Notes under the pieces: generated by a model
The model's input: only the letters and a program-made list of their open reading frames with translations
Database searches by the model: none
What the model was told of the DNA's origin: nothing
In this document: positions 1-55,940 of the stretch, one piece after another
Layout: each line of letters starts with the position of its first letter
Position numbering within the stretch: position 1 is the first letter of the stretch
DNA from: Pseudomonadota bacterium
Lineage (GTDB): Bacteria > Pseudomonadota > Gammaproteobacteria > UBA12402
Direction: 5' to 3'
Length of the DNA: 55,940 nt
Assembly (NCBI GenBank): GCA_039190005.1
Contig: JBCCYM010000005.1
Location: 1 to 55,940 of the forward strand
Made by a program: the position numbers and the translations under genes

Positions 1-175
1 ATGCCTTAAAGACGTTCAAAGGGCGGGCCCTGAATTCATCGAAGGGCATAGCAGGTTTTTCGAAAGCAGGTTTGGGCTTCGACAAGCTCAGCCATCTATG
101 CCTTAAAGACGTTCAAAGGACGGTCCCTGAGCCTGCTTGCCCTGAGCCTGTCGAAGGGTCGAAGAGTCGAAGGGT
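1..175. repeat. Composite cluster of REP-like family-A units (CCCTGAGCYTGTCGAAGGG), including a nested copy; may continue left of the window
   Basis: Units at 28-46 (degenerate), 75-93 (GGCT/AGCC variant) and 125-174 (nested). 22-bp direct repeat at 1-22 and 98-119. Homologous to 16349-16491. Confidence 0.9.
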
Positions 176-180
176 GAGGT

Positions 181-1995
181 TTAACCATGAAATTGTTGAT
201 AGATTTTACCAGCAAGCTTTTTATCAATACCGGGCACTCGCGCCAAATCTTCAATACTAGCCTCTTTAACCCCTTGAATACCGGCAAAGAATTGCAGTAA
301 TTTCTGCCGTCGTTTTTCACCCACACCCGGCACTAATTCCAATACGGAGTGTTTTCGCTTATTGTCACGTTGATGGCGATGGCCGGAAATCGCGAACCGA
401 TGCGCTTCATCGCGTGCCTGCAACAATAGTCGAATACCGATATTCTCCGGCATAAAATCCAGCGGGCGTGTCTTTCCCGCTAAAAAAATCTGCTCAAAAC
501 CAACCTTACGGGTTTTGCCCTTGGCAATGCCTAATAAGGCGATATCATCAATCTGTAATTCTTCCAAGGCGTTCATTGCCTGTTTTAACTGGTTGCGCCC
601 ACCATCAATAATGACCACATCCGGCAGCACCGCTTCTTGCAGTCTAAGTTTTTTATAATGACGCAACACCGCTTGATAGATGGCGGCATAATCATCTCCT
701 GGGGTAATACCTTGAATATTAAAACGCCGATAATCTTTTTTAATCGGCCCGGCTGCGCCAAAGACCACACAGGAGGCGACAGTCTGTTCGCCTTGGGTAT
801 GACTAATATCAAAACATTCAATCCGTTGTGGTGTTTGGGTTAAACCCAGTATATCTTGAATAGCTTCCAATTGCTTGAGCAATGTCGCGCGCGATAATAA
901 ACGGGTATTTAAACTGTCTTTGGCGTTTAATGTCGCCATTTGAATTAAATTCAATTTAGCACCACGCCGCGGACAACTTATTTTTATCATCTTACCGGTT
1001 TTATGCTGTATGCTTTGAGCCAGCAAAGCGGCATCATCTAACGCCTGGGAAACTAGAATTTCCTTGGGCAATTGATGGTCATTATCCAAATAATAATGCG
1101 ATAAAAAGTGAGGCAATATATCTTGCGTTTCACTATTTTTTGGCAACTGGGGGAAAAAATTCTGTTTGCCGATAATATGACCGGCACGAATTAACAACAA
1201 TTGCACACAGCTTATGTTGGCCTTACTGACTAACGCGATTACATCGACATCACCAACATCCGTTGCCACATGTTGACTTGCTTGCAGTTTACGCAAATCA
1301 GCAATTTGATCGCGGTATTTCATTGCCAGTTCATAATGTTGCTGATCAGAGGCCTGCCGCATTTTTTTTAATAAGTCATTTATAATTTGTTCATTCTTAC
1401 CGGTTAATAACAACTGCGCGTGGTCGACATCTTTTTGATAATCCGCAGCGGCAATATAATTGACACAGGGCGCGGAACAGCGTTTAATCTGATATTGCAA
1501 ACAAGGACGCTGACGGTTTTTGAAAAATGTGTCACGACATTGACGTATCTTAAAAATTTTCTGTATCAGCTGTAAGGTCTGATGGACCGCGGTGGTTGAC
1601 GGATAAGGTCCAAAAAATTTTCCTTTTTTACCCTGGGTACTGCCACGATAAAAACTGAAACGCGGAAATTGATGCTGGCTGGATAAATAAATATAGGGAT
1701 AACTTTTATCGTCTCGAAATAAAATATTATAGCGCGGATGAAATTTTTTAATTAGATGGCTTTCAAGAATTAACGCTTCGTACTCTGTTCGGGTAATAAT
1801 GACTTTTATCGCATGAATTTGTTTAACCAGTGCTTGTGTTTTAGTGCTGGCATGGGTTTTAACAAAATAGCTGGAAACGCGGTTTTTTAAATTTTTAGCT
1901 TTACCGACATAGAGTATTTTGTCGTGTTTATCAAACATTTGATAAACACCAGGCTTAGTGCTTAATGTTTTGAGAAACGCTTTATAATCAAACAT
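181..1995 (-). CDS. uvrC: Excinuclease ABC subunit C
   Basis: GIY-YIG N-terminus (PGVYQM..LYVGKAKNLKNRVSSYF), Cys cluster, RIECFDISH, DGG motif, C-terminal HhH. Confidence 0.98.
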   Translation of the reverse strand: MFDYKAFLKTLSTKPGVYQMFDKHDKILYVGKAKNLKNRVSSYFVKTHASTKTQALVKQIHAIKVIITRTEYEALILESHLIKKFHPRYNILFRDDKSYPYIYLSSQHQFPRFSFYRGSTQGKKGKFFGPYPSTTAVHQTLQLIQKIFKIRQCRDTFFKNRQRPCLQYQIKRCSAPCVNYIAAADYQKDVDHAQLLLTGKNEQIINDLLKKMRQASDQQHYELAMKYRDQIADLRKLQASQHVATDVGDVDVIALVSKANISCVQLLLIRAGHIIGKQNFFPQLPKNSETQDILPHFLSHYYLDNDHQLPKEILVSQALDDAALLAQSIQHKTGKMIKISCPRRGAKLNLIQMATLNAKDSLNTRLLSRATLLKQLEAIQDILGLTQTPQRIECFDISHTQGEQTVASCVVFGAAGPIKKDYRRFNIQGITPGDDYAAIYQAVLRHYKKLRLQEAVLPDVVIIDGGRNQLKQAMNALEELQIDDIALLGIAKGKTRKVGFEQIFLAGKTRPLDFMPENIGIRLLLQARDEAHRFAISGHRHQRDNKRKHSVLELVPGVGEKRRQKLLQFFAGIQGVKEASIEDLARVPGIDKKLAGKIYQQFHG

Positions 1996-2767
1996 TGTTT
2001 ATTTGAGAAAACAAACGATAAAAATTCTCTGTACTTTGACGGGCAATGGTATCAACAGATTCTTGACGCAATTCAGCAAGACAAGCTGCGACATGTGGCA
2101 CATAAGCTGGTTGATTGGCTTTACCACGCATGGGTACTGGCGCTAAAAAAGGTGAATCCGTTTCAATCAGAAAACGATCGGCGGGAATTTTTTTAGCGAC
2201 TTCTTTAAGTTCCCGCGCGTTTTTAAAGGTCACTATACCGGAAAAAGAAATATAAAATCCCAAAGCCATCGCCTGTTCCGCCATCGCCAAGGTTTCAGTA
2301 AAACAGTGCATCACACCACCAATCGCGGCGGCGTTTTCTTCTTTCATGATGGCAATGGTATCTTCTCGCGCGTCACGGGTATGAATGATCAAGGGTTTTT
2401 TTAAGGATTTGGCAACAGCGATATGGTCACGAAAACGTTGTTGTTGCCATTTTAAATCATCGCCCTGAATATGAAAATAATCCAGACCGGTTTCGCCAAT
2501 GGCGACCACTTCCGGTCTTTCAGCGTCGGCAAGCAATACGTCAACGCTTGGTTCCGCTGTCATTTTTTCGGTGGGATGCACACCAAAAGAGCAGGAAACA
2601 TCGGGGAAACGCATGGCACAGTCCAACACTTGTGGAAAGGTATCCAGCGATGTCGACACACAGAGCATGTGTTCGACCTCAGCGTCACGCGCCGCTTGAA
2701 CATAGGCGTCAACACCTTGTTCGCTTGTATCCAACATATTCAAGTGACAATGGCTATCAACAAACAT
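1988..2767 (-). CDS. TatD/YcfH family metal-dependent hydrolase (DNase)
   Basis: DSHCH, GETGLDY, IIHTR, GVMHCF and ETDSPFLAP motifs. Confidence 0.95.
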   Translation of the reverse strand: MFVDSHCHLNMLDTSEQGVDAYVQAARDAEVEHMLCVSTSLDTFPQVLDCAMRFPDVSCSFGVHPTEKMTAEPSVDVLLADAERPEVVAIGETGLDYFHIQGDDLKWQQQRFRDHIAVAKSLKKPLIIHTRDAREDTIAIMKEENAAAIGGVMHCFTETLAMAEQAMALGFYISFSGIVTFKNARELKEVAKKIPADRFLIETDSPFLAPVPMRGKANQPAYVPHVAACLAELRQESVDTIARQSTENFYRLFSQINNV

Positions 2768-2802
2768 AAGTCACCTTTTCACCTATCTTAAATTACTTTT
2801 TC

Positions 2803-3252
2803 TCAGTGCTTAACCGGCGATTCAATATCCAGTATTTCCACTTCAAAAATCAGATCCTGTCCACACAAAGGATGATTAAAATCAACTTTTACCCGATCTT
2901 CCTGAATTTCACGCACAATACCAGGCAATTCCTGACCGTTCGGTTGCGTAAACATAAAAATGGATCCAATCTCAACATTATTCTTTTTGGAAAACTTATC
3001 ACGCTCGATATAATGAATATTCGCTTCATTGGGTTGACCAAAACTTTCTTCCGGCGGCAGCATGAACACATTTTTTTCACCCACACTTAACCCCAATAAA
3101 TGCTTCTCAAATCCTTTGCTGAAAGAACCATCCCCCACCATCATCTCAATGGGAATATTATCATTCTTAGTATCCTGAGCGATCGATTTATCTTTAAGCA
3201 TAATCTTAACATGCATTTTTAGACGACTACCCACCTCAACATTTTTTTGCAT
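2803..3252 (-). CDS. fkpB: FKBP-type peptidyl-prolyl isomerase (SlpA/FkpB)
   Basis: VDFNHPLCG motif; position after lspA; ATG at 3252 preferred to the track start. Confidence 0.9.
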   Translation of the reverse strand: MQKNVEVGSRLKMHVKIMLKDKSIAQDTKNDNIPIEMMVGDGSFSKGFEKHLLGLSVGEKNVFMLPPEESFGQPNEANIHYIERDKFSKKNNVEIGSIFMFTQPNGQELPGIVREIQEDRVKVDFNHPLCGQDLIFEVEILDIESPVKH

Positions 3253-3253
3253 T

Positions 3254-3736
3254 CTATTTAACCCCTCTCTGATCAAAAAACATGACTATCAGTAATACTA
3301 TCACACCAACCGTAATCGCGCTATCGGCAATATTAAATGTGGCAAAATGCCAGCCATGAATATGGAAATCAATAAAATCGATCACATAACCCAAAGTGAG
3401 ACGACTCCAAAGATTACCGATTGCCCCGCCGATAATCAGCGCTAAGGCCAAGGATTTGAAGGGTTGACGCGACAATCGACACAACCACACAAGCATCACA
3501 ACACAGACAACCACGGTAATGGCAATAAACACCCATCGCTGCCAACCACCGGCACCGCCAAGAAAACTGAAAGCCGCGCCGGAATTATGAGCAAGACTAA
3601 GATTCAAAAAAGGTAGCAGATAATAGGGCTTATCAATATCAAGATATTTGGCAATCAAATACTTGCTGGATAAATCAAGCGCGATAATAATGATTGATAT
3701 AATCAACCAAGAAAGCTGTCGGCGGCGACTAAGCAT
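3254..3736 (-). CDS. lspA: Signal peptidase II
   Basis: NSGAAFS, GAIGNL, VIDFI and FNIADSAI motifs; ATG at 3736 overlaps the ileS stop. Confidence 0.96.
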   Translation of the reverse strand: MLSRRRQLSWLIISIIIIALDLSSKYLIAKYLDIDKPYYLLPFLNLSLAHNSGAAFSFLGGAGGWQRWVFIAITVVVCVVMLVWLCRLSRQPFKSLALALIIGGAIGNLWSRLTLGYVIDFIDFHIHGWHFATFNIADSAITVGVIVLLIVMFFDQRGVK

Positions 3737-6539
3737 AATGACGCACCTCACCCTGTTCAAAACAGTTACAAATACAACGTCGACAAAGTTGTGGATGATC
3801 AGCATGACTACCCACATCCGGACGATATTGCCAACAACGCGCGCACTTTTGATATCTTGATGGCGTGATCTTAATCGTTAATCCATCGACATCACTACTG
3901 ACACGCCCCGCTTCGGCTTTGTTCAACGGCAACACTTGTGCTTCCGACACAATCAAGACAAAACGCAACTCATCTTTGAATTGATCTAAACAGGCTTTTA
4001 AATCATCATCCGCGTATAATGTGACCGTGGCTTCAAGATTTGATCCCAGGTGTTTATCCGCGCGTAATCTTTCAATCTCTTTATTCACCGCGTCACGCAC
4101 ATTCATCACGGTTTGCCAATTGTCAGCGGAAATGCTCATCGCTTGTTCCGCCGGCAACTCATACCAGGTAGATAAAAATACTGACGCTTCACGTTCGCCT
4201 GACATGTGCTGCCAAATTTCATCCGCCGTGTAAGGGCAGATTGGCGCTAACAATCGCACCAGCACTTCCATAATATGCCACATGGCTGTCTGCGCTGAAC
4301 GACGGGCTTGACCATCAGTTTTAGCCGTGTATTGACGGTCTTTAATAATATCGAGATAAAAGCTCCCCATCTCGATGGAACAGAAATGATGAATAGCTTG
4401 CACCAATACATGAAATTGATAGTTATCATACGCCTGTTGTACGTTAGTTTGCAACTGTCGCGCGCGTTCAATCGCCCAGTGATCCAAGGCTAATAGTTTA
4501 TCAAGCGGCAATAAATGCTTGTCCACGGCAAAATCATTGAGATTCGCTAACAGGAAACGCGCGGTATTGCGAATACGACGATAGGTCTCACTACTGTGTT
4601 TGAGTATCGCTTCCGATACCACCATCTCGCGTTGATAATCGGTAGACGCTATCCATAAACGCAAGACATCAGCCCCCATTGTTTTGATAAGTTTATCCGG
4701 CGCGATCACATTGCCTAGTGATTTAGACATCTTGCGCCCTTCAGCGTCGACAGTAAAGCCATGCGTTAACACCTGACGATACGGTGCCACATGATACATG
4801 GCGCAGGAAGTCAATAAAGAGGTTTGAAACCAGCCGCGATGTTGATCGGAACCTTCAAGAAATAAATCCGCCGGAAACACCAATTCTTTTCTGGCTTTCA
4901 AGACACAGGCATGTATAACACCAGAATCAAACCAAACATCTAAGACATCCGAGCATTTCTTATAGTTATCGGCATCATCACCAAGCAATGCCCGCGTATC
5001 AAGGTCATGCCAGGCTTCAATGCCATCTTCAGCGACTAAATCAGCTATTTTTGCCATCAACGCGGTCGTATCAGGATGTAATTCATCGGTGTCTTTATGC
5101 AGAAATAACGGTAATGGCACACCCCAGGTACGTTGTCGTGAAATACACCAGTCTGGTCTATCTTCCAACATCGCCATCATGCGATGCTTGCCGTTTTCCG
5201 GTATCCATCGCACCTGCTCAACTTCATGGGTGGCATGATCAAGCAAATGGTTTTTTTCCATACTGATAAACCACTGTGGTGTCGCGCGATAGATCAATGG
5301 CGTTTTATGACGCCAGCAATGCGGATAACTGTGTAATAATTTTTCTTCATGCAATAGATGATCATGTTGGCGCAGTAAATCAATAATGACTGGATTCGCC
5401 GCGTTTAAATGTAGCCCCTCTATTTCCGGCATATCTGCGGCGAAACAGCCGCGATCATTTAATGGCGTATCCAAAGGTAAATCATGGGCGATGCCTAAAG
5501 CGTAATCCTCCAAACCATGCGCTGGCGCGGTATGCACACAACCAGTACCACTATCGACAGTGACATGATCGCCGGCTAAAACGGGTACCTGTCGATCGAG
5601 AAAAGGATGATGTAATTGTAAGCCAACGAGTCTTTCCCCCAGACTATGGCCAAGCACCGTATATTTTTCGATACCGCAACGCATCATTACCGCGCCGACC
5701 AAGGGTTCGGCAATAATAATCACACGCTGATCAAATGTGAGTAACACATAGTTAACGTCTTCATGCACGGCAACAGCCTGGTTGGCTGGCAAGGTCCAAG
5801 GTGTGGTTGTCCAGATAACGACGGCACAGTTAGCAACGATATTGTCGAAATCGCCATTAAAACGGCTCAATAAATCTTCACGATCCACCACATCAAAACA
5901 AACATCTATCGATGGTGATTCTTTATCGCGATATTCAACCTCCGCTTCAGCCAATGCTGAAGCGCATTTAAAACACCAGTGAACCGGCTTATAGCCACGC
6001 TGCAAATGGTGATTATCAATAATTGTCGCCAGACTGCGAATAATATTAGCTTCAAAGCGAGCATTCATTGTTAAATAAGGATTATCCCAATCGCCAAAGA
6101 TACCCAGACGTTTAAACGCAGTTTTCTGTAATTCAATCTGTGAATTGGCGTAATCACGGCAAGCTTGACGAAATGCCTTGCTCGATACTTTATCGCCCGC
6201 TTTACCTATTTTTTTTTCGACATTCAATTCAATCGGCAAGCCATGACAGTCCCAACCCGGCACATAGGGCACCCGATACCCCGCCATTAACTTGCTTTTC
6301 AGCACAATATCTTTCAAGGTTTTATTGACAGCATGTCCCAAATGGATGGCGCCATTGGCATAAGGTGGTCCATCACATAACATAAAAACGGGCGCCTCAG
6401 CACGCTGGGTTTGCAAATGATGATAGATATCCAAGGCCTCCCAACGTTTTGCCATTTCCGGTTCACGTTGCGCCAGATTGGCTTTCATAGGGAAATCTGT
6501 CTTTGGAAGATTGAGTGTATTTTTGTAATTATCTGTCAT
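3729..6539 (-). CDS. ileS: Isoleucine--tRNA ligase (type 1)
   Basis: GPPYANG..HLGH, WTTTPWT, KMSKS and a C-terminal zinc finger. Confidence 0.99.
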   Translation of the reverse strand: MTDNYKNTLNLPKTDFPMKANLAQREPEMAKRWEALDIYHHLQTQRAEAPVFMLCDGPPYANGAIHLGHAVNKTLKDIVLKSKLMAGYRVPYVPGWDCHGLPIELNVEKKIGKAGDKVSSKAFRQACRDYANSQIELQKTAFKRLGIFGDWDNPYLTMNARFEANIIRSLATIIDNHHLQRGYKPVHWCFKCASALAEAEVEYRDKESPSIDVCFDVVDREDLLSRFNGDFDNIVANCAVVIWTTTPWTLPANQAVAVHEDVNYVLLTFDQRVIIIAEPLVGAVMMRCGIEKYTVLGHSLGERLVGLQLHHPFLDRQVPVLAGDHVTVDSGTGCVHTAPAHGLEDYALGIAHDLPLDTPLNDRGCFAADMPEIEGLHLNAANPVIIDLLRQHDHLLHEEKLLHSYPHCWRHKTPLIYRATPQWFISMEKNHLLDHATHEVEQVRWIPENGKHRMMAMLEDRPDWCISRQRTWGVPLPLFLHKDTDELHPDTTALMAKIADLVAEDGIEAWHDLDTRALLGDDADNYKKCSDVLDVWFDSGVIHACVLKARKELVFPADLFLEGSDQHRGWFQTSLLTSCAMYHVAPYRQVLTHGFTVDAEGRKMSKSLGNVIAPDKLIKTMGADVLRLWIASTDYQREMVVSEAILKHSSETYRRIRNTARFLLANLNDFAVDKHLLPLDKLLALDHWAIERARQLQTNVQQAYDNYQFHVLVQAIHHFCSIEMGSFYLDIIKDRQYTAKTDGQARRSAQTAMWHIMEVLVRLLAPICPYTADEIWQHMSGEREASVFLSTWYELPAEQAMSISADNWQTVMNVRDAVNKEIERLRADKHLGSNLEATVTLYADDDLKACLDQFKDELRFVLIVSEAQVLPLNKAEAGRVSSDVDGLTIKITPSRYQKCARCWQYRPDVGSHADHPQLCRRCICNCFEQGEVRHYA

Positions 6540-6634
6540 GCCCGATTACTTATTCAGTTTGAATGAAAAAACATTATAAGGTACATTAGTAACTGAAACA
6601 AGCTTTACATAGCGAGTTCTACGATGAAATAGGT

Positions 6635-6846
6635 ATGCTTAAAATTACAGTTAGCAGCAAGATGAGAGCGCAACCTTTTATGCCTTCGACCCTTCGACGA
6701 GCTCAGGGACCGCCCTTCGATAAGCTCAGGGACACCCACACATAAAGATGGCTGAGCTTGTCGAAGCCAAACAACCCCTTTCAACCCTTCGACAAGCTCA
6801 GGAACCGCCCTTCGACAGGCTCAGGGACCGCTGTGGTTTTAAGGAT
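6635..6846. repeat. Cluster of five family-A units bounded by imperfect 16-bp terminal inverted repeats
   Basis: Units at 6690, 6713, 6750 (inverted GGCT/AGCC variant), 6785 and 6808. Ends ATGCTTAAAATTACAG and CTGTGGTTTTAAGGAT are 13/16 complementary. Confidence 0.85.
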
Positions 6847-6851
6847 TAAAA

Positions 6852-6880
6852 TTGCCACTGCTCAGAAAACATGCTAAATT
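6852..6880 (+). promoter_or_regulatory. Putative sigma70 promoter for the DUF378/phosphatase genes
   Basis: TTGCCA-17 bp-TAAATT with TG extension. Confidence 0.4.
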
Positions 6881-6907
6881 AACACAAAAATTTAATAGGA
6901 ATATAAC

Positions 6908-7102
6908 ATGTCCAAAATATTACTTCGTATTATTCAAGTGATTGCTTTGCTTGGTGGTCTCAATTTTATATTAATTGGCATCGCACGATTTGATATTGCC
7001 GGCTATTTTTTCGGCATCATGACAACGCCCACGTATATTGCTTATGTCGTTTTTGGCGTATGTATTTTGATATCATGTTTTATCAGTTTTAAAAAGAAAT
7101 AA
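6908..7102 (+). CDS. DUF378-like small membrane protein
   Basis: Two hydrophobic helices; LLGGLNF.LIGI..FD pattern; AGGA SD. Confidence 0.75.
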   Translation: MSKILLRIIQVIALLGGLNFILIGIARFDIAGYFFGIMTTPTYIAYVVFGVCILISCFISFKKK

Positions 7103-7107
7103 TTAAC

Positions 7108-7929
7108 ATGCGAGTCAAATTCATTCTGACATTAGTCTTGTCGCTACTCTTTTTTTCCGTTGCCACCGCCGCTTCAAATCACTTTGCTAATGTTGAATTA
7201 ATCGAAAAGAATCATCAAACCGGCAATTTATTGTTCCGAGGTCCTATTCCTATGATTGGCAAATCATTCGCTGGCGAAGCGCTACTGGCCAAAATGAAAA
7301 CACTGGATGCTGATTTTCCGGAAAATTATGTCTTTGTTGATATTGATTTAATTGGCGATGACCAAAATGAAGTCGCCATGGAAAAAAGTTCGCTGGCAAC
7401 CACCTTTAAACAAAGCACATTTTTGTCCTGGCCTGTCTTTGGTGTGCGTACTGTGCCGACAAATCCAATCTTTTCTAAATTCTACAAAAGACAAGACAAC
7501 ATTTCCTTACTTGCCGAACCACCACAACCCGGCAATCCCAGTTATGATATTCATCTAGCACAACTGTTAACCACTATGATGCAAACGCGGTATAACACAC
7601 CCCATGTCTTCTATATTCATTGTGCCGGCGGTTGCGACCGCGCCGGCCAACTTTCAACAATGTATATGATGCTAAAACAACAAACTACCGCGCAACTGCG
7701 AAATGAAATTTTCCAATATTTAAGTCACAATGATATACAAGGCTGCCGAGGTCGCATGCCCAATAATAGCAGTTTAGACGCGATATTATGGGGCTGTTAT
7801 TATATCGCCAATCGAGACCAACCCTCAGCGTCCGCCTGGCAACAATATAATAACTACTACGCCCATTGCAGTTGCATTTACAACTTTATCCGCGGGCATG
7901 ACCTGGAAAGTAAACTGAAAAATGAGTGA
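7108..7929 (+). CDS. Secreted protein-tyrosine/dual-specificity phosphatase-like protein
   Basis: Signal peptide; HCAGGCDR matches CX5R; LLFRG motif. Confidence 0.75.
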   Translation: MRVKFILTLVLSLLFFSVATAASNHFANVELIEKNHQTGNLLFRGPIPMIGKSFAGEALLAKMKTLDADFPENYVFVDIDLIGDDQNEVAMEKSSLATTFKQSTFLSWPVFGVRTVPTNPIFSKFYKRQDNISLLAEPPQPGNPSYDIHLAQLLTTMMQTRYNTPHVFYIHCAGGCDRAGQLSTMYMMLKQQTTAQLRNEIFQYLSHNDIQGCRGRMPNNSSLDAILWGCYYIANRDQPSASAWQQYNNYYAHCSCIYNFIRGHDLESKLKNE

Positions 7930-7972
7930 GTTTTTCTCACAATTCAAAAACAATATCCAAATGGGTGATGGT

Positions 7973-7992
7973 CCCTGAGCCTGTCGAAAGGG
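7973..7992. repeat. Solo family-A unit with a 1-nt insertion
   Basis: CCCTGAGCCTGTCGAAAGGG. Confidence 0.85.
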
Positions 7993-8085
7993 CGCGCGAA
8001 CGACGAGCGCAGAAGACAGTCCGCTTTAGATCCCACATAAACCTAAAAACCGTAATTTTAATCACACCCACGTCTTATAAAACTT

Positions 8086-8114
8086 TTGACTGTAATTCAT
8101 ACTGATGGTATAAT
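8086..8114 (+). promoter_or_regulatory. Near-consensus sigma70 promoter of the GH85 gene
   Basis: TTGACT-17 bp-TATAAT with TGn extension, 34 bp before the ATG. Confidence 0.7.
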
Positions 8115-8148
8115 TATTATCAAATAGTAAAAGTAATAATTAAAAAAT

Positions 8149-10092
8149 ATGAATAAAAAGTTTAATGTGTGTATGTTGTTCGTGCTGTTACTATTACTGA
8201 AAAGCACATCATATGCCACAGTCAATTCACTAGCAAACCCTCATTTTTGTCTGCCTGACGCGAATGGAAATCCACCAGTTGGTTGTACCGGCATGTTATT
8301 TACCAAAAATAGCATCTCTGATTTCGCGCAATTCTATAAAAACTTGCCTGTACTACATTCCGGCTGGAACAAACAGCCTAGAGTCGTTCCTTTTTTATTG
8401 TTTTCGACCAGCCAAACCCCGCTAAATATGGTGACGAAACAAACCGCGGAAACACTAAAATACAACACTTACAATCCAGTAGTCTACAATTGGCATAATA
8501 TTAGCAAACTGGTTTATTTTGGCGGCTCTGAAAACGAAGGGCAAATCTTGATTCCCACACCAGGATGGATCAAGGCAGCACATCAAAATGGATCAGCTAT
8601 ATTTGCAACTATCTTTTTTTCGCCTAATAGCTATGGTGGAAGTGATGAAACAAATCAACTCGATTATATGCTAACATTGAATAAATCGGGTCATTACCCC
8701 ATCGCTGATTTGTTAATTTCTGCTGCTAGAAAATATCATATTGATGGTTACTTTATTAATGAAGAAGCATTCTATCTCAATGATAAATCAAGCATAAATC
8801 TATCCGCATTTGTGAGATATATAGAGAAAACCTCAAAAGAGGAAGGTTATCCGATAAAAATCGAATGGTATTTTACAGCGCTAAAGAGCGAAACGCCTTT
8901 TTACGAAAATAACAATGGTCTTAATGCTTTTGCCGCCAATAGTGTATTTATTGAAAATTGGAGCTTAGATAGTAATACTATAAATAAGGCTATATCTATG
9001 GGTTATCCTGAAGCAAATATTGAATATGGCACCCAGAGAACTATTACAACATTTACTCAAAATATCTGCGTCGCCTGTAATCTTCACTTCCTGCCAAATA
9101 AGAACATCTCTGCCGCGGTATTTGCTTTTTCAGATATACTTTCTCCTAATCATCTTAATGAAAATGACAAACCAAGTCAGCAATACAAAAACGCAATGCG
9201 CTTTTGGCGAATTACCCCCTCATATCTTAAAAACTCAAATAATCTGGACTATGGCACAAACAATTTTTTTGCAACTGATTTTAATGCCGGCATTGGCAGA
9301 GATTATTATATTCAAGGCGTTCGACAACATTATGGCTTTTGGAGCGCGATTGGTCTACAAGATATTCTTCCGATTAATTTTCTCAGCGATACGCCCGGAC
9401 TAAAAATTTCACTTGATTTCAATGACGCTTATAATGGTGGTTCGTCATTACGTATTATAAAGCGACAAATCATCCCAATTTCTAAACCACATCATATCAC
9501 ATTATACGACCACTTAAATGTAAGTATAAAAAATAATCCAGTCATGTATGTCACCTATAAACAACTCATTGGCGATACACCATTCAAAATTTGTGTGAAC
9601 TATACAGATGGCGATAACAAAGGTGATAATTGCATAAGTCTGACTTCAGAAGAAAAACACCGCTGGACAAGATCCTCTATTAACCTGACACCGTTAAATC
9701 ATCAAGGACGTTATCAGTCTATTGAACTTGTTGTTCCCAAATCTTCTATAAAAGAAAAAACTGTAATTGGACAACTATATCTGGGAAGTTTAGAAAACTA
9801 TGTGCGTCAACCCAGCTCTGTTCAAGAATTACAGTTAAAACAATCGATTCATGATGACGATAACAATGGTATGCACTATATTATTTCCTGGAAAGGAAAC
9901 CAACACGATAAAAATTACAAGGTTTATGTTAACGACCAGTTCTATGGCGCTACTTTTCAAAATATTGAAGATGTTATGGTATCGCCTCCTGAGCAAGATC
10001 TAAATATATGTGTTGCCCCTCAAGGTTATAGTGGGATTATGGGCACTAAGAACTGTATTAATGTATCTCCTTCTCAACTGCGGCCTTCATGA
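8149..10092 (+). CDS. Secreted endo-beta-N-acetylglucosaminidase (GH85-like)
   Basis: Signal peptide; LVYFGGS.NEG.I.IP.PGWIKAAHQNG; DGYFINEE (catalytic N-x-E); DAYNGGSSL. Confidence 0.85.
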   Translation: MNKKFNVCMLFVLLLLLKSTSYATVNSLANPHFCLPDANGNPPVGCTGMLFTKNSISDFAQFYKNLPVLHSGWNKQPRVVPFLLFSTSQTPLNMVTKQTAETLKYNTYNPVVYNWHNISKLVYFGGSENEGQILIPTPGWIKAAHQNGSAIFATIFFSPNSYGGSDETNQLDYMLTLNKSGHYPIADLLISAARKYHIDGYFINEEAFYLNDKSSINLSAFVRYIEKTSKEEGYPIKIEWYFTALKSETPFYENNNGLNAFAANSVFIENWSLDSNTINKAISMGYPEANIEYGTQRTITTFTQNICVACNLHFLPNKNISAAVFAFSDILSPNHLNENDKPSQQYKNAMRFWRITPSYLKNSNNLDYGTNNFFATDFNAGIGRDYYIQGVRQHYGFWSAIGLQDILPINFLSDTPGLKISLDFNDAYNGGSSLRIIKRQIIPISKPHHITLYDHLNVSIKNNPVMYVTYKQLIGDTPFKICVNYTDGDNKGDNCISLTSEEKHRWTRSSINLTPLNHQGRYQSIELVVPKSSIKEKTVIGQLYLGSLENYVRQPSSVQELQLKQSIHDDDNNGMHYIISWKGNQHDKNYKVYVNDQFYGATFQNIEDVMVSPPEQDLNICVAPQGYSGIMGTKNCINVSPSQLRPS

Positions 10093-10151
10093 GAGTATAC
10101 TCATCAAGCTGGTGACAAAATGAACCGGCAAATTTACAAAAGTAAATTTAG

Positions 10152-10448
10152 TTAACTACTCTTAGAAACAAGTTTAACAACTAATCTTTTATTAATTGCT
10201 TCGGCATAACGTTGCAATGTAGCCAATGTAGGAGAATATTTCTGTTTTCCTCCTCCTGTCTCAAGTCGCCTGACAACAGAGGTACTAGTACCCATGATCT
10301 CAGCTACTTCTGCCTGACTTTTATGAGAAGCTTGTCGCGCCTTAATTAAGGTACGTAATAACATAAATTCACTATCTAGCTCATCATAATGTTTTTTTAC
10401 TTTCGGCTGTTTCAGCGCTTTTGCTTTTATTTTATCATGTGTACTCAT
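10152..10448 (-). CDS. XRE/HTH antitoxin-like regulator (HigA-like), orphan
   Basis: SQAEVAEIMGTSTSVVRRLE and PTLATLQRYA; GAGGT SD; no toxin gene upstream. Confidence 0.8.
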   Translation of the reverse strand: MSTHDKIKAKALKQPKVKKHYDELDSEFMLLRTLIKARQASHKSQAEVAEIMGTSTSVVRRLETGGGKQKYSPTLATLQRYAEAINKRLVVKLVSKSS

Positions 10449-10491
10449 AATTGTTTACCTCATATAAACATGATGTGGTAATAGCTATAAT

Positions 10492-11418
10492 TCACAAGCT
10501 GGCGCCCGCAAAAAACCGCCGAGCCGCCTGATTATCTATTTCCATCTGTTGTTTTAACGCGTCCAGATTATCAAAGCTATCATCACCACGCAGTTTATGA
10601 CGAAAATCAACCTGTAGGCGACAACCATAGATGTCTTGATCAAAATCAAGAATAAATACTTCAAGAAGGTAGTATTTATCGCGTAGCGTTGCTTGTCGAC
10701 TGATATAAGCGATACCGTTTAAACGCTGTTTCCCGACCCCACTTACATTAACAGCAAAAATACCTTCCAATGGCGGCTGTCGATGAAACAAGCGAATATT
10801 AGCGGTTGGGAAACCCAGTTTACGCCCCAGTTTTTTACCATGGATGACTCGGCCGGATATCGAATAATGACGTCCTAACAATGTTTTAACGTGATTAAAA
10901 TCACCTCGCTGTAAGCTGAGACGCAAATCAGTACTGCTCACCCGCTGATTATTCTGAGCGACCACGGGCAGTATTGATAATGCCTGTGGAAACATTTGTC
11001 GCAAATAATCGATGTCGCCTTGCTGCTTAAAGCCGAAACGAAAATCTTCCCCCAGTATTAATCCTTTCACCTTGAGTCTTTTTTTCAAATACCGCTCAAC
11101 AAAGGCTTCTTTGCTTAATTGAGCAAATGATTGATCAAATCGCACCAAAAAGAGTTTATCAACACCATATTGGCGTAAAATCGTTATTTTCTCACCCAAG
11201 CTTGTCAATCTTAGCGGCAGTTTTTGCTGACTAAAAAACTCACGCGGCAATGGTTCAAATGTCATGACTGCCGCCGGCACGGCTAATTGTCGCGCCTTAT
11301 TGACCAAGGCCTTGATAAGTGCTTGATGCCCCCTATGTAGCCCATCAAAATTACCAATAGCCAGCACACAGCCATTTGTGTCGCTGCGTATTTTATCATT
11401 GTCTCGAATCAGTCGCAT
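10492..11418 (-). CDS. ribF: Bifunctional riboflavin kinase/FAD synthetase
   Basis: IGNFDGLHRGH, VSST and GRKLGFPTAN motifs. Confidence 0.96.
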   Translation of the reverse strand: MRLIRDNDKIRSDTNGCVLAIGNFDGLHRGHQALIKALVNKARQLAVPAAVMTFEPLPREFFSQQKLPLRLTSLGEKITILRQYGVDKLFLVRFDQSFAQLSKEAFVERYLKKRLKVKGLILGEDFRFGFKQQGDIDYLRQMFPQALSILPVVAQNNQRVSSTDLRLSLQRGDFNHVKTLLGRHYSISGRVIHGKKLGRKLGFPTANIRLFHRQPPLEGIFAVNVSGVGKQRLNGIAYISRQATLRDKYYLLEVFILDFDQDIYGCRLQVDFRHKLRGDDSFDNLDALKQQMEIDNQAARRFFAGASL

Positions 11419-11429
11419 TGTTTGGTATT

Positions 11430-11526
11430 AACCTAAAAACTGCACCAGATCAATCTGAGATCCCTGAGCTTGTCGAAGGGACCACCCTTCGACGGGCTCA
11501 GGGACCACTGCGGTTTTGTAGGATTA
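11430..11526. repeat. Inverted doublet of family-A units inside imperfect terminal inverted repeats
   Basis: Units at 11462-11480 and 11485-11503 (inverted); ends AACCTAAAAACTGCA and TGCGGTTTTGTAGGATT. Confidence 0.85.
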
Positions 11527-11673
11527 AAATCTCCCCTGTAATTCATTCAAAGCAAAATAATACCGATTGTAACGAAATATAACAATTATAATTTTTCTTT
11601 GAATTAAAGATTTCATTCGCTTATAATTATGCCTTAATTCACTTAATCCATATTTAATGAGGAAATACATACA

Positions 11674-12279
11674 ATGAAAAAATTATCCGTAATTGCTATA
11701 CTTGCCGCTGGCGTATTACTTGCCGGTTGTAACATGCAATCATCGTCTTCAGGGGGTAGCTCAAACTTTGGTTTGGTTGATATTCAGAAAGTTGCCACGC
11801 AATCACCTGAAATGAAGCAAATTCAAACCAAGATGCAAGCACAAATGCAACCTATGGAAGCAAAACTTCGTGCCGCTTCACAAGGCATGCAAAAGCTTGA
11901 TCAAGAAATTAAAACAGCAACTGGCGATAAAAAATCCGCTCTGGAAAAACAAAAAACAGCCGCGCAAGCGCAATTTCAGAAAGATTTAGCTAATTTCCAA
12001 GATATGCAAAAATCTGTACAAGAAAAAGTACAAAAAGTTGTGGATGACGCTTTAGCTGTGGTCGCTAAGAAAGATAATCTTGCTGCCATCTTTGTTAAAC
12101 AAGCTGTACTTCAACATGGCGCTTCTTTTAAAGATGTGACTTCTGATGTGTTGGCACAGCTCAAAGCAACAGCAGGTTCATCAACAAGTACTAGCAGTTC
12201 AAGTTCAACGAGCCCAAGCACAACTGCAACAAGTAGCCAATCAAGCAGCGGTAGCAGCACAACTACAAGCAGCAAATAA
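11674..12279 (+). CDS. OmpH/Skp-like lipoprotein with a Ser/Thr-rich tail
   Basis: Lipobox LLAGC; GLVDIQKV start, coiled coil and DVTSDVL end typical of Skp; GAGG SD. Confidence 0.75.
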   Translation: MKKLSVIAILAAGVLLAGCNMQSSSSGGSSNFGLVDIQKVATQSPEMKQIQTKMQAQMQPMEAKLRAASQGMQKLDQEIKTATGDKKSALEKQKTAAQAQFQKDLANFQDMQKSVQEKVQKVVDDALAVVAKKDNLAAIFVKQAVLQHGASFKDVTSDVLAQLKATAGSSTSTSSSSSTSPSTTATSSQSSSGSSTTTSSK

Positions 12280-12287
12280 CTATTCTT

Positions 12288-12325
12288 TCATCCCGTCTGT
12301 GAACGCAGATGGGATGATTTCTTTT
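12288..12325 (+). terminator. Rho-independent terminator
   Basis: TCATCCCGTCTG/CAGATGGGATGA stem followed by TTTCTTTT. Confidence 0.75.
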
Positions 12326-12356
12326 CAAATACAAATTAACTTATCAACGAAATAGC

Positions 12357-12890
12357 ATGTCTACTGATTTAATACAACAATTGCAGGCTATTGACGCTAT
12401 CAAATATGGTGATTTTACCTTAAAAAGTGGTCTTAAATCTTCTATCTATGTCGATCTGCGCCCTATTGTCTCTTATCCTAAAATTTTGCAGAAAATTGCT
12501 GATTTAATGTGGGAAAAGATTGCTGATTTAAAACCAGAACTAATCTGTGGTGTTCCCTATACCGCGCTACCGATTGCCACAGCCATATCATTGAAACATC
12601 AAATCCCTATGGTAATGCGCCGTAAGGAAGCGAAAAATTACGGCACCAAAAAAATGATTGAAGGCGTGTTTAAAGCGAATGAGCCATGCGTGATTATTGA
12701 AGATGTGATCACCACTGCCAGCAGTGTGATTGAAACAATTGATGTGCTCGATACGGTTAATCTCAAGGTAAAGGATATTGTGGTCTTAGTTGATCGCGAG
12801 CAAGGCGGCTATGACAATCTTGCTAATAAAGGCTACCGTGTTCACCCAGTCTTTACCCTATCTGAACTTAAGGCAGCGCAACCGAAATGA
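12357..12890 (+). CDS. pyrE: Orotate phosphoribosyltransferase
   Basis: GDFTLKSG, YVDLR, RKEAKNYG and IIEDVITT. Confidence 0.95.
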   Translation: MSTDLIQQLQAIDAIKYGDFTLKSGLKSSIYVDLRPIVSYPKILQKIADLMWEKIADLKPELICGVPYTALPIATAISLKHQIPMVMRRKEAKNYGTKKMIEGVFKANEPCVIIEDVITTASSVIETIDVLDTVNLKVKDIVVLVDREQGGYDNLANKGYRVHPVFTLSELKAAQPK

Positions 12891-13657
12891 AGCATCTTCC
12901 TTTCAGTCAACGCGCCGAACTTGCTGAAAACACCACTGCTAAAAAGCTCTTTCAAATGATTGCCGAAAAAAAAAGCAATCTGGCCTTATCCGCTGATTTA
13001 ACCACCTCCAGCGAACTTTTTAAACTTATCGAGCAAGTTGGTGAACATATTGCTGTGCTTAAAACCCACATTGATATTCTCACTGATTTCTCACCAGCAG
13101 TCATTGAACGGCTAATACAATATACCAAACAGTACCAAGTTTTAATCTTTGAAGATCGGAAATTTGCCGATATAGGCAATACTGTCAGCCATCAATATCA
13201 ACACGGTATTTATACGATCAGTAACTGGGCGGATATTATCAACGCCCATATTCTACCTGGTGAAGGCATTATTGATGGTCTTAAAAAAATTGGACAACCA
13301 TTGCAACGCGGATTACTGCTGATAGCGCAGATGAGTTCAAGCAATAATTTCTTCAGCGATGATTATGTACAAGCTAATATTGAATTAGCCAAAAAACATG
13401 CTGATTTTGTTATCGGCTTTATTTGCCAACAGCAATTAATGGCTGATCCGACTTATATTCACATGACACCGGGTGTCAAACTGGAACCGGGAAAAGACGC
13501 GTTAGGACAAGCTTATCTCACGCCAGAATATGTGATTGGTGAACAATACAGTGATATGATAATTGTCGGACGTGGCATTATTCATGACAAACAACCGGCA
13601 AAAATGGCGCAACAATACCGCGAACGTGCTTGGCAGGCCTATCAGCAAACTTTGTGA
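12887..13657 (+). CDS. pyrF: Orotidine-5'-phosphate decarboxylase (eukaryote/URA3-like type)
   Basis: LKTHIDIL, FEDRKFADIGNTV, MTPGV and IIVGRGI; ATGA overlap with pyrE. Confidence 0.95.
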   Translation: MKHLPFSQRAELAENTTAKKLFQMIAEKKSNLALSADLTTSSELFKLIEQVGEHIAVLKTHIDILTDFSPAVIERLIQYTKQYQVLIFEDRKFADIGNTVSHQYQHGIYTISNWADIINAHILPGEGIIDGLKKIGQPLQRGLLLIAQMSSSNNFFSDDYVQANIELAKKHADFVIGFICQQQLMADPTYIHMTPGVKLEPGKDALGQAYLTPEYVIGEQYSDMIIVGRGIIHDKQPAKMAQQYRERAWQAYQQTL

Positions 13658-13735
13658 TTTTCTCTGAATATTTTTATTAGCCAAAAGTAATAGAAATTAT
13701 TTGAAGTAGTTACATTTTGTAGGCATAATTATATT

Positions 13736-13942
13736 ATAAAGCTTACTTGGCATAATGCTAAAAATCGCTCAAATATAAACAAGCATGGTTTAGATTTTCA
13801 TGATGCCGCTTTTGTATTTGATGGTCAAACAGTGACATTTGAAGATGACCGAGCAGATTATGGTGAAAAACGTATTATTTCAATGAAGAAAGCCAATGAA
13901 AGAGAGCAAAAAATCTATCAAAAGCGACTTAAAACGGATTGA
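13736..13942 (+). pseudogene. brnT: BrnT-family toxin pseudogene
   Basis: Not in the ORF track. Reads IKLTWHNAKNRSNINKHGLDF...DDRADYGEKRIISMKKANEREQKIY; ATA in place of the start codon and an in-frame internal deletion. Confidence 0.85.
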
Positions 13943-14159
13943 CCGTTTGAAAGATCAAGCCATTGATTATTCCGACTCATCTGAATTGGATGATAGCTTT
14001 TTTAAAAAAGCAACTGTAGAACTACCTGTGCCAAAAGATAGCGTGACGCTTAGAATTGATCATCGAGTTCTCGAATGGTTCAAGTCTCAAGGCAAAAGCT
14101 ATCAGACACGGATAAATGCCGTTTTAAAATCTTACTATAAAGCACATCATACCGATTAG
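13896..14159 (+). CDS. brnA: BrnA-family antitoxin
   Basis: VTLRID..VLEWFK..G.SYQTRINAVL; overlaps the brnT 3' end. Confidence 0.9.
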   Translation: MKESKKSIKSDLKRIDRLKDQAIDYSDSSELDDSFFKKATVELPVPKDSVTLRIDHRVLEWFKSQGKSYQTRINAVLKSYYKAHHTD

Positions 14160-14203
14160 ACGCGCTTGCCAGAAAGGATAGGATGCTCGCACAGTGGATC
14201 CAA

Positions 14204-14241
14204 CCCTTCGACAGGCTCAGGGCAAGCAGGCTCAGGGACCG
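14204..14241. repeat. Nested family-A element (reverse orientation, outer half lost)
   Basis: CCCTTCGACAGGCTCAGGG-CAAG-CAGGCTCAGGG-ACCG. Confidence 0.9.
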
Positions 14242-14248
14242 CTGAGAT

Positions 14249-15109
14249 TTAACCAAACCGTTTGGTATAACGATGACAATACGGCTGTTGTTGTTTTTTG
14301 TCGTAATAGTGTTGATGATATGCTTCAGCTGACCAAAATATGCTTACTGGTAACAATTGGGTCGCGATGGTATAATTTTTTTCTTCAAGCTGTTTAATTA
14401 ATTCGGCGGCTATCGCTTTTTGCTCATCATCAAAATAAAAAATCGCGCTCAAATACTGGGTGCCAAGATCCGGTCCTTGGCCATCTTGCTGAGTGGGATC
14501 ATGAATTTCAAAAAAATAACGGGTTAATGCCGGGTAATCCATTCGCTTAGGATCATACAGTACGCGTATTGCTTCAAAATGACCAGTTTTCCCGCAACAG
14601 ACCTGTTTATAATTCGGATTGGATACCGCGCCACCGGTATAACCAACTTCTGTTTTTAAAACGCCATCAAGCTGCTCAAAATAGTATTCCATACCCCAGA
14701 AACATCCACCAGCATAAATGGCTTCTGTGGTATCCATTACGTCAATATCGGCTATTAATTCAATTGCTAAACCATTGACACAATAACGCTGATTTTTTTC
14801 AGTTAATTTTTCACCATAAAACACATGTCCCAAATGCGCGCCACAACGGTGACAAACAATTTCAACGCGCTCACCATCATTATCCGGCAGATTATCGACA
14901 TGATCAGCAATGGCTTGATCAAAACTCGGCCAACCACAATGTGAAACAAATTGATCGGCCCCACGAAAAAGTGCCAAACCACAACGACGACATAAATAAG
15001 TCCCCTGCGCTTGATGGTCATGGTAGCAACTTGATCCAGGATATTCAGTATGCTTATGTTTTACAATATTGACAACTTCAGGTGTTAAACTCGCAAGTTT
15101 ATCCAGCAT
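14249..15109 (-). CDS. msrAB: Bifunctional methionine sulfoxide reductase (MsrB-MsrA fusion)
   Basis: SHCGWPSF, HLGHVF and RYCVN (MsrB), then GGCFWG and AEAYHQ (MsrA). Confidence 0.95.
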   Translation of the reverse strand: MLDKLASLTPEVVNIVKHKHTEYPGSSCYHDHQAQGTYLCRRCGLALFRGADQFVSHCGWPSFDQAIADHVDNLPDNDGERVEIVCHRCGAHLGHVFYGEKLTEKNQRYCVNGLAIELIADIDVMDTTEAIYAGGCFWGMEYYFEQLDGVLKTEVGYTGGAVSNPNYKQVCCGKTGHFEAIRVLYDPKRMDYPALTRYFFEIHDPTQQDGQGPDLGTQYLSAIFYFDDEQKAIAAELIKQLEEKNYTIATQLLPVSIFWSAEAYHQHYYDKKQQQPYCHRYTKRFG

Positions 15110-15118
15110 AATACATTC

Positions 15119-15901
15119 CTATTCCTGGCGATGCACCATCGCACCCGCTTGTGTTTGCGCAGTTGGCATGACAATGATCTCCTCAATATTCACATGCACT
15201 GGTTGCTGCATACAGAATAGCACTGAATTGGCAATATCTTCAGCAACAAGTGGCTTAAAACCACGATAGGTTTCATCAACACGCGCCTGATCACCTTTAA
15301 AACGCACATTGCTGAATTCAGTATTCACCATCCCTGGACTGACTAGATTTATTCGGATATTGCTATACGCTAATAATTCTTGGCGTAACGCTCTGGTAAT
15401 TGCTCGTACCGCGAATTTAGTCGCGCAATAGACTGAACCACCAATATAGGTTATATGTCCGGAAATAGAACCAATATTAATAATCTGCCCCTGACCACGT
15501 TGCTTCATGCCCGGTAATATCTGGCGAGTCAAATACAATAGACCTTTCACATTGGTATCAATCATTTGCTCCCAATCGGCAATATCCGCGACATCAAGCG
15601 CGTCCAGTCCTTTAGATAATCCGGCATTATTAACTAACACATCAATCGCTTGCCAGCTATCTGGTAAATTTTCAAAGCTGTGCTGTACTGCTTGTTGTTT
15701 TTGGACATCAAGTACCATAATATGAATCTCAGTTGCCGCGTTTTTCTGTCGACATTTTTCAGCAACTTCTTTCAGGCGTGCTTCACGCCGCCCCACTAAC
15801 AATAATTTAGCACCATGCTCGGCACATAAAATGGCACAAGACTCACCAATACCGCTACTGGCACCGGTAATACATATAATTTTATTTTGAAGATTTGACA
15901 T
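15119..15901 (-). CDS. SDR oxidoreductase (YdfG-like)
   Basis: TGASSGIG, NNAG and YCATK. Confidence 0.92.
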   Translation of the reverse strand: MSNLQNKIICITGASSGIGESCAILCAEHGAKLLLVGRREARLKEVAEKCRQKNAATEIHIMVLDVQKQQAVQHSFENLPDSWQAIDVLVNNAGLSKGLDALDVADIADWEQMIDTNVKGLLYLTRQILPGMKQRGQGQIINIGSISGHITYIGGSVYCATKFAVRAITRALRQELLAYSNIRINLVSPGMVNTEFSNVRFKGDQARVDETYRGFKPLVAEDIANSVLFCMQQPVHVNIEEIIVMPTAQTQAGAMVHRQE

Positions 15902-16322
15902 TGTTAATTACACCTCCGATAAATGCAACGCGTTGTTGTAATTGCTTCAGTAAAAACTGAGCGTCTTTGAAAAAATCAGGAATCACAGCAAAAATTTCCT
16001 CGGCTTTCTTCGAACTATAAGCATGGATTGTATTATTTCTTGCCACACGATAGTTTTTCCATACCAACCAATCCGAGAGCAATAAATTTCTTTTACTACC
16101 GACACGAATAAGATCAGAAAAAGAAAGCGCAGCCATGTTGATGTTTGCCACCGCTATCATTGCTAAATAGCGTCTGAGTAGTTTCCAGGATAGCTCGTAA
16201 TTATATTTAAAGCGCTGAATACAGGCATCACGTATAAAATCATCCGGGCGCTGGTTATATTCGCTTAAAGCTTGCTCAAGTGAAAACAAAGCTTTTTCTA
16301 AAGAAGATAAATCTAGTTTCAT
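15882..16322 (-). CDS. HEPN / nucleotidyltransferase substrate-binding protein (HI0074-like), orphan and possibly decaying
   Basis: RDACIQRF..YELSWK; RNNTIH = RX4H; GAGGT SD; no neighbouring MNT gene. Confidence 0.8.
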   Translation of the reverse strand: MKLDLSSLEKALFSLEQALSEYNQRPDDFIRDACIQRFKYNYELSWKLLRRYLAMIAVANINMAALSFSDLIRVGSKRNLLLSDWLVWKNYRVARNNTIHAYSSKKAEEIFAVIPDFFKDAQFLLKQLQQRVAFIGGVINNVKSSK

Positions 16323-16348
16323 ATTACCTCACTATTTAATCGCATGCT

Positions 16349-16513
16349 CCTTGAACTCGTCAAAAAGCATAACAAGCCTTCCCAAAGCATTCTTTGGCTT
16401 CGACAAGCTCAGCCATCTATCTATATATCGAGCCTGTCAAAGGACGGTCCCTGAGCCTGCTTGCCCTGAGCCTGTCGAAGGGTCGAAGGGTGGTCCCTGA
16501 GCTTGTCGAAGGG
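16349..16513. repeat. Composite family-A cluster homologous to 28-175
   Basis: Degenerate unit at 16349, GGCT variant at 16396-16414, nested unit at 16449-16490, extra unit at 16495-16513. Confidence 0.9.
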
Positions 16514-16520
16514 TATAATA

Positions 16521-18620
<2,100 letters not shown>

Positions 18621-18623
18621 TTA

Positions 18624-19274
18624 TTATAACGTAATAAACAAAAGCAAAACAGCAAAAAGGAGAAAAACGATAGCCGCTGCGTATTGGACATACCGATAAA
18701 AATTATCAATCCGCTGAATACGTTTTTTAAGTCCAGGTCTTGTTAATAAAATACTTAAAAAACAAAACCAGCCTAAACAGGTCATCCACATTAACACAGC
18801 GGCTAATAATTTAAGCTGTAGCGGAAAATTTTTGGCAAAAATTGTGGTAAAAATACTGATATAAAATAATACCGCTTTTGGATTGAGAACATTACAAAGT
18901 AAGCCTTCAACAAAAAAACGGCGATGCTGAGGATTTACCTGAGCGGCATGTTGAACTTTATTCACTTGCGTGTGATGTGGCTTGGAAGCGGCACGAACCG
19001 CGTGCCAACTCAAATACAACAAATAAGCGGCACCAAAATAACGAACCAATGTAATCACCGTATGGCTGTAGCGCAGCAAATAAGGCAATAAAAATATAAT
19101 ATAGCTGCTATGAAAAATAATACCGGTGGCAATGCCTAATGCATTCATTAATGCTGCACGACGACCATGAAGCAATACACTTTTAAATATCAACGCAAAA
19201 TCTGGACCGGGACTCATCACCACCAGTAAATTGACAAATAAGGCACTGAAAATTAATAGAATATTATGACTCAT
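18624..19274 (-). CDS. LysE/RhtB family exporter
   Basis: SPGPD, GAAYLLYL and NVLNPKA; ATG at 19274 preferred. Confidence 0.92.
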   Translation of the reverse strand: MSHNILLIFSALFVNLLVVMSPGPDFALIFKSVLLHGRRAALMNALGIATGIIFHSSYIIFLLPYLLRYSHTVITLVRYFGAAYLLYLSWHAVRAASKPHHTQVNKVQHAAQVNPQHRRFFVEGLLCNVLNPKAVLFYISIFTTIFAKNFPLQLKLLAAVLMWMTCLGWFCFLSILLTRPGLKKRIQRIDNFYRYVQYAAAIVFLLFAVLLLFITL

Positions 19275-19327
19275 AATTGAATGGTGCTTTATCAAACCTA
19301 AAAACCGCAGTCGCGCGACAAGATCAC

Positions 19328-19343
19328 AGCTAACTAGTTAGCT
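19328..19343. promoter_or_regulatory. Perfect 16-bp palindrome upstream of the LysE gene, possible operator
   Basis: AGCTAACTAGTTAGCT. Confidence 0.4.
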
Positions 19344-19375
19344 TTCCCTTAAAAGAAATGTCAAGCTAAGTGTAT

Positions 19376-20746
19376 TTAACGACCCAAATGACGGAATGAT
19401 TTACCAGATAGCAGATTAGTTTCAATTGTCTCCAACGAGATATCCTTAGTTTCAGGAACGTACTTATAAAAACTAATCCATGCTATTATAGCAATCACAA
19501 GAAATATGGCAAAAGACGTCATACCCCCATAATGTCCAAGTATAATGGGGAATAAATAGGCGACAATCACATTGGTTAACCAGTTAAAAGCAACACTTAT
19601 TCCCATGCCAGTTCCGCGTATTTTAATTGGAAAAATTTCTGAAGGAATAAGCCAACATGCCGGCCCAGTACTGAGCGCCTGGCAAGCAATAAAAAATAAA
19701 ACCGCAAATAAACAAATCCAAGTAAGCCATAGTGAACTGCCTATTCCCATGTAAAACGCAACGGTCAGTATCAATAAACTTAAACAAATACCGGCAACAC
19801 CGTTAAGCAGCATTTTACGCCGTCCAAGTTTATCAATCACACAAACTGTAATAATAGTAAATACAAAATTAACTACTCCAACTAGCACAGTAACGGAGAT
19901 GGCATGGGCGTTACTAGAAAAACCAGCCAGTTTAAAAATTTTCGGCGCATAATAAATAATTGCATTAATGCCAACAGCCTGAGTAAGAACACTTACCATA
20001 ATACCCAAGAATATTACCGACATAAAACGAGAGCGCAACATTTGCGACAATGTCATTTTAGGTGTATCTAACATTTTTTTGATATTCTCTAACTCAGAAT
20101 CAATATCAATGTCTGTATAAATTTTTTGTAATACATTGCGAGCATAATGAGCCATGCCCTTCTTAACTAACCAGCGAGGACTTTGCGGCAACAATAAAAC
20201 CCCTATCAGCAATAATACAGCCGGTATCATGCCGATACCGAGCATATAACGCCATTGATGCGTCGGTGTAAAAATGAAACAAATCGCATATGAGAGTAAA
20301 ATACCCAAAGTAATCGCTAATTGATTGAGTGTCACCGCTGCTCCGCGATAACGGTGATGGGAAATTTCAGCAATATAGAGCGGCGCAGAAAAAGAACCTA
20401 AGCCAACTGCCAAACCAAGAATAAATCGGCCAATGATCAATTCAGATACAATATTAGCATAAGCGCATAGAAGCGAGCCAATGATATATAACACCGCGGT
20501 AATAATGAGTAATTTTTTACGTCCCAATATATCGCTAAGATACCCGCAACCTATCGACGCAATAAAAGCACCTAATGGCACCATACTCACAATTGTACCA
20601 AGTACTTGATTGTCTGTATGAAAGCTTTGTTCAATGAAAAGTTGGGCGCCAGAGATAATACCGACATCATAACCAAATAATAATCCAGCAAGTGCTGCTA
20701 TTATACAAGGGCCATAAATAAATAAGAATCTTAAATTAACCGACAT
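19376..20746 (-). CDS. Sugar porter family MFS transporter
   Basis: LFGYDVG, DILGRK, PQSPRWL, GINAIIYY and PETK. Confidence 0.95.
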   Translation of the reverse strand: MSVNLRFLFIYGPCIIAALAGLLFGYDVGIISGAQLFIEQSFHTDNQVLGTIVSMVPLGAFIASIGCGYLSDILGRKKLLIITAVLYIIGSLLCAYANIVSELIIGRFILGLAVGLGSFSAPLYIAEISHHRYRGAAVTLNQLAITLGILLSYAICFIFTPTHQWRYMLGIGMIPAVLLLIGVLLLPQSPRWLVKKGMAHYARNVLQKIYTDIDIDSELENIKKMLDTPKMTLSQMLRSRFMSVIFLGIMVSVLTQAVGINAIIYYAPKIFKLAGFSSNAHAISVTVLVGVVNFVFTIITVCVIDKLGRRKMLLNGVAGICLSLLILTVAFYMGIGSSLWLTWICLFAVLFFIACQALSTGPACWLIPSEIFPIKIRGTGMGISVAFNWLTNVIVAYLFPIILGHYGGMTSFAIFLVIAIIAWISFYKYVPETKDISLETIETNLLSGKSFRHLGR

Positions 20747-20899
20747 TATAAAACTTCTCCTCTTCGCATTAACACTAAATCAAATTTGCTTCTATTATGC
20801 GTAAACAAACCCAAAAAGTCTAGAATTTGTTAGAAACAATTATTTATACAAATAAAATCAATAACTTAAAAATTTTTCGCGTCTAAGTTAAAAAAACAC

Positions 20900-20941
20900 T
20901 TGACAATCGTTTGTATCTATGTAATATTACAAAGATACAAA
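20900..20941 (+). promoter_or_regulatory. trp operon promoter overlapped by a 32-bp operator-like palindrome
   Basis: TTGACA at 20900 and TAATAT at 20922; TTTGTATCT-A-TGTAATATTACA-A-AGATACAAA at 20910-20941. Confidence 0.8.
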
Positions 20942-20955
20942 TAAAAGGGTAAATT

Positions 20956-22434
20956 ATGTTTAAAAAATTAAGTTATGATCAATTTGCGAGCTTGACCGCT
21001 CAACATAAGCGCATAGCGGTGTATCAAGAAATAGCCGGTGATAAAATAACGCCGGTGACTGCCTATTTAGCTTTAGCGCAATCGACAAAAGATATTACGC
21101 TGTTGGAATCGTCACCTAAAGAAAAAGATACAGGGCGTTATTCGCATCTTTTTATTCATCCACTGATTACCATTACCACATTTGGCAATCAGATTACTAT
21201 CTCAGAACAAGCTAATAAAAAGCATTTGCAGGCTGATCCTTTTGTGATATTAAAACAGTATCAGCAAAAACTAAAAGCTAAAATAGCGCACCTTTTATCT
21301 AAATTTGCCGGTGGCATGGTGGGTTATATCGCTTATGATGCCATTCGTTTAGTTGAAACCATTCCTGATCGACATGAGAATAAAAATAACATGCCCGATA
21401 TCTTATTCAGATTCTATCGTGACACCATTACGTTTGATCATCAAACCGGCAAAGTGATCATCGCTACAGTGATAAACAGTGATGACAATCCTCAAGATGC
21501 TTATCAAACGGCAACCGATAGAATAAACAACATCATAGAGAAAATTTCTCAGGCAACAACACAGCAACATAGCGCCGTATCACAACATAAAAACAGCTCC
21601 GCGGATATTGCCATTGATATAACTGATAAAGATTATTGTGCTATTGTTGATCAAGCTAAAAAACATATTATAAACGGCGATATTTTTCAGGTGGTACTAT
21701 CACGCGAATTCAGCATCAAAACTGCTAGTCATCCATTTGAGATTTATCGCGCCTTACGATTTTGCAATCCCTCACCATACATGTTTTATCTGGAAACAGA
21801 TGATTTTACAGTCGCGGGCGCCTCGCCGGAAAAATTAATTACTGTTGAAGATGGTGTAATTGAATCTCGTCCACTTGCTGGCACACGTCCGAGAAGCAAT
21901 CCAGCAAATGATGAAGCGGTAGCCACGGAACTACTCTCAGATGATAAAGAAGTCGCTGAACATATGATGTTGGTTGATTTGGCACGCAATGATGTTGGCG
22001 CCGTCGCCGAACCCGGCACGGTCAAGGTGGTAAAATTAAAAGAAATTGAAAAATATAGTCGTGTCATGCATATTTCTTCGACAGTCCAAGGTAAGTTACA
22101 CCAAAATTTAAGCGCCATGGATGCCTTGAGAATTGCTTTCCCCGCCGGCACATTGAGTGGCGCACCAAAAATTCGCGCCATGGAAATTATTGATCAATTA
22201 GAGCGATCACGTCGCGGTATTTATGGCGGCGCTGTTTGCGCCTTTGATAGCCTGGATAATCTCATAAGCTGTATTGTCATTCGCACTGTGTTAGTGCAAA
22301 ACAATACCGCTTCAATACGAGCGGGCGCCGGTATTGTATTTGATTCGCATGGACAAACGGAAGCCAATGAAACACAGCATAAAGCTAGCGCGACATTACA
22401 CGCCATTCAATCGGCTATGGGAGAAAATATATGA
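20956..22434 (+). CDS. trpE: Anthranilate synthase component I
   Basis: LLES, NPSPYM, EHMMLVDLARND and PAGTLSGAPK. Confidence 0.96.
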   Translation: MFKKLSYDQFASLTAQHKRIAVYQEIAGDKITPVTAYLALAQSTKDITLLESSPKEKDTGRYSHLFIHPLITITTFGNQITISEQANKKHLQADPFVILKQYQQKLKAKIAHLLSKFAGGMVGYIAYDAIRLVETIPDRHENKNNMPDILFRFYRDTITFDHQTGKVIIATVINSDDNPQDAYQTATDRINNIIEKISQATTQQHSAVSQHKNSSADIAIDITDKDYCAIVDQAKKHIINGDIFQVVLSREFSIKTASHPFEIYRALRFCNPSPYMFYLETDDFTVAGASPEKLITVEDGVIESRPLAGTRPRSNPANDEAVATELLSDDKEVAEHMMLVDLARNDVGAVAEPGTVKVVKLKEIEKYSRVMHISSTVQGKLHQNLSAMDALRIAFPAGTLSGAPKIRAMEIIDQLERSRRGIYGGAVCAFDSLDNLISCIVIRTVLVQNNTASIRAGAGIVFDSHGQTEANETQHKASATLHAIQSAMGENI

Positions 22435-23000
22435 TACTTATTATTGATAATTATGACAGTTTTACCTATAACTTATATCAACTGCTCGCGCCGATTACTA
22501 GTGATATTGAAGTATATCGCAATGATAAAATCACCCTTGATGAAATAAGCGCACTAGCGCCCAAAGCCATTATCTTATCGCCGGGACCTGGTTATCCTGA
22601 AAATGCCGGTATTTGCATTGACCTTATTAAAAAATTTGCCGGTCATATTCCTCTATTAGGTGTATGTCTTGGGCATCAAGCCATTGCAGCAGCATTCGGT
22701 GGAAAAATTATGCATGCCAAAGAAATTGTGCATGGTAAAACCAGTAATATTTTTCATAACCGCAACACACTATACCAGGATATGCGCTTACCATTTGTGG
22801 CCGCGCGTTACCATTCATTAGTCGTTGATAAAGAAAGTCTGCCCGAAAGCTTACAAATCAATGCTGAAAATGATGAAGGTTTGATTATGGGTATCAATCA
22901 TCAACACTACCCTGTTTTTGGTGTGCAGTTTCATCCGGAATCCATTTTATCCAAGGATGGCAATAAACTGTTACACAACTTTATTCAACGTTGTCAGTAA
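22431..23000 (+). CDS. trpG: Anthranilate synthase component II
   Basis: IDNYDSFT, SPGPG, GVCLGHQ and FHPES. Confidence 0.96.
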   Translation: MILIIDNYDSFTYNLYQLLAPITSDIEVYRNDKITLDEISALAPKAIILSPGPGYPENAGICIDLIKKFAGHIPLLGVCLGHQAIAAAFGGKIMHAKEIVHGKTSNIFHNRNTLYQDMRLPFVAARYHSLVVDKESLPESLQINAENDEGLIMGINHQHYPVFGVQFHPESILSKDGNKLLHNFIQRCQ

Positions 23001-23012
23001 AAAAACCGCGTT

Positions 23013-24038
23013 ATGCTCAAAGAATATATTAAAAAATTAATTCATCGTCAGGATTTGACCGCAACTGAAATGAAAGAAGCAATACATTTATTAATAGACA
23101 GTGATAATGACATACAAATTGGCGCTTTTATGGCGTTATTACACGCTAAAGGTGAAACAGCTAGCGAAATTGATGCCATTAGCAACACCTTAATGGCGAT
23201 GATGATTAAAGTGCATCCTAAAACACCAGTACTAGATATTGTTGGCACCGGTGGCGATGGCTGTCATACCATTAATATTTCAACAGGCGCCGCTATTTTA
23301 GCCGCTGCCTGTGGTGTTAAAATCGCGAAACATGGCAATCGTGCTTCAACTTCTCTATGCGGCTCAGCCGATGTGCTAGAAAAACTAGGCATTACTATGA
23401 ATCTCAGTGCCGAGGAGGTTGCCAATAGCATTGATAACTGCAATTTTGGCTTTTGTTTTGCGCCCAATCACCACCCGGCTTTAGGAAAATTAAAAACGAT
23501 ACGCAAGAAACTCGAGGTCCCCACTGTATTTAATATCCTCGGACCATTACTAAACCCAGCGCGGGCGGATTTTCTCATGATTGGTGTCTTCAAACCGGAA
23601 TTACTGTCATTAATAAGTGATGTCTTAGGCAAAAGAAATATTAAACGCGCCTTAGTTTTTCATGGTCAGGGTACTGATGAAATCACTTGCATGGGTCGCA
23701 CACAGATCATTGAAATTAATGCCGGCAAACAACATGCTTTTATTTTGGAACCAAGAAATTATGGCTTTTCATCATGCACACTTGATGATTTGCGTGGTGA
23801 TAGCGCGGAAATAAATGCAACAATCCTCACAGAAGTATTGCAGGGGAAAACCGGCCCCATTGCTGATACATTCATTTTAAATGCCGGTCTGGCAAATTAT
23901 CTGTATGGACTTACCGATGATATCGATACGGGCATTGCATTAGCGCGAAAGAAACATCGTGATGGCGAGGCTGCCAAATTATTAAATCATCTAAAAGAAT
24001 ATTTATCATTTAGAAATGAGAGAAAAATCTATGCCTAA
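23013..24038 (+). CDS. trpD: Anthranilate phosphoribosyltransferase
   Basis: GTGGDG, NIST, KHGNR and NILGPL. Confidence 0.96.
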   Translation: MLKEYIKKLIHRQDLTATEMKEAIHLLIDSDNDIQIGAFMALLHAKGETASEIDAISNTLMAMMIKVHPKTPVLDIVGTGGDGCHTINISTGAAILAAACGVKIAKHGNRASTSLCGSADVLEKLGITMNLSAEEVANSIDNCNFGFCFAPNHHPALGKLKTIRKKLEVPTVFNILGPLLNPARADFLMIGVFKPELLSLISDVLGKRNIKRALVFHGQGTDEITCMGRTQIIEINAGKQHAFILEPRNYGFSSCTLDDLRGDSAEINATILTEVLQGKTGPIADTFILNAGLANYLYGLTDDIDTGIALARKKHRDGEAAKLLNHLKEYLSFRNERKIYA

Positions 24039-24822
24039 TATTTTACAAGAAATTTTAGCACACAAACATAAAGAAGTTGCTCAATTAAAACAACAGCTAG
24101 AAGCAACACATGGTGATTTGTCAGCCGAGAAAATCACCCGTGGTCATAGCCATTTATATCAAAAACAGTTTCAATCCGCTTTGAGCAAAGCTGGATTATC
24201 AATTATTGGCGAAATCAAACGCAAATCGCCGTCAAAAGGTGAATTAGCCCAAATAGCAGACCCTATTTCTCTGGCAGAAACCTATGCCAATGGCGGTATT
24301 GATGCCATTTCCATGCTTACCGATAAACAGTACTTTAATGGTTCGCTTGATGATTTAAAAACCGTGGCAAGTCGTTTGCAACAACCGATATTACGCAAAG
24401 ATTTTATTATTGATGCCGCACAGATTATCGAAACTGTCACCACCGGTGCCAGTGCTGTTTTACTGATTGTCGCAGCCCTTAAAGAAAAGACAGCATCATT
24501 ATTATCAATGGCTAGCGACTATGGTTTAGATGCTTTGGTTGAAGTACACAATCAACAAGAGCTCGATACAGCGCTAGCAGCGAAAGCGAAAATTATTGGC
24601 ATTAATAATCGTGATTTAACCACTTTTAATGTTGATCTCAACACTAGCATCAACTTAATTAAAAATATGCCTGAGGATGTCGTAAAAGTTACTGAATCCG
24701 GTATACGAAACCTTGATGATGTCCAACGTATTAAAGCTGCCGGCTTTGACGCGGCACTGATTGGTGAGGCACTCGTAAAAAGCGATCAGCCTGATGTATT
24801 TATTAAACAAATAAAATCATAA
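24031..24822 (+). CDS. trpC: Indole-3-glycerol phosphate synthase
   Basis: EIKRKSPS, LRKDFI, GINNRDL and ESGI; ATG at 24031 preferred. Confidence 0.96.
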   Translation: MPNILQEILAHKHKEVAQLKQQLEATHGDLSAEKITRGHSHLYQKQFQSALSKAGLSIIGEIKRKSPSKGELAQIADPISLAETYANGGIDAISMLTDKQYFNGSLDDLKTVASRLQQPILRKDFIIDAAQIIETVTTGASAVLLIVAALKEKTASLLSMASDYGLDALVEVHNQQELDTALAAKAKIIGINNRDLTTFNVDLNTSINLIKNMPEDVVKVTESGIRNLDDVQRIKAAGFDAALIGEALVKSDQPDVFIKQIKS

Positions 24823-24824
24823 TC

Positions 24825-25463
24825 ATGAAAGCAGTAACAAAAATTAAAATATGTGGCATTAAAGACGCGGTTTTAGCGTATCAAACAGCCAAAATGGGCG
24901 CCGATTATATTGGCTTGATGTTTTATCACAAATCAAAACGGTATATTGAATTAAATAACGCGATTGATATTTCAGCTGCGACTAGAAAAGGCGGCGCCGA
25001 ACCTGTCGCTGTATTTGTTGACCAAGACCTCAACACTATGCAACAAATATGTGCTACAGCAAATATCAATACTGTTCAATTACATGGTGATATTGCACGA
25101 CAGCAATATCACCTTTTGCCACAAACCATACAACGCATTTATGTATTACATGTCAATCCCGATGGTGATATCATAAATGCTGATCAAACTGTGCTTAAAT
25201 CATTTAACACCACACGCGACTACCTGTTATTTGATGGTTTGAAAGGTGGTTCAGGCGCTCAAATAAATACTGACAAAATCATACCCTATCTAAAAAATTT
25301 CAGATGTTTCGTTGCCGGTGGCTTGAATGCTGATAATGTCACCGCGGTGATAGATAAACTAAATCCTTACGCTGTTGATACCTCTTCCGGTGTAGAAAAT
25401 ACACCTGGTGAAAAATCAGCTAAACGCATTGAAGCATTTATTAAGATGGCACGCAAACAATGA
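24825..25463 (+). CDS. trpF: Phosphoribosylanthranilate isomerase
   Basis: KICGI, QLHG, AGGL and VDTSSGVE. Confidence 0.95.
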   Translation: MKAVTKIKICGIKDAVLAYQTAKMGADYIGLMFYHKSKRYIELNNAIDISAATRKGGAEPVAVFVDQDLNTMQQICATANINTVQLHGDIARQQYHLLPQTIQRIYVLHVNPDGDIINADQTVLKSFNTTRDYLLFDGLKGGSGAQINTDKIIPYLKNFRCFVAGGLNADNVTAVIDKLNPYAVDTSSGVENTPGEKSAKRIEAFIKMARKQ

Positions 25464-26653
25464 CGATGAATACTGAATACAAGTCAAAAACTTATTATGG
25501 TGATTTTGGTGGCATGTTTATGCCTGAACTGCTGGCTACGGCTATGCAAGCGTTAGCCGATGAATTCGAGCGCGTTAAAACAGACCATACGTTTAAAAAC
25601 ACATTAACCACATTATTACAACAATATGCTGGCAGAGAAACACCCTTAACTGAAGTAAAAAATTTTCGCCAGGCTTGCGAGGGACCACAGGTTTTTCTAA
25701 AACGTGAAGATTTATTACACACCGGCGCGCATAAAATTAATAACGCGTTAGGACAATGCTTATTAGCCAAGCAAATGAAAAAAACCAGAGTCATTGCTGA
25801 AACCGGTGCCGGCCAGCATGGTGTTGCCACTGCCACCGCCTGCGCTCATTTTGGCTTGCAATGTGATATTTATATGGGGGAAATTGATAGGCAGCGTCAA
25901 TTACCCAATGTCGAAAAAATGAAGCTGCTGGGCGCAAATGTTATCAGCGTTGATAGTGGTAGCAAGACACTCAAAGATGCCGTCAACGCGGCAATGCGCG
26001 ACTATGCCGCGTCTTTTTCCAATACGCATTATTGTCTTGGTTCAGCCTTAGGTCCTTATCCTTATCCGCAAATGGTAGCTTATTTTCAAGCTGTCATCGG
26101 TGATGAAGTCAAGCGACAATGTAAAAATACGATTGGTAAAAATCCGGACACAATTATTGCCTGCATTGGTGGCGGATCAAATGCCATAGGGATTTTTTCC
26201 GCGTTTCTAAATGATGAAAGCGTTAAATTAGTAGGTGTTGAAGGTGGCGGTCATGGCACAAAATTAGGTCAACACGCGGCACGTTTCTCAGGTGGTCGAC
26301 CCGGTGTACTGCATGGGAGTTACAGCTATTTATTACAAGATGATCACGGTCAAATCGCGCCAACCCATTCCATTTCTGCCGGCTTGGATTACCCAATGAT
26401 TGGCCCTCAACACGCGGACTTATACACGCGAAATAGAGTACATTATACCTCAGCAACGGATATAGAAGCTTTACACGCGTTTGAATTATTATCGCGAACA
26501 GAAGGCATCATCCCCGCCTTAGAATCATCACACGCCCTCGCCTATTATATTAACAACGCTAAACACTTTGCCAAAGAAGATTGTGTTGTCATCAATCTTT
26601 CCGGTCGCGGTGATAAAGATTTGCCGGCATTACTTGCCAAAGGTTTATTATGA
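25460..26653 (+). CDS. trpB: Tryptophan synthase beta chain
   Basis: KREDLLHTGAHK, ETGAGQHG, GGGSNA and SGRGDKD. Confidence 0.98.
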   Translation: MTMNTEYKSKTYYGDFGGMFMPELLATAMQALADEFERVKTDHTFKNTLTTLLQQYAGRETPLTEVKNFRQACEGPQVFLKREDLLHTGAHKINNALGQCLLAKQMKKTRVIAETGAGQHGVATATACAHFGLQCDIYMGEIDRQRQLPNVEKMKLLGANVISVDSGSKTLKDAVNAAMRDYAASFSNTHYCLGSALGPYPYPQMVAYFQAVIGDEVKRQCKNTIGKNPDTIIACIGGGSNAIGIFSAFLNDESVKLVGVEGGGHGTKLGQHAARFSGGRPGVLHGSYSYLLQDDHGQIAPTHSISAGLDYPMIGPQHADLYTRNRVHYTSATDIEALHAFELLSRTEGIIPALESSHALAYYINNAKHFAKEDCVVINLSGRGDKDLPALLAKGLL

Positions 26654-27417
26654 ATAAAATCGAATACACATTTGCGCGAAAACCCGCTTTTATTGCCTAC
26701 CTTACTGCGGGTCAACGTAGTTTAGCATTTACTCAAGACGCTGCCATTGCCTTGGTACAAGGTGGTGTCAGCTTGCTAGAAATTGGCGTGCCTTTTTCTG
26801 ATCCCATTGCGGACGGTCCGGTTATCCAATCGGCGATGCAGCAAGGTGTTGAAGCAAATATTACCATTAATACAGTATTGGAAGTGATTCAAAACATAAA
26901 AAAAACCATTGACGTGCCGATTATATTGTTCACCTATTACAATCCTTTGCTAAATGCTGCTAACAATAATATTTACGAGAAAGCACGCGTAGCAGGTGTT
27001 GATGGCGTGTTAGTTGTCGACTTACCCTTAGAAGAAGCTGATGATCATTTTAATCAATGCAAGCAGTACAATATCAGTCCTATCTCTGTGATTGCAAGCT
27101 CAACAGCTGTTGATCGCATTCAACGCATCGGCCAGAAATCAAGTGGCTTTCTTTATTACGCCTGTCGTAATGGCACAACCGGCATTAAACGCAGTCTCCC
27201 GGATAATTATCAGGACAAGGTACAACAGATTAAACAATGTTCTCATTTACCTGTCGCTGCTGGTTTTGGTATCTCAGATAAAAAAACCGCGGCGGCGGCA
27301 TTAAGCTGCGCTGATGGTTTTGTGGTCGGTTCTTTATTCATTAAAGCCATTGCCGCGCGAGCGACTACCAAAGAATTAACACAACTAGCACAACAAATTG
27401 ATCCAAGAGGTACATAA
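26650..27417 (+). CDS. trpA: Tryptophan synthase alpha chain
   Basis: EIGVPFSDPIADGPVIQ, GTTG and GFGI. Confidence 0.97.
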   Translation: MNKIEYTFARKPAFIAYLTAGQRSLAFTQDAAIALVQGGVSLLEIGVPFSDPIADGPVIQSAMQQGVEANITINTVLEVIQNIKKTIDVPIILFTYYNPLLNAANNNIYEKARVAGVDGVLVVDLPLEEADDHFNQCKQYNISPISVIASSTAVDRIQRIGQKSSGFLYYACRNGTTGIKRSLPDNYQDKVQQIKQCSHLPVAAGFGISDKKTAAAALSCADGFVVGSLFIKAIAARATTKELTQLAQQIDPRGT

Positions 27418-27419
27418 CC

Positions 27420-28439
27420 ATGATTTTAGTTCTAGATAATCAAGCAACAAATGATGAGATAAAAAATCTACAGCAGCGGTTAAAATTTATGGGTTTTGAA
27501 GCGATTATTTCAAACGAAAACGCGCAAAAAACCATTTCACTCGTCAAAGGTGTGGATAAAAATACCGATATAAAAGGATTTATCAATCTCCCATTGGTAA
27601 AAGAAATATTACCACTGAAGACAAAATTTGGCTTGGCAAACAAAGATGCCAAAGCACAGCAAACGGTTATTCGCATTAAAGATAAAAAAATCGGCGGCGG
27701 TCATTTTACTGTCATGGCCGGACCTTGCGCGATTGAATCACGACAACAAATTCTAGCCATTGCTAAAGCAGTGAGTAGCAATGGCGCCAGCATATTAAGA
27801 GGCGGTGCTTTCAAACCGAGGACATCACCTTACGATTTTCAAGGTTTAGGCGAAGTCGGTTTACACTATATGCGTGAAGCGGCAGATCGATATAATTTAC
27901 TTTGTATCTCTGAAGTCATGAATGCTAAAGATATTGATTTGTTGGAAAAATATGTTGATATCTTGCAGATCGGCGCCAGAAATATGCAAAATTATAATTT
28001 ATTAAAAGCCGCGGGACAGGCAAAAAAACCGGTGTTTTTGAAACGAGGCTTAAGCGCCACTTACAACGAATTTTTGTTAGCGGCTGAATATATTTTAAGC
28101 TGTGGCAATCCGAATGTCATTTTATGCGAACGCGGTATTAGAACCTTTGAAACCCATAGTCGTAACACACTTGATATTGCGGCCGTGCCGATATTGCGTG
28201 AACTCACTCATCTTCCCATTATTGTTGATCCCAGTCATGGCACCGGCATTAGAAACGCGGTAGCACCGATGGCTAACGCGGCAATGGCTGTGTGCGCGGA
28301 TGGCATTATGGTAGAAGTGCATACTGATCCTGATAAATCAGTGTCTGACGCGCAACAAGCCATTAGCCCAACCATGTTTGCCGATATGATGCGGTCTTTA
28401 CGCGGTATCGCAAAAGCGGTTGATATGACCATTGATTGA
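27420..28439 (+). CDS. aroF: DAHP synthase class I-beta with an N-terminal regulatory domain
   Basis: [29 protein letters not shown] and DPSH. Confidence 0.92.
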
Positions 28440-28446
28440 AAAATTA

Positions 28447-29304
28447 TTATATAGCCAGGGTGATTTTTTGCTTAAATGCTCGTATTTTTTCCTGTAGTCT
28501 TTTTTTCTCATCGTCAGAACAGGATATATCAGCAATAGCTTTATGGTATCTGTTTAAACAATAAAGATATAATCTGGGTAAAAAAATCTTTATCTGTTCG
28601 ACATTATAATCGACAACTTGATTAGGATCGGTATTTCTCAGTTTATAGGCAACATTGATGATCTCAGAAACTTCTTCTGCTAGCGCTATTTTCCAGCTTT
28701 GATTGAAATGATTAACAGCATCTTTGTTAGATCCAATGGTATTCGGATAATCTATAGTAAAAATCAGTCTCACCGGAAATAACACAAATTTAGTGAAATA
28801 GCGTGAGCCTTTTTCTAAAATAATTTGTGGATTTCGCGTGAGTTCAATTCGTTTTTCTTCACTCAACATATAACTCAACATGAATTCAGCACTTTCGATA
28901 ATTAAATCTTCCGCTGTTGGTTCAGGTAAGCGATATCGGCGATCTTCACCCGATAATATAACAGCGTGTCGGATAAAATCGAGTCTATCTAAGGCTGGAA
29001 ATCTTCCTTTTCCATTTGCAAAATCATGGGTATGATAACTCGACCAGAACACAGATAATCTATTGGCATAATCATATTTTGATTTTTTTAACTTCTCCCA
29101 TAATGTGTTCATGACATCCGCATCTGATTCTAAAATATTATCTAGCATGATTGCGATATCAACATCACTGCATAAAGAGAAATCGCCGTGTGTGCCTAAG
29201 CTTCCAAGTTTAAACATAGTCATCACTCTATTTTTGAAAGTCTTTTGTATTTCTTGTATTGAATACTCAATAAGTGGTATAGCTTGGCTGGAAAAATGAT
29301 GCAT
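28447..29304 (-). CDS. Pol-beta superfamily nucleotidyltransferase-like protein
   Basis: LGSLGTHGDFSLCSDVDIAI matches GS..DxD; predicted helical C-terminal half. Confidence 0.6.
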   Translation of the reverse strand: MHHFSSQAIPLIEYSIQEIQKTFKNRVMTMFKLGSLGTHGDFSLCSDVDIAIMLDNILESDADVMNTLWEKLKKSKYDYANRLSVFWSSYHTHDFANGKGRFPALDRLDFIRHAVILSGEDRRYRLPEPTAEDLIIESAEFMLSYMLSEEKRIELTRNPQIILEKGSRYFTKFVLFPVRLIFTIDYPNTIGSNKDAVNHFNQSWKIALAEEVSEIINVAYKLRNTDPNQVVDYNVEQIKIFLPRLYLYCLNRYHKAIADISCSDDEKKRLQEKIRAFKQKITLAI

Positions 29305-29418
29305 TTTAATCCCTAATTAAATTTCTAATTTGATTAAATTGAATTATATAGCTATTTCAAAAATAAACCAAATGCTATGAGGTAGGTGTTGAATAAAACT
29401 AACTCGCACTTTTCCCCT

Positions 29419-29503
29419 TCATTCCCGCGAAGGCGGGAATCCAGAGAACAAACCACAGGCATAAACATTTTTCTCCTGGATTCCCGCCTTCGCGGGAATG
29501 ACG
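29419..29503. repeat. Family-B REP doublet (CGTCATTCCCGCGAAGGCGGGAATCC type, REPIN-like)
   Basis: 26-bp perfect inverted arms at 29419-29444 and 29476-29501, each containing ATTCCC-N8-GGGAAT. Confidence 0.92.
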
Positions 29504-29520
29504 AGATGACTTTAAGTAAG

Positions 29521-29558
29521 ATAAACAAAAAGCCCTCAGTTGAGGGCTTTTTGTTTAT
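29521..29558. terminator. Bidirectional Rho-independent terminator
   Basis: Perfect 18-bp inverted repeat ATAAACAAAAAGCCCTCA-GT-TGAGGGCTTTTTGTTTAT. Confidence 0.88.
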
Positions 29559-29667
29559 ACCTTATTTTGTTTAACTTACATAACCGTCTTCAGTTTTATT
29601 ATAGAACAAAATTTTAATATTGCTGGAATAAATTAAAATATTTCAAACTTAATCTTTCATCAAGCTG

Positions 29668-30789
29668 TTATTGCTCACTATCTGAAAAATAAATACCGCC
29701 TAATACGGCTGATTGTCGGCTACCGGTAATAGCTGTTAAATCAATTTTTGACTTGGAAAGTGTTTGTGCCGCAAACCAGGCAAATGCCATGGCTTCGACA
29801 GCATCTGGATCAACACCATAGTCGGCTATACTTTTTACCGAACAAGGGGATAAATAATGTTGTAACAATGACATAAGATGATTATTGTAAACACCACCAC
29901 CGGAGATGACTACTTCAATTTCTGTCCCAACATAGTTATGAATTGCTTTTGCTATCGACAATGCCGTTAATGCGGTTAAGCTTGCTTGCACATCTTGTGG
30001 TGATAATTTCTCATCGGTTTGATCTAAATAACGTGATAAGTAATTAAGATTAAAGTATTCACGACCTGTGCTTTTTGGTGGTGAACGCTTAAAATAACTA
30101 TCGTCTAAAAACTGCTGCAATAATTTATCATTCATTTTACCACTCGCTGCCCAAGTGCCATCTTTATCAAAATACCCTTCATGATGTTGATGATACCAGC
30201 TATCTAATAACACATTACCCGGACCACTATCAAAGCCTAAAATAGGCTGCTGCGGATCGGTTGGTAAATAAGTAATATTAGCCATACCGCCAATATTTAC
30301 CACAGCATACGCTTGGTCATGACCAAGCAATTGACGATGAAAAACCGGTGCCAGTGGCGCGCCCTGACCACCATAAACAAGGTCTTTACGGCGAAAATCA
30401 GCAACTGTAGTAATACCAGTTAATGCCGCGATAGTATTTGGGTCACCTATTTGCGTGGTAAATGGTATATCATTATCCGGATAGTGTCTTACTGTTTGCC
30501 CGTGACTACCGATCGCGTGAATATCACCGGCAGTTATGCCAGATTGATTTAATATAGTATTTACAGCTTCCGCAAATAATCGTCCCAATAAAACATCGGT
30601 ACGCGCTAAATCTTCAATCGCTGCGGTACCGTGGCTTAATGCTAATACAGATTGTCGTAACGATGATGGAAAAGGATGCGTGTGTGTGGCAACACAATCT
30701 ATTTTATCTTTTAAGTCAATAATAGCGACATCAACGGCATCAACGCTCGTGCCAGATATAATACCCATGTAATATTGTTTATTTACCAT
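29668..30789 (-). CDS. anmK: Anhydro-N-acetylmuramic acid kinase
   Basis: SGTSVD, GSHGQT, DFRRKD, GGQGAPL, FDSGPGN and PPKSTGRE. Confidence 0.97.
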   Translation of the reverse strand: MVNKQYYMGIISGTSVDAVDVAIIDLKDKIDCVATHTHPFPSSLRQSVLALSHGTAAIEDLARTDVLLGRLFAEAVNTILNQSGITAGDIHAIGSHGQTVRHYPDNDIPFTTQIGDPNTIAALTGITTVADFRRKDLVYGGQGAPLAPVFHRQLLGHDQAYAVVNIGGMANITYLPTDPQQPILGFDSGPGNVLLDSWYHQHHEGYFDKDGTWAASGKMNDKLLQQFLDDSYFKRSPPKSTGREYFNLNYLSRYLDQTDEKLSPQDVQASLTALTALSIAKAIHNYVGTEIEVVISGGGVYNNHLMSLLQHYLSPCSVKSIADYGVDPDAVEAMAFAWFAAQTLSKSKIDLTAITGSRQSAVLGGIYFSDSEQ

Positions 30790-30794
30790 GAAAT

Positions 30795-32072
30795 TTAATC
30801 CACCATCTGCAAAGCACGATCTACTGCTGTAATTGTCTGTTCAATCACTGCGTCATCATGCACCGCTGATATAAAACAAGCTTCGTAGGCTGATGGCGGA
30901 AGATAAATCCCCTGCTCTAGCATGGCATGAAAAAATCGCGCAAACCGCTTGTTATCACAGGCTTTAATATCATTGTAATTCGTCAACATTTTTTCACCAA
31001 ACCAGAAACCGAGCATGCCACCTTCAACCCGACCATTCATGGCAATGCCGTAATGTTTGGCACGATCTAATATGCCCTGAATTAATTTTTCGCCTTGCTC
31101 AGTCAAACGTTGATGAAAATTGGCGTCGGCACTAATCAACTGCAATGTTTTTAATCCGGCAGCCATTGCCACCGGATTTCCCGACAGTGTGCCAGCTTGA
31201 TAAACCGGTCCCACTGGTGCGAGAATATTCATTATTTCACGACGCCCCCCCACGGCGCCAACCGGCATCCCGCCTCCGATAATCTTACCCAAGGTGGTAA
31301 TATCCGGGGTAAAGTTATATTTCTCCTGCGCGCCACCAAGCGCTACACGAAAACCGGTCATCACTTCATCAGCTATCAATAGACTGCCATGAGTATCACA
31401 TAATTTTCTTAGACCCGATAAAAAATTTGCTTGAGGCGCGATACAGTTAGCATTACCCACCACCGGTTCAAAAATAACCGCGGCAATGTCATCGCCATAC
31501 TCGGCAAATAAGGCGTTTACCTGATCTAGATCATTGTATTCAGCAACCAAGGTATGCTTAACCACATCTTCAGGCACACCAGCCGAACCCGGCAAACCCA
31601 AGGTTGCCACACCCGAACCGGCTTTAACCAACAGACTGTCTTCATGACCATGATAGCAACCATTAAATTTAATAATTTTATTCCGCCCGGTATAACCACG
31701 CGCTACGCGCAGCGCCGTCATAGTTGCTTCAGTCCCGGAGTTAGTAAAACGAATCCGTTCAATAGATGGCATCAAACTGATGACTTTTTCTGCCATATCA
31801 ATTTCACGTTCGGTGGCGGCACCAAAACTTAAACCCTGCGTGGCAACTTGTTGAACTTCGGCAATAATCTGCGGATGGGCATGACCAAGTATCATTGGCC
31901 CCCAAGAACCAACGTAATCAATATAACAACGGTCATTGTGATCATAAATATAAGGACCGCTGGCTCGCTTTATGAATACAGGCGTACCGCCCACGGCACT
32001 GAAACTACGTACCGGTGAATTCACACCACCAACAATACTTTTTTTGGCTCTGTCAAAAAGAAAATTAGTCAC
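30795..32072 (-). CDS. hemL: Glutamate-1-semialdehyde 2,1-aminomutase
   Basis: GGVNSPVR, NSGTEA, DEVMTGFR, GKIIGGG and YQAGTLSGNP. Confidence 0.98.
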   Translation of the reverse strand: MTNFLFDRAKKSIVGGVNSPVRSFSAVGGTPVFIKRASGPYIYDHNDRCYIDYVGSWGPMILGHAHPQIIAEVQQVATQGLSFGAATEREIDMAEKVISLMPSIERIRFTNSGTEATMTALRVARGYTGRNKIIKFNGCYHGHEDSLLVKAGSGVATLGLPGSAGVPEDVVKHTLVAEYNDLDQVNALFAEYGDDIAAVIFEPVVGNANCIAPQANFLSGLRKLCDTHGSLLIADEVMTGFRVALGGAQEKYNFTPDITTLGKIIGGGMPVGAVGGRREIMNILAPVGPVYQAGTLSGNPVAMAAGLKTLQLISADANFHQRLTEQGEKLIQGILDRAKHYGIAMNGRVEGGMLGFWFGEKMLTNYNDIKACDNKRFARFFHAMLEQGIYLPPSAYEACFISAVHDDAVIEQTITAVDRALQMVD

Positions 32073-32100
32073 AATTTTAATTCATTTATCGCTAATTCTC

Positions 32101-32227
32101 CGTCATTCCCGCGTCCCTTCGACAAGCTCAGGGTACAATCCGGAGAAAAAACTACAGGCACAAACATGTTGCTCCTCGATTTTATCCTCAGCTTGCCGAA
32201 GGACCCTGCCTGCGCGTGGGAATGACG
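32101..32227. repeat. Family-B doublet with a family-A unit in each arm (hybrid element)
   Basis: CGTCATTCCCGCG and GGGAATGACG ends; spacer homologous to that of 29419-29503; A units at 32115-32133 and 32185-32203. Confidence 0.88.
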
Positions 32228-32239
32228 AGGCATTTTTCA

Positions 32240-34168
32240 TCAGTGAAAAATATCTAACAATCGACCAGGAAGACTTTTTTCGCCTTCGCCACCAATAATT
32301 TTCTTACCGACATCTTGAACATTGGGCACCAGCAATTTCAACACCGCTTTATAATCAGGTTGAAAACTGAGCTTATCAAAAGTACCGTTTATTTTTACCG
32401 GCAATGATGGTGACGAGGATGAACTCTTAGCGCCCTTGACATTGATGAGCATATCAACGGTTTGTCTAGGCAAATTAACCTGTCCACCACCTTTAACATG
32501 GACCAAGGATGAAAGCAGACTCAAATTATCAGAAGACACCACACCTTGTCGAATCGGACCACTACCTGTTAAACTTGCGAATACAGTATCATTACCGGTT
32601 TTCTTGGGCGGCAAGCTTTTATTTTTCAATGCCTCAAGCACTTTTAAGTAATAAGCGATATTGACACCACGCATGACACCATTATTGACAGCAAAGGCAA
32701 AATTACCATTCATGTTGCTTAATATCGCTTGTTGATCAAAACCACTGCTATTTACTTTGACTTCAGCGTTTGCCGTACCCGACAGGCGGTTGAATTTATA
32801 CATATCATTAAGCAATGGCTGCACTTGCACACCTTTGAGTTTCTCATCAATACTCATTTTAGGTGTATTCCCGCGCGCGTCAAACTGTATAGACCCCTGA
32901 TACTGCCCCTGATAAAGGTTCGCGCTCAAAGGCGATATACTGATTAAACCATTATTGGCTTTAATCGTGGCGTTAACATTCTGCATCTTCGCTTTCATCG
33001 CGATCAATTGTTTGATGCTAATCTTACCATTGATGGTTAATTCTCTTAAACGTTGCAACAATTCTTGATTATCGTTAGCAGCGTTACCTGTTGTTGTGGA
33101 TCGCGCGGTCGATTGCGCTGTTGATCGATTCGCGGTGACTGTTTGTTTTTTAGAGGCTGTTGCCGAGTCATTGCTCATGTTTTTCATCCACTCAATATAG
33201 GGATCAAGATCGAGCTTATCAGACGCGAGATTAAATACGATATTCGGTCGTTTAAAATTCTTCACATCTAAATTACCGGTTACTTTATCTTGATTTAATG
33301 TCATGACCAAATCACTGATGTTCAAACTATCGGCTGTCATCACAATATCGCCCTCGATCGTGGCGCTCATTTTACCTTGAGGCAACTGTTTCCCCTGCCA
33401 GTTACTGGTAATTTTAACGGCTTTAAACGCGTGCTCATTTGTGTGTGGACTAATTTTTGCCTGCGCTTGGAAATTTATCGTCCCTGTTAAGGGTGGCTGA
33501 CTGCTATTAATGGCCAAAGAACCATTAATCGGGAACATTTGATCGCTCTCTATGTTTTTAGCGTTGAGGGCTAAATTTTTTATTGACGCGTACTGATTAT
33601 TTTGTAAATCACTCCAGTTAACCGTCACATTTTCCGCATTCAGTGCCGGTATCGAAAAATCAAATTTCTTCGCGCCGCCCGCTGATGTCGCGTTAGCGTC
33701 GTCTTTTGTTTCCTGCTTCTCGGTTTTCTGATCCACTGACGCCGATGTTTGTTCAAAGGCGGTAGACGCTGGGGGCTGCATGGTCCAATTATTTTTACCA
33801 GCTTTATCGCGCATTAAATTGACGGTTAAATCATTGACAGTAATTGTCGATGTATCCAGTTTACCTGATATTAAAGGTAAAAGTTTAATCCCCACGCCAG
33901 CATGTTTGAGGGTAATAAACGGTTTTTCGCCAAAACCTGGCGCGTTACTCAGTACAGCATCATTAATTTTGACACTGAAAGGAAATAAAGACCATTTTAA
34001 ATCGCCTTTTAATTGCAGCGTTCGCCCGGTAAGTTGATACACTTGTTTGCTGATGGTTGGCTTAAATCGGTTTGGATTAATGGTATTGATCAGCACAATA
34101 AAGGCGATAATCGCGATAATAATCAGGGCAATAATAGTATAAATGAGGTATTTGATGGCTTTTAACAT
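32240..34168 (-). CDS. asmA: AsmA family protein
   Basis: N-terminal TM followed by NPNRFK..I...V...TGR.L...G; beta-rich body; C-terminal LPVKINGT. Confidence 0.88.
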   Translation of the reverse strand: MLKAIKYLIYTIIALIIIAIIAFIVLINTINPNRFKPTISKQVYQLTGRTLQLKGDLKWSLFPFSVKINDAVLSNAPGFGEKPFITLKHAGVGIKLLPLISGKLDTSTITVNDLTVNLMRDKAGKNNWTMQPPASTAFEQTSASVDQKTEKQETKDDANATSAGGAKKFDFSIPALNAENVTVNWSDLQNNQYASIKNLALNAKNIESDQMFPINGSLAINSSQPPLTGTINFQAQAKISPHTNEHAFKAVKITSNWQGKQLPQGKMSATIEGDIVMTADSLNISDLVMTLNQDKVTGNLDVKNFKRPNIVFNLASDKLDLDPYIEWMKNMSNDSATASKKQTVTANRSTAQSTARSTTTGNAANDNQELLQRLRELTINGKISIKQLIAMKAKMQNVNATIKANNGLISISPLSANLYQGQYQGSIQFDARGNTPKMSIDEKLKGVQVQPLLNDMYKFNRLSGTANAEVKVNSSGFDQQAILSNMNGNFAFAVNNGVMRGVNIAYYLKVLEALKNKSLPPKKTGNDTVFASLTGSGPIRQGVVSSDNLSLLSSLVHVKGGGQVNLPRQTVDMLINVKGAKSSSSSPSLPVKINGTFDKLSFQPDYKAVLKLLVPNVQDVGKKIIGGEGEKSLPGRLLDIFH

Positions 34169-34244
34169 AATCCAATGTTCCTAAATTAACAGTACTGAGT
34201 GTTATTTTATTGCGGTTTGTAATTATTGCAAGTGTTTTTCACGT

Positions 34245-34931
34245 TTAGGCGCGCGCGCAGCTCCATACCTGCACAATCTCCGCGCCCGCCTGACGCAATA
34301 CCCGACTGAGCTCATTTACCGTATGACCGGTAGTCACCACATCATCAATAATCGCAACATGCGCTGGTATGGGATCGACAACAGCAAACGCGCCTTTGAT
34401 ATTGGCATGACGTCGCTTGGCAGCGAGTGTGGATTGCGCTTGAGTGTCACGTATCCGCCGGCAACCATGACGATTTACCGGAATATCCAAGTATTTTCCT
34501 AAGGGCGCTGCGATTTCAATGGCTTGATTAAAGCCGCGTTCACATAATCGCCGACGATGTAATGGCACGGGAATAAGGACATCCGGACGTGGTAATCTAC
34601 CGCAAGCCTCACCCATTAAATCAGCCAAAACGCGGCCATACGCCAATTGCCGCTGAAATTTTAAGCGCGTAATCAGTAAAGACATGCGACTTTGATAATG
34701 ACAAAGGGCGAAACTGCTGTCAAAATAAGGCATACGTTTTAAGCAATCTGGACAGAGTAATTTTTCAGCACTGTCAATAGTTATCGGATTAGCGCAGCGA
34801 TAGCAAGCCGATTTTAAATAAGGCAGCGCGTCACGGCAATTGACGCATAAGTCCATTGATTGCCCACTGCGCTCCCGACACAGCAGACAGTAATGGGGGA
34901 AAAATAGTTTTTGTATAATATTAGTCATCAT
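34245..34931 (-). CDS. comF: ComF/GntX family protein
   Basis: Double zinc finger, PVPLH..R..ERGFNQ and IIDDVVTTG. Confidence 0.93.
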   Translation of the reverse strand: MMTNIIQKLFFPHYCLLCRERSGQSMDLCVNCRDALPYLKSACYRCANPITIDSAEKLLCPDCLKRMPYFDSSFALCHYQSRMSLLITRLKFQRQLAYGRVLADLMGEACGRLPRPDVLIPVPLHRRRLCERGFNQAIEIAAPLGKYLDIPVNRHGCRRIRDTQAQSTLAAKRRHANIKGAFAVVDPIPAHVAIIDDVVTTGHTVNELSRVLRQAGAEIVQVWSCARA

Positions 34932-34937
34932 AAGCTT

Positions 34938-35714
34938 GTGAAACAGAAAAAATACGATCAGAAATCAGCATTAATTGGAACATTCGCGCGTGTGGCAGAT
35001 GATTATAATCAATCTGTGTATTTAGCGCAAGTCAGCGCTGAAGCGATGATTGATCGATTAAAACTGATGATAACCACGCCGGATACTATTCTTGACATCG
35101 GCTGTGGCACCGGTATATTTGCCCAAAAACTGCAACAGCACTATCCCCAAGCTTTGATTATCGGCCTTGATATCTGCCATAATATGCTTGAAAACACGGT
35201 GATGACGCAACCGCTATCACTGGTTGCTAATGCCTGCTTCGTACCGGTAAAAAGTGACTATTTTGATTTAATCACCATCAATTTAGGGTTATACTGGGGC
35301 GACTTTGAACCAATTATTGCTGAATGTTCACGGTTATTAAAAGTAAACGGCTTACTACTGTTTTCAACACTCGGCCCGGACACCTTAAAAGAAGTTCGAC
35401 AAGCTTATCATCGACACTATTTGATAGACATGCATCATCTGGGCGATCAACTGTTACAGCTTGGTTTTACCGACCCGGTGATGGAGACTGAACAATTACA
35501 GTTTGAATATCACAATAAACAGCTGCTACAGCGAGAATATCAAGCTTTGGGTTTACAACATTTGATCCAATTAAATGATACAATAGAAAATCAATCGACG
35601 GTGACATTTGAAATGATTTATGGACACGCTTGGCGAAAATTACCCCCCGTCCAGCAGGACCAAATTACGATTCCATTATCCAGTATTCGCAAAAAAAGCG
35701 AGTATGGTTTCTAA
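34938..35714 (+). CDS. bioC: BioC-like SAM-dependent methyltransferase
   Basis: LDIGCGTG, FSTLGPDTLKE, DMHHLGD and GFTDPVM; GTG start inferred. Confidence 0.8.
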   Translation: MKQKKYDQKSALIGTFARVADDYNQSVYLAQVSAEAMIDRLKLMITTPDTILDIGCGTGIFAQKLQQHYPQALIIGLDICHNMLENTVMTQPLSLVANACFVPVKSDYFDLITINLGLYWGDFEPIIAECSRLLKVNGLLLFSTLGPDTLKEVRQAYHRHYLIDMHHLGDQLLQLGFTDPVMETEQLQFEYHNKQLLQREYQALGLQHLIQLNDTIENQSTVTFEMIYGHAWRKLPPVQQDQITIPLSSIRKKSEYGF

Positions 35715-36888
35715 CGATACGGATCATTTGCCCGTGAAAGCCACTAAAAAAGCAAAACTATTACTATTGACCAGCAATGGCGGCGCTGGTCAGCAGTCTA
35801 TCACGCAAGCTATTCTAGAATATTTTAATGAAAAATATGAAATTGAAACCTTTAATGTCACCGTTGATCTGATAAAAGGCAAAGACCCGCTTTCAACTAT
35901 TAAACCCGAATTAAACACGGAAGTCGTTTATAATTGGCTTATTCGCAAAAATCATTTCTGGTTGTTAAATAAATTTGTAAAACTGGGCGGATTATTATTC
36001 CGTTCAATACTCAAAAAAAGAATGATCGCTGCTTTTGCTGATCTTTATCGTGACCGCCAACCGGATATGATTATCTCATTAGTCGCTTTCTATAACGCTT
36101 ATGCGCTCGCGGCCATCACAACATGTCCTTTTGTGCTTGTCAGCTGTGATTTAGACGCGCGTAATTATTTCCACAATTACCGGCTATTTAAAATTGATAA
36201 TCTGTACTGCGCCTTTGCCATAAAAACACCTGAATTACAACGCTATTTAAACAAGATACAGTTCCCACCATCACAACAATACTTTCTCGGCTACCCACTG
36301 CGACAATCATTTTTAAATAGCAACCATCAACCGAGAAAAATAGATCGCCATAAACAAATTATTACCTTGATGCTAGGTGGTCAAGGTTCACATAAAATTA
36401 TACCATACACTAAAATATTGACGCGCCTTCAACATCAGGTCATCCTCAATGTATGTGTGGGGCATAATAAACACATCATAAAAAAACTAAAGAAAATTGT
36501 GACACCTGAACATATAAAAATAAATATCATCGGATTTACTGACAAAATTATCGATATTATGCTCGCCGGTGATTTAATTATCACCAAAACCGGTTCATCC
36601 AGCATCTTTGAAGCCTTATCATTACGCTTACCTATTTTAATGGACTGCACCAGCACGCAACTGGACTGGGAAAAAGAAAATGTTAGATTTGTCATCAACA
36701 ACAAACTCGGCTATAAAATAAAACGCTTAAATAAACTTGTCACACTGTTAACCTGTTTATTTGAAACACCACATCGCCTGGCGCAGATTAAACAAAATTA
36801 TGGGGCACTGTCTTTCCCTCAATTTTTACCTAATTTCGATCGTTTACTAACAAAAATTACCAAACAAATTGACACACATGAATATTAA
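35704..36888 (+). CDS. GT28 MGDG-synthase/UgtP-like glycosyltransferase
   Basis: TSNGGAG, PDMIIS, GYPLR, LGGQG, IGFT, DLIITKTG..IFEA and WEKEN; ATG at 35704 preferred. Confidence 0.8.
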   Translation: MVSNDTDHLPVKATKKAKLLLLTSNGGAGQQSITQAILEYFNEKYEIETFNVTVDLIKGKDPLSTIKPELNTEVVYNWLIRKNHFWLLNKFVKLGGLLFRSILKKRMIAAFADLYRDRQPDMIISLVAFYNAYALAAITTCPFVLVSCDLDARNYFHNYRLFKIDNLYCAFAIKTPELQRYLNKIQFPPSQQYFLGYPLRQSFLNSNHQPRKIDRHKQIITLMLGGQGSHKIIPYTKILTRLQHQVILNVCVGHNKHIIKKLKKIVTPEHIKINIIGFTDKIIDIMLAGDLIITKTGSSSIFEALSLRLPILMDCTSTQLDWEKENVRFVINNKLGYKIKRLNKLVTLLTCLFETPHRLAQIKQNYGALSFPQFLPNFDRLLTKITKQIDTHEY

Positions 36889-37903
36889 AATACATACCAT
36901 CGTATTTCTTTATCGACTACTGTGTAACCGTGTTGATAAAACGATTAAGCGCGAAACAATCACAATTATGCAAACAGATGGCAGTGAACTCATTTTTGAT
37001 CACTATCACCCCCATCAGACGCCATTGGCAACCATTGTATTTATGCATGGCATGAGCCGACCAGCCAATCGAGAACCAGTTCTTATTAAAATCTCCCGAA
37101 TATTGGCATCAATGGGCTACCAAGTATTAGCGCCACTTTATGAAGATATTAAAAATTTTAATTTAAGCACAAAATCTATTAAGGACATTCATCAAAGCTT
37201 GGTGACCTTTATTAATCATCATTATTGCACCAATAATAAGCTGAGTATTTTTACCGCGTCATTTTCCGGTTGTCACGCGCTACGCGCTATTGCTAATAGT
37301 GACATCCGCGATCACATTAATTGTCTGTTACTCTTGGGCTCGCCCTACCGTTACTATTCAACGCTATTATTTACCTTTGGCGAGAACAAAAAAATTGACT
37401 GGTTTTCCCGTCTATTATGTCTACGCAGTATGTTGTTGCACCAAAATACTATTGATCCTGAACTTGACGCGGCGTTAAATGCCGTTATTGATTATTTACA
37501 TGATCACAACAGCTTAAAGCGGATAAAAAAATTTGCTGAACATCTCAGCGATGAAAACGCGCGTTTATTTTGTAACTATATCGACTTAATTCAGCAACCT
37601 CATCGTTTTCTGCGAACCTATCAACACATTGTTGATGAAATGGACGCGGCACTGGAACAATCGGGGGACATTAGCAATGTAAAAGCTGCCGTTCTCATTA
37701 TTCACGGTATTTATGATAATACCATCCCTTGCTCTGAGAGCGAAAAACTCTTTGAAAAACTCTCCGCTAATCATACTGATGTGATGCTGGTGAAAACAAC
37801 AATGCTGAGTCATGTTACTCGTAAATTCTCGCTAAGTTTATTGAAACAAGGTAATCTATTGTTCAACAGTTTTCAGTATTTTTTTAAGAATGTTTTGCGA
37901 TGA
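36878..37903 (+). CDS. Alpha/beta hydrolase
   Basis: FMHGMS, ASFSG nucleophile elbow, IHGIYDNTIP and LSH. Confidence 0.8.
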   Translation: MNIKIHTIVFLYRLLCNRVDKTIKRETITIMQTDGSELIFDHYHPHQTPLATIVFMHGMSRPANREPVLIKISRILASMGYQVLAPLYEDIKNFNLSTKSIKDIHQSLVTFINHHYCTNNKLSIFTASFSGCHALRAIANSDIRDHINCLLLLGSPYRYYSTLLFTFGENKKIDWFSRLLCLRSMLLHQNTIDPELDAALNAVIDYLHDHNSLKRIKKFAEHLSDENARLFCNYIDLIQQPHRFLRTYQHIVDEMDAALEQSGDISNVKAAVLIIHGIYDNTIPCSESEKLFEKLSANHTDVMLVKTTMLSHVTRKFSLSLLKQGNLLFNSFQYFFKNVLR

Positions 37904-37932
37904 GCATAAACAAAAGTTATTAGGATAAAATT

Positions 37933-38391
37933 TTGATTATACATATTTCTATTCCAGCCGATAATCCGGCCCATGTTGCTGAGGTACTGGCAGAGTTAGT
38001 ACAAGGCACTTGTAAACCATTAAACTGGTGTCCAGGTGGTTATATGGTATTCACTGATGATAATTACAGTACCGGCATCGAGATTTTGCCAAATAATATT
38101 GTATTCATGCCCGGCGCAACCGCGAATCAAACACTCCGGATTATTCGCTCTGAACAACAAACAACTCAATATAGCGGCATACATTTTCTGCTGACGATAA
38201 ACAGTTCTTACGAAAAAATTTTCGCGATCGCAAAACGTGTGGGTTGGCAAGCTGTACGCAAACGCAGTTTAGGCGTTGTTGAGATGGTAGAATTTTGGAT
38301 AGAAAATAAAACAATGGTGGAAATTGTATTAGCTACTGAAGAAAGGAAAACCATTAAAGCGTTAAGCAGTGAAGCCTATCAGGGGTGCTGA
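37933..38391 (+). CDS. Hypothetical VOC/glyoxalase-like protein
   Basis: HISIPA.NP.HVAEVLAE and VEFWIEN..MVE pattern; TTG start after AGGA. Confidence 0.6.
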   Translation: MIIHISIPADNPAHVAEVLAELVQGTCKPLNWCPGGYMVFTDDNYSTGIEILPNNIVFMPGATANQTLRIIRSEQQTTQYSGIHFLLTINSSYEKIFAIAKRVGWQAVRKRSLGVVEMVEFWIENKTMVEIVLATEERKTIKALSSEAYQGC

Positions 38392-38435
38392 AAAAATTCT
38401 CCATAGCCATTCTCACTTTCGTGAGAATAATTAAC

Positions 38436-38723
38436 TCAACCATTGATAACTGCTTCAAAAGTTCGAGAATATTTATTCGCTTCAAATTGAACTACTTTGT
38501 AGTCCGCGATTTCTTGGCAATAAAATGGATCTTCTTTGATGATCCGCATCATATTGTCTTTATCAGTCATCGCTAAAATAATCCCTCCATCACGAGGATA
38601 CTTAGGACCCGAAGCAATAAAAATACCCTGACTATAATAGTTATCCAGGAATTTTCGGTGTTCTTCTAAAAACTTGTTTACTTCATCTAGAGACTTTTTA
38701 TAGGTTAGTTCGGCTATAATCAT
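38436..38723 (-). CDS. YciI family protein
   Basis: EHRKFL, ASGPK.PRDGG and EDPF. Confidence 0.88.
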   Translation of the reverse strand: MIIAELTYKKSLDEVNKFLEEHRKFLDNYYSQGIFIASGPKYPRDGGIILAMTDKDNMMRIIKEDPFYCQEIADYKVVQFEANKYSRTFEAVING

Positions 38724-38782
38724 AGTTATACACATCCTATCTTATTTATTATAAATTATAATGTTAGCACGTATCAATCAAC

Positions 38783-39973
38783 TTAAGCAAAGCATAGTGT
38801 AAATATCCGCAAAACAACAGCTATCAAAATAAACACAAACATAATCAACGCGGTTGATAACAAAGTGCCGTTGTAAAATAATGGCACACAAATTGTACCT
38901 AGAAATCCTGAGCCCATGCGAATTACTGAAAATATCGTTACGCGGACACCCATAGGCGCGTCACTGGTTTCCAGTGTTAATCGGTTTAATATTGGCATCG
39001 CGATACCGCTGCCCAATAAAATCATCATAATTGAACCTATCAAGTAAAACAGTCCATTGGGTAATAAGTAAGCAATCAATACTGCTGCTATCACACCTAT
39101 AAATGAACAGCTTAGTCCTAAATTAATCAATAAGTGATTGCGATGATCACTGGCATATTTTCTGACCAGTTTTGTGCCTAAAATATAACTCGCGAAGATA
39201 AACGCTTGTATCATACCATAATCAAGTGTGCTGTAATGAAAATGATCAACCACGAGAAAAGGACCAACTAATATCCAAGCAACTAAACCGATAATTGGCA
39301 AGAACATTGTTAGCGCATACATAATAAAGGTTAAATTAAATAAAACTGTTTTATATTGCTTTATAATTTCCCCTAAATGTATTCGATTTGTTCTTTTTTG
39401 CACCGGCAATGTTTCAGGCATATTAAAAAATAATGCGATGACCATTAAACAACTCCAAATAGCTAGCAGGATAAAAATCCATCGCCAGTTGACAAACAAT
39501 AACATTGCGCCACCCAGCATCGGACCAACAGCTGGTGCAAGTATGGTCACACTCTGCATCAAGGCCAGTATTCTAATCGCTTCTTTTGAATCAAAGTACT
39601 CATTAATGGCAGCGTAACCGGCGATAAACATTGCTGGCATTGCCATGCCTTGAAAGAAACGGGCAATCAGAAAAATATGAATCCCCGTCGCGAAGGCGCA
39701 AAGTATTGTGCTAAAAACATAAAGCACACCACTAAACAGTAAAATTGGACGGCGACCATATCGATCAGACAGTGGACCAAATATCAGTTGTACGGCTAAA
39801 CCGCCTAATATCCACACCGTAGCAGTTAACTGCGTTATATTCGCGCTGATGCCAAATGTCCGAGCAATCATCGGAAAAGCCGGCATATAGGCATCCATAG
39901 ATAAATAAATGACCACTTCATAGAGCACCAATAGCCAGGGAAATAGTGAATTATTCGCTATTTTTTCTTTCAT
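38783..39973 (-). CDS. Bcr/CflA (MdfA-like) MFS efflux transporter
   Basis: DAYMPA, GPLSDRYGRRP, RFFQG, PAVGP.LGG and WRWIF. Confidence 0.92.
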   Translation of the reverse strand: MKEKIANNSLFPWLLVLYEVVIYLSMDAYMPAFPMIARTFGISANITQLTATVWILGGLAVQLIFGPLSDRYGRRPILLFSGVLYVFSTILCAFATGIHIFLIARFFQGMAMPAMFIAGYAAINEYFDSKEAIRILALMQSVTILAPAVGPMLGGAMLLFVNWRWIFILLAIWSCLMVIALFFNMPETLPVQKRTNRIHLGEIIKQYKTVLFNLTFIMYALTMFLPIIGLVAWILVGPFLVVDHFHYSTLDYGMIQAFIFASYILGTKLVRKYASDHRNHLLINLGLSCSFIGVIAAVLIAYLLPNGLFYLIGSIMMILLGSGIAMPILNRLTLETSDAPMGVRVTIFSVIRMGSGFLGTICVPLFYNGTLLSTALIMFVFILIAVVLRIFTLCFA

Positions 39974-40102
39974 TATTTAAAAAAATTGTCTCTCAAAAAA
40001 TTTAATTGCCGAGAGTATAGTATATTAAAAAAGATTTGCTTGTATAATTAGAAACAATGATAGTGAATTTTAGTATGTTCTATATTGATGATAAGCTCTA
40101 TT

Positions 40103-41047
40103 ATGAAATTAGATATAAAAAATATTAGCATAGCAATTTTAGGCACAGGCGCGGTGGGAAGCTATGTCGGCGCTTGTTTACAGCAATCGGGTTGTGATAT
40201 TCATTTTCTCGCGAGAAGCACATATAAGGCGATAAAATCAGATGGCATTACGGTTCACGAAGCTGATGGCAAAATTTTTAATATTAAAACAGTTAAAGTG
40301 TATAACAATACCGATACCCTACCAAAAGCTGATGTTGTTATTTTAACCACCAGGACGGCACAAAATAAAAGTCTTTTCGCGTCACTCGTGATCAATAATC
40401 TTCTCAAAACCAACGGTATCGTTATAAGTTTACAAAACGGCATCGATTTTGAGCGAGCGATTATCGCCGCTATTTCACCACATGAACTACTAAGCGGCAC
40501 TTCCTGGATTAAAGTAACACAATTAACCCCCAGTGTTGTCCGCCATGATTTTGGCAACAGGATACTTTTAGGCACATACCATAATGAACGGCTTAATGTC
40601 CCTGTTAGTCAATCCGGTAAAAAAGTAAAAGCTTTATTAGAGCACGCCGGTTTCGCGGTTGAATTAATTGAAAACATTCAAGCCGTACAGTGGACAAAAT
40701 TAGCATTGAACCTCCCTCTGTTCGCGTTTATGGCATTGTATAAAAAAAGCGCTTCTGAATTATTAAACAATGAAACCTGGAATCAACAGATCACCACGTT
40801 TCGTCAGGAGTTGATAAACACCGCCCAAGCCTGTAGCTGTCCAGTTGATCACATCTTTATTGATAAAACACTGGCAGATTTAAAAAAGATGTCTATTCCT
40901 TCACAAAAAATTATTGATGCCGCCGCCAATCGTGTACGCGTTGAAATCGAAGCAAATTTTGGCAATCTACTTAGACTACTGGAAAAGAAAAAAATTACCG
41001 CGTTACTATTAAGGAACTATTATGAAAAACTTAGCAATTTCTCATAA
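40103..41047 (+). CDS. Ketopantoate reductase-like oxidoreductase, divergent
   Basis: GTGAVG, LQNG and WTKL..N present; C-terminal motif altered; start uncertain (40085/40088/40103). Confidence 0.75.
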   Translation: MKLDIKNISIAILGTGAVGSYVGACLQQSGCDIHFLARSTYKAIKSDGITVHEADGKIFNIKTVKVYNNTDTLPKADVVILTTRTAQNKSLFASLVINNLLKTNGIVISLQNGIDFERAIIAAISPHELLSGTSWIKVTQLTPSVVRHDFGNRILLGTYHNERLNVPVSQSGKKVKALLEHAGFAVELIENIQAVQWTKLALNLPLFAFMALYKKSASELLNNETWNQQITTFRQELINTAQACSCPVDHIFIDKTLADLKKMSIPSQKIIDAAANRVRVEIEANFGNLLRLLEKKKITALLLRNYYEKLSNFS

Positions 41048-41071
41048 AGAGGTTGCTTCATATTACATTAC

Positions 41072-41422
41072 TTATCTTCTGCTTTTTGATAATTTTTTGT
41101 TACGTCTTTTCTTTTCAATGCTGTCATTAATGTATTTACATAACAAATTAGTATAAAAACGAATAACAGAGGTGAAAAACAGGGCAAGAATAGACGATAT
41201 ATACATATGTATACTGGAAAGCGCCGCGACTATAAGTGGTCTTCTTTCAAGAAGTCTATGATGCGAAATAGCCTGTCCTTTTTCAGCAGAAATGCTGGTT
41301 GTAGGAATAGAATCGTTGATAGCATCTTGCCGAGAAATCACATCTATTAAGCTGCTTACTGACCAAACGAAGACGGCTACGCATACACACAGGATTATAA
41401 TAAATCCGATAATTCTAGCCAT
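41072..41422 (-). CDS. Hypothetical membrane protein
   Basis: AGGAG SD; two hydrophobic segments; basic tail. Confidence 0.55.
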   Translation of the reverse strand: MARIIGFIIILCVCVAVFVWSVSSLIDVISRQDAINDSIPTTSISAEKGQAISHHRLLERRPLIVAALSSIHMYISSILALFFTSVIRFYTNLLCKYINDSIEKKRRNKKLSKSRR

Positions 41423-41468
41423 TAGAATATTCTCCTATTAAAACTTAACTGTACAAAAAACAGAGACG

Positions 41469-41613
41469 CCCTTCGACAAGCTCAGGGACCGCCTTCGACA
41501 AGCTCAGGGGCCACTTTTGGACAGGTTCAGGGACCACGTTACGACCAACTCAGAGATCATCCTTAAGTGAATTCAGGGAGATAGCATTTCACACTCGCGA
41601 AAGCAGGTATCCA
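41469..41613. repeat. Five tandem family-A units (22-23 bp period) plus a degenerate family-B unit
   Basis: Units at 41469, 41491, 41514, 41537 and 41560; B-like TCACACTCGCGAAAGCAGGTATCCA at 41589-41613. Confidence 0.85.
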
Positions 41614-41639
41614 AGGAAAAATCGCTTCTCTAATTTATT

Positions 41640-42056
41640 TTATTTGGTATTACTAGCTTTTTCTGTTTTCGCGACAGCCGCCGTACTCTCCACTTGGACT
41701 TCGCGATCGACTAACTCAACAACAGCCATTGGCGCCGCGTCATTCAAACGAAAACCATTTTTCAATACACGCAAATAACCGCCTGGTCGTTGTTTGTTTC
41801 TTGGGGCAATGCTATTAAAGAGTTTCTGCACCGCCGCTCTGTTACGCAAACGATTAAACGCTAAACGACGGTTAGCCACCGTATCTTGTTTAGCTAAAGT
41901 GATTAAAGGCTCAGCATAACGACGCAGTTCTTTTGCTTTCGGCAAAGTCGTCTTAATTTGTTCATGTTCAAACAAAGAAATGACCAAGTTACGGAAAAGC
42001 GCTTTTCGATGAGCACTTTCACGACCTAATGTTCTACCCGCGTGTCGATGTCGCAT
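41640..42056 (-). CDS. rplQ: 50S ribosomal protein L17
   Basis: [16 protein letters not shown] and RPGGYLR. Confidence 0.98.
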
Positions 42057-42073
42057 AATAATTCCCCAGTTGT

Positions 42074-43180
42074 TTATTCTTTGTCTTCAGTTTTATCAGT
42101 TTCAATAAGATTTTCAGCTTGATCTTCAGAAACTTGATCTTGATCTTCATCATCACCATCCAGGTCTTCTCTCTTTTTCAAATCTTTTTGCAATTCTTTG
42201 TACTGAGATTGTAAGTACGCTGGCGGCCAATTTTCAATCGGCGTGCCTAATGTATAACCGAGATCATGCAAGGCGCCTTTGATCTCATTCATTGATTTTC
42301 TGCCTAAATTAGGTGTTTTTAATAAATCTGTCTCACTTTTCATGATCAAATCACCAATGAGGCGCACGCCTTGAGTACGTAAACAGTTAATCGCTCTCAC
42401 CGTCAGCTCAAGATCCTCAACCGGACGTAGCAATAATGGATCTAAGGCGTTTTGTTCTTTTTCAGGTTCATCAACGGCGTAATTTTCCAGATCAACAAAC
42501 ACCTCAAGCTGTTTTTGCATAATTGTCGCGCAGCGACGTATCGCTTCTTCAGCGTCAAGTGTGCCATTGGTTTCAATATCGATAATAAGCTTGTCTAAGT
42601 CAGTACGCTGTTCAACACGAGCGTTTTCCACGGAATAAGACACCCGTTTTACCGGTGTAAACACCGCGTCAACTTGAAGCACACCGATTGTTTTATCGTC
42701 ATCGAGCTGACGTATGTTTGCCGGTTCATAACCGCGGCCTTTCTTAATGGTCACTTTCATGTCAAGTGAACCGTTTTCATTCAAATGGGCGATAATATGG
42801 TCGGGATTGACGATTTCAACATCGTGATTATCATCAAAATCTTTAGCGGTCACAAGACCTGGTCCTTTCTTACTCAAATTGAGTACAGTTTCTTCTTTTT
42901 CATGTAATTTAACAGCCAAGCTCTTGAGATTTAGACTGATATCCAAAACATCTTCTTCTACCCCTTCAATCGTACTGTACTCATGCGGCACGCCATCAAT
43001 TTGTATGGCTGTGACGGCATTACCCGGCATTGACGACAACAAAAGACGACGCAACGCGTTGCCAAAGGTATGACCAAAACCACGTTCAAATGGCTCAAGC
43101 ACAATCTTAGAATGCAATGGGGTAATTTGATCTACTTTTATTTCTTTTGGTGTTAAAAACTGATTTGGATTACGCGACAT
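42074..43180 (-). CDS. rpoA: RNA polymerase alpha subunit with an acidic C-terminal tail
   Basis: [27 protein letters not shown] and [10 protein letters not shown]. Confidence 0.98.
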
Positions 43181-43233
43181 CAATAACCTCTCTAAAAATA
43201 ACTACTTCCAATATACTCTACACAATACTCTGA

Positions 43234-43857
43234 TTATTTTGAATACAGCTCAACAATTAACTGTTCATTGATTGAAGGTGATATATCATCACGTTCGGGC
43301 AAACGTTTTATAACACCTGTTTTTTTCTTATGATCTATTTCAAGCCATTCAATCCCACCACGATTTTCAGCAAGATTAATGGCATCCTGAACACGCCCTT
43401 GATTCTTTGCCTGTTCACGTATCGCGATTTCATCGCCAGCGCTTACCGAAAAAGAAGGGATATTCACAGTCTGCCCATTCACTAACACGGCTTTATGGCC
43501 AACAAGCTGTCTGGCTTCTTTGCGCGTACGCGCCCAACCAGATTGATAGATGACATTATCAAGGCGACACTCTAATAATTGTAATAAATTTTCACCGGTC
43601 GAGCCTTTTTTACGTGCCGCTTTCTTAAACAAATTACGAAACTGTTTTTCCAAAACACCGTAGATACGCTTTACTTTTTGTTTTTCACGTAACTGCAAGC
43701 CAAAATTGGATAATTTACTAAGCCGTGTGCCTTTTAAACCACCAGGGACAACTTGGTGACGAATTTTTGACTCACGTGAAGTGACCCCACTGAATAAGGA
43801 TAAATCCTGTTTTTCTCTGCGTTCTTGTCGCCCTCTTGGGGCAAAGTTTCTAGCCAT
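43234..43857 (-). CDS. rpsD: 30S ribosomal protein S4
   Basis: [15 protein letters not shown] and IVELYSK. Confidence 0.98.
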
Positions 43858-43872
43858 AATTTTCCCCTGATA

Positions 43873-44274
43873 TTAAACGCGCCGTTTCTTTCTTGGACGA
43901 CAACCATTATGCGGTATCGGCGTAATATCTTTAACCGTATTAATTTTAACACCCGCAGCATGAAGTGCACGAATTGCCGATTCACGCCCCGGTCCAGGTC
44001 CTTTCACCTGAACATCTACATACTTTAAACCATAAAGGTCAATCGCTTTTCTTACCGCACTATCAGCAGCAACTTGAGCAGCATAAGGCGTGCTTTTTCT
44101 TGAGCCACGAAACCCACTTTTTGCTGAAGTTCCCCAACCAATTGTACCACCTTGCGGATCCGTAATAGTAACCATTGTATTATTGAATGTCGCAGCAATG
44201 TGCACAATCCCTTCAGTTACCTGACGCTTTGCTTTTTTACGTATTGTTTTTGTCTTACTGGTATTTTTAGCCAC
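43873..44274 (-). CDS. rpsK: 30S ribosomal protein S11
   Basis: [13 protein letters not shown] and PHNGCRP. Confidence 0.98.
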
Positions 44275-44310
44275 AGTTAATTTTCACCCATTACCTTGAT
44301 TGATTAATTA

Positions 44311-44655
44311 TCATTTTTTTCTACCTTTACGCGTGCGCGCATTGGTACGTGTGCGCTGGCCACGCATTGGCAATCCACGACGATGACGTATACCGCGATA
44401 GGTACCTAAATCGGTCAAGCGCTTAATATTCATTGAGGTTTCACGTCGCAAATCACCTTCAATTGTGTATTTTTCCACTTCCGCGCGCAATGCTTCAATG
44501 GCAGCATCATCTAATGTATTGACTTTAACATCAGGCGATACGCCAGCGTCCGCACAGATCTTGTGCGCGCGACTGCGACCAATACCATAAATATCAGTCA
44601 AACCAATACAAACATGTTTACCTGCGGAAATATTTACCCCTGCAATACGTGCCAT
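44311..44655 (-). CDS. rpsM: 30S ribosomal protein S13
   Basis: MARIAGV and [14 protein letters not shown]. Confidence 0.98.
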
Positions 44656-44694
44656 TATTACCTCTTTAAATTATTACAAGCGACAAGGAGATGG

Positions 44695-44723
44695 ATAGTA
44701 CCTGACCATGCCACATAAATCAA
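44695..44723 (-). promoter_or_regulatory. Putative alpha-operon promoter
   Basis: TTGATT-17 bp-TACTAT on the minus strand upstream of rpsM; same hexamers as upstream of rplN. Confidence 0.6.
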
Positions 44724-44755
44724 CCTAAATATTGATATATTATCAAATAATTTCA

Positions 44756-44869
44756 TCAACCTTGACGCTGTTTATGTTTTGGATCAATACACAACACGCG
44801 AAGCTGACCATTACGTTTGATAATCTTACAATTTCTACATATTCTTTTTATAGATGCTCTTACTTTCAT
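44756..44869 (-). CDS. rpmJ: 50S ribosomal protein L36
   Basis: Not in the ORF track; translates as [37 protein letters not shown]. Confidence 0.97.
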
Positions 44870-44894
44870 GTCTTTTCTTCCACTCTATTTTTAA

Positions 44895-46199
44895 CTACGA
44901 CCTATTCTTCTTCATCAATGAACTATATTGGTTTGACAATAAATGTGATTGTACTTGGGCCATAAAATCCATCGCCACGACGACAATAATCAGCAATGAC
45001 GTACCGCCAAACATAAAGTTCACATGCCAAACCGATGAAATAATCTGCGGCAGTAAAGCAACTGCTGAAATATAGATACCACCAAATAATGTCAAACGCG
45101 TCATCACCTGATCAATATAACGGGCTGTCTGTTCACCCGGGCGAATGCCTGGAATAAACGCGCCAGATTTGCGTAAATTATCGGCAATATCACGCGGATT
45201 AAAGACTAAACCGGTATAGAAAAAACAGAAAAAGATGACGCCAACGACAAAAATGGCAATTGATATGGGATGCCCTGGCTCCAAGACAAAACCTACATTG
45301 CGTAACCAGTGGAAATGTGGTGTATTTGCCAACCAAGTGGCGATAGTTGCTGGAAATAGAATCAAACTCCAAGCAAAGATGATAGGAATCACCCCCGCCA
45401 TATTAATTTTCAAAGGCAAATGCGTGCTTTGCGCGGCATACATTTTGCGCCCTTGCTGTCGTTTGGCTGATTCGATCTTAATACGCCGTTGACCACTCTC
45501 GATAAAAACAACAAATAATGTAACCGCGACAATGACAAGAATAATAATCAATAAGGTCAGCATTTGTATTTGCCCATGGCGTGCCTGCGTCAAGACATCA
45601 CCAATTGTCGCCGGGAAACGCGCGACAATACTAAAAAAGATAATCATGGAAATACCATTGCCGATACCTCGTTCAGTCACCTGCTCACCTAACCACATCA
45701 AAAATACGGTACCGGCAACTAAGGTAATTGTCGAAATAATGTAAAAATTCAAACCAGGCACTAAGGCGATACCTTTACCGCCTAACACACGTGAAAAGGC
45801 AAAGCCTTGAATGGCTGCTAACAGCACCGTACCGTAACGGGTATAATTATTGATTTTGCGCTGCCCTGATTCGCCCTCTTTTTTCAATTGTTCCATACTG
45901 GGAACGACTGCTGTTAACAGCTGCATAATAATGGAAGCGGAAATATAGGGCATAATACCCAAGGCAAACACTGAGAAATGATAGAGCGCGCCACCTGAGA
46001 ACATATTGAACAATCCAACAATATTATTGCTCTGATTGTTAAATAATTCATGCAATCGTTGCGGATTGATACCGGGTACCGGAATATGGACACCAATACG
46101 GTAGATGACCAAAACGATAAGCAAAAACAACAAGCGACGACCAAGCTCACCGCTACCTGTTTTTGATAATCCCATCTGTCCCGCTGAAGAAAATGCCAT
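44895..46199 (-). CDS. secY: Preprotein translocase SecY
   Basis: LGIMPYISASII, GIGNGIS, IPGIRPG and GGTSLLI; ATG at 46199 preferred. Confidence 0.98.
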   Translation of the reverse strand: MAFSSAGQMGLSKTGSGELGRRLLFLLIVLVIYRIGVHIPVPGINPQRLHELFNNQSNNIVGLFNMFSGGALYHFSVFALGIMPYISASIIMQLLTAVVPSMEQLKKEGESGQRKINNYTRYGTVLLAAIQGFAFSRVLGGKGIALVPGLNFYIISTITLVAGTVFLMWLGEQVTERGIGNGISMIIFFSIVARFPATIGDVLTQARHGQIQMLTLLIIILVIVAVTLFVVFIESGQRRIKIESAKRQQGRKMYAAQSTHLPLKINMAGVIPIIFAWSLILFPATIATWLANTPHFHWLRNVGFVLEPGHPISIAIFVVGVIFFCFFYTGLVFNPRDIADNLRKSGAFIPGIRPGEQTARYIDQVMTRLTLFGGIYISAVALLPQIISSVWHVNFMFGGTSLLIIVVVAMDFMAQVQSHLLSNQYSSLMKKNRS

Positions 46200-46203
46200 A
46201 GCT

Positions 46204-46635
46204 CTAATCCTTGACGGCACCACCCGCGGCTTCAATCAGCGTACGCGCGCCTTTCGTTGCTTTTAAACCGGATAATTGTAAGGGTTTTTCCACATCACCG
46301 TGGGCGATAACTTTGACAGATTTTACCGAAGCACCGATCAAACCGGATTCTCGCAGCGTTTGCATCGTCACTTCGCCATCAAATCGATTCAATTCATGGG
46401 TACGAATTTCATCCGCCACCAGCGCTTTTCTTGATCGAAAGCCAAACTTAGGCAAGCGACGCTGAATAGGCATTTGACCACCTTCAAACCCCGCCTTCAC
46501 ACCACCGCCAGAACGCGCTTTTTGTCCCTTATGACCACGACCAGAGGTTTTACCTTTGCCTGAACCTATGCCTCGGCCTAAGCGTTTACTAGTGTGTTTT
46601 GCCCCTTTATGCGGGCGTAAGGTATTCAAATACAT
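46204..46635 (-). CDS. rplO: 50S ribosomal protein L15
   Basis: RLGRGIGSG and GFEGGQMP. Confidence 0.98.
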
Positions 46636-46636
46636 A

Positions 46637-46825
46637 TTATGCTTCCTCAACTTTGAGCAAATAAGCCACTTTGTTAATCATACCGCGATTACAAGGCGTA
46701 TCATCAATAACAACGGAATGATGCATACGACGCAAGCCTAAACCCTTGACGCAACAACGGTGCTTTTGATTGCGGCCGATAATACTTTTAATCTGTGTTA
46801 CCTTGATTTTTTTATTCGCTGTCAT
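46637..46825 (-). CDS. rpmD: 50S ribosomal protein L30
   Basis: [15 protein letters not shown] and RGMINKV. Confidence 0.97.
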
Positions 46826-47363
46826 GTTGTTTACCTAAAATTTCGGCGATAGTTTTACCACGTTTCGCAGCAATATTTTCCGGTGTCAACATTGATTTCA
46901 AACCATTAATTGTCGCCAAGACAACATTTAACGGATTAGGAGAACCAATAATTTTCGCCAATACATTATGCACACCTGAAACTTCAAAGACATCACGCAT
47001 CGCCCCGCCAGCAATAATCCCTGTACCAGGTGCCGCGGGCTTCATGAAAACTTTAGTCGCGCCATGATTCGCGGTGATGGGATAATAAAGTGTTTCCTTA
47101 TTGAGCTTAATCGTGACCATATTACGTCGCGCCGCTTCAGTCGCTTTCTGAACAGCGATTGAAACTTCTTTAGCTTTACCACGACCATAACCGATTTTAC
47201 CTTTACGATCACCAACCACAGCCGTTGCTGAAAAACTAAAATTACGACCACCCTTTACAACTTTGGTGGTACGACGAATATCAACAACACGGCTGTCTAA
47301 ACCATCGGTAATCGCATCACTGCTTTGCTGTTCTGCACTCGGTTTTGTACTTTGTTCTACCAT
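46812..47363 (-). CDS. rpsE: 30S ribosomal protein S5
   Basis: KVVKGGR and PGTGIIAGG. Confidence 0.98.
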
Positions 47364-47378
47364 TTAACGTTACTCAAA

Positions 47379-47732
47379 TTAAAATTGTAATCCGGCTTCA
47401 CGCGCAGCTTCCGCTAACGCTTGCACCCGACCATGAAACTTATAACCAGAACGATCAAAAACAACACTGTCGATATTTGCTGCTTTTGCGCGTTCGGCGA
47501 CCAATTGCCCGATAATTTTCGCGCCTTCGACATTTCCCATCTTTTTACCGTGGAAAGATTTTTCCACCGATGAGGCGCTAGTCTTTGTTGTGCCGCTTTT
47601 GTCATCAATAATTTGCGCGTAAATATGCCGTGGCGTGCGAAAAACACTCAAGCGCAGCTTACCCAGCACTTTAATTTTAGCGCGTGTTTTCTTACTACGA
47701 CGCAATCTTGTTTGCTTTTTATTTAATATCAC
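47379..47732 (-). CDS. rplR: 50S ribosomal protein L18
   Basis: HIYAQII and [12 protein letters not shown]. Confidence 0.98.
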
Positions 47733-47744
47733 TTGTTTATCCCA

Positions 47745-48311
47745 CTATTTTTTCTTCGTTTCTTTCAACTGAACCACTTCATCCGCGTAACGAACCCCTT
47801 TACCTTTATAAGGTTCAGGCGAACGAAATGCCCGAATTTCGGCGGCTACTTGACCGACAAGCTGTTTATCCATCCCCGTTATCATGATTTCTGTCGGGCT
47901 GGGTACTGCCGCGTCGATGCTCTCAGGCAAGGCATATTCAATAGGATGTGAGTAACCCAAAGCCAGCACTAACTTCTTGCCTTGTAATTGCGCCCGGTAA
48001 CCGACACCAACAAGCTTAAGTTTTTTACTAAAACCTTCGGTAACGCCTTTTATGCAGTTTTTTATCAAGGCGCCGGTAGTCCCTCCCAGCGCGTTGACTG
48101 TGCTTCTTTTTTTCAGCAGAGAACGAGATTTGGTATCAATTTCTTTCGCCACAACACGCAAGCTATTCTCTTCTTGAACCAGATCAATAAACGGATGCAG
48201 TTGATGCGTTAACTGACCTTTTGGTCCTTTGATGACAACAGTACGATCAGTAATATTTATCTGCACATCTTTTGCAATTTCTATCGGATTTTTGACAATT
48301 CGCGATTCCAC
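47745..48311 (-). CDS. rplF: 50S ribosomal protein L6
   Basis: KGPKG, GVGYRA and PEPYKGKG; GTG start after GAGGT. Confidence 0.97.
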   Translation of the reverse strand: MESRIVKNPIEIAKDVQINITDRTVVIKGPKGQLTHQLHPFIDLVQEENSLRVVAKEIDTKSRSLLKKRSTVNALGGTTGALIKNCIKGVTEGFSKKLKLVGVGYRAQLQGKKLVLALGYSHPIEYALPESIDAAVPSPTEIMITGMDKQLVGQVAAEIRAFRSPEPYKGKGVRYADEVVQLKETKKK

Positions 48312-48324
48312 GATAACCTCTCTC

Positions 48325-48720
48325 TTACGCCACTGTACAAATAATTTCGCCACCCACACCGGCAGCACATGCGGCACGACCGGTCATCACACCTTTTGAT
48401 GTTGATACTACAGCGATGCCCAATCCACCCATGACTTCTGGCAATTCATCATGTTTTTTATAAATACGCAATCCTGAACGGCTGATACGTTTCAGCTGTT
48501 CAATCACACCTTTACCGCGATAATATTTTAACTCGATGGTTAAAATCGGCTTCTTCTCCGCTTGATCAACAGCATAATCGATAATATAGCCTTCTTCTTT
48601 AAGCACCTTAGCCACAGCTATTTTTTGCTTCGATGATGGCATGGTCACTGATTTTTTAGCAGCAACCTGACCATTACGAATTCTTGTTAAAAAATCAGCG
48701 ATAGGATCTTGTAAACTCAT
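48325..48720 (-). CDS. rpsH: 30S ribosomal protein S8
   Basis: DPIAD.LTRIRN, STSKG and GGEIIC. Confidence 0.98.
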
Positions 48721-48745
48721 TAGTATTTAAACCTCTATTTTTTTT

Positions 48746-49051
48746 CTACCAACTTGCTATTTTCGCACCAGGAGCCTTGCCTTCCAAAACTAACTCACGA
48801 AAGTGTATGCGGCAAAGTCCGACTTTACGATAAACACCACGCGAACGACCACATATATAACAACGGCGTGTCACACGCGATGGACTGGCATTGCGTGGAA
48901 GTTTCTGCAGCTCATCGAGCAACTCCCAAGGCGTATTGCCAGCAGCATAACTCTTCTCAATTTCAGCTTTCAATTTATCGCGTTTCTCAGCAAAACGTTG
49001 AACAGTTTTTTCACGTTTTAACTCGCGTTGTTTCATCGACATTTTTGCCAT
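48746..49051 (-). CDS. rpsN: 30S ribosomal protein S14
   Basis: LPRNASP and PG..ASW; position in the spc operon. Confidence 0.97.
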
Positions 49052-49052
49052 A

Positions 49053-49601
49053 TTAGCTTGCTCCCCCTTTTAATGGGAAACTGAACGCTCGCAATAATGC
49101 TGCCGCTTCCTCATCGGTATTAGCTGTTGTTGTAATTGCGATATCCAAGCCTCTTATTTTATCAATTTTGTCATAATCGACCTCAGGAAAAATAATCTGT
49201 TCTTTTAAACCAAGATTATAATTACCACGACCATCAAAACTCTTCGGATTTAAACCGCGAAAATCACGCACACGAGGCAGTGCTATTGAGATAAGACGAT
49301 CTAAAAACTCATACATACGTTGACCACGCAGTGTCACCGAGCAACCAATCGGCATGCCATCACGAATTTTAAAACCAGCAATGGATTTACGTGCTTTAGC
49401 GACAACCGGTTTTTGTCCGGCAATTTTAGTCATATCGTCAATGGCGCCGGTAATCATTTTTTTATCTCGCGCGCCTTCACCTACACCCATATTAAGCGTG
49501 ACTTTAGATATTTTCGGCACCTGCATCACGCTGCCGTAAGAAAACTTTTCAACCAATGCTGGCGTTATTTTTTCTCGATAAAGTTGTTGCAACCTCGCCA
49601 T
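49053..49601 (-). CDS. rplE: 50S ribosomal protein L5
   Basis: [15 protein letters not shown] and FDGRGNY. Confidence 0.98.
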
Positions 49602-49605
49602 AAAC

Positions 49606-49965
49606 TTATGCCTCAATTTCTACTAATTCGTTATCAGCACGATAACATCGTATTTTGCCACGTTCTTCAGTCAATTTCATACCAATGCGACGTCCTTTTT
49701 GCGCGGTTGCGTCAAAAATCATAACGTTTGATATGTGAATAGCCGCTTCCTTAGAAACAATACCACCCTGTTCATTGACATTTGGGTTAGGCCGAACATG
49801 CTTACGTATCATCTGACAGCCTTCTACAATCACACGATCTTGGTCGCGCAGGACTGATTTTATACGACCGCGTTTACCTTTATCTTTGCCAGCAATAATA
49901 ATCACTTCATCGCCCTGTTTTAGGCGTGTTTTACCACTCGCTTTAAACCCTTTTGTTTTTTTCAT
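49606..49965 (-). CDS. rplX: 50S ribosomal protein L24
   Basis: [12 protein letters not shown] and EAAIHISNV. Confidence 0.97.
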
Positions 49966-49979
49966 AATCTGTTTGCCTT

Positions 49980-50345
49980 CTACAATACTTCAGGTGCTAA
50001 AGAAATAATTTTCATGAACTTATCACGCAATTCACGCGTAATTGGACCAAAGACACGTGTACCAATCATTTGTTTTTGATTGTTCAGCAATACCACCGCG
50101 TTGGAATCAAAACGGATTAATGACCCATCTGCGCGGCGAACGCCTTTCTTAGTGCGCACAACCACCGCGAACATCACATCACCTTTTTTCACCCGACCAC
50201 GCGGAATAGCTTCTTTGATACTTACACGAATGACATCACCAATATTAGCGTAACGACGATGTGAGCCACCAAGCACTTTAATGCACTCGACGCGACGAGC
50301 ACCGCTATTATCAGCAACATTTAGTTCAGATTGCATCTGTATCAT
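49980..50345 (-). CDS. rplN: 50S ribosomal protein L14
   Basis: VADNSGA and ISLAPEVL. Confidence 0.99.
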
Positions 50346-50403
50346 TGTTCAATAACCTTATTTTTATCTTGCTTTTCCAACATCCCAAAAACTAGAGGGC
50401 AAT

Positions 50404-50431
50404 ATAGTAGCATTTTCTCTTAATAAATCAA
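50404..50431 (-). promoter_or_regulatory. Putative spc-operon promoter
   Basis: TTGATT-16 bp-TACTAT with TG extension upstream of rplN. Confidence 0.55.
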
Positions 50432-50448
50432 TATTTTTCTAAATTAAA

Positions 50449-50706
50449 TTAAACGCTACGTGTCATCACCTCAACAAGCTGCCAAGCTTTTGTTTTTGAA
50501 ACAGGTCTAATTTGTTTAATTTTCACCACATCACCGATATTACAATCATTATCCGGCGCGTGCGCGTGTATTTTTGACGATTTTTTTATAAATTTACCAT
50601 AGAGTGGGTGTTGCATGCGTCGTTCAACCAAAACAGTAATGGTATCTTTCATTTTATTACTGAGTACTTTTCCCGACAGTGTCCGCTGTATTTTTTGTTC
50701 TGACAT
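50449..50706 (-). CDS. rpsQ: 30S ribosomal protein S17
   Basis: HPLYGK and RPVSKTK.W. Confidence 0.97.
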
Positions 50707-50900
50707 CACTTATTACCTTTACTTTCGTTGATAATGGTTTTCACTTGGGCAATATCACGACGCACTCGTCTCAATAAATGTGGACGCGTTAATTGACCAG
50801 TACCACGCTGTATTCGCAAATTAAACTGTTCGCGCAACAGATTCTGAAGCTCCTGCTGCAAATCAGACTGAGATTTTTTTCTTAAATCATTGACGTTCAT
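50706..50900 (-). CDS. rpmC: 50S ribosomal protein L29
   Basis: EQFNLR and VRRDIA. Confidence 0.97.
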
Positions 50901-51313
50901 TACATTATCGCCCTCTTTACACACATACTTGAGACAGGCAGCTTATTTCTAGCCAAACGCATTGCTTCCTGAGCAACTTCAGCCGGCACACCTTCTATTT
51001 CGAACAACATCCGACCAGGTTGCACTTGTGCTACCCAATATTCAACATTCCCTTTCCCTTTCCCTTGACGCACTTCCAACGGTTTTTTACTAATCGGTTT
51101 ATCGGGAAAAATACGAATCCATATTTTTCCACCACGCTTAATATAACGTGTCATCGCGCGACGAGCCGATTCAATTTGCCGAGATGTAATACGACCGCGT
51201 CCTGTCGCTTTAAGGCCATATTCACCAAAACTGACTTTATTGCCTCGCCCAGCATTACCACGATTACGGCCTTTAAACTGCTTACGAAATTTTGTTCTCT
51301 TTGGTTGTAACAT
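50900..51313 (-). CDS. rplP: 50S ribosomal protein L16
   Basis: [11 protein letters not shown] and RIFPDKP. Confidence 0.99.
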
Positions 51314-51316
51314 CGT

Positions 51317-52018
51317 TTAACCCTCTGATAATTGTGCGGTATTACTACGTCTTACTTTTTTAGGCTTAGACGGCGTTTGCTGTTGTTCTTCATCACTTGC
51401 CTCACCCGTGAATACCCATACCTTAATCCCAATAACACCATAGGTCGTATGCGCCTCGACGAGTGCGTAATCAATATTGGCACGAAATGTATGCAAAGGC
51501 ACACGTCCTTCACGCGTCCATTCGCTGCGCGCGATCTCGGCACCATTCAAACGGCCAGCAATGTTAATTTTAACACCTTTCGCGCCTTGTCTCATCGCAT
51601 TTGCCAAAGCGCGTTTCATCGCCCGACGACAAGGCACACGTTTCTCCAACTGTTGTTTAATGCTTTCACCGACCAAATACGCGTTGATATCTGGCTTACG
51701 TACTTCTTTAATATCAATATGAGCCGGCACGCCTGTGAGCTTCGTCACGGCTTGGCGTAAAGACTCAATATCGCGACCACTCTTACCAATAATAATACCT
51801 GGACGAGCGGCATGAATGGTGATTTTGGCGTCGCGAGCAGGGCGATCAATATCAATACGACTGATGCCCGCTGTGGCCAATTTTTTCTTCAGCATACTAC
51901 GTATTAAAATATCACTATGCAGTGTTTCGGCGTAATCACGCCCTTCTTTATACCATTTAGATTGGCAGGTCGCGGTAATACCTAAACGAATACCTACTGG
52001 ATGAACTTTTTGGCCCAT
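51317..52018 (-). CDS. rpsC: 30S ribosomal protein S3
   Basis: [17 protein letters not shown] and GRVPLHT. Confidence 0.99.
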
Positions 52019-52368
52019 TAGTTATTTTCTCCCAAATCACCGGCTACTTTAACCGTTACATGACATGTTCTTTTAAAAATTCTCGACGCGCGCCCTTTGG
52101 CTCTCGCTTTCTGTCGTTTAAATGTCGGTCCTTCATCAACAAAAACAGTGCTTACTTTCAACTCATCAACATCGGCACCATGATTGTGCTCAGCGTTGGC
52201 AATAGCAGACTCTAACACTTTTTTGATCGGTTTCGCCGCTCGTTTTGGACTAAATGCCAAAAAATCCAATGCTGAAAGCACGGATATACCGCGAATTTGA
52301 TCCGCGACTAATCGGGCTTTTTGCGCCGAAAAACGAAGATATTTTGCTTGTGCTTTAACTTCAGCCAT
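52018..52368 (-). CDS. rplV: 50S ribosomal protein L22
   Basis: QKARLVAD and SAIANAEHN. Confidence 0.99.
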
Positions 52369-52652
52369 TATTTTTTACCCTCTTTCGCTTTTTTATCGCC
52401 AGCATGGCCTCTAAATGTGCGCGTTGCCGCGAATTCACCTAATTTATGGCCAACCATATTTTCTGTTATCAATATCGGCATCGCGCTACGACCGTTATGC
52501 ACGGCGATAGTTAAACCTATCATACCCGGCACAACGGTTGAGCGACGCGACCAAGTTTTAATCGGTTTTTTACTTTTAGTCGCCTGTGCCGTTTCAACTT
52601 TGCGCTGTAAGTGCAAATCAACAAAAGGACCTTTTTTCAATGAACGAGACAC
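52368..52652 (-). CDS. rpsS: 30S ribosomal protein S19
   Basis: RSLKKGPF and GHKLGEF. Confidence 0.99.
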
Positions 52653-52676
52653 TTTATTATCTTCTCCTAATTAAAC

Positions 52677-53510
52677 CTATCTTTTCTTCTTGCGCCGACG
52701 AATAATATCTTTATCAGTACGTTTACTGTGACGAGTACGCTTACCTTTAGACGGCACACCCCAGGGTGAAACCGGATGGCGACCACCAGAGGTACGACCT
52801 TCACCACCACCCATAGGATGATCTACCGGATTCATAGCCACACCACGAACTGTTGGACGAACACCACGCCACCGTTTCGCACCAGCCTTACCAAGTTTAC
52901 GCAAACTGTGTTCTGAGTTACCTACTTCGCCTATCGTCGCGCGACATTTCAACAATACCCGACGCTGCTCACCTGAGCGCAAACGCAAAATAGCATACTC
53001 ACCTTCACGACCTAAAATCTGTATACTGGCGCCAGCACTCCGAGCAAGCTGAGCACCTTTACGTGGCTTCAACTCAACAGCGTGAACACGCGTACCATCC
53101 GGAATGTTTCGCAGGGGCAAACAATTACCCACCGCGATCGCACAATCTTCACCGGCAACGACACGATTACCCGCTTTTAAGCCTTTAGGCGCAATAATAT
53201 AGCGACGTTCACCATCGTTATAACGCAATAAACCAAGATGCGCACTTCGGTTAGGATCATATTCTAAGCGTTCTACAACTGCTGGAATACCATCTTTATC
53301 ATTACGTTTGAAATCGACCAATCGATAATGCCGTTTGTGTCCACCACCAATATGTCTGGTGGTGATACGACCCTGGTTATTACGACCACCGGTTTTTTTA
53401 TTCGGCACCAATAACGGTGCGTAAGGCGCGCCTTTGTGTAAATCAGGATTAACAACCTTAACAACAAAACGGCGACCCGGCGATGTTGGCTTTGTATTAA
53501 CAACTGCCAT
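52677..53510 (-). CDS. rplB: 50S ribosomal protein L2
   Basis: EYDPNRSA and AMNPVDHP. Confidence 0.99.
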
Positions 53511-53518
53511 AATTTCCT

Positions 53519-53821
53519 CTACTTCTTACTCAAATTCATAAAATTAATATCATGCCCTTCCGCCAAAGACACATACGCTTTTTTCTCATGTTTACGTCGA
53601 CCCAATACCTGTTGATGGCGCTTTACTTTCCCTTTGATATTACAAAGGCGCACACGATCAACTTTGACTTTAAAAAGCTTTTCAACGGCTTGTTTGATTT
53701 CAACTTTATTGGCGTCAGGCAACACTTTAAACACAAATTGACGGTATTTTTCAGCAACAAGCGTTGTTTTTTCAGAGTTATGTGGTGTCAACAATACTTT
53801 CATTAAACGTTCTTGACTCAT
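53519..53821 (-). CDS. rplW: 50S ribosomal protein L23
   Basis: SEK, EIKQAVE.LF and KKAYV.L. Confidence 0.98.
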
Positions 53822-54441
53822 GCCAATCTCTCCTCTAATTTACGTATCGCGCCAACCGTAACCAATATTTTCTGATGAGAAAGCAAGGCAACAGGCGCGA
53901 TGTCTGCCGCACGTAGCACTTGCACATTTGGCAAATTAGCCGCGGCTCGAGATAAATTCTGATAAGCCACATCATCATGATCAAAATTTTCAACCGCGAT
54001 AAGCACATTCTTAGATTCTAACTCACTCAGTCTTGTCGCCAATACTTTGGTTTTCGCTTCTTCAACAGTAAATTCTTCGGCGACAAGCAAACGATCCTGA
54101 CGCGCCAATTCTGATAGCATCACACACATGGCCGCCTTATACATTTTTTTATTCACTTTCTGTTTATAACTACGTGGTTTAGAAGCAAAGGTCACACCAC
54201 CACTGCGCCATATTGGGCTAGTTACTGTTCCGGAACGGGCGTTACCGGTTCCTTTTTGACGCCAGGGCTTGCGGCCACTCGCGGTCACTTCAGCACGCGT
54301 TTTTTGTGTTGCCGTACCCGCGCGTTTTGCTGCTAAACAGGCTGTCACCACTTGATGAACCAGACCTTCATTAAACTCACGCGCAAAAACAGCGTCAGAA
54401 ACATCAATACTTGTATTTTTATCAAATGTATTAAATTGCAT
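53818..54441 (-). CDS. rplD: 50S ribosomal protein L4
   Basis: KPWRQKGTG and KVNKKM. Confidence 0.98.
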   Translation of the reverse strand: MQFNTFDKNTSIDVSDAVFAREFNEGLVHQVVTACLAAKRAGTATQKTRAEVTASGRKPWRQKGTGNARSGTVTSPIWRSGGVTFASKPRSYKQKVNKKMYKAAMCVMLSELARQDRLLVAEEFTVEEAKTKVLATRLSELESKNVLIAVENFDHDDVAYQNLSRAAANLPNVQVLRAADIAPVALLSHQKILVTVGAIRKLEERLA

Positions 54442-54443
54442 GT

Positions 54444-55082
54444 TTAACCTCTTTTCACCGCTGGTTTGACAATGACATTACCACCTTTAGCACCAGGTAC
54501 CGCGCCTTTAACGAGCAATAAATTACGATCACTATCGACACGCACGATTTTCAGATTCTGAATCGTACAACGTTTATTACCATATTGACCCGCCATACGC
54601 TTCCCTTTAAATACGCGACCCGGCGTTTGGTTTTGACCTATCGACCCTGGCGCGCGATGTGATAAAGAATTACCGTGCGACATACGTTGAGAAGAAAAAT
54701 TATGGCGTTTAATCGCGCCTGACCAACCTTTACCTTTACTGGTGCCAGCCACATCAACGTATTGACCATTTTCGAAAATATCGACGTTTATTTCACCACC
54801 AACTTTTAATGCTTCATCAATATCCGTTAATTTAAATTCCCATAAACCACGCCCCGCTTCAACATTTGCCTTCGCATAATGTTTTGCCAAAGGCTTGGTG
54901 ACTCGCGAATGACGACGTTTACCTGTTGTTACTTGAACAGACTGTCCTTTTCCCTCTTCATGATTTTTAATCTGCACAATACGATTTGGCTCAACTGCCA
55001 ATACGGTTACTGGCACTGAAGAACCATCTTCCTCAAAGATTCTCGTCATACCACATTTTCGACCAATTAGTCCCAGACTCAT
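54444..55082 (-). CDS. rplC: 50S ribosomal protein L3
   Basis: [15 protein letters not shown] and VKGAVPG. Confidence 0.98.
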
Positions 55083-55097
55083 AATACAACCTCTCTA

Positions 55098-55694
55098 TTA
55101 AGCTTGCCCCACACTGATTTCAACATTAACACCAGCAGCCAAATCCAGCTTCATTAGAGCGTCAACTGTTTTATCGGTTGGTTCAACAATATCAACCAAA
55201 CGCTTATGGGTACGAATTTCGTATTGATCACGGGCATCTTTATTCACATGCGGCGAAATTAATATCGTAAAACGTTCTTTCTTGACCGGTAGCGGAATTG
55301 GACCACGCACACGCGCGCCGGTACGTTTTGCTGTTTCCACAATTTCAGCGGTTGAAATATCAATTTGACGATGATCGTAAGCTTTTAGACGAATCCGAAT
55401 ACGTTGACCGGCATTGATAGATTTTGCAACCTTAGCTGCCGGTTTTTTAACCGGTTTTGTCGCTACTTTTGCCTTAGGCGTTTTTTTAGCAACTTTAGGC
55501 GTTGCGCTTGACGCTTTATCACTTTCTTCAGAAGCAGTAGCAGCCTCTTTTTTATCAGCAGCTACTTTTTTAACAACTTTAGCTTTTCTGACTTTCACTT
55601 CAGCTTGCTTTTCTACTGTTTTCGTTTTTTTCGCAACAGTTGTTTCTGAACCGCTTTCAGTCTTTGTCACTTGCTTCGTTTTATCTTCAGCCAT
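55098..55694 (-). CDS. rpsJ: 30S ribosomal protein S10 with a long basic N-terminal extension
   Basis: [16 protein letters not shown] and [13 protein letters not shown] core; GGAG SD before the ATG at 55694. Confidence 0.97.
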
Positions 55695-55738
55695 TATTTT
55701 TCTCCGATACTATAACAGGTTTAACACCCTAAGCTGAC

Positions 55739-55940
55739 CTATTTAATAATTTTCGAGACGACCCCGGCACCTACCGTACGTCCACCTTCACGAATCGCAA
55801 AACGCAACCCTTCTTCCATCGCGATCGGTGATATCAATTCACCTTCGATCTTGATGTTATCACCCGGCATCACCATCTCAACACCTTCCGGTAAACTCAC
55901 CGCACCAGTCACATCCGTGGTACGGAAGTAAAACTGCGGA
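55739..55940 (-). CDS. tuf: Elongation factor Tu, 3' end (truncated by the window edge)
   Basis: [12 protein letters not shown]...MVMPGD...[13 protein letters not shown]. Confidence 0.98.

Follow-up and report, generated by a model that had tools for sequence, protein, structure and literature searches.

A hairpin class with an invariant asymmetric core flanks small GIY-YIG nuclease genes in many phyla and probably belongs to an Ssn-like system

The window analyzed here, a stretch of 55,940 nucleotides from a gammaproteobacterial genome, carries a family of short palindromes that raises two questions: is the hairpin itself conserved, and which enzyme acts on it? A first-pass annotation had described about 25 intergenic copies at eight loci. 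A search with CCCTGAGCYTGTCGAAGGG at up to 3 mismatches returned 14 matches in the window (mean, 0.01 in 100 dinucleotide shuffles, none of which reached 14), and at up to 5 mismatches 20 full-length copies were found (mean, 1.4 and maximum, 4 in 30 mononucleotide shuffles). All 20 lie at those eight loci, outside the crude open reading frame (ORF) calls, and the partial units at 125-139, 159-174, 14223-14237, 16449-16463, 16483-16490, and 41537-41578 bring the total to about 25. The GGCT..AGCC variants at 75, 6750, and 16396 and the TCCT..AGGA variant at 32185 are present as described. A single unit of this genome forms a weak hairpin (-3.7 kcal/mol and z of -1.5 with nearest-neighbor DNA parameters; equalled by 15 of 200 shuffles), and the inverted doublet at 11462-11503 folds at -22.9 kcal/mol (z, -8.2).

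Table 1. Hairpin units and associated features in the window
Feature	Position	Strand	Remarks
Diverged unit CCCTGAATTCATCGAAGGG	28..46	+	4 mismatches; part of composite module at contig start (1-174)
GGCT..AGCC variant unit	75..93	-	Inside larger module
5' partial unit CCCTGAGCCTGCTTG	125..139	+	Outer half of nested (19+23 nt) form
Exact unit	140..158	+	Mismatch search
Two 8-nt 3' half-unit tails, TCGAAGAG and TCGAAGGG	159..174	+	
Unit, 1 mismatch	6690..6708	-	Mismatch search
Unit, 1 mismatch	6713..6731	-	23 nt from unit 6690..6708
GGCT..AGCC variant unit	6750..6768	+	31.3 bits with model R1
Unit, TCCT..AGGG	6785..6803	-	Mismatch search
Exact unit	6808..6826	-	23 nt from unit 6785..6803
Conserved leader (reverse complement of ..TTAATCCTTAAAACCACAGCGGT)	6827..6852	-	Bounds array on the units' 5' side
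Solo unit, 1 mismatch	7973..7991	+	Mismatch search
Exact unit, left arm of inverted doublet	11462..11480	+	Mismatch search
Unit, right arm of inverted doublet, 4-nt spacer	11485..11503	-	
Leader adjoining doublet	11504..11530	-	
Exact unit and adjoining partial unit (nested form)	14204..14237	-	
GGCT..AGCC variant unit in composite module 16349-16513	16396..16414	-	32.7 bits with model R1
Nested form: partial unit, exact unit (16464-16482), 8-nt tail	16449..16490	+	
Exact unit	16495..16513	+	Mismatch search
NTS-type (CGTCATTCCCGCG..) arm pair, 32100-32114 and 32204-32230	32100..32230	.	
Unit between NTS-type arms	32115..32133	-	
Diverged TCCT..AGGA unit between NTS-type arms	32185..32203	+	2 core changes too
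Tandem array of five units, period 22-23 nt	41469..41578	-	Exact (41469-41487) decaying to barely recognizable

The 1.81-Mb genome holds about 420 to 490 units in total, with 181 exact copies, 376 copies at up to 3 mismatches, and 493 sites that keep the 11-nt core within 1 mismatch. The 5' flank is usually GGT, mostly as CGGT or TGGT, and the commonest unit-to-unit spacing is 23 nt. Among the 98 hairpins of the genome's second, NTS-type family, 7 contain extra sequence inside the loop, 23 nt long in 5 cases and otherwise 31 or 46 nt, and all 7 inserts have the identical place and orientation. The unit is 23 nt long, a 5' YGGT followed by a 19-nt hairpin, and the 19-mer is its core; both insertion and repetition proceed in 23-nt steps. 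Units occur as solo copies, 23-nt tandem arrays, nested forms, inverted doublets, and larger mosaic modules; leader-unit/unit-leader doublets make up some of these elements. Although crude ORFs cover 86.7% of the genome, 368 of 421 units are intergenic. Their orientation is unbiased with respect to gene direction (41/38 and 53/53) and to the GC-skew strand (161/160), which fits a DNA-level element. This gene-less population is reminiscent of REP/BIME elements, or of a small mobile element's non-autonomous copies.

The outer stem had been read as covarying around a conserved core. Genome-wide, sites with intact inner pairs have CC..GG (231 sites) or GG..CC (78 sites) and almost never the mismatched combinations (GG..GG, 1; CC..CC, 0); other stems are TC..GG (29), TC..GA (22), and CC..GA (14). 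The counts bear out the covariation, but the GGCT form lies within a larger module of roughly 97 bp, so within this genome it amounts to approximately one compensatory event, and the copies are not independent because the difference lies between two amplified subfamilies. It is the other genomes that supply the decisive covariation. At 36 loci outside this genome the stem varies freely while T-GAG...YCGA-A is invariant. In 100 rows picked on the core alone, 85.3% of the cells were paired versus 67.8% after shuffling (0 of 500 shuffles reached the observed value), with 144 double-sided changes versus 44 in the shuffles; slid controls were 26 to 50% paired. Pairing reaches 96% over the six pairs of the inner helix, whose four variable arm pairs use GC, CG, AU, and UA. 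The hairpin as such is conserved, beyond sequence alone, as the first-pass annotation had proposed, and its stem covaries around an invariant asymmetric core. These units define a widespread hairpin class, 5'-(YGGT)-stem-T-GAG-(4-5 nt or an inner hairpin)-YCGA-A-stem'-3'.

No candidate enzyme for the repeats lies in the window, in agreement with the first-pass annotation; the genome does encode one elsewhere. The Pfam family PF01541 (GIY-YIG) has three matches in the genome. The only one within the window is a 604-amino-acid (aa) ORF at 181-1995, which from its length we read as a putative UvrC. The second, on contig C8, is an SsnA-like gene preceded by canonical NTS hairpins. The third, on contig C83 (G000:C83:5522-5800), is a 92-aa single-domain GIY-YIG gene with one intact copy in the genome; it adjoins a tRNA-Gly gene and sits within an array of units, with units on both sides. 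Eleven ORFs in the genome are bracketed by units within 120 nt, and this gene is the only nuclease among them. The search proposed earlier, for a RAYT/Y1 gene or a small GIY-YIG gene flanked by inverted copies, thus returned the C83 gene and no RAYT. The C83 protein is 36% identical to the SsnA-like paralog and 33% identical to Escherichia coli YhbQ, and alignment A1 shows conservation at the positions that correspond to the residues mutated in SsnA (two Tyr and Glu64). The nearest solved structures by sequence, with the A1 profile, are 1zg2 (BH0048; 79.4 bits) and 1ywl (EF2693; 61.8 bits). Small size and a single domain are also common to the UPF0213/YhbQ-type proteins; the E. coli chromosome has a single yhbQ gene, whose product is annotated as a DNA damage response nuclease, and YhbQ is not known to be associated with hairpin repeats.

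Hairpin and nuclease gene are associated across phyla, in both position and orientation. The C83 protein has 3,029 relatives, the best 119 of which share 64 to 76% identity. We surveyed the best 80 loci out of 594 relatives, which span at least 11 phyla. At these loci the density of the core found in this genome is 1.5 per kb up to 250 bp from the nuclease gene versus 0 to 0.18 per kb beyond, and general hairpins whose flanking bases are complementary at 5 of 5 positions were found 141 times in the near 61 kb versus 38 times in the farther 599 kb. Up to 250 bp from the gene, TGAG...YCGAA hairpins show an enrichment of about 30-fold and usually form an inverted pair, and at 64 of the 80 loci one or more paired hairpins lie close to the gene. 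The nearest upstream hairpin lies on the strand of the gene at 52 of 65 loci, the nearest downstream hairpin lies on the opposite strand at 63 of 76, and the +/- arrangement is seen at 37 of the 56 loci with hairpins on both sides. The apical core type follows the nuclease tree loosely (11 changes for 12 rows for the CYTG class).

At the genome level, among 300 Gammaproteobacteria and with thresholds set after the data were seen, 9 of the 15 genomes with at least 5 copies of the 13-mer hold a nuclease of at least 79 bits (one of the nine, G141, is an unpublished genome), compared with 7 of the other approximately 284. The remaining 6 of the 15 lack a close nuclease. Three repeat-rich genomes, G149 (100% complete, 92 copies), G062, and G218, have no nuclease match at an E value of 1e-8; for G149 and G062 the Pfam search found nothing beyond a UvrC-sized ORF, and for G218 it added only a weak 87-aa match. 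Genome G003 has 14 model matches for the hairpin, yet its only GIY-YIG match in the Pfam search is a UvrC-sized ORF. Conversely, many nuclease-bearing genomes have few hairpins, all beside the gene, which indicates that the gene alone does not cause expansion.

The closest known counterpart is the group of Ssn nucleases with NTS/SRM hairpin repeats (Chenal et al., Nat Commun 2025; PMC11893778). The shared traits are a single-domain GIY-YIG protein of about 92 to 100 aa, inverted hairpin repeats on both sides of its gene, further oriented copies that number in the tens to hundreds and are mostly intergenic, a conserved sequence 5' of the stem, and a wide, patchy distribution. The C83 gene and its relatives likewise lie between inverted hairpin repeats. 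The repeats differ: our unit has an invariant internal T-GAG/YCGA-A with a variable tip and the tag YGGT, whereas the Ssn repeats have an ATTCCC..GGGAAT stem and the tag CGTC. The published SRM motif, HGTCWYN(0-2)YYVSBRHN(0-5)WNVSBRGN(0-2)RNCYNB, matched 0 of 421 units, even with 12 nt of flank; it has 71 sites in this genome, 65 of which are NTS-type. The family has a precedent in its architecture, which is that of Ssn nucleases and their repeats, but the published motif misses its hairpin. Literal literature searches and 13 of the 14 Ssn supplement files (PMC11893778) contained no printed description of the hairpin core. In Supplementary Data 4 of the same report, all five checked species that carry the C83 clade are flagged for cd10448, three of the five with a CDD score above 100, and their SRM fold enrichment is 0.43 to 1.74; the flag is not attributable to the C83-type gene, since those genomes hold 4 to 13 GIY-YIG matches each. 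Collectively, we favor, at a probability of roughly two in three, the reading that this is a single-strand DNA hairpin partnered with an Ssn-like nuclease, a unit class that flanks a small GIY-YIG gene in many phyla. The pair is most likely an Ssn-like system with a second hairpin architecture that the published motif misses. Speaking against this reading are the weak fold of a single unit, the repeat-rich genomes that lack a close nuclease, the many nuclease-bearing genomes with few hairpins, the loose fit of the apical core types to the nuclease tree, and the non-independence of the copies that covary within this genome. The earlier suggestion of a single-strand substrate for an enzyme, here a candidate one, fits all of these findings.

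Other readings have to be weighed against this one. The repeats might spread or persist by themselves (e.g., by replication slippage or recombination), possibly with a host function, with the GIY-YIG gene a separate parasite homing into them; an insertion between the arms of an inverted doublet would give the hairpin-gene-hairpin pattern. Gene-less inverted doublets with a short spacer, in the window (11462-11503) and in G149, a genome with no small GIY-YIG gene, speak for this, as do the repeat-rich genomes without the nuclease and the many nuclease loci with flanking hairpins only. It would, however, leave an asymmetric core that is invariant across phyla unexplained without the nuclease, and the nuclease tree mixes phyla with the gene always accompanied by such hairpins, which joint transfer fits at least equally well. 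We consider this explanation unlikely. That the units are REP/BIME-type host elements acting at the RNA or chromatin level (terminators, mRNA stabilizers, gyrase or IHF sites), with an incidental nuclease link, is quite improbable. In favor of it, they are intergenic, and their density is higher in gaps between convergent genes (99 units in 25.9 kb) than where genes diverge (74 units in 54.3 kb). The Rfam family RF02901 (AaHKsRNA41) also points this way. It was the best below-threshold match in the window, on 11452-11593, at 27.8 bits versus a gathering score of 97, and in its consensus a GGAUUAA stretch comes after two GCUGAGCUUGCCGAAGC-type units in inverted arrangement, features that also occur in that interval. 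Units are thus transcribed somewhere. RF02901 (Aggregatibacter sRNA 41) is defined as a transcript of one species, and the words "repeat," "multicopy," and "palindrom" are absent from its source paper (PMC5909427). Against a host element stand the unbiased orientation relative to transcription, the lack of any Rfam match in the window at gathering scores, the units in divergent gaps and long arrays, and the roughly 30-fold concentration of hairpins around the nuclease gene across at least 11 phyla, which would be unexpected.

High copy number, palindromic units, and inverted doublets would also suit classical REP/REPIN sequences that depend on a RAYT (Y1 transposase), or MITEs derived from an ordinary insertion sequence, with the responsible gene lost or left unassembled in a fragmented assembly (103 contigs, 22 of which have units within 300 bp of an end). 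This is highly improbable given that the genome, at 98.35% completeness, has no match to PF01797, that no terminal inverted repeats with target duplications were seen around units of only 23 nt, and that no such hairpin lies within 1.5 kb of the Y1 transposase genes of G149 and G108. As the first-pass annotation had stated, the unit carries neither the GTAG tag nor the CGTC tag of REP systems (Nunvar 2010, PMC2817692; Di Nocera 2013, PMC3733652); CGTC is present on the genome's other family, the NTS hairpins. What the family shares with REP/BIME and REPIN elements is short intergenic palindromes that number in the hundreds, along with mosaic clusters and inverted doublets. Unlike the HUH transposase of RAYT systems, the gene associated with the unit encodes a predicted hydrolytic GIY-YIG nuclease.

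Under the favored reading of a hairpin partnered with an Ssn-like nuclease, analogy with SsnA (Chenal et al. 2025) suggests that the strand reading TGAG..YCGAA would fold when single-stranded, with the G-A/A-G steps forming non-standard pairs beside the variable stem. The nuclease would bind the invariant part and cut single-stranded DNA a few bases 5' of it. More speculatively, units may be multiplied by such cutting followed by host repair or replication, and not by a transposase; mobilization of repeats by the nuclease is a speculative hypothesis for this family and for Ssn alike. We can go further and suppose that the 92-aa nuclease and the 23-nt unit form a minimal mobile system without a transposase, in which the nuclease would nick single-stranded DNA beside the hairpin and leave host replication or repair to copy unit-length pieces into new sites. 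This proposal is rather doubtful. New copies would then land preferentially at the 3' side of hairpin loops in one orientation.

The hairpin core, present in genomes of at least 11 phyla, is now linked to a conserved, horizontally spreading small nuclease. The pair yields a precise enzyme and substrate prediction that can be tested with oligonucleotides and offers a candidate new specificity for single-strand DNA tools. It also flags a frequent source of spurious short ORFs and contig breaks in metagenome assemblies. Some of the Ssn-family genes that were reported to lack SRM repeats may be explained by this hairpin class. If the minimal mobile system were true, it would represent a previously undescribed way to multiply DNA and would explain the near-unchanged hairpin core in the intergenic DNA of many phyla.

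The hairpin family is real. Up to 3 mismatches allowed, the sequence CCCTGAGCYTGTCGAAGGG matched the window 14 times, against 0.01 in dinucleotide shuffles; with the limit at 5 mismatches, 20 copies are full length, whereas mononucleotide shuffles gave 1.4. The first-pass annotation had counted about 25 copies at eight intergenic loci. All 20 full-length copies fall at these eight loci, outside crude open reading frame (ORF) calls, and the partial units read in the sequence bring the number to about 25; the GGCT..AGCC variants (75, 6750, and 16396) and the TCCT..AGGA variant (32185) are also where it had placed them. The whole genome (G000; 1.81 Mb in 103 contigs, 40.8% G+C, with the window as contig C5) holds 181 exact copies of the 19-mer, 376 within 3 mismatches, and 493 sites within one mismatch of the 11-nt core GAGCYTGTCGA. 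With a unit defined by a core within one mismatch and by complementarity at three or more of the four outer bases, G000 has 421 units in 213 clusters, with 368 intergenic, 5 partly intergenic, and 48 inside crude ORFs of at least 100 aa; crude ORFs make up 86.7% of G000. Convergent gaps are richer in units (99 in 25.9 kb) than divergent ones (74 in 54.3 kb). Unit orientation is unbiased with respect to the flanking genes, at 41/38 where these are on the plus strand and 53/53 where they are on the minus strand. A replication-strand bias by GC skew was rejected, with 161 versus 160 units overall; the 43 versus 21 of the GGCT subfamily come from copies in tandem modules, which are not independent. 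Exact 13-mers number 337 in G000 and 0 to 1 in 13 genomes of the same family, which indicates a lineage-specific expansion.

Successive units are most often spaced 23 nt apart in direct orientation (25 cases), with 55 nt convergent in second place and direct spacings of 31 and 46 nt after that. This makes the repeating unit 23 nt long, a 4-nt CGGT or TGGT plus the 19-mer. A frequent nested form, CCCTGAGCCTG-CTTG-[19-mer]-TCGAAGGG, amounts to 19 + 23 nt, and the 8-nt TCGAAGGG tails are also repeated. The GGCT..AGCC form nearly always lies within a longer module that is tandemly repeated with a period of ~97 bp. A conserved 24-nt leader, atTAAaCCTaAAAACCgCAGTGgT, borders many arrays (e.g., window 6827-6852 and 11504-11530). 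It adjoins 28 units on their 5′ side; upstream of 12 units it stands at a distance of 15 nt, and upstream of 4 at a distance of 23 nt. These repeats fragment the assembly, since the window contig starts within a repeat module (1-174), units come within 300 bp of a contig end in 22 of 103 contigs, and contigs from one public DNA run (possibly the source of the window DNA) break at 3 of the 5 repeat clusters between 6600 and 16550. Contigs of the same run span the clusters at 7973 and 11462-11503. The apparent joints in these contigs are cross-matches of other copies and yielded no usable presence/absence variant, and no RNA run with the window DNA is listed among public sequencing runs.

Among G000 sites with intact inner pairs, the outer two pairs read CC..GG in 231, GG..CC in 78, GG..GG in 1, and CC..CC in 0, which is a double compensatory change. 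The sole mixed GG..GG unit lies directly after the stop codon of a gene on contig C83 for a 92-aa single-domain GIY-YIG nuclease (the C83 nuclease). Because the two forms are amplified subfamilies, stem copies within the genome are not independent events, and covariation across genomes is the stronger test. For this comparison, all TGAG-N4-YCGAA sites within 400 bp of related nuclease genes were selected by the core alone, giving 98 distinct 27-mers from 36 loci, aligned with two window rows. T-GAG and CGA-A are invariant in this alignment by virtue of the row selection, which leaves the arms as the evidence. The inner helix has six pairs and is 96% paired; its four variable arm pairs use GC, CG, AU, and UA. 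Overall, 85.3% of the cells are paired versus 67.8% in shuffles (0 of 500 reach the observed value), double-sided changes number 144 versus 44, and pairing falls to 26 to 50% when the partner is slid by 1 to 3 columns. The first-pass annotation was thus right that the hairpin, not only its sequence, is conserved, given stem covariation both in G000 and across the 36 loci. A G occupies position 2 of the 5′ flank in at least 90% of rows, and it pairs with its partner column in only 59 of 99, so the flank G of YGGT acts as a sequence tag and not only as stem. By nearest-neighbour DNA energies, a single G000 unit folds weakly (−3.7 kcal/mol, z −1.5; 15 of 200 shuffles equal it), a Flavobacterium version with a 7-bp stem reaches −9.1 kcal/mol (z −3.5), and the inverted doublet at window 11458-11507 reaches −22.9 kcal/mol (z −8.2).

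No candidate enzyme had been seen in the window, and one is found elsewhere in the genome. Eleven ORFs in G000 are bracketed by units within 120 nt: nine ordinary Pfam genes, a 91-aa ORF without a Pfam family, and the C83 nuclease gene. The 91-aa ORF (G000:C32:11195-11473) lies between a unit array and a second type of hairpin (NTS) with a nested unit. GIY-YIG matches in G000 number three (see the table); the longest is taken, by its length, as a putative UvrC. The C83 gene lies just downstream of a tRNA-Gly(CCC) and a leader, and its contig terminates in units and modules of the studied family. GIY-YIG is the sole Pfam match of both the C8 and the C83 protein, which share 36% identity; the C83 protein is 33% identical to Escherichia coli YhbQ, and among solved structures the UPF0213 proteins 1zg2 and 1ywl are closest to it.

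GIY-YIG genes and NTS-type hairpins of G000 and their positions
Feature	Position	Length	Description
GIY-YIG ORF 1	window 181-1995	604 aa	Pfam match
GIY-YIG gene 2	contig C8	97 aa	SsnA-like; NTS-consensus hairpins CGTCATTCCCGCGaaGGCGGGAATCCAG precede gene
GIY-YIG gene 3	C83:5522-5800	92 aa	Units and modules of the studied family on both sides
NTS hairpins and SsnA-like gene	G000:C8:37759-38268		Region of GIY-YIG gene 2 and the NTS-consensus hairpins before it
NTS-type arms around two studied units	window 32100-32230		Arms at 32100-32114 and 32204-32230

Other identities for the family were weighed. A RAYT/REPIN system, in which a Y1 transposase (PF01797) moves REP elements, is rejected because G000, at 98.35% completeness, has no PF01797 match; of the search proposed earlier for a unit-flanked RAYT/Y1 or small GIY-YIG gene, the former part came back empty and the latter led to the C83 nuclease. 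Two other genomes, G149 and G108, do encode Y1 transposases, and no such hairpin lies within 1.5 kb of those genes. A known defence system is likewise rejected, as the PADLOC models match neither small nuclease and an NCBIfam search with the C83 protein gave no match. The hairpins could also belong to a known RNA family, and the consensus of RF02901 (Aggregatibacter sRNA 41) does contain an inverted pair of such units plus a GGAUUAA stretch like the leader here. This identity is rejected because Rfam has no match in the window at gathering scores, and 16 loci gave only tRNA, DUF805, and the unrelated Acido-Lenti-1; the stretch 16300-16550 has no match up to E = 1. A full-length sub-threshold RF02901 match lies at window 11452-11593 (27.8 bits versus a gathering score of 97), and the available text of the Aggregatibacter sRNA paper (PMC5909427) has nothing on repeats. 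The unrelated RNA matches in other loci are DUF805 (L067:1627-1694, 71.4 bits) and Acido-Lenti-1 (L075:1734-1779, 38.6 bits, gathering score 37).

The link between nuclease and hairpin extends across phyla. The C83 protein has 3,029 relatives at E ≤ 1e-3; the best 119 are 64 to 76% identical, and the few named ones among them come from different phyla. A scan with one genome per species gave 594 relatives, and the best 80 of these 594 loci represent at least 11 named phyla. Across these 80 loci, the density of the G000 core is 1.5 per kb in the 250 bp flanking the gene on each side and 0 to 0.18 per kb farther out, and this core lies within 300 bp of the nuclease gene in 18. The remaining loci carry the same hairpin with other tips, including TGAGGCTCTCGAA (30), TGAGCGTAGTCGAA (17), and TGAGGCACTCGAA (13), and some have a TGAGTA-[inner hairpin]-GTATCGAA form. 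When all five flanking bases must be complementary, the general hairpin was counted 141 times near the genes (61 kb in total) versus 38 times in 599 kb farther away, and a paired hairpin lies within 400 bp of the gene in 64 of 80 loci. With gene limits set by tblastn in 92 loci, the closest hairpin upstream shares the strand of the gene in 52 of 65 cases, the closest one downstream lies on the opposite strand in 63 of 76, and both hold in 37 of 56. This hairpin-gene-hairpin layout, to which the C83 gene conforms, is the one described for ssnA in the available text of Chenal et al. 2025 (PMC11893778). The nuclease tree intermixes phyla. Core classes are clustered on it overall (28 changes versus 43.1 ± 2.1 in shuffles, 0 of 300 as low), but the CYTG class of G000 itself is not; we therefore make no claim of core-nuclease coevolution and regard the tip as free to vary, with TGAG/YCGAA as the feature in common.

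A type I restriction-modification gene (N6_Mtase/HsdM_N, Methylase_S, EcoEI_R_C, or HSDR_N) is the large ORF closest to the nuclease cassette in 24 of the 80 loci, and at such loci the cassette often sits between hsdM and hsdS; three further loci lie beside a C5 methylase, McrBC, or GmrSD. Restriction-modification systems are not mentioned in the available text of the Ssn paper (PMC11893778). Eight Flavobacteriaceae loci share an HMG-CoA reductase/PPIase neighbourhood. By simple ORF extension, the GIY-YIG frame reaches 417 to 578 codons in seven loci (L012, L013, L018, L022, L024, L025, and L072), possibly through fusion or read-through into downstream genes.

The association was also examined at the genome level, with thresholds picked after seeing the data: 15 of 300 sampled Gammaproteobacteria have at least 5 copies of TGAGCYTGTCGAA (a reversed control pattern gave at most 2 per strand), and of these, nine (including G141, an unpublished genome) encode a nuclease to which the clade profile gives at least 79 bits; in three others the small GIY-YIG genes score lower, and the last three have none (E 1e-8). 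Seven of the remaining ~284 genomes encode such a nuclease. Where inspected, these genomes carry other tips, and hairpins stand beside 9 of 11 loci. Two genomes speak against the link: in G149 (100% complete, 92 copies) and in G003, Pfam finds only a UvrC-sized GIY-YIG ORF. G003 has at least 14 hits of R1, the hairpin covariance model, in a rough list scored on 50 candidates per genome in 150 genomes. The G149 units carry a CCGTTCG flank in place of YGGT, and their stem is either GGGC..GCCC or its compensatory counterpart GCCC..GGGC, with inverted doublets frequent. The G003 loci (L119-L124), like those of G149 (L107-L118), have the same core with the CCGTTCG 5′ flank, and the small GIY-YIG gene is absent.

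G000 also has a second hairpin family, of NTS type, with 98 members in which both arms were detected; the loop is 4 nt long in 81 of these. Seven of the 98 contain the studied unit as an insert, which measures 23 nt in five cases and 31 and 46 nt in the other two, always between the loop and the right arm, in one orientation, and reading GYGGT + unit. These inserts reflect either site- and orientation-specific insertion or the amplification of one chimera. A different 23-nt loop insert, GGCCCCTCCC[C/T]GCGAAAGCGGGG, occurs in two NTS hairpins (G000:C32:3582 and G000:C83:823); it is itself a small hairpin and equals the studied unit in length. Since each small nuclease gene stands beside its own repeat type, two nuclease/hairpin pairs coexist in G000.

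According to the available text of Chenal et al. 2025 (PMC11893778), SsnA binds the NTS hairpin only as single-stranded DNA and cuts a few bases upstream; the bases 5′ of the stem govern cutting, and the enzyme does not cut RNA, double-stranded DNA, or the opposite strand. The same text places SsnA in cd10448 and describes an IS-like NTS-ssnA-NTS layout. The published SRM motif for its repeats matches 0 of the 421 studied units but finds 65 NTS-type sites in G000. Four 8-mers from the hairpins are absent from 13 of the 14 supplement files of that paper, and searches of a paper collection with literal 13- to 14-mer and 16-mer hairpin sequences found no publication on such repeats. In Supplementary Data 4 (PMC11893778), the five species checked that have this nuclease clade are all flagged as having a cd10448 homolog, yet with SRM enrichment of only 0.43- to 1.74-fold. 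Such a combination would be expected of a clade with repeats outside the reach of the motif, but each of these genomes has 4 to 13 GIY-YIG matches, and the flag may belong to another of them. The hairpin architecture is distinct from the published Ssn type and very widespread, with a unit of 23 nt, and the family is best classed as a new variant of the Ssn-type pairing of nuclease and hairpin repeat. By analogy with SsnA, the C83 nuclease would cut the studied hairpin, and it may be the enzyme that multiplies the units.

Follow-up and report, generated by a model that had tools for sequence, protein, structure and literature searches.

The tryptophan biosynthesis operon described here encodes eight enzymes and not a single tryptophan (Trp) residue. 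It lies in a window of 55,940 nucleotides, the whole stretch of DNA that was analyzed. We consider it likely that a known form of selection, acting against the cognate residue of a biosynthetic pathway, has here been taken to completion, that the outcome is largely inherited within a clade of related operons, and that the operon is under TrpR-type control.

Organization of the operon

Eight co-directional open reading frames (ORFs) on the + strand fill positions 20956–28439:

20956–22434, + strand: trpE, anthranilate synthase component I, 492 aa, 0 Trp; NCBIfam TIGR00564, 518.4 bits (cut-off 517.7)
22431–23000, + strand: trpG, glutamine amidotransferase component II, 189 aa, 0 Trp; TIGR00566, 243.7 bits (cut-off 121)
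23013–24038, + strand: trpD, anthranilate phosphoribosyltransferase, 341 aa, 0 Trp; TIGR01245, 354.6 bits (cut-off 199)
24016–24822, + strand: trpC, indole-3-glycerol phosphate synthase, 268 aa, 0 Trp; NF001377, 292 bits (cut-off 260)
24825–25463, + strand: trpF, phosphoribosylanthranilate isomerase, 212 aa, 0 Trp; best match NF002298, 146.7 bits (below the cut-off of 215)
25460–26653, + strand: trpB, tryptophan synthase beta, 397 aa, 0 Trp; TIGR00263, 588.6 bits (cut-off 392)
26650–27417, + strand: trpA, tryptophan synthase alpha, 255 aa, 0 Trp; TIGR00262, 220.8 bits (cut-off 102)
27420–28439, + strand: aroA/aroG-type DAHP synthase, class I-beta (the B. subtilis kind), 339 aa, 0 Trp; NF006421, 454.9 bits (cut-off 335)

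Judged from gene order and spacing, the trpEGDCFBA-aroA operon is compact and its genes are translationally coupled. From trpE to the DAHP synthase gene, the intergenic distances are −4, 12, −23, 2, −4, −4, and 2 nt (minus denotes overlap). The trpE/trpG junction is an ATGA overlap, the called start of trpC gives a 23-nt overlap with trpD, and the DAHP synthase gene, which closes the operon, starts 2 nt past trpA. The upstream neighbor is a divergent sugar-porter MFS gene. The catalytic or ligand motifs that were sought were found in TrpB, TrpD, TrpE, TrpG, and DAHP synthase, among them HTGAHK and GGGSN in TrpB; GTGGD in TrpD; and LLES and NPSPY in TrpE, which we take to be markers of the Trp feedback site. 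TrpF scores under all NCBIfam equivalog cut-offs.

Tryptophan content of the operon and the genome

The eight proteins contain 0 Trp in 2493 residues, along with 34 Cys, 59 Met, and 73 His, which bears out an earlier reading of the sequence alone that had found no Trp in TrpE, G, D, C, F, B, A, or the DAHP synthase. In-frame TGG is entirely absent; out of frame, the triplet turns up 42 times in one phase and 73 in the other. That sequence-only reading also proposed a genome-wide count and a binomial test. Measured on a crude ORF call rather than an annotation (1488 ORFs of at least 100 aa; 510,362 residues), the genome is 1.13% Trp, which gives 28.2 expected residues in the operon and a binomial P(0) of 4.8e-13. 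Among 866 blocks of eight consecutive same-contig ORFs, the operon alone is Trp-free. It is also the longest Trp-free gene run, at 2493 aa, followed by hscA-hscB-iscA-iscU at 1039 aa. Length-matched empirical zero-Trp frequencies, multiplied over the operon, come to ~3e-8.

Chance, a genome poor in Trp, or a nonstandard genetic code might be invoked, as UvrC (604 aa) and one other nearby protein are also Trp-free; for this reason the sequence-only reading had cautioned that the background might be low. The ORF at 10492–11418 (308 aa) indeed has none, and GroEL, ATP synthase beta, FtsZ, ClpX, HscA, UvrB, and UvrC are among the long Trp-free proteins of the genome. The caution loses its force in the window itself, where ORFs outside the operon contain 115 Trp in 13,884 residues (0.83%) and the ORF at 3729–6539 (936 aa) has 21. 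TGA is the stop in 407 of the 1488 ORFs and in four of the eight operon genes; it is therefore an ordinary stop in this genome, which leaves no recoding and rules out an alternative genetic code. Set against the binomial and empirical probabilities and the single such block among 866, a chance or background origin has a vanishingly small likelihood.

The avoidance is specific to Trp, lies far past the genome background, and, as had been claimed, extends to the operon's own DAHP synthase. Trp has a z of −5.4 in the operon, the largest other negative is a mild −2.3 for Phe, and the largest positive is +4.0 for Ala; His (+1.0), Met (−0.4), Cys (+0.3), and Tyr (−1.5) are normal. The operon enzymes are below the proteome average for Trp and their depletion is limited to the cognate residue, two marks of cognate bias. 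A general economy, in which Trp as the costliest residue is avoided in any highly expressed protein, would account for Trp-free abundant housekeeping proteins such as GroEL, ATP synthase beta, FtsZ, and ClpX. However, His, Met, Cys, and Tyr near genome level do not fit it, nor does the genome's other aromatic operon, where 14 Trp remain. General cost saving is rejected on composition, and we hold it to be very improbable.

A clade of related operons

In a class sample of 400 genomes, 15 encode a TrpB 61–69% identical to that of the window, the next best being 57%. These relatives and the window form one clade in a concatenated seven-enzyme tree, and the operons of the clade are 36–69% identical. 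Among the 16 genomes with at least seven enzymes covered, Trp totals are 0 in five (the window, G102, G182, G175, and G428, whose TrpE and TrpD are truncated); 1 in four (G311, G404, G130, and G284); and 2, 3, 3, 4, 6, 7, and 8 in the remainder, with a median of 1. The relatives’ counts cover BLAST-aligned parts only, the G102 DAHP synthase being aligned from residue 48. With five of 16 carriers of this operon type at zero and four at one, the trait is not special to this genome. A total of zero is not demonstrably distinct from one.

The terminal DAHP synthase gene is present in 10 of 15 related operons covering at least seven enzymes, and genes flanking the clade operons are 0.5–2.2% Trp. 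Searches centered on G102, G175, and G404 yielded one new clade operon, that in G428. The operon is patchily distributed: in three orders, TrpB turned up in 3 of 14, 1 of 6, and 2 of 22 genomes. The nearest named proteins belong to Legionellales bacteria and Ca. Paracoxiella cheracis. Among the 119 nearest TrpB clusters, 56 are Trp-free (43 of 100 single TrpB and 13 of 19 TrpF-TrpB fusions), and most Trp-free TrpB share one large block with the window in a 139-sequence tree. The Trp-free state would be largely inherited within a clade of such operons from Legionellales-like bacteria, not evolved in this genome alone.

Orthologues outside the clade and replaced tryptophan sites

Outside the clade, 35 (24 + 11) unrelated loci with at least six of the seven Trp enzymes have totals of 1–11, never 0. 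The 11 came out of a metagenome scan that returned 51 loci. Hardly any of these exceeded 59% identity, the exceptions being a few short partial matches, and no clade member was identifiable among them. Trp poverty is general in these enzymes: mean Trp per enzyme outside the clade is 0.11–1.83, and the eight proteins sum to 5.7, not the 28 given by background. Relative to orthologues the avoidance is not extreme, contrary to the earlier description. A Trp-free TrpA is the norm for the family, being seen in 34 of the 42 orthologues from outside the clade. Equally Trp-free orthologues in unrelated free-living organisms, which the sequence-only reading had named as evidence against itself, were nearly found: Methanobacterium oryzae DSM 11106 (cultured; L060) and a Methanobacterium MAG (L043) have 1 Trp each over seven enzymes, and none has 0.

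Three replaced sites had been singled out as commonly Trp, and two are so. Among orthologues from outside the clade, 52 of 68 have W and 14 have Y at the column of Y182 (MRDY) in TrpB, where RDW reads RDY; in TrpF, where the FDW segment reads INT, 34 of 38 have W at the T149 column. The change of EEW to NEF in DAHP synthase is of another kind, with W at its column in just one of 20 orthologues, F in 11, and L in 8. By these alignments, the pathway’s two most conserved Trp, in TrpB and TrpF, had to be replaced to reach zero. The MRDW residue of TrpB is the sole widely shared Trp within the clade. It is Y in the window, G102, and G175 and I in G182, which implies at least two replacement events, and on the 139-sequence tree the W/Y/I site changed at least seven times, a count that the FastTree topology may inflate. 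At the TrpF site, the replacements in the clade are T, F, P, L, I, E, and K.

These sites bear on whether the exact zero carries any meaning. Under inheritance and drift, the ancestor of the clade had, like many trp operons, just one or two Trp, the last ones were lost neutrally, and zero as such means nothing. The clade median of 1 and the single widely shared Trp agree with this, as do the varied TrpF replacements, which resemble those at a relaxed position. The 14 Y-bearing orthologues make W to Y at the TrpB site a common natural variant, so the last Trp was possibly lost by drift, and the one tree block holding most Trp-free TrpB implies few loss events. Neutral loss is nonetheless hard to reconcile with five operons that gained no Trp in ~2400 residues despite their divergence, among flanking genes that do carry Trp, or with a TrpB site that changed repeatedly and to different residues. 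We regard drift as an unlikely account of the zero.

Promoter, operator, and TrpR

Two candidate control elements precede trpE:

20900–20927, + strand: candidate sigma-70-type promoter, TTGACA at 20900–20905, 16-nt spacer, TAATAT at 20922–20927; 10 of 12 matches in a consensus scan
20911–20940, + strand: putative operator, a 30-bp near-perfect palindrome with one mismatch, lying over the −10 hexamer

The −10 hexamer is 28 nt from the trpE ATG. In an upstream alignment (A1, in which the L135 row is misaligned), the TTGACA of the operon aligns with an identical hexamer 5′ of the first operon gene in relatives. The palindrome matches the motif TTGTACTnATGTAnCATTACA, found after TTGACA 5′ of trpR or trpE in related operons, and is probably the operator for a TrpR-type repressor. 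The genome has two TrpR-family ORFs (PF01371, 84.7 and 75.3 bits), and a TrpR orthologue is encoded away from the operon (G000:C17:823–1146). One genomic TrpR ORF is 46–52% identical to the operon-adjacent trpR of 11 of the 12 related loci holding one; the best match of the twelfth, L132, is the genome’s other TrpR-family ORF. In nine related loci trpR adjoins trpE directly 5′, a place that it does not occupy at the head of the window’s operon. The linked TrpR copies have 1–2 Trp per ~96 aa in 12 of 12. No leader-peptide attenuator was found: among ORFs of 20 aa or longer, none lies on the + strand in positions 20747–20955, a terminator-like site is lacking there, and only 28 nt part the −10 hexamer from the ATG.

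In the mechanism that we propose, a TrpR-type repressor encoded elsewhere would shut the promoter through the palindromic operator while Trp is available, and a drop in Trp would open it. With no Trp codon in the eight genes, the whole branch, including its own shikimate entry enzyme, would then be makeable without charged tRNA-Trp.

Aromatic metabolism and lifestyle

The rescue module suggested earlier is not self-sufficient, since chorismate supply and tRNA charging need Trp-containing proteins: the other aromatic operon (C2:46321–54490), which includes a prephenate dehydratase match, has 14 Trp in 2727 aa, and TrpRS has 6. BLASTP at E 1e-6 detected no second I-beta DAHP synthase or TrpE paralogue in the genome; its only hits were two remote TrpG-like amidotransferases, one with 5 Trp and the other with 2. 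Translatability under Trp scarcity survives from the rescue reading as the accepted rationale of such bias; its other part, starvation imposed by a host, is circumstantial, the type IVB secretion marker DotA being present in carriers and not found here.

In that account, the bacteria inhabit eukaryotic cells that keep Trp from them, and a Trp-free operon answers this much as Down-Trp selection does in Chlamydiaceae. We know of no Trp-withholding defence in protists, which counts against it. DotA (TIGR04346) exceeds the cut-off in 10 of 10 other operon carriers tested, and does so in 12 of the 13 further genomes from the window’s order; the carriers are kin and non-independent, so that the 10 of 10 overstates the link. 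In this genome, DotA was found neither by the family model nor by tblastn with the G002 DotA, and an ATP/ADP translocase was not found in a search run without a positive control. Genomes are small (1.2–2.4 Mb, bar one of 8.3 Mb), the operon is patchy, and the nearest named relatives are the Legionellales bacteria and Ca. Paracoxiella cheracis, all of which speak for host-imposed starvation. Histidinol dehydrogenase was not found in this genome, which is 98% complete, a hint that the bacterium may rely on external amino acids. Against host starvation, DotA-positive carriers span 0 to 8 Trp, some at 6–8, and Methanobacterium loci reach down to 1 Trp, one of them in a cultured strain. For Chlamydiae, Down-Trp selection under host Trp depletion has been argued in the sections consulted of Bonner and colleagues (2014, PMC3937554). 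On balance, host-imposed starvation is a possible driver but an unlikely one.

A stronger version is rather less probable still: that the exact zero is a selected threshold, making the clade operons of host-associated Legionellales-like bacteria bootstrap-proof, able to yield the complete branch from scratch once charged tRNA-Trp has run out, with host Trp withholding as the driver. If so, these lineages would have arrived at zero and held it through deep divergence, the near-universal TrpB Trp passing mostly to Y and at least once to I, and the TrpF Trp replaced too. TrpR would be the only Trp-containing product of the unit, and its synthesis would fall with Trp supply, providing a second, translational sensor.

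Significance

Cognate-residue selection taken to completion, the reading we prefer, would make this operon a clean natural case of selection against a pathway’s own product, over ~2,500 residues and across relatives 36–69% identical. The conserved TrpB and TrpF Trp residues are dispensable in nature, which is useful for Trp-free enzymes in labelling and cell-free work. The Simkania/Coxiella operon type, described as a two-organism transfer, appears in many small-genome gammaproteobacterial lineages and is patchily retained, which bears on how such bacteria obtain Trp. The principle and a near-zero count in a relative are already published, and this is no new kind of biology. A literature search, mostly outside subscription journals, found no published description of a wholly Trp-free trp operon.

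Comparison with known systems

The E. coli trp operon is controlled by a TrpL leader-peptide attenuator and TrpR. The window’s operon resembles it in probable TrpR-type repression with an operator overlapping the promoter, and differs in having no leader peptide, tandem Trp codons, or terminator hairpin.

Alves and Savageau reportedly described in 2005 a low cognate amino-acid bias of amino-acid biosynthetic enzymes, and the window’s enzymes likewise avoid their own product. Unlike the general bias, the avoidance here is total over seven enzymes and the shikimate entry enzyme, and it is common to a clade. Down-Trp selection in Chlamydiaceae is said to have been reported by Lo and colleagues in 2012. 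There, too, proteins needed under Trp withholding carry fewer Trp, and the chorismate pathway is the striking case, whereas the common aromatic pathway of the window genome is not Trp-free. The Chlamydiaceae model builds on a host defence that is documented and on a state of persistence; this bacterium, which is uncultured, is not known to have either.

According to the parts consulted of Fasani and Savageau (2014, PMC4209129), a low Trp bias holds for nearly all of 1,526 proteomes. Tryptophan synthase alpha without Trp is the classic example. The corresponding parts of that paper and of PMC3937554 give continued translation under Trp shortage as the generally accepted reason for the bias. The scoring described in the former takes just the final enzyme per pathway, whereas the window was tallied over eight.

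Close likenesses are those to Simkania negevensis, whose operon is given as trpR-trpEGDCFBA-aroA in the relevant portion of PMC3937554, and to Coxiella, for which passages of PMC3937554 and PMC4916741 report an unlinked trpR, no operon DAHP synthase, and a fused TrpF-TrpB. Architecture, the names of the nearest proteins, and the clade tree suggest kinship with both. Like Simkania, the window has this gene order, an overlapping compact build, and a terminal class I-beta DAHP synthase; as in Coxiella, and unlike Simkania, where trpR heads the operon, its trpR is unlinked. It differs from Coxiella in keeping the DAHP synthase and in separate TrpF and TrpB, which are fused in 19 of the 119 nearest clusters. 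The protein lengths are near the published Simkania and Coxiella values. Over seven enzymes, Table 1 of PMC3937554 lists 1 Trp for C. burnetii and 5 for Simkania, attributed in the accompanying text to cognate bias; the window has 0.

Tryptophan Content Against the Genome Background

The eight proteins of the trp operon sum to 2493 residues, none of which is tryptophan (Trp). In the genome that carries the operon (G000; 1.81 Mb, 103 contigs, 98% complete), Trp makes up 1.13% of a crude gene set of 1488 longest non-overlapping open reading frames (ORFs) of at least 100 aa, which covers 85% of the DNA. Against this background, 28.2 Trp are expected in the operon and the binomial probability of finding none is 4.8e-13, which upholds the Trp-free eight-gene operon claimed in the sequence-only reading. 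The share of zero-Trp ORFs drops from 30% at 100–150 aa to 7% at 400–500 aa, and the product of the length-matched zero-Trp fractions over the eight operon lengths is ~3e-8. The caveat that a low Trp background might explain the zero is answered by the genome-wide 1.13% and by same-contig blocks of eight ORFs, of which 1 in 866 lacks Trp, the operon alone. That the operon lacks Trp is a genuine finding, with overwhelming statistical support relative to the genome.

The depletion is confined to Trp (z −5.4), with Phe slightly low. The eight proteins have ordinary numbers of Cys (34), Met (59), and His (73), which, like Tyr, lie near their genome values. TGG occurs 115 times on the + strand of the operon region; within the operon genes, it is found 0 times in frame and 42 and 73 times in the other two phases. 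The operon is also the longest Trp-free gene run in the genome, followed by hscA-hscB-iscA-iscU with 1039 aa. That second run (G000:C66:4939-8077) consists of hscA, a 179-aa ORF without a Pfam match that is probably hscB, iscA, and iscU. Recoding of TGA was ruled out, as TGA is a normal stop in G000.

Organization and Regulation of the Operon

The operon and its surroundings comprise the following features.

20900-20927: putative promoter, TTGACA-16 nt-TAATAT, 28 nt before the trpE start
20911-20940: palindrome of 30 bp with one mismatch, covering the −10 hexamer
20956-28439, + strand: eight ORFs, head to tail (ORF call)
28447-29304, − strand: 285-aa ORF, convergent with the operon end at a distance of 7 nt from the stop codon of the DAHP synthase gene

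NCBIfam names the products as anthranilate synthase I and II, anthranilate phosphoribosyltransferase, indole-3-glycerol phosphate synthase, phosphoribosylanthranilate isomerase (TrpF), tryptophan synthase beta (TrpB) and alpha, and a DAHP synthase of the B. subtilis/class I-beta kind. Seven of the eight exceed the curated cut-offs; TrpF alone falls below, with a top score of 146.7 bits vs. a cut-off of 215. Adjacent genes share 4 or 23 nt or have gaps of 2 to 12 nt, so that the eight form a single translationally coupled unit. The upstream neighbor is a divergent sugar-porter MFS gene, and the convergent 285-aa ORF gave no NCBIfam hit at E 1e-5.

Neither a leader ORF nor a terminator-like site was found before trpE. 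G000 holds two TrpR-family ORFs. Twelve related loci have a trpR, and in 11 of them it is 46–52% identical to the ORF at C17:823-1146. The related operons share a motif upstream of their first gene, TTGACA followed by TTGTACTnATGTAnCATTACA, and the promoter of the window fits it (alignment A1, in which the row of locus L135 is misaligned). Given the palindrome over the −10 hexamer, the TrpR orthologue, and the shared motif, it is reasonable to infer from sequence that the operon is repressed by TrpR. In nine loci the linked trpR immediately precedes trpE; in the other three it lies beyond trpA. Unlike the enzymes, linked TrpR contains 1–2 Trp in ~96 residues in all 12 copies. Where such a linked operon is Trp-free, TrpR is the sole Trp-containing product of the unit (loci with trpR upstream of trpE: L126, L127, L128, L137-L139, L104, L105, and L130).

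Tryptophan in Orthologous Operons

A second baseline comes from 73 loci of many phyla, obtained by scanning species genomes for TrpB. Outside the clade of related operons described below, mean Trp counts are 0.89 for TrpE, 0.74 for TrpG, 0.48 for TrpD, 0.42 for TrpC, 1.83 for TrpF, 0.99 for TrpB, 0.21 for TrpA, and 0.11 for DAHP synthase. These sum to 5.7, so that a fair expectation, given the Trp poverty of the orthologues, is ~6 Trp, not 28. The Poisson probability of zero is then 0.003, and the product of the per-enzyme zero-Trp fractions is 0.001. Among loci with at least six of the seven trp enzymes, totals are 1–11 in 24 genome loci and 3–9 in 11 metagenome loci, the latter including at least one apparent duplicate (L157 resembles L018). 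None of these 35 loci reaches zero. Two Methanobacterium loci (one MAG, one M. oryzae DSM 11106), from archaea that we take to be free-living, have the minimum of 1 Trp over seven enzymes.

Orthologues from the fetched loci were aligned to compare individual residues. Two of the proposed replacements of conserved Trp are borne out. Outside the clade, 52 of 68 sequences have W in the column of TrpB Y182, in the motif MRDY, and 34 of 38 have W in that of TrpF T149. The third, NEF in DAHP synthase, is not; its column is W in only 1 of 20 orthologues and is therefore not commonly Trp in this sample. Within the clade, the TrpB MRDW residue is the sole widely shared Trp; at this site, the window, G102, and G175 have Y, whereas G182 has I. 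Sixteen TrpB outside the clade are Trp-free too, with Y or L at this site (L002, L003, L032, L046, L047, L050-L052, L055, L057, L059, L061-L064, L073; Lactobacillus, Clostridia, Gastranaerophilales, a Psychromonas, and others). No second trp gene was found in the flanks fetched around these 16 genes.

A Clade of Related Operons

The order of the window is represented in the genome collection by 14 genomes of one family, three of which have TrpB (G000, G002, and G010). The operon occurs patchily in three orders with small genomes, in 3/14, 1/6, and 2/22 genomes. Of 400 genomes sampled evenly from the class, 340 have TrpB (E 1e-80). Fifteen are set apart by a TrpB identity of 61–69%, the next best being 57%; this tally takes in four genomes flagged unpublished, of which the other results are independent. 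All related regions fetched have the same gene order, and 10 of the 15 operons covering at least seven enzymes end in a DAHP synthase gene. In a FastTree of seven concatenated enzymes from 39 loci, the related operons and the window form one clade, whose sister is three Bacteroidota-type loci. Its Trp totals range from 0 to 8.

Trp totals over BLAST-aligned parts in the 16 clade genomes with at least seven enzymes covered
0: window, G102 (DAHP synthase aligned only from residue 48), G182, G175, G428 (TrpE and TrpD truncated)
1: G311, G404, G130, G284
2: G002
3: G010, G169
4: G144
6: G401
7: G123
8: G356

Several loci are unusual in structure. The Trp-free operon of G428 (L196, G428:C32:297000-312196) looks damaged; TrpE aligns to query residues 112-423 only, TrpD from 107 only, and trpG and trpD are 4.3 kb apart. 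The Trp-free L126 (G102:C2:139000-156500) has two fusions in one operon, with TrpD and TrpC matching one 576-aa ORF and TrpF and TrpB one 590-aa ORF. In L134 (G146:C2), the TrpB match has one in-frame TGA, and TrpE and TrpG were not found in the fetched stretch, which reaches the contig end; this operon is possibly decaying.

A cluster search of 5.8 billion proteins returned 119 other TrpB clusters at 51–73% identity, all except one at 64% or more, under the names Legionellales bacterium, Gammaproteobacteria bacterium, and Candidatus Paracoxiella cheracis. Trp is absent from 43 of the 100 single-domain TrpB and from 13 of the 19 TrpF-TrpB fusions. One block of a 139-sequence TrpB tree holds most Trp-free sequences, including that of the window, and the W/Y/I site changes at least seven times on this tree, a count that the FastTree topology may inflate.

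Host Association and Possible Tryptophan Starvation

The operon had been read as a rescue module that stays translatable under Trp starvation, possibly imposed by a host. The operon can be made without Trp only if the proteins for chorismate supply and tRNA charging pre-exist. The other aromatic operon of G000 (C2:46321-54490), within which the prephenate dehydratase match lies, encodes 14 Trp in eight ORFs of 2727 aa, and tryptophanyl-tRNA synthetase has 6 in 400 aa; chorismate supply and charging are therefore not Trp-free.

As for a host, all 10 other carriers of this operon type that were tested score over the cut-off for DotA, a marker of type IVB secretion (TIGR04346), as do 12 of the 13 other genomes in the order. 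Against host-imposed starvation, DotA was not found in the 98%-complete G000 by the model or by tblastn with the DotA of G002, and the DotA-positive carriers have 0 to 8 Trp; the case for a host that withholds Trp is circumstantial. The gene is either unassembled or lost in G000. An ATP/ADP translocase was likewise not found there, in a search without a positive control. Histidinol dehydrogenase (PF00815), present in 14 of 14 control genomes, was not found in G000, which suggests a possible histidine auxotrophy in a genome with full Trp and Phe/Tyr branches. The data are consistent with a host-dependent lineage in which Trp is mostly imported and a Trp-free operon is sometimes retained.

Relation to Known Operons

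The Trp poverty of orthologous trp operons is the published cognate bias. A bias toward low Trp is reported for almost all of 1,526 proteomes, and tryptophan synthase alpha is named as the earliest hint of the phenomenon (PMC4209129). A literature search found no description of a wholly Trp-free trp operon. The modestly new elements are the prevalence of such operons in the clade, the natural replacement of conserved TrpB and TrpF Trp residues, and how widely the Simkania/Coxiella-type operon occurs in Legionellales-like lineages.

That type is described for Simkania negevensis as trpR-trpEGDCFBA-aroA with overlapping genes and with the operon of Coxiella burnetii as its relative; Table 1 lists 5 Trp over seven enzymes in Simkania and 1 in C. 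burnetii, and the authors ascribe this low content to cognate bias (PMC3937554). Piscirickettsia joins the group (PMC4916741). The clade of the window has the architecture published for S. negevensis and C. burnetii, and a direct kinship with these named operons is inferred. The Trp-free operon carries a known bias to completion within a known operon type, as do those of many relatives.

Follow-up and report, generated by a model that had tools for sequence, protein, structure and literature searches.

A 23-nt repeat inside NTS-type inverted doublets at fixed registers, and two putative Ssn-like GIY-YIG nuclease genes, in a gammaproteobacterial genome

The BIMEs of Escherichia coli and the NIMEs of Neisseria are mosaics of short intergenic modules, and quasipalindrome correction is known from the replication-slippage literature as an intramolecular template switching. 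The closest system to the repeats analyzed here is that of the Neisseria transformation sequence (NTS) and its nuclease SsnA (Chenal et al., Nat Commun 2025; PMC11893778). The NTS has a 28-nt consensus, CGTCATTCCCGCGMAVGCGGGAATCYRG, that holds the dRS3 palindrome ATTCCC-N8-GGGAAT, and SsnA is a GIY-YIG protein of 94 aa which, as described in that paper, binds the NTS hairpin only as single-stranded DNA (ssDNA) and cuts a few nucleotides upstream, the binding and the upstream cutting being published for four homologues (PMC11893778). The rise of NTS-like repeats to hundreds of copies and the role of the nucleases outside Neisseria are left open by the same work (PMC11893778).

The window studied here (the whole stretch of DNA that was analyzed, 55,940 nucleotides) belongs to a gammaproteobacterial genome of 1.81 Mb, G000. 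Two of its inverted doublets of a palindromic repeat, family B, are compared below; one of them carries a module of a second repeat, family A, in each arm. The sequence-only reading had drawn attention to this hybrid and to an uninvaded copy of it, and its coordinates and strings were correct, with the clean doublet spanning 29417-29505. The features of both doublets and the neighbors of the hybrid are the following.

29417..29505, no strand: uninvaded doublet with the same ends as the hybrid; its arms are perfect mirrors
29417-29444, plus strand: NTS arm of the clean doublet, one mismatch to the NTS consensus
29476-29503, minus strand: NTS arm of the clean doublet, exact NTS consensus
30795-32072, minus strand: HemL-like ORF, neighbor of the hybrid
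32101..32227, no strand: hybrid doublet of 127 bases, with two inverted family-B (NTS) arms, one A module in each, and a 42-nt spacer
32101..32113, plus strand: left arm, the NTS 5' half CGTCATTCCCGCG of 13 nt; loop and 3' stem (8 nt) absent
32114..32136, plus strand: left A module TCCCTTCGACAAGCTCAGGGTAC, 23 nt, sub-variant GGGTAC
32137-32139: AAT between the left A module and the spacer
32140..32181, plus strand: spacer of 42 nt, of the doublet-family type
32182..32203, minus strand: right A module TTATCCTCAGCTTGCCGAAGGA, 22 nt, mirrored reading TCCTTCGGCAAGCTGAGGATAA, sub-variant GGATAA
32204..32227, minus strand: right arm, a complete but degenerate NTS hairpin, mirrored CGTCATTCCCACGCGCAGGCAGGG, with two extra T's
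32240-34168, minus strand: AsmA-like ORF, the other neighbor of the hybrid

The hybrid is intergenic and lies in the 167-nt gap from the stop of the AsmA-like ORF to the start of the HemL-like ORF. Its left A module stands where the clean arm has the 8 nt AAGGCGGG, and its right A module lies between the NTS hairpin and AATC, which is the register called class 3 below. Neither arm of the hybrid is an intact NTS, the left one having the first 13 nt only and the right one having its AATC foot split off by A, and the spacer equals that of the clean copy (29417-29505) at 35 of 42 positions. As ssDNA, the hybrid is predicted to form a single long imperfect hairpin in which the two A modules pair with each other (DNA fold, -27.8 kcal/mol, z -4.4), and the clean doublet gave -36.7 kcal/mol (z -13). 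Directly past the clean doublet, at 29531-29552 and between two minus-strand genes, there is a terminator-like hairpin, AAAAAGCCCTCAGTTGAGGGCTTTTT. An Rfam search over 29300-32300 returned nothing at the gathering score; weak sub-threshold sRNA and leader matches at this terminator-like hairpin are probably due to it.

By its sequence, family B is a known repeat that agrees with the 28-nt NTS/dRS3 motif of PMC11893778. The genome contains the NTS consensus 38 times exactly and 64 times with one mismatch, against 0 for the reversed-pattern control, and 77 palindromes of this type were counted. A B 10-mer (up to one mismatch) has 13 matches in the window against 3.18 expected, a number reached by no shuffle. 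The NTS copies are intergenic and mostly form inverted doublets round one conserved spacer; a blastn-short search gave 73 matches, 49 of them flanked by a B end on one side or both, with 2 clearly spurious among the 49. The doublets number approximately 46. The search pattern that PMC11893778 uses for Ssn-related motifs (SRMs), HGTCWY N0-2 YYVSBRH N0-5 WNVSBRG N0-2 RNCYNB, matched the genome 71 times, and 59 of these matches are family B. We also observed "stutter" half-NTS repeats with a 22-nt period (CGTCATTCCCGC plus about 10 pyrimidine-rich nucleotides) in 13 cases genome-wide; they form stacks immediately beyond the doublets, with a mirrored stack at the other end (C3:66551-66782 and C20:1138-1369). 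Going by the cut site published for SsnA (PMC11893778), this is the place at which the cut would be expected.

The unit of family A is 23 nt long: its 13-nt loop, TTCGACAAGCTCA, is conserved and held between CCC and GGG, and a 4-nt tail completes it. In the window, an A 16-mer (up to three mismatches) has 18 matches against 0.14 expected, and 0 of 100 shuffles reached 18. Genome-wide, 529 A loops (up to two mismatches) are found; besides tandem arrays and inverted pairs there is a more frequent "nested" form, in which A lies within A at a fixed 8/15 point; 95 of the 529 loops are followed by GGGCAAGCA[GA]GC, the commonest A context. None of the 71 SRM matches in the genome contains the A loop, and tandem A units match the SRM pattern on neither strand. 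The idea that A is a stable hairpin by itself was rejected (-1.6 and -0.7 kcal/mol, z -0.7 and +0.5). Nor does A have the terminal inverted repeats and target-site duplication of a miniature transposon of the MITE type, its 23-nt unit having a 3-4-bp stem and no consistent duplication at any of three registers. The distribution of an A 19-mer in the class is patchy, with at least one match in 23 of 121 genomes (a tally that takes in the unpublished genome G052), 313 matches in the genome studied and 41, 20 and 12 in the next three. A metagenome scan for TTCGACARGCTCAGGNNNNAATCC brought up an A sub-family that is widespread and has different stems. In a literature text search, no paper with either of the A 15-mers was found, and the 12-mers appeared in 29 papers, of which the 15 listed seem unrelated by title. 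A 27-mer, TCCTTCGACAAGCTCAGGATAAAATCC, was seen in at least three unrelated contexts on soil and sediment metagenome contigs (L063, L068, L069, L072, L080, L084, and others), in one of which AATCC seems to stand on either side of it, within another hairpin.

GIY-YIG matches were found at three places in the genome. One, in the window (1726-1953 region), belongs to an ORF of 605 aa, which going by size alone is taken to be UvrC; the others are two single-domain genes.

C8:37974-38267: GIY-YIG gene, 97 aa, about 110 nt from a B doublet
C83:5522-5797: GIY-YIG gene, 92 aa, with A modules on both sides

Both products are small single-domain GIY-YIG proteins of about 94 aa, with PF01541 covering residues 7-78 of the 97-aa protein and 4-75 of the 92-aa one and no second domain in either, and they are 36% identical to each other. 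An NTS near an ssnA-like gene is thus found at the C8 gene, and a gene flanked by its own hairpin repeats at the C83 gene.

The C8 protein is, by its alignments, a member of a very large and tightly conserved family of GIY-YIG proteins of about 95 aa; its relatives are 91-127 aa long, the best 120 are 69-81% identical to it, and 7998 of 8000 scored candidates have E values of at most 1e-8. Proteins 74-76% identical to it occur in Thiohalomonas denitrificans and Nitrosomonas halophila, for which Supplementary Data 4 of the Ssn paper gives SsnA homologues more than 60% identical (PMC11893778; a species-level match). Relatives of the C83 protein at 60-67% identity were found at 14 of 15 loci on genome contigs, in Bacteroidota, Actinomycetota, and other MAGs, and the placement of the closest ones (L046-L059) in Bacteroidota and Actinomycetota suggests transfer between phyla. 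Chryseobacterium hagamense has a relative that is 66% identical to the C83 protein, and in Supplementary Data 4 this species is listed with a cd10448 homologue only (PMC11893778; again a species-level match). These links to SsnA and to cd10448 are indirect, and the C8 and C83 proteins are here called putative Ssn-like nucleases.

The repeats around the C83 homologues were also inspected. The strict A core is present near the gene at 4 of the 15 genome-contig loci, and among 29 non-self loci of the class it stands beside the gene in G063 only, with one match about 1.2 kb away in L037. Because the strict core was too rare near the C83 homologues, a relaxed loop pattern was used, and their flanks contain hairpins of the same loop type with co-varying stems. 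Within 300 nt of the gene, a relaxed A-type loop is present at 11 of 18 non-self loci and absent from 7, with a density of 3.5 per kb versus 0.22 per kb farther away. At L019 and L058, the A-type loop itself contains an extra hairpin. Family A thus accompanies, on both sides, the gene for a second and distantly related putative Ssn-like GIY-YIG nuclease, while B is the published NTS of SsnA; A is not an orphan parasite of an undescribed kind.

No match to a RAYT/Y1 transposase (PF01797) or to an IS110-type DEDD transposase (PF01548) was found in the genome (98% complete, 103 contigs), the control being positive in 6 of 14 genomes in both cases. We infer that no classical transposase is involved, although one may lie in unassembled sequence; the sole candidate enzymes that the analysis turned up are the two putative Ssn-like nucleases. 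The approximately 46 dispersed inverted palindromic doublets, each able to form one long hairpin between genes, are like REPINs of the REP-RAYT system (IS200/IS605-like Y1), but there is no Y1_Tnp domain in the genome and the associated genes code for GIY-YIG nucleases instead of HUH transposases. For the targets of the IS110 family (dRS3 serves as a phage and IS integration site), the difference is again the lack of an IS110-type DEDD transposase in this genome. The presence of several short intergenic modules (B, A, spacers, and further modules) in varied order is similar to BIMEs and NIMEs; unlike those, one module lies here inside the hairpin of another, at registers fixed to the nucleotide and in quanta of 23 nt. 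The system is most similar to NTS/SsnA (PMC11893778), with which it shares the 28-nt consensus, an adjoining gene for a single-domain GIY-YIG protein of about 95 aa, and abundant intergenic repeats, whereas here the repeats are mostly inverted doublets with a conserved spacer and a second repeat that falls outside the SRM pattern sits at fixed registers inside the NTS. Regarding SRMs nested in NTS, the words "nested" and "tandem" are absent from the main text of that paper (PMC11893778). Already known, then, are B with its nuclease (2025), doublets that are REPIN-like without a RAYT, and a mosaic like that of BIMEs and NIMEs; apparently new, as judged against the main text of PMC11893778, are the nesting of another Ssn-linked repeat within the NTS at registers that do not vary, its quantum of 23 nt, and NTS doublets whose arms mirror each other.

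For the genome-wide view of A inside B, we took the B 5' ends (GTCATTCCCGC, up to one mismatch) that had 70 nt of sequence (n = 203). An intact hairpin follows in 91, an A loop within 45 nt in 40, and a stutter half-copy in 13; the other 59 are mostly chance matches in genes, with some missed hairpin variants and, at the class-1 register, several forms of nested A. The A-bearing ends divide by offset into 15 with A- at 23, 10 with A+ at 16, 5 with A+ at 24, and 10 at six other offsets, and the first three groups were named as follows.

Class 1 (15/203): A- loop at offset 23; GCGCAGG, then the 23-nt unit, then CGGGAAT
Class 2 (10/203): A+ loop at offset 16; the unit in place of the loop and 3' stem, as in the left arm of the hybrid
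Class 3 (5/203): A+ loop at offset 24; GCGGG, then the 23-nt unit, then AATCC, as in the right arm of the hybrid

Class 2 corresponds to class 3 less 8 nt, and the A pieces added to B arms are always 23-nt units or multiples thereof. The position-specific association of A with B holds genome-wide. Recurrence at the same register with different A variants, which the sequence-only reading would take as support for targeted insertion, was observed, A lying in B arms at fixed registers and orientations and in different sub-variants; the positions of A within B are not random, clustering at 23, 16, and 24, and the hybrid is not unique, C38:4643 having the same build and C21:14363 an identical left module.

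Nineteen of the approximately 46 doublets have A in at least one arm, most of them in one arm only. Two-arm occupancy is seen in C5 (the hybrid at 32101-32227), C4, C37, C38, and C84, and in degenerate form in C64. The same registers are used in B arms that adjoin a second, unrelated type of spacer. A third 23-nt insert, the B-like mini-hairpin GCCCCTCCCCGCGAAAGCGGGGA, is found at the class-1 register in three NTS arms, C32:3583(+), C83:824(+), and C20:1460(+). In the AATCC-linked A sub-variants, 17 of 18 modules adjoin B-type spacers, and the genome has no free donor of them outside B-type contexts. The metagenome scan for TTCGACARGCTCAGGNNNNAATCC mentioned above, with 82 matches examined in 80 of 116 stretches, yielded no class-2/3 chimeras elsewhere, a B 5' end standing upstream of one match only. 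The class-1 junction (up to one mismatch) was found 10 times in G000 among 401 sampled genomes of the phylum, and single one-mismatch matches in two others are probably due to chance. A reading of the unit as a 19-nt core with a 4-nt target-site duplication was rejected, the 4-nt tails being the tails of the A arrays (ACCG/ACCA) and not copies of the target.

The ancestry of the modules in the hybrid was traced by comparing 15 spacer-adjacent A modules, which comprise three sub-variants: GGGAACA, found on either side of the spacer; GGGTA[C/A]A; and GGATAAA, confined to the right side (6/6). The left module of the hybrid is identical to the left module of C21:14363 at 24 of 24 positions, the 8 nt missing from the hybrid being still present in C21, and has two differences from that of C38:4643. 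The right module is nearest to the right-arm modules of C19, C36, and C83, with 3 differences out of 24. The two modules of the hybrid differ from each other, as had been noted from the sequence, at 6 of 24 positions, and they belong to separate sub-variants. C38:4643 has the same two-arm build as the hybrid, with a class-2 left arm and a class-3 right arm, and the spacer signature C[C/T]GGAGAAAAA[A/G]CTACAG is common to the hybrid, C21, and C38. Since both modules have closer kin in other doublets, an entry at 32101-32227 itself is unnecessary, and their more probable origin is inheritance or copying from other doublets, not insertion on the spot. Of the two independent, position-specific insertions originally proposed, the position specificity stands, but two insertions at 32101-32227 are unsupported, in view of the paralogues in C38 and C21 and of active arm copying. 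Three identical right modules are found in doublets with unlike spacers; these could be recent independent insertions. An empty-site comparison was attempted, and hemL matches in 30 relatives (species representatives, none of the same genus) were at most 78% identical over parts; a search of metagenome contigs with the AsmA-like protein found no relative.

The clean doublets indicate that one arm can be copied from the other. Perfectly mirrored arms are found in 12 of 15 clean doublets, with eight different cores among them, and the 15 have 3 arm differences in total against a shuffled mean of 20.1 and minimum of 11 (0 of 2000 shuffles as low). This test took the doublets in which both arms fit the uninterrupted-core pattern, C4:12565, C37:2761, and C1:33462 being among those dropped by offset. 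Mirroring is also seen with A present, as the A modules of C37 are identical (0/24 differences) and the arms of C38 are mirrored save for the 8-nt gap. Perfect mirrors in spite of eight different cores show arm-to-arm conversion, or regeneration of an arm from its partner, to be active in the doublet family. Such arms, kept as perfect mirrors even though the copies differ, resemble the products of quasipalindrome correction, which would account for the homogenization of arms but not for the first entry of A.

Taking these comparisons together, we favor, with a probability of about 0.55, a family of NTS doublets that A would have entered rarely, by templated copying, and that would then have spread the modules by its own multiplication and by conversion. 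A units would enter NTS hairpins at boundaries, either the junction of the loop and 3' stem or the 3' foot beside AATCC, probably at times when hairpins extruded as single strands are nicked or stalled. As the likely route we see a short templated copying from the abundant A arrays, aided by the shared CCGCC/TTCG and AATCC, and the composite arms would afterwards travel with the doublet and be subject to arm-to-arm and copy-to-copy conversion. The hybrid would then represent at least two acquisitions in the history of the family and not two insertions at 32101-32227. The center of B on one strand, CCCGCCTTCG, is nearly equal to the junction of tandem A units, ACCGCCCTTCG, and the class-3 foot AATCC is common to the widespread 27-mer A sub-family of the metagenomes; the strings shared at A/B junctions, however, are only 2-5 nt long. 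The fixed quantum of 23 nt, which includes the insert that is not A, and the absence of free AATCC-linked donors outside B contexts both suit a dedicated insertion of units better than a loose template switching. One genome with two nuclease-repeat pairs side by side may help to show how such repeats multiply, and its clean arms, its arms of classes 1, 2, and 3, and its tandem A units are substrates with which to ask whether spread is driven by Ssn, whether entry of A abolishes recognition by SsnA, and whether there is competition between the repeats. The 13-nt loop motif, found again in unrelated bacteria, also gains a name and a candidate partner protein.

It is possible, but in our opinion unlikely, that A is a tiny non-autonomous mobile element that enters NTS hairpins unit by unit and is moved in trans (for example, by an Ssn-like nuclease), with two insertions at the hybrid itself. 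This would agree with the fixed registers and orientation and the strict size of 23 nt or multiples, with one-arm occupancy being the commonest state of the occupied doublets, with the unlike sub-variants in the two arms of the hybrid, with the use of the same registers beside the second, unrelated spacer type and by the third 23-nt hairpin (class 1), and with the nesting of A in A at the 8/15 point in 95 of 529 loops. However, the modules have closer same-register relatives in other doublets and C38 repeats the build, so that descent or conversion suffices without local insertion; the junctions show no target-site duplication, and the class-1 junction is nearly confined to G000 among the 401 sampled genomes. 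GIY-YIG nucleases, moreover, cut DNA and are not known to join it.

A more daring version, which we put forward as a doubtful conjecture, is that the 23-nt hairpin units (A and the B-like mini-hairpin) would be cut from arrays as single strands by their own Ssn-like nuclease and pasted or copied, at defined registers, into the extruded docking-site hairpins of a rival nuclease. If true, Ssn-related repeats would multiply without a transposase, and one nuclease-repeat system would disable the sites of another.

A pure mosaic produced by misaligned recombination or replication slippage through shared strings, in the manner of BIMEs and NIMEs and without targeting or any role for the nucleases, seems to us quite improbable. 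The near identity of CCCGCCTTCG and ACCGCCCTTCG, the AATCC shared with the 27-mer sub-family, and the abundance of tandem, inverted, and partial A duplications speak for such a process, but it explains neither the constant 23-nt size of the non-A insert at the class-1 register nor the fact that each type of repeat surrounds its own nuclease gene. Still harder to sustain is a single insertion in one arm that was copied to the partner by conversion and diverged in place. Arm-to-arm copying is active in the family, and the mirrored modules of C37 (0/24) and the arms of C38, mirrored apart from the 8-nt gap, are examples of what it would produce. The arms of the hybrid, however, differ at 6 of 24 positions and in register (the 8-nt gap), and each module is nearer to the same-register modules of other doublets than to its partner, the left one being that of C21 at 24/24 and the right one having the GGC and GGATAA diagnostic of another lineage, which argues against this explanation.

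That the hybrid is a chimeric join of repeats made during assembly can practically be dismissed, for although assemblies break at repeats, and Logan contigs do end within the clean doublet at 29448/29477, the contig of a second assembler crosses the entire hybrid without differences and paralogues of the same build are present on other contigs. The contig in question, a Logan contig of run X1 (6690 nt), spans 29477-32400, with the hybrid and both flanking genes, at zero differences, so that the hybrid is not peculiar to one assembler; X1 is possibly the source sample, and its support for the assembly, which the sequence-only reading had left to the reads, is to that extent not independent. Logan contigs of runs X2-X4 contain a generic B doublet and conserved hemL pieces only and are uninformative on alleles and habitat. 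An apparent insertion behind 32114 and contig joints were considered as alleles and rejected, being paralogues aligned at 80% likeness.

Other modules accompany the A arrays. A composite A element, roughly 110 nt long, is present twice in the window (60-175 and 16390-16515) and is made of an A hairpin with a GGC...GCC stem, followed by ATCT(T)AT... and by a nested A block in inverted orientation; both copies start directly past similar ORF-end sequence, and genome-wide there are about 45 occurrences of the downstream GCCATCT... context. At 6826-6860 and 11503-11535 of the window, A arrays are followed by another conserved module, GGACC[GA]CTG[TC]GGTTTT[AG][AT]AGGATTAAAAT. Finally, the repeats at 29386-29574 and 31972-32298 give rise to spurious ORFs with the peptides SFPRRRESR...LDSRLRGNDE and HSRVPSTSSG...ARGNDE, and strings of this kind are common among the "hypothetical proteins" of many genomes.
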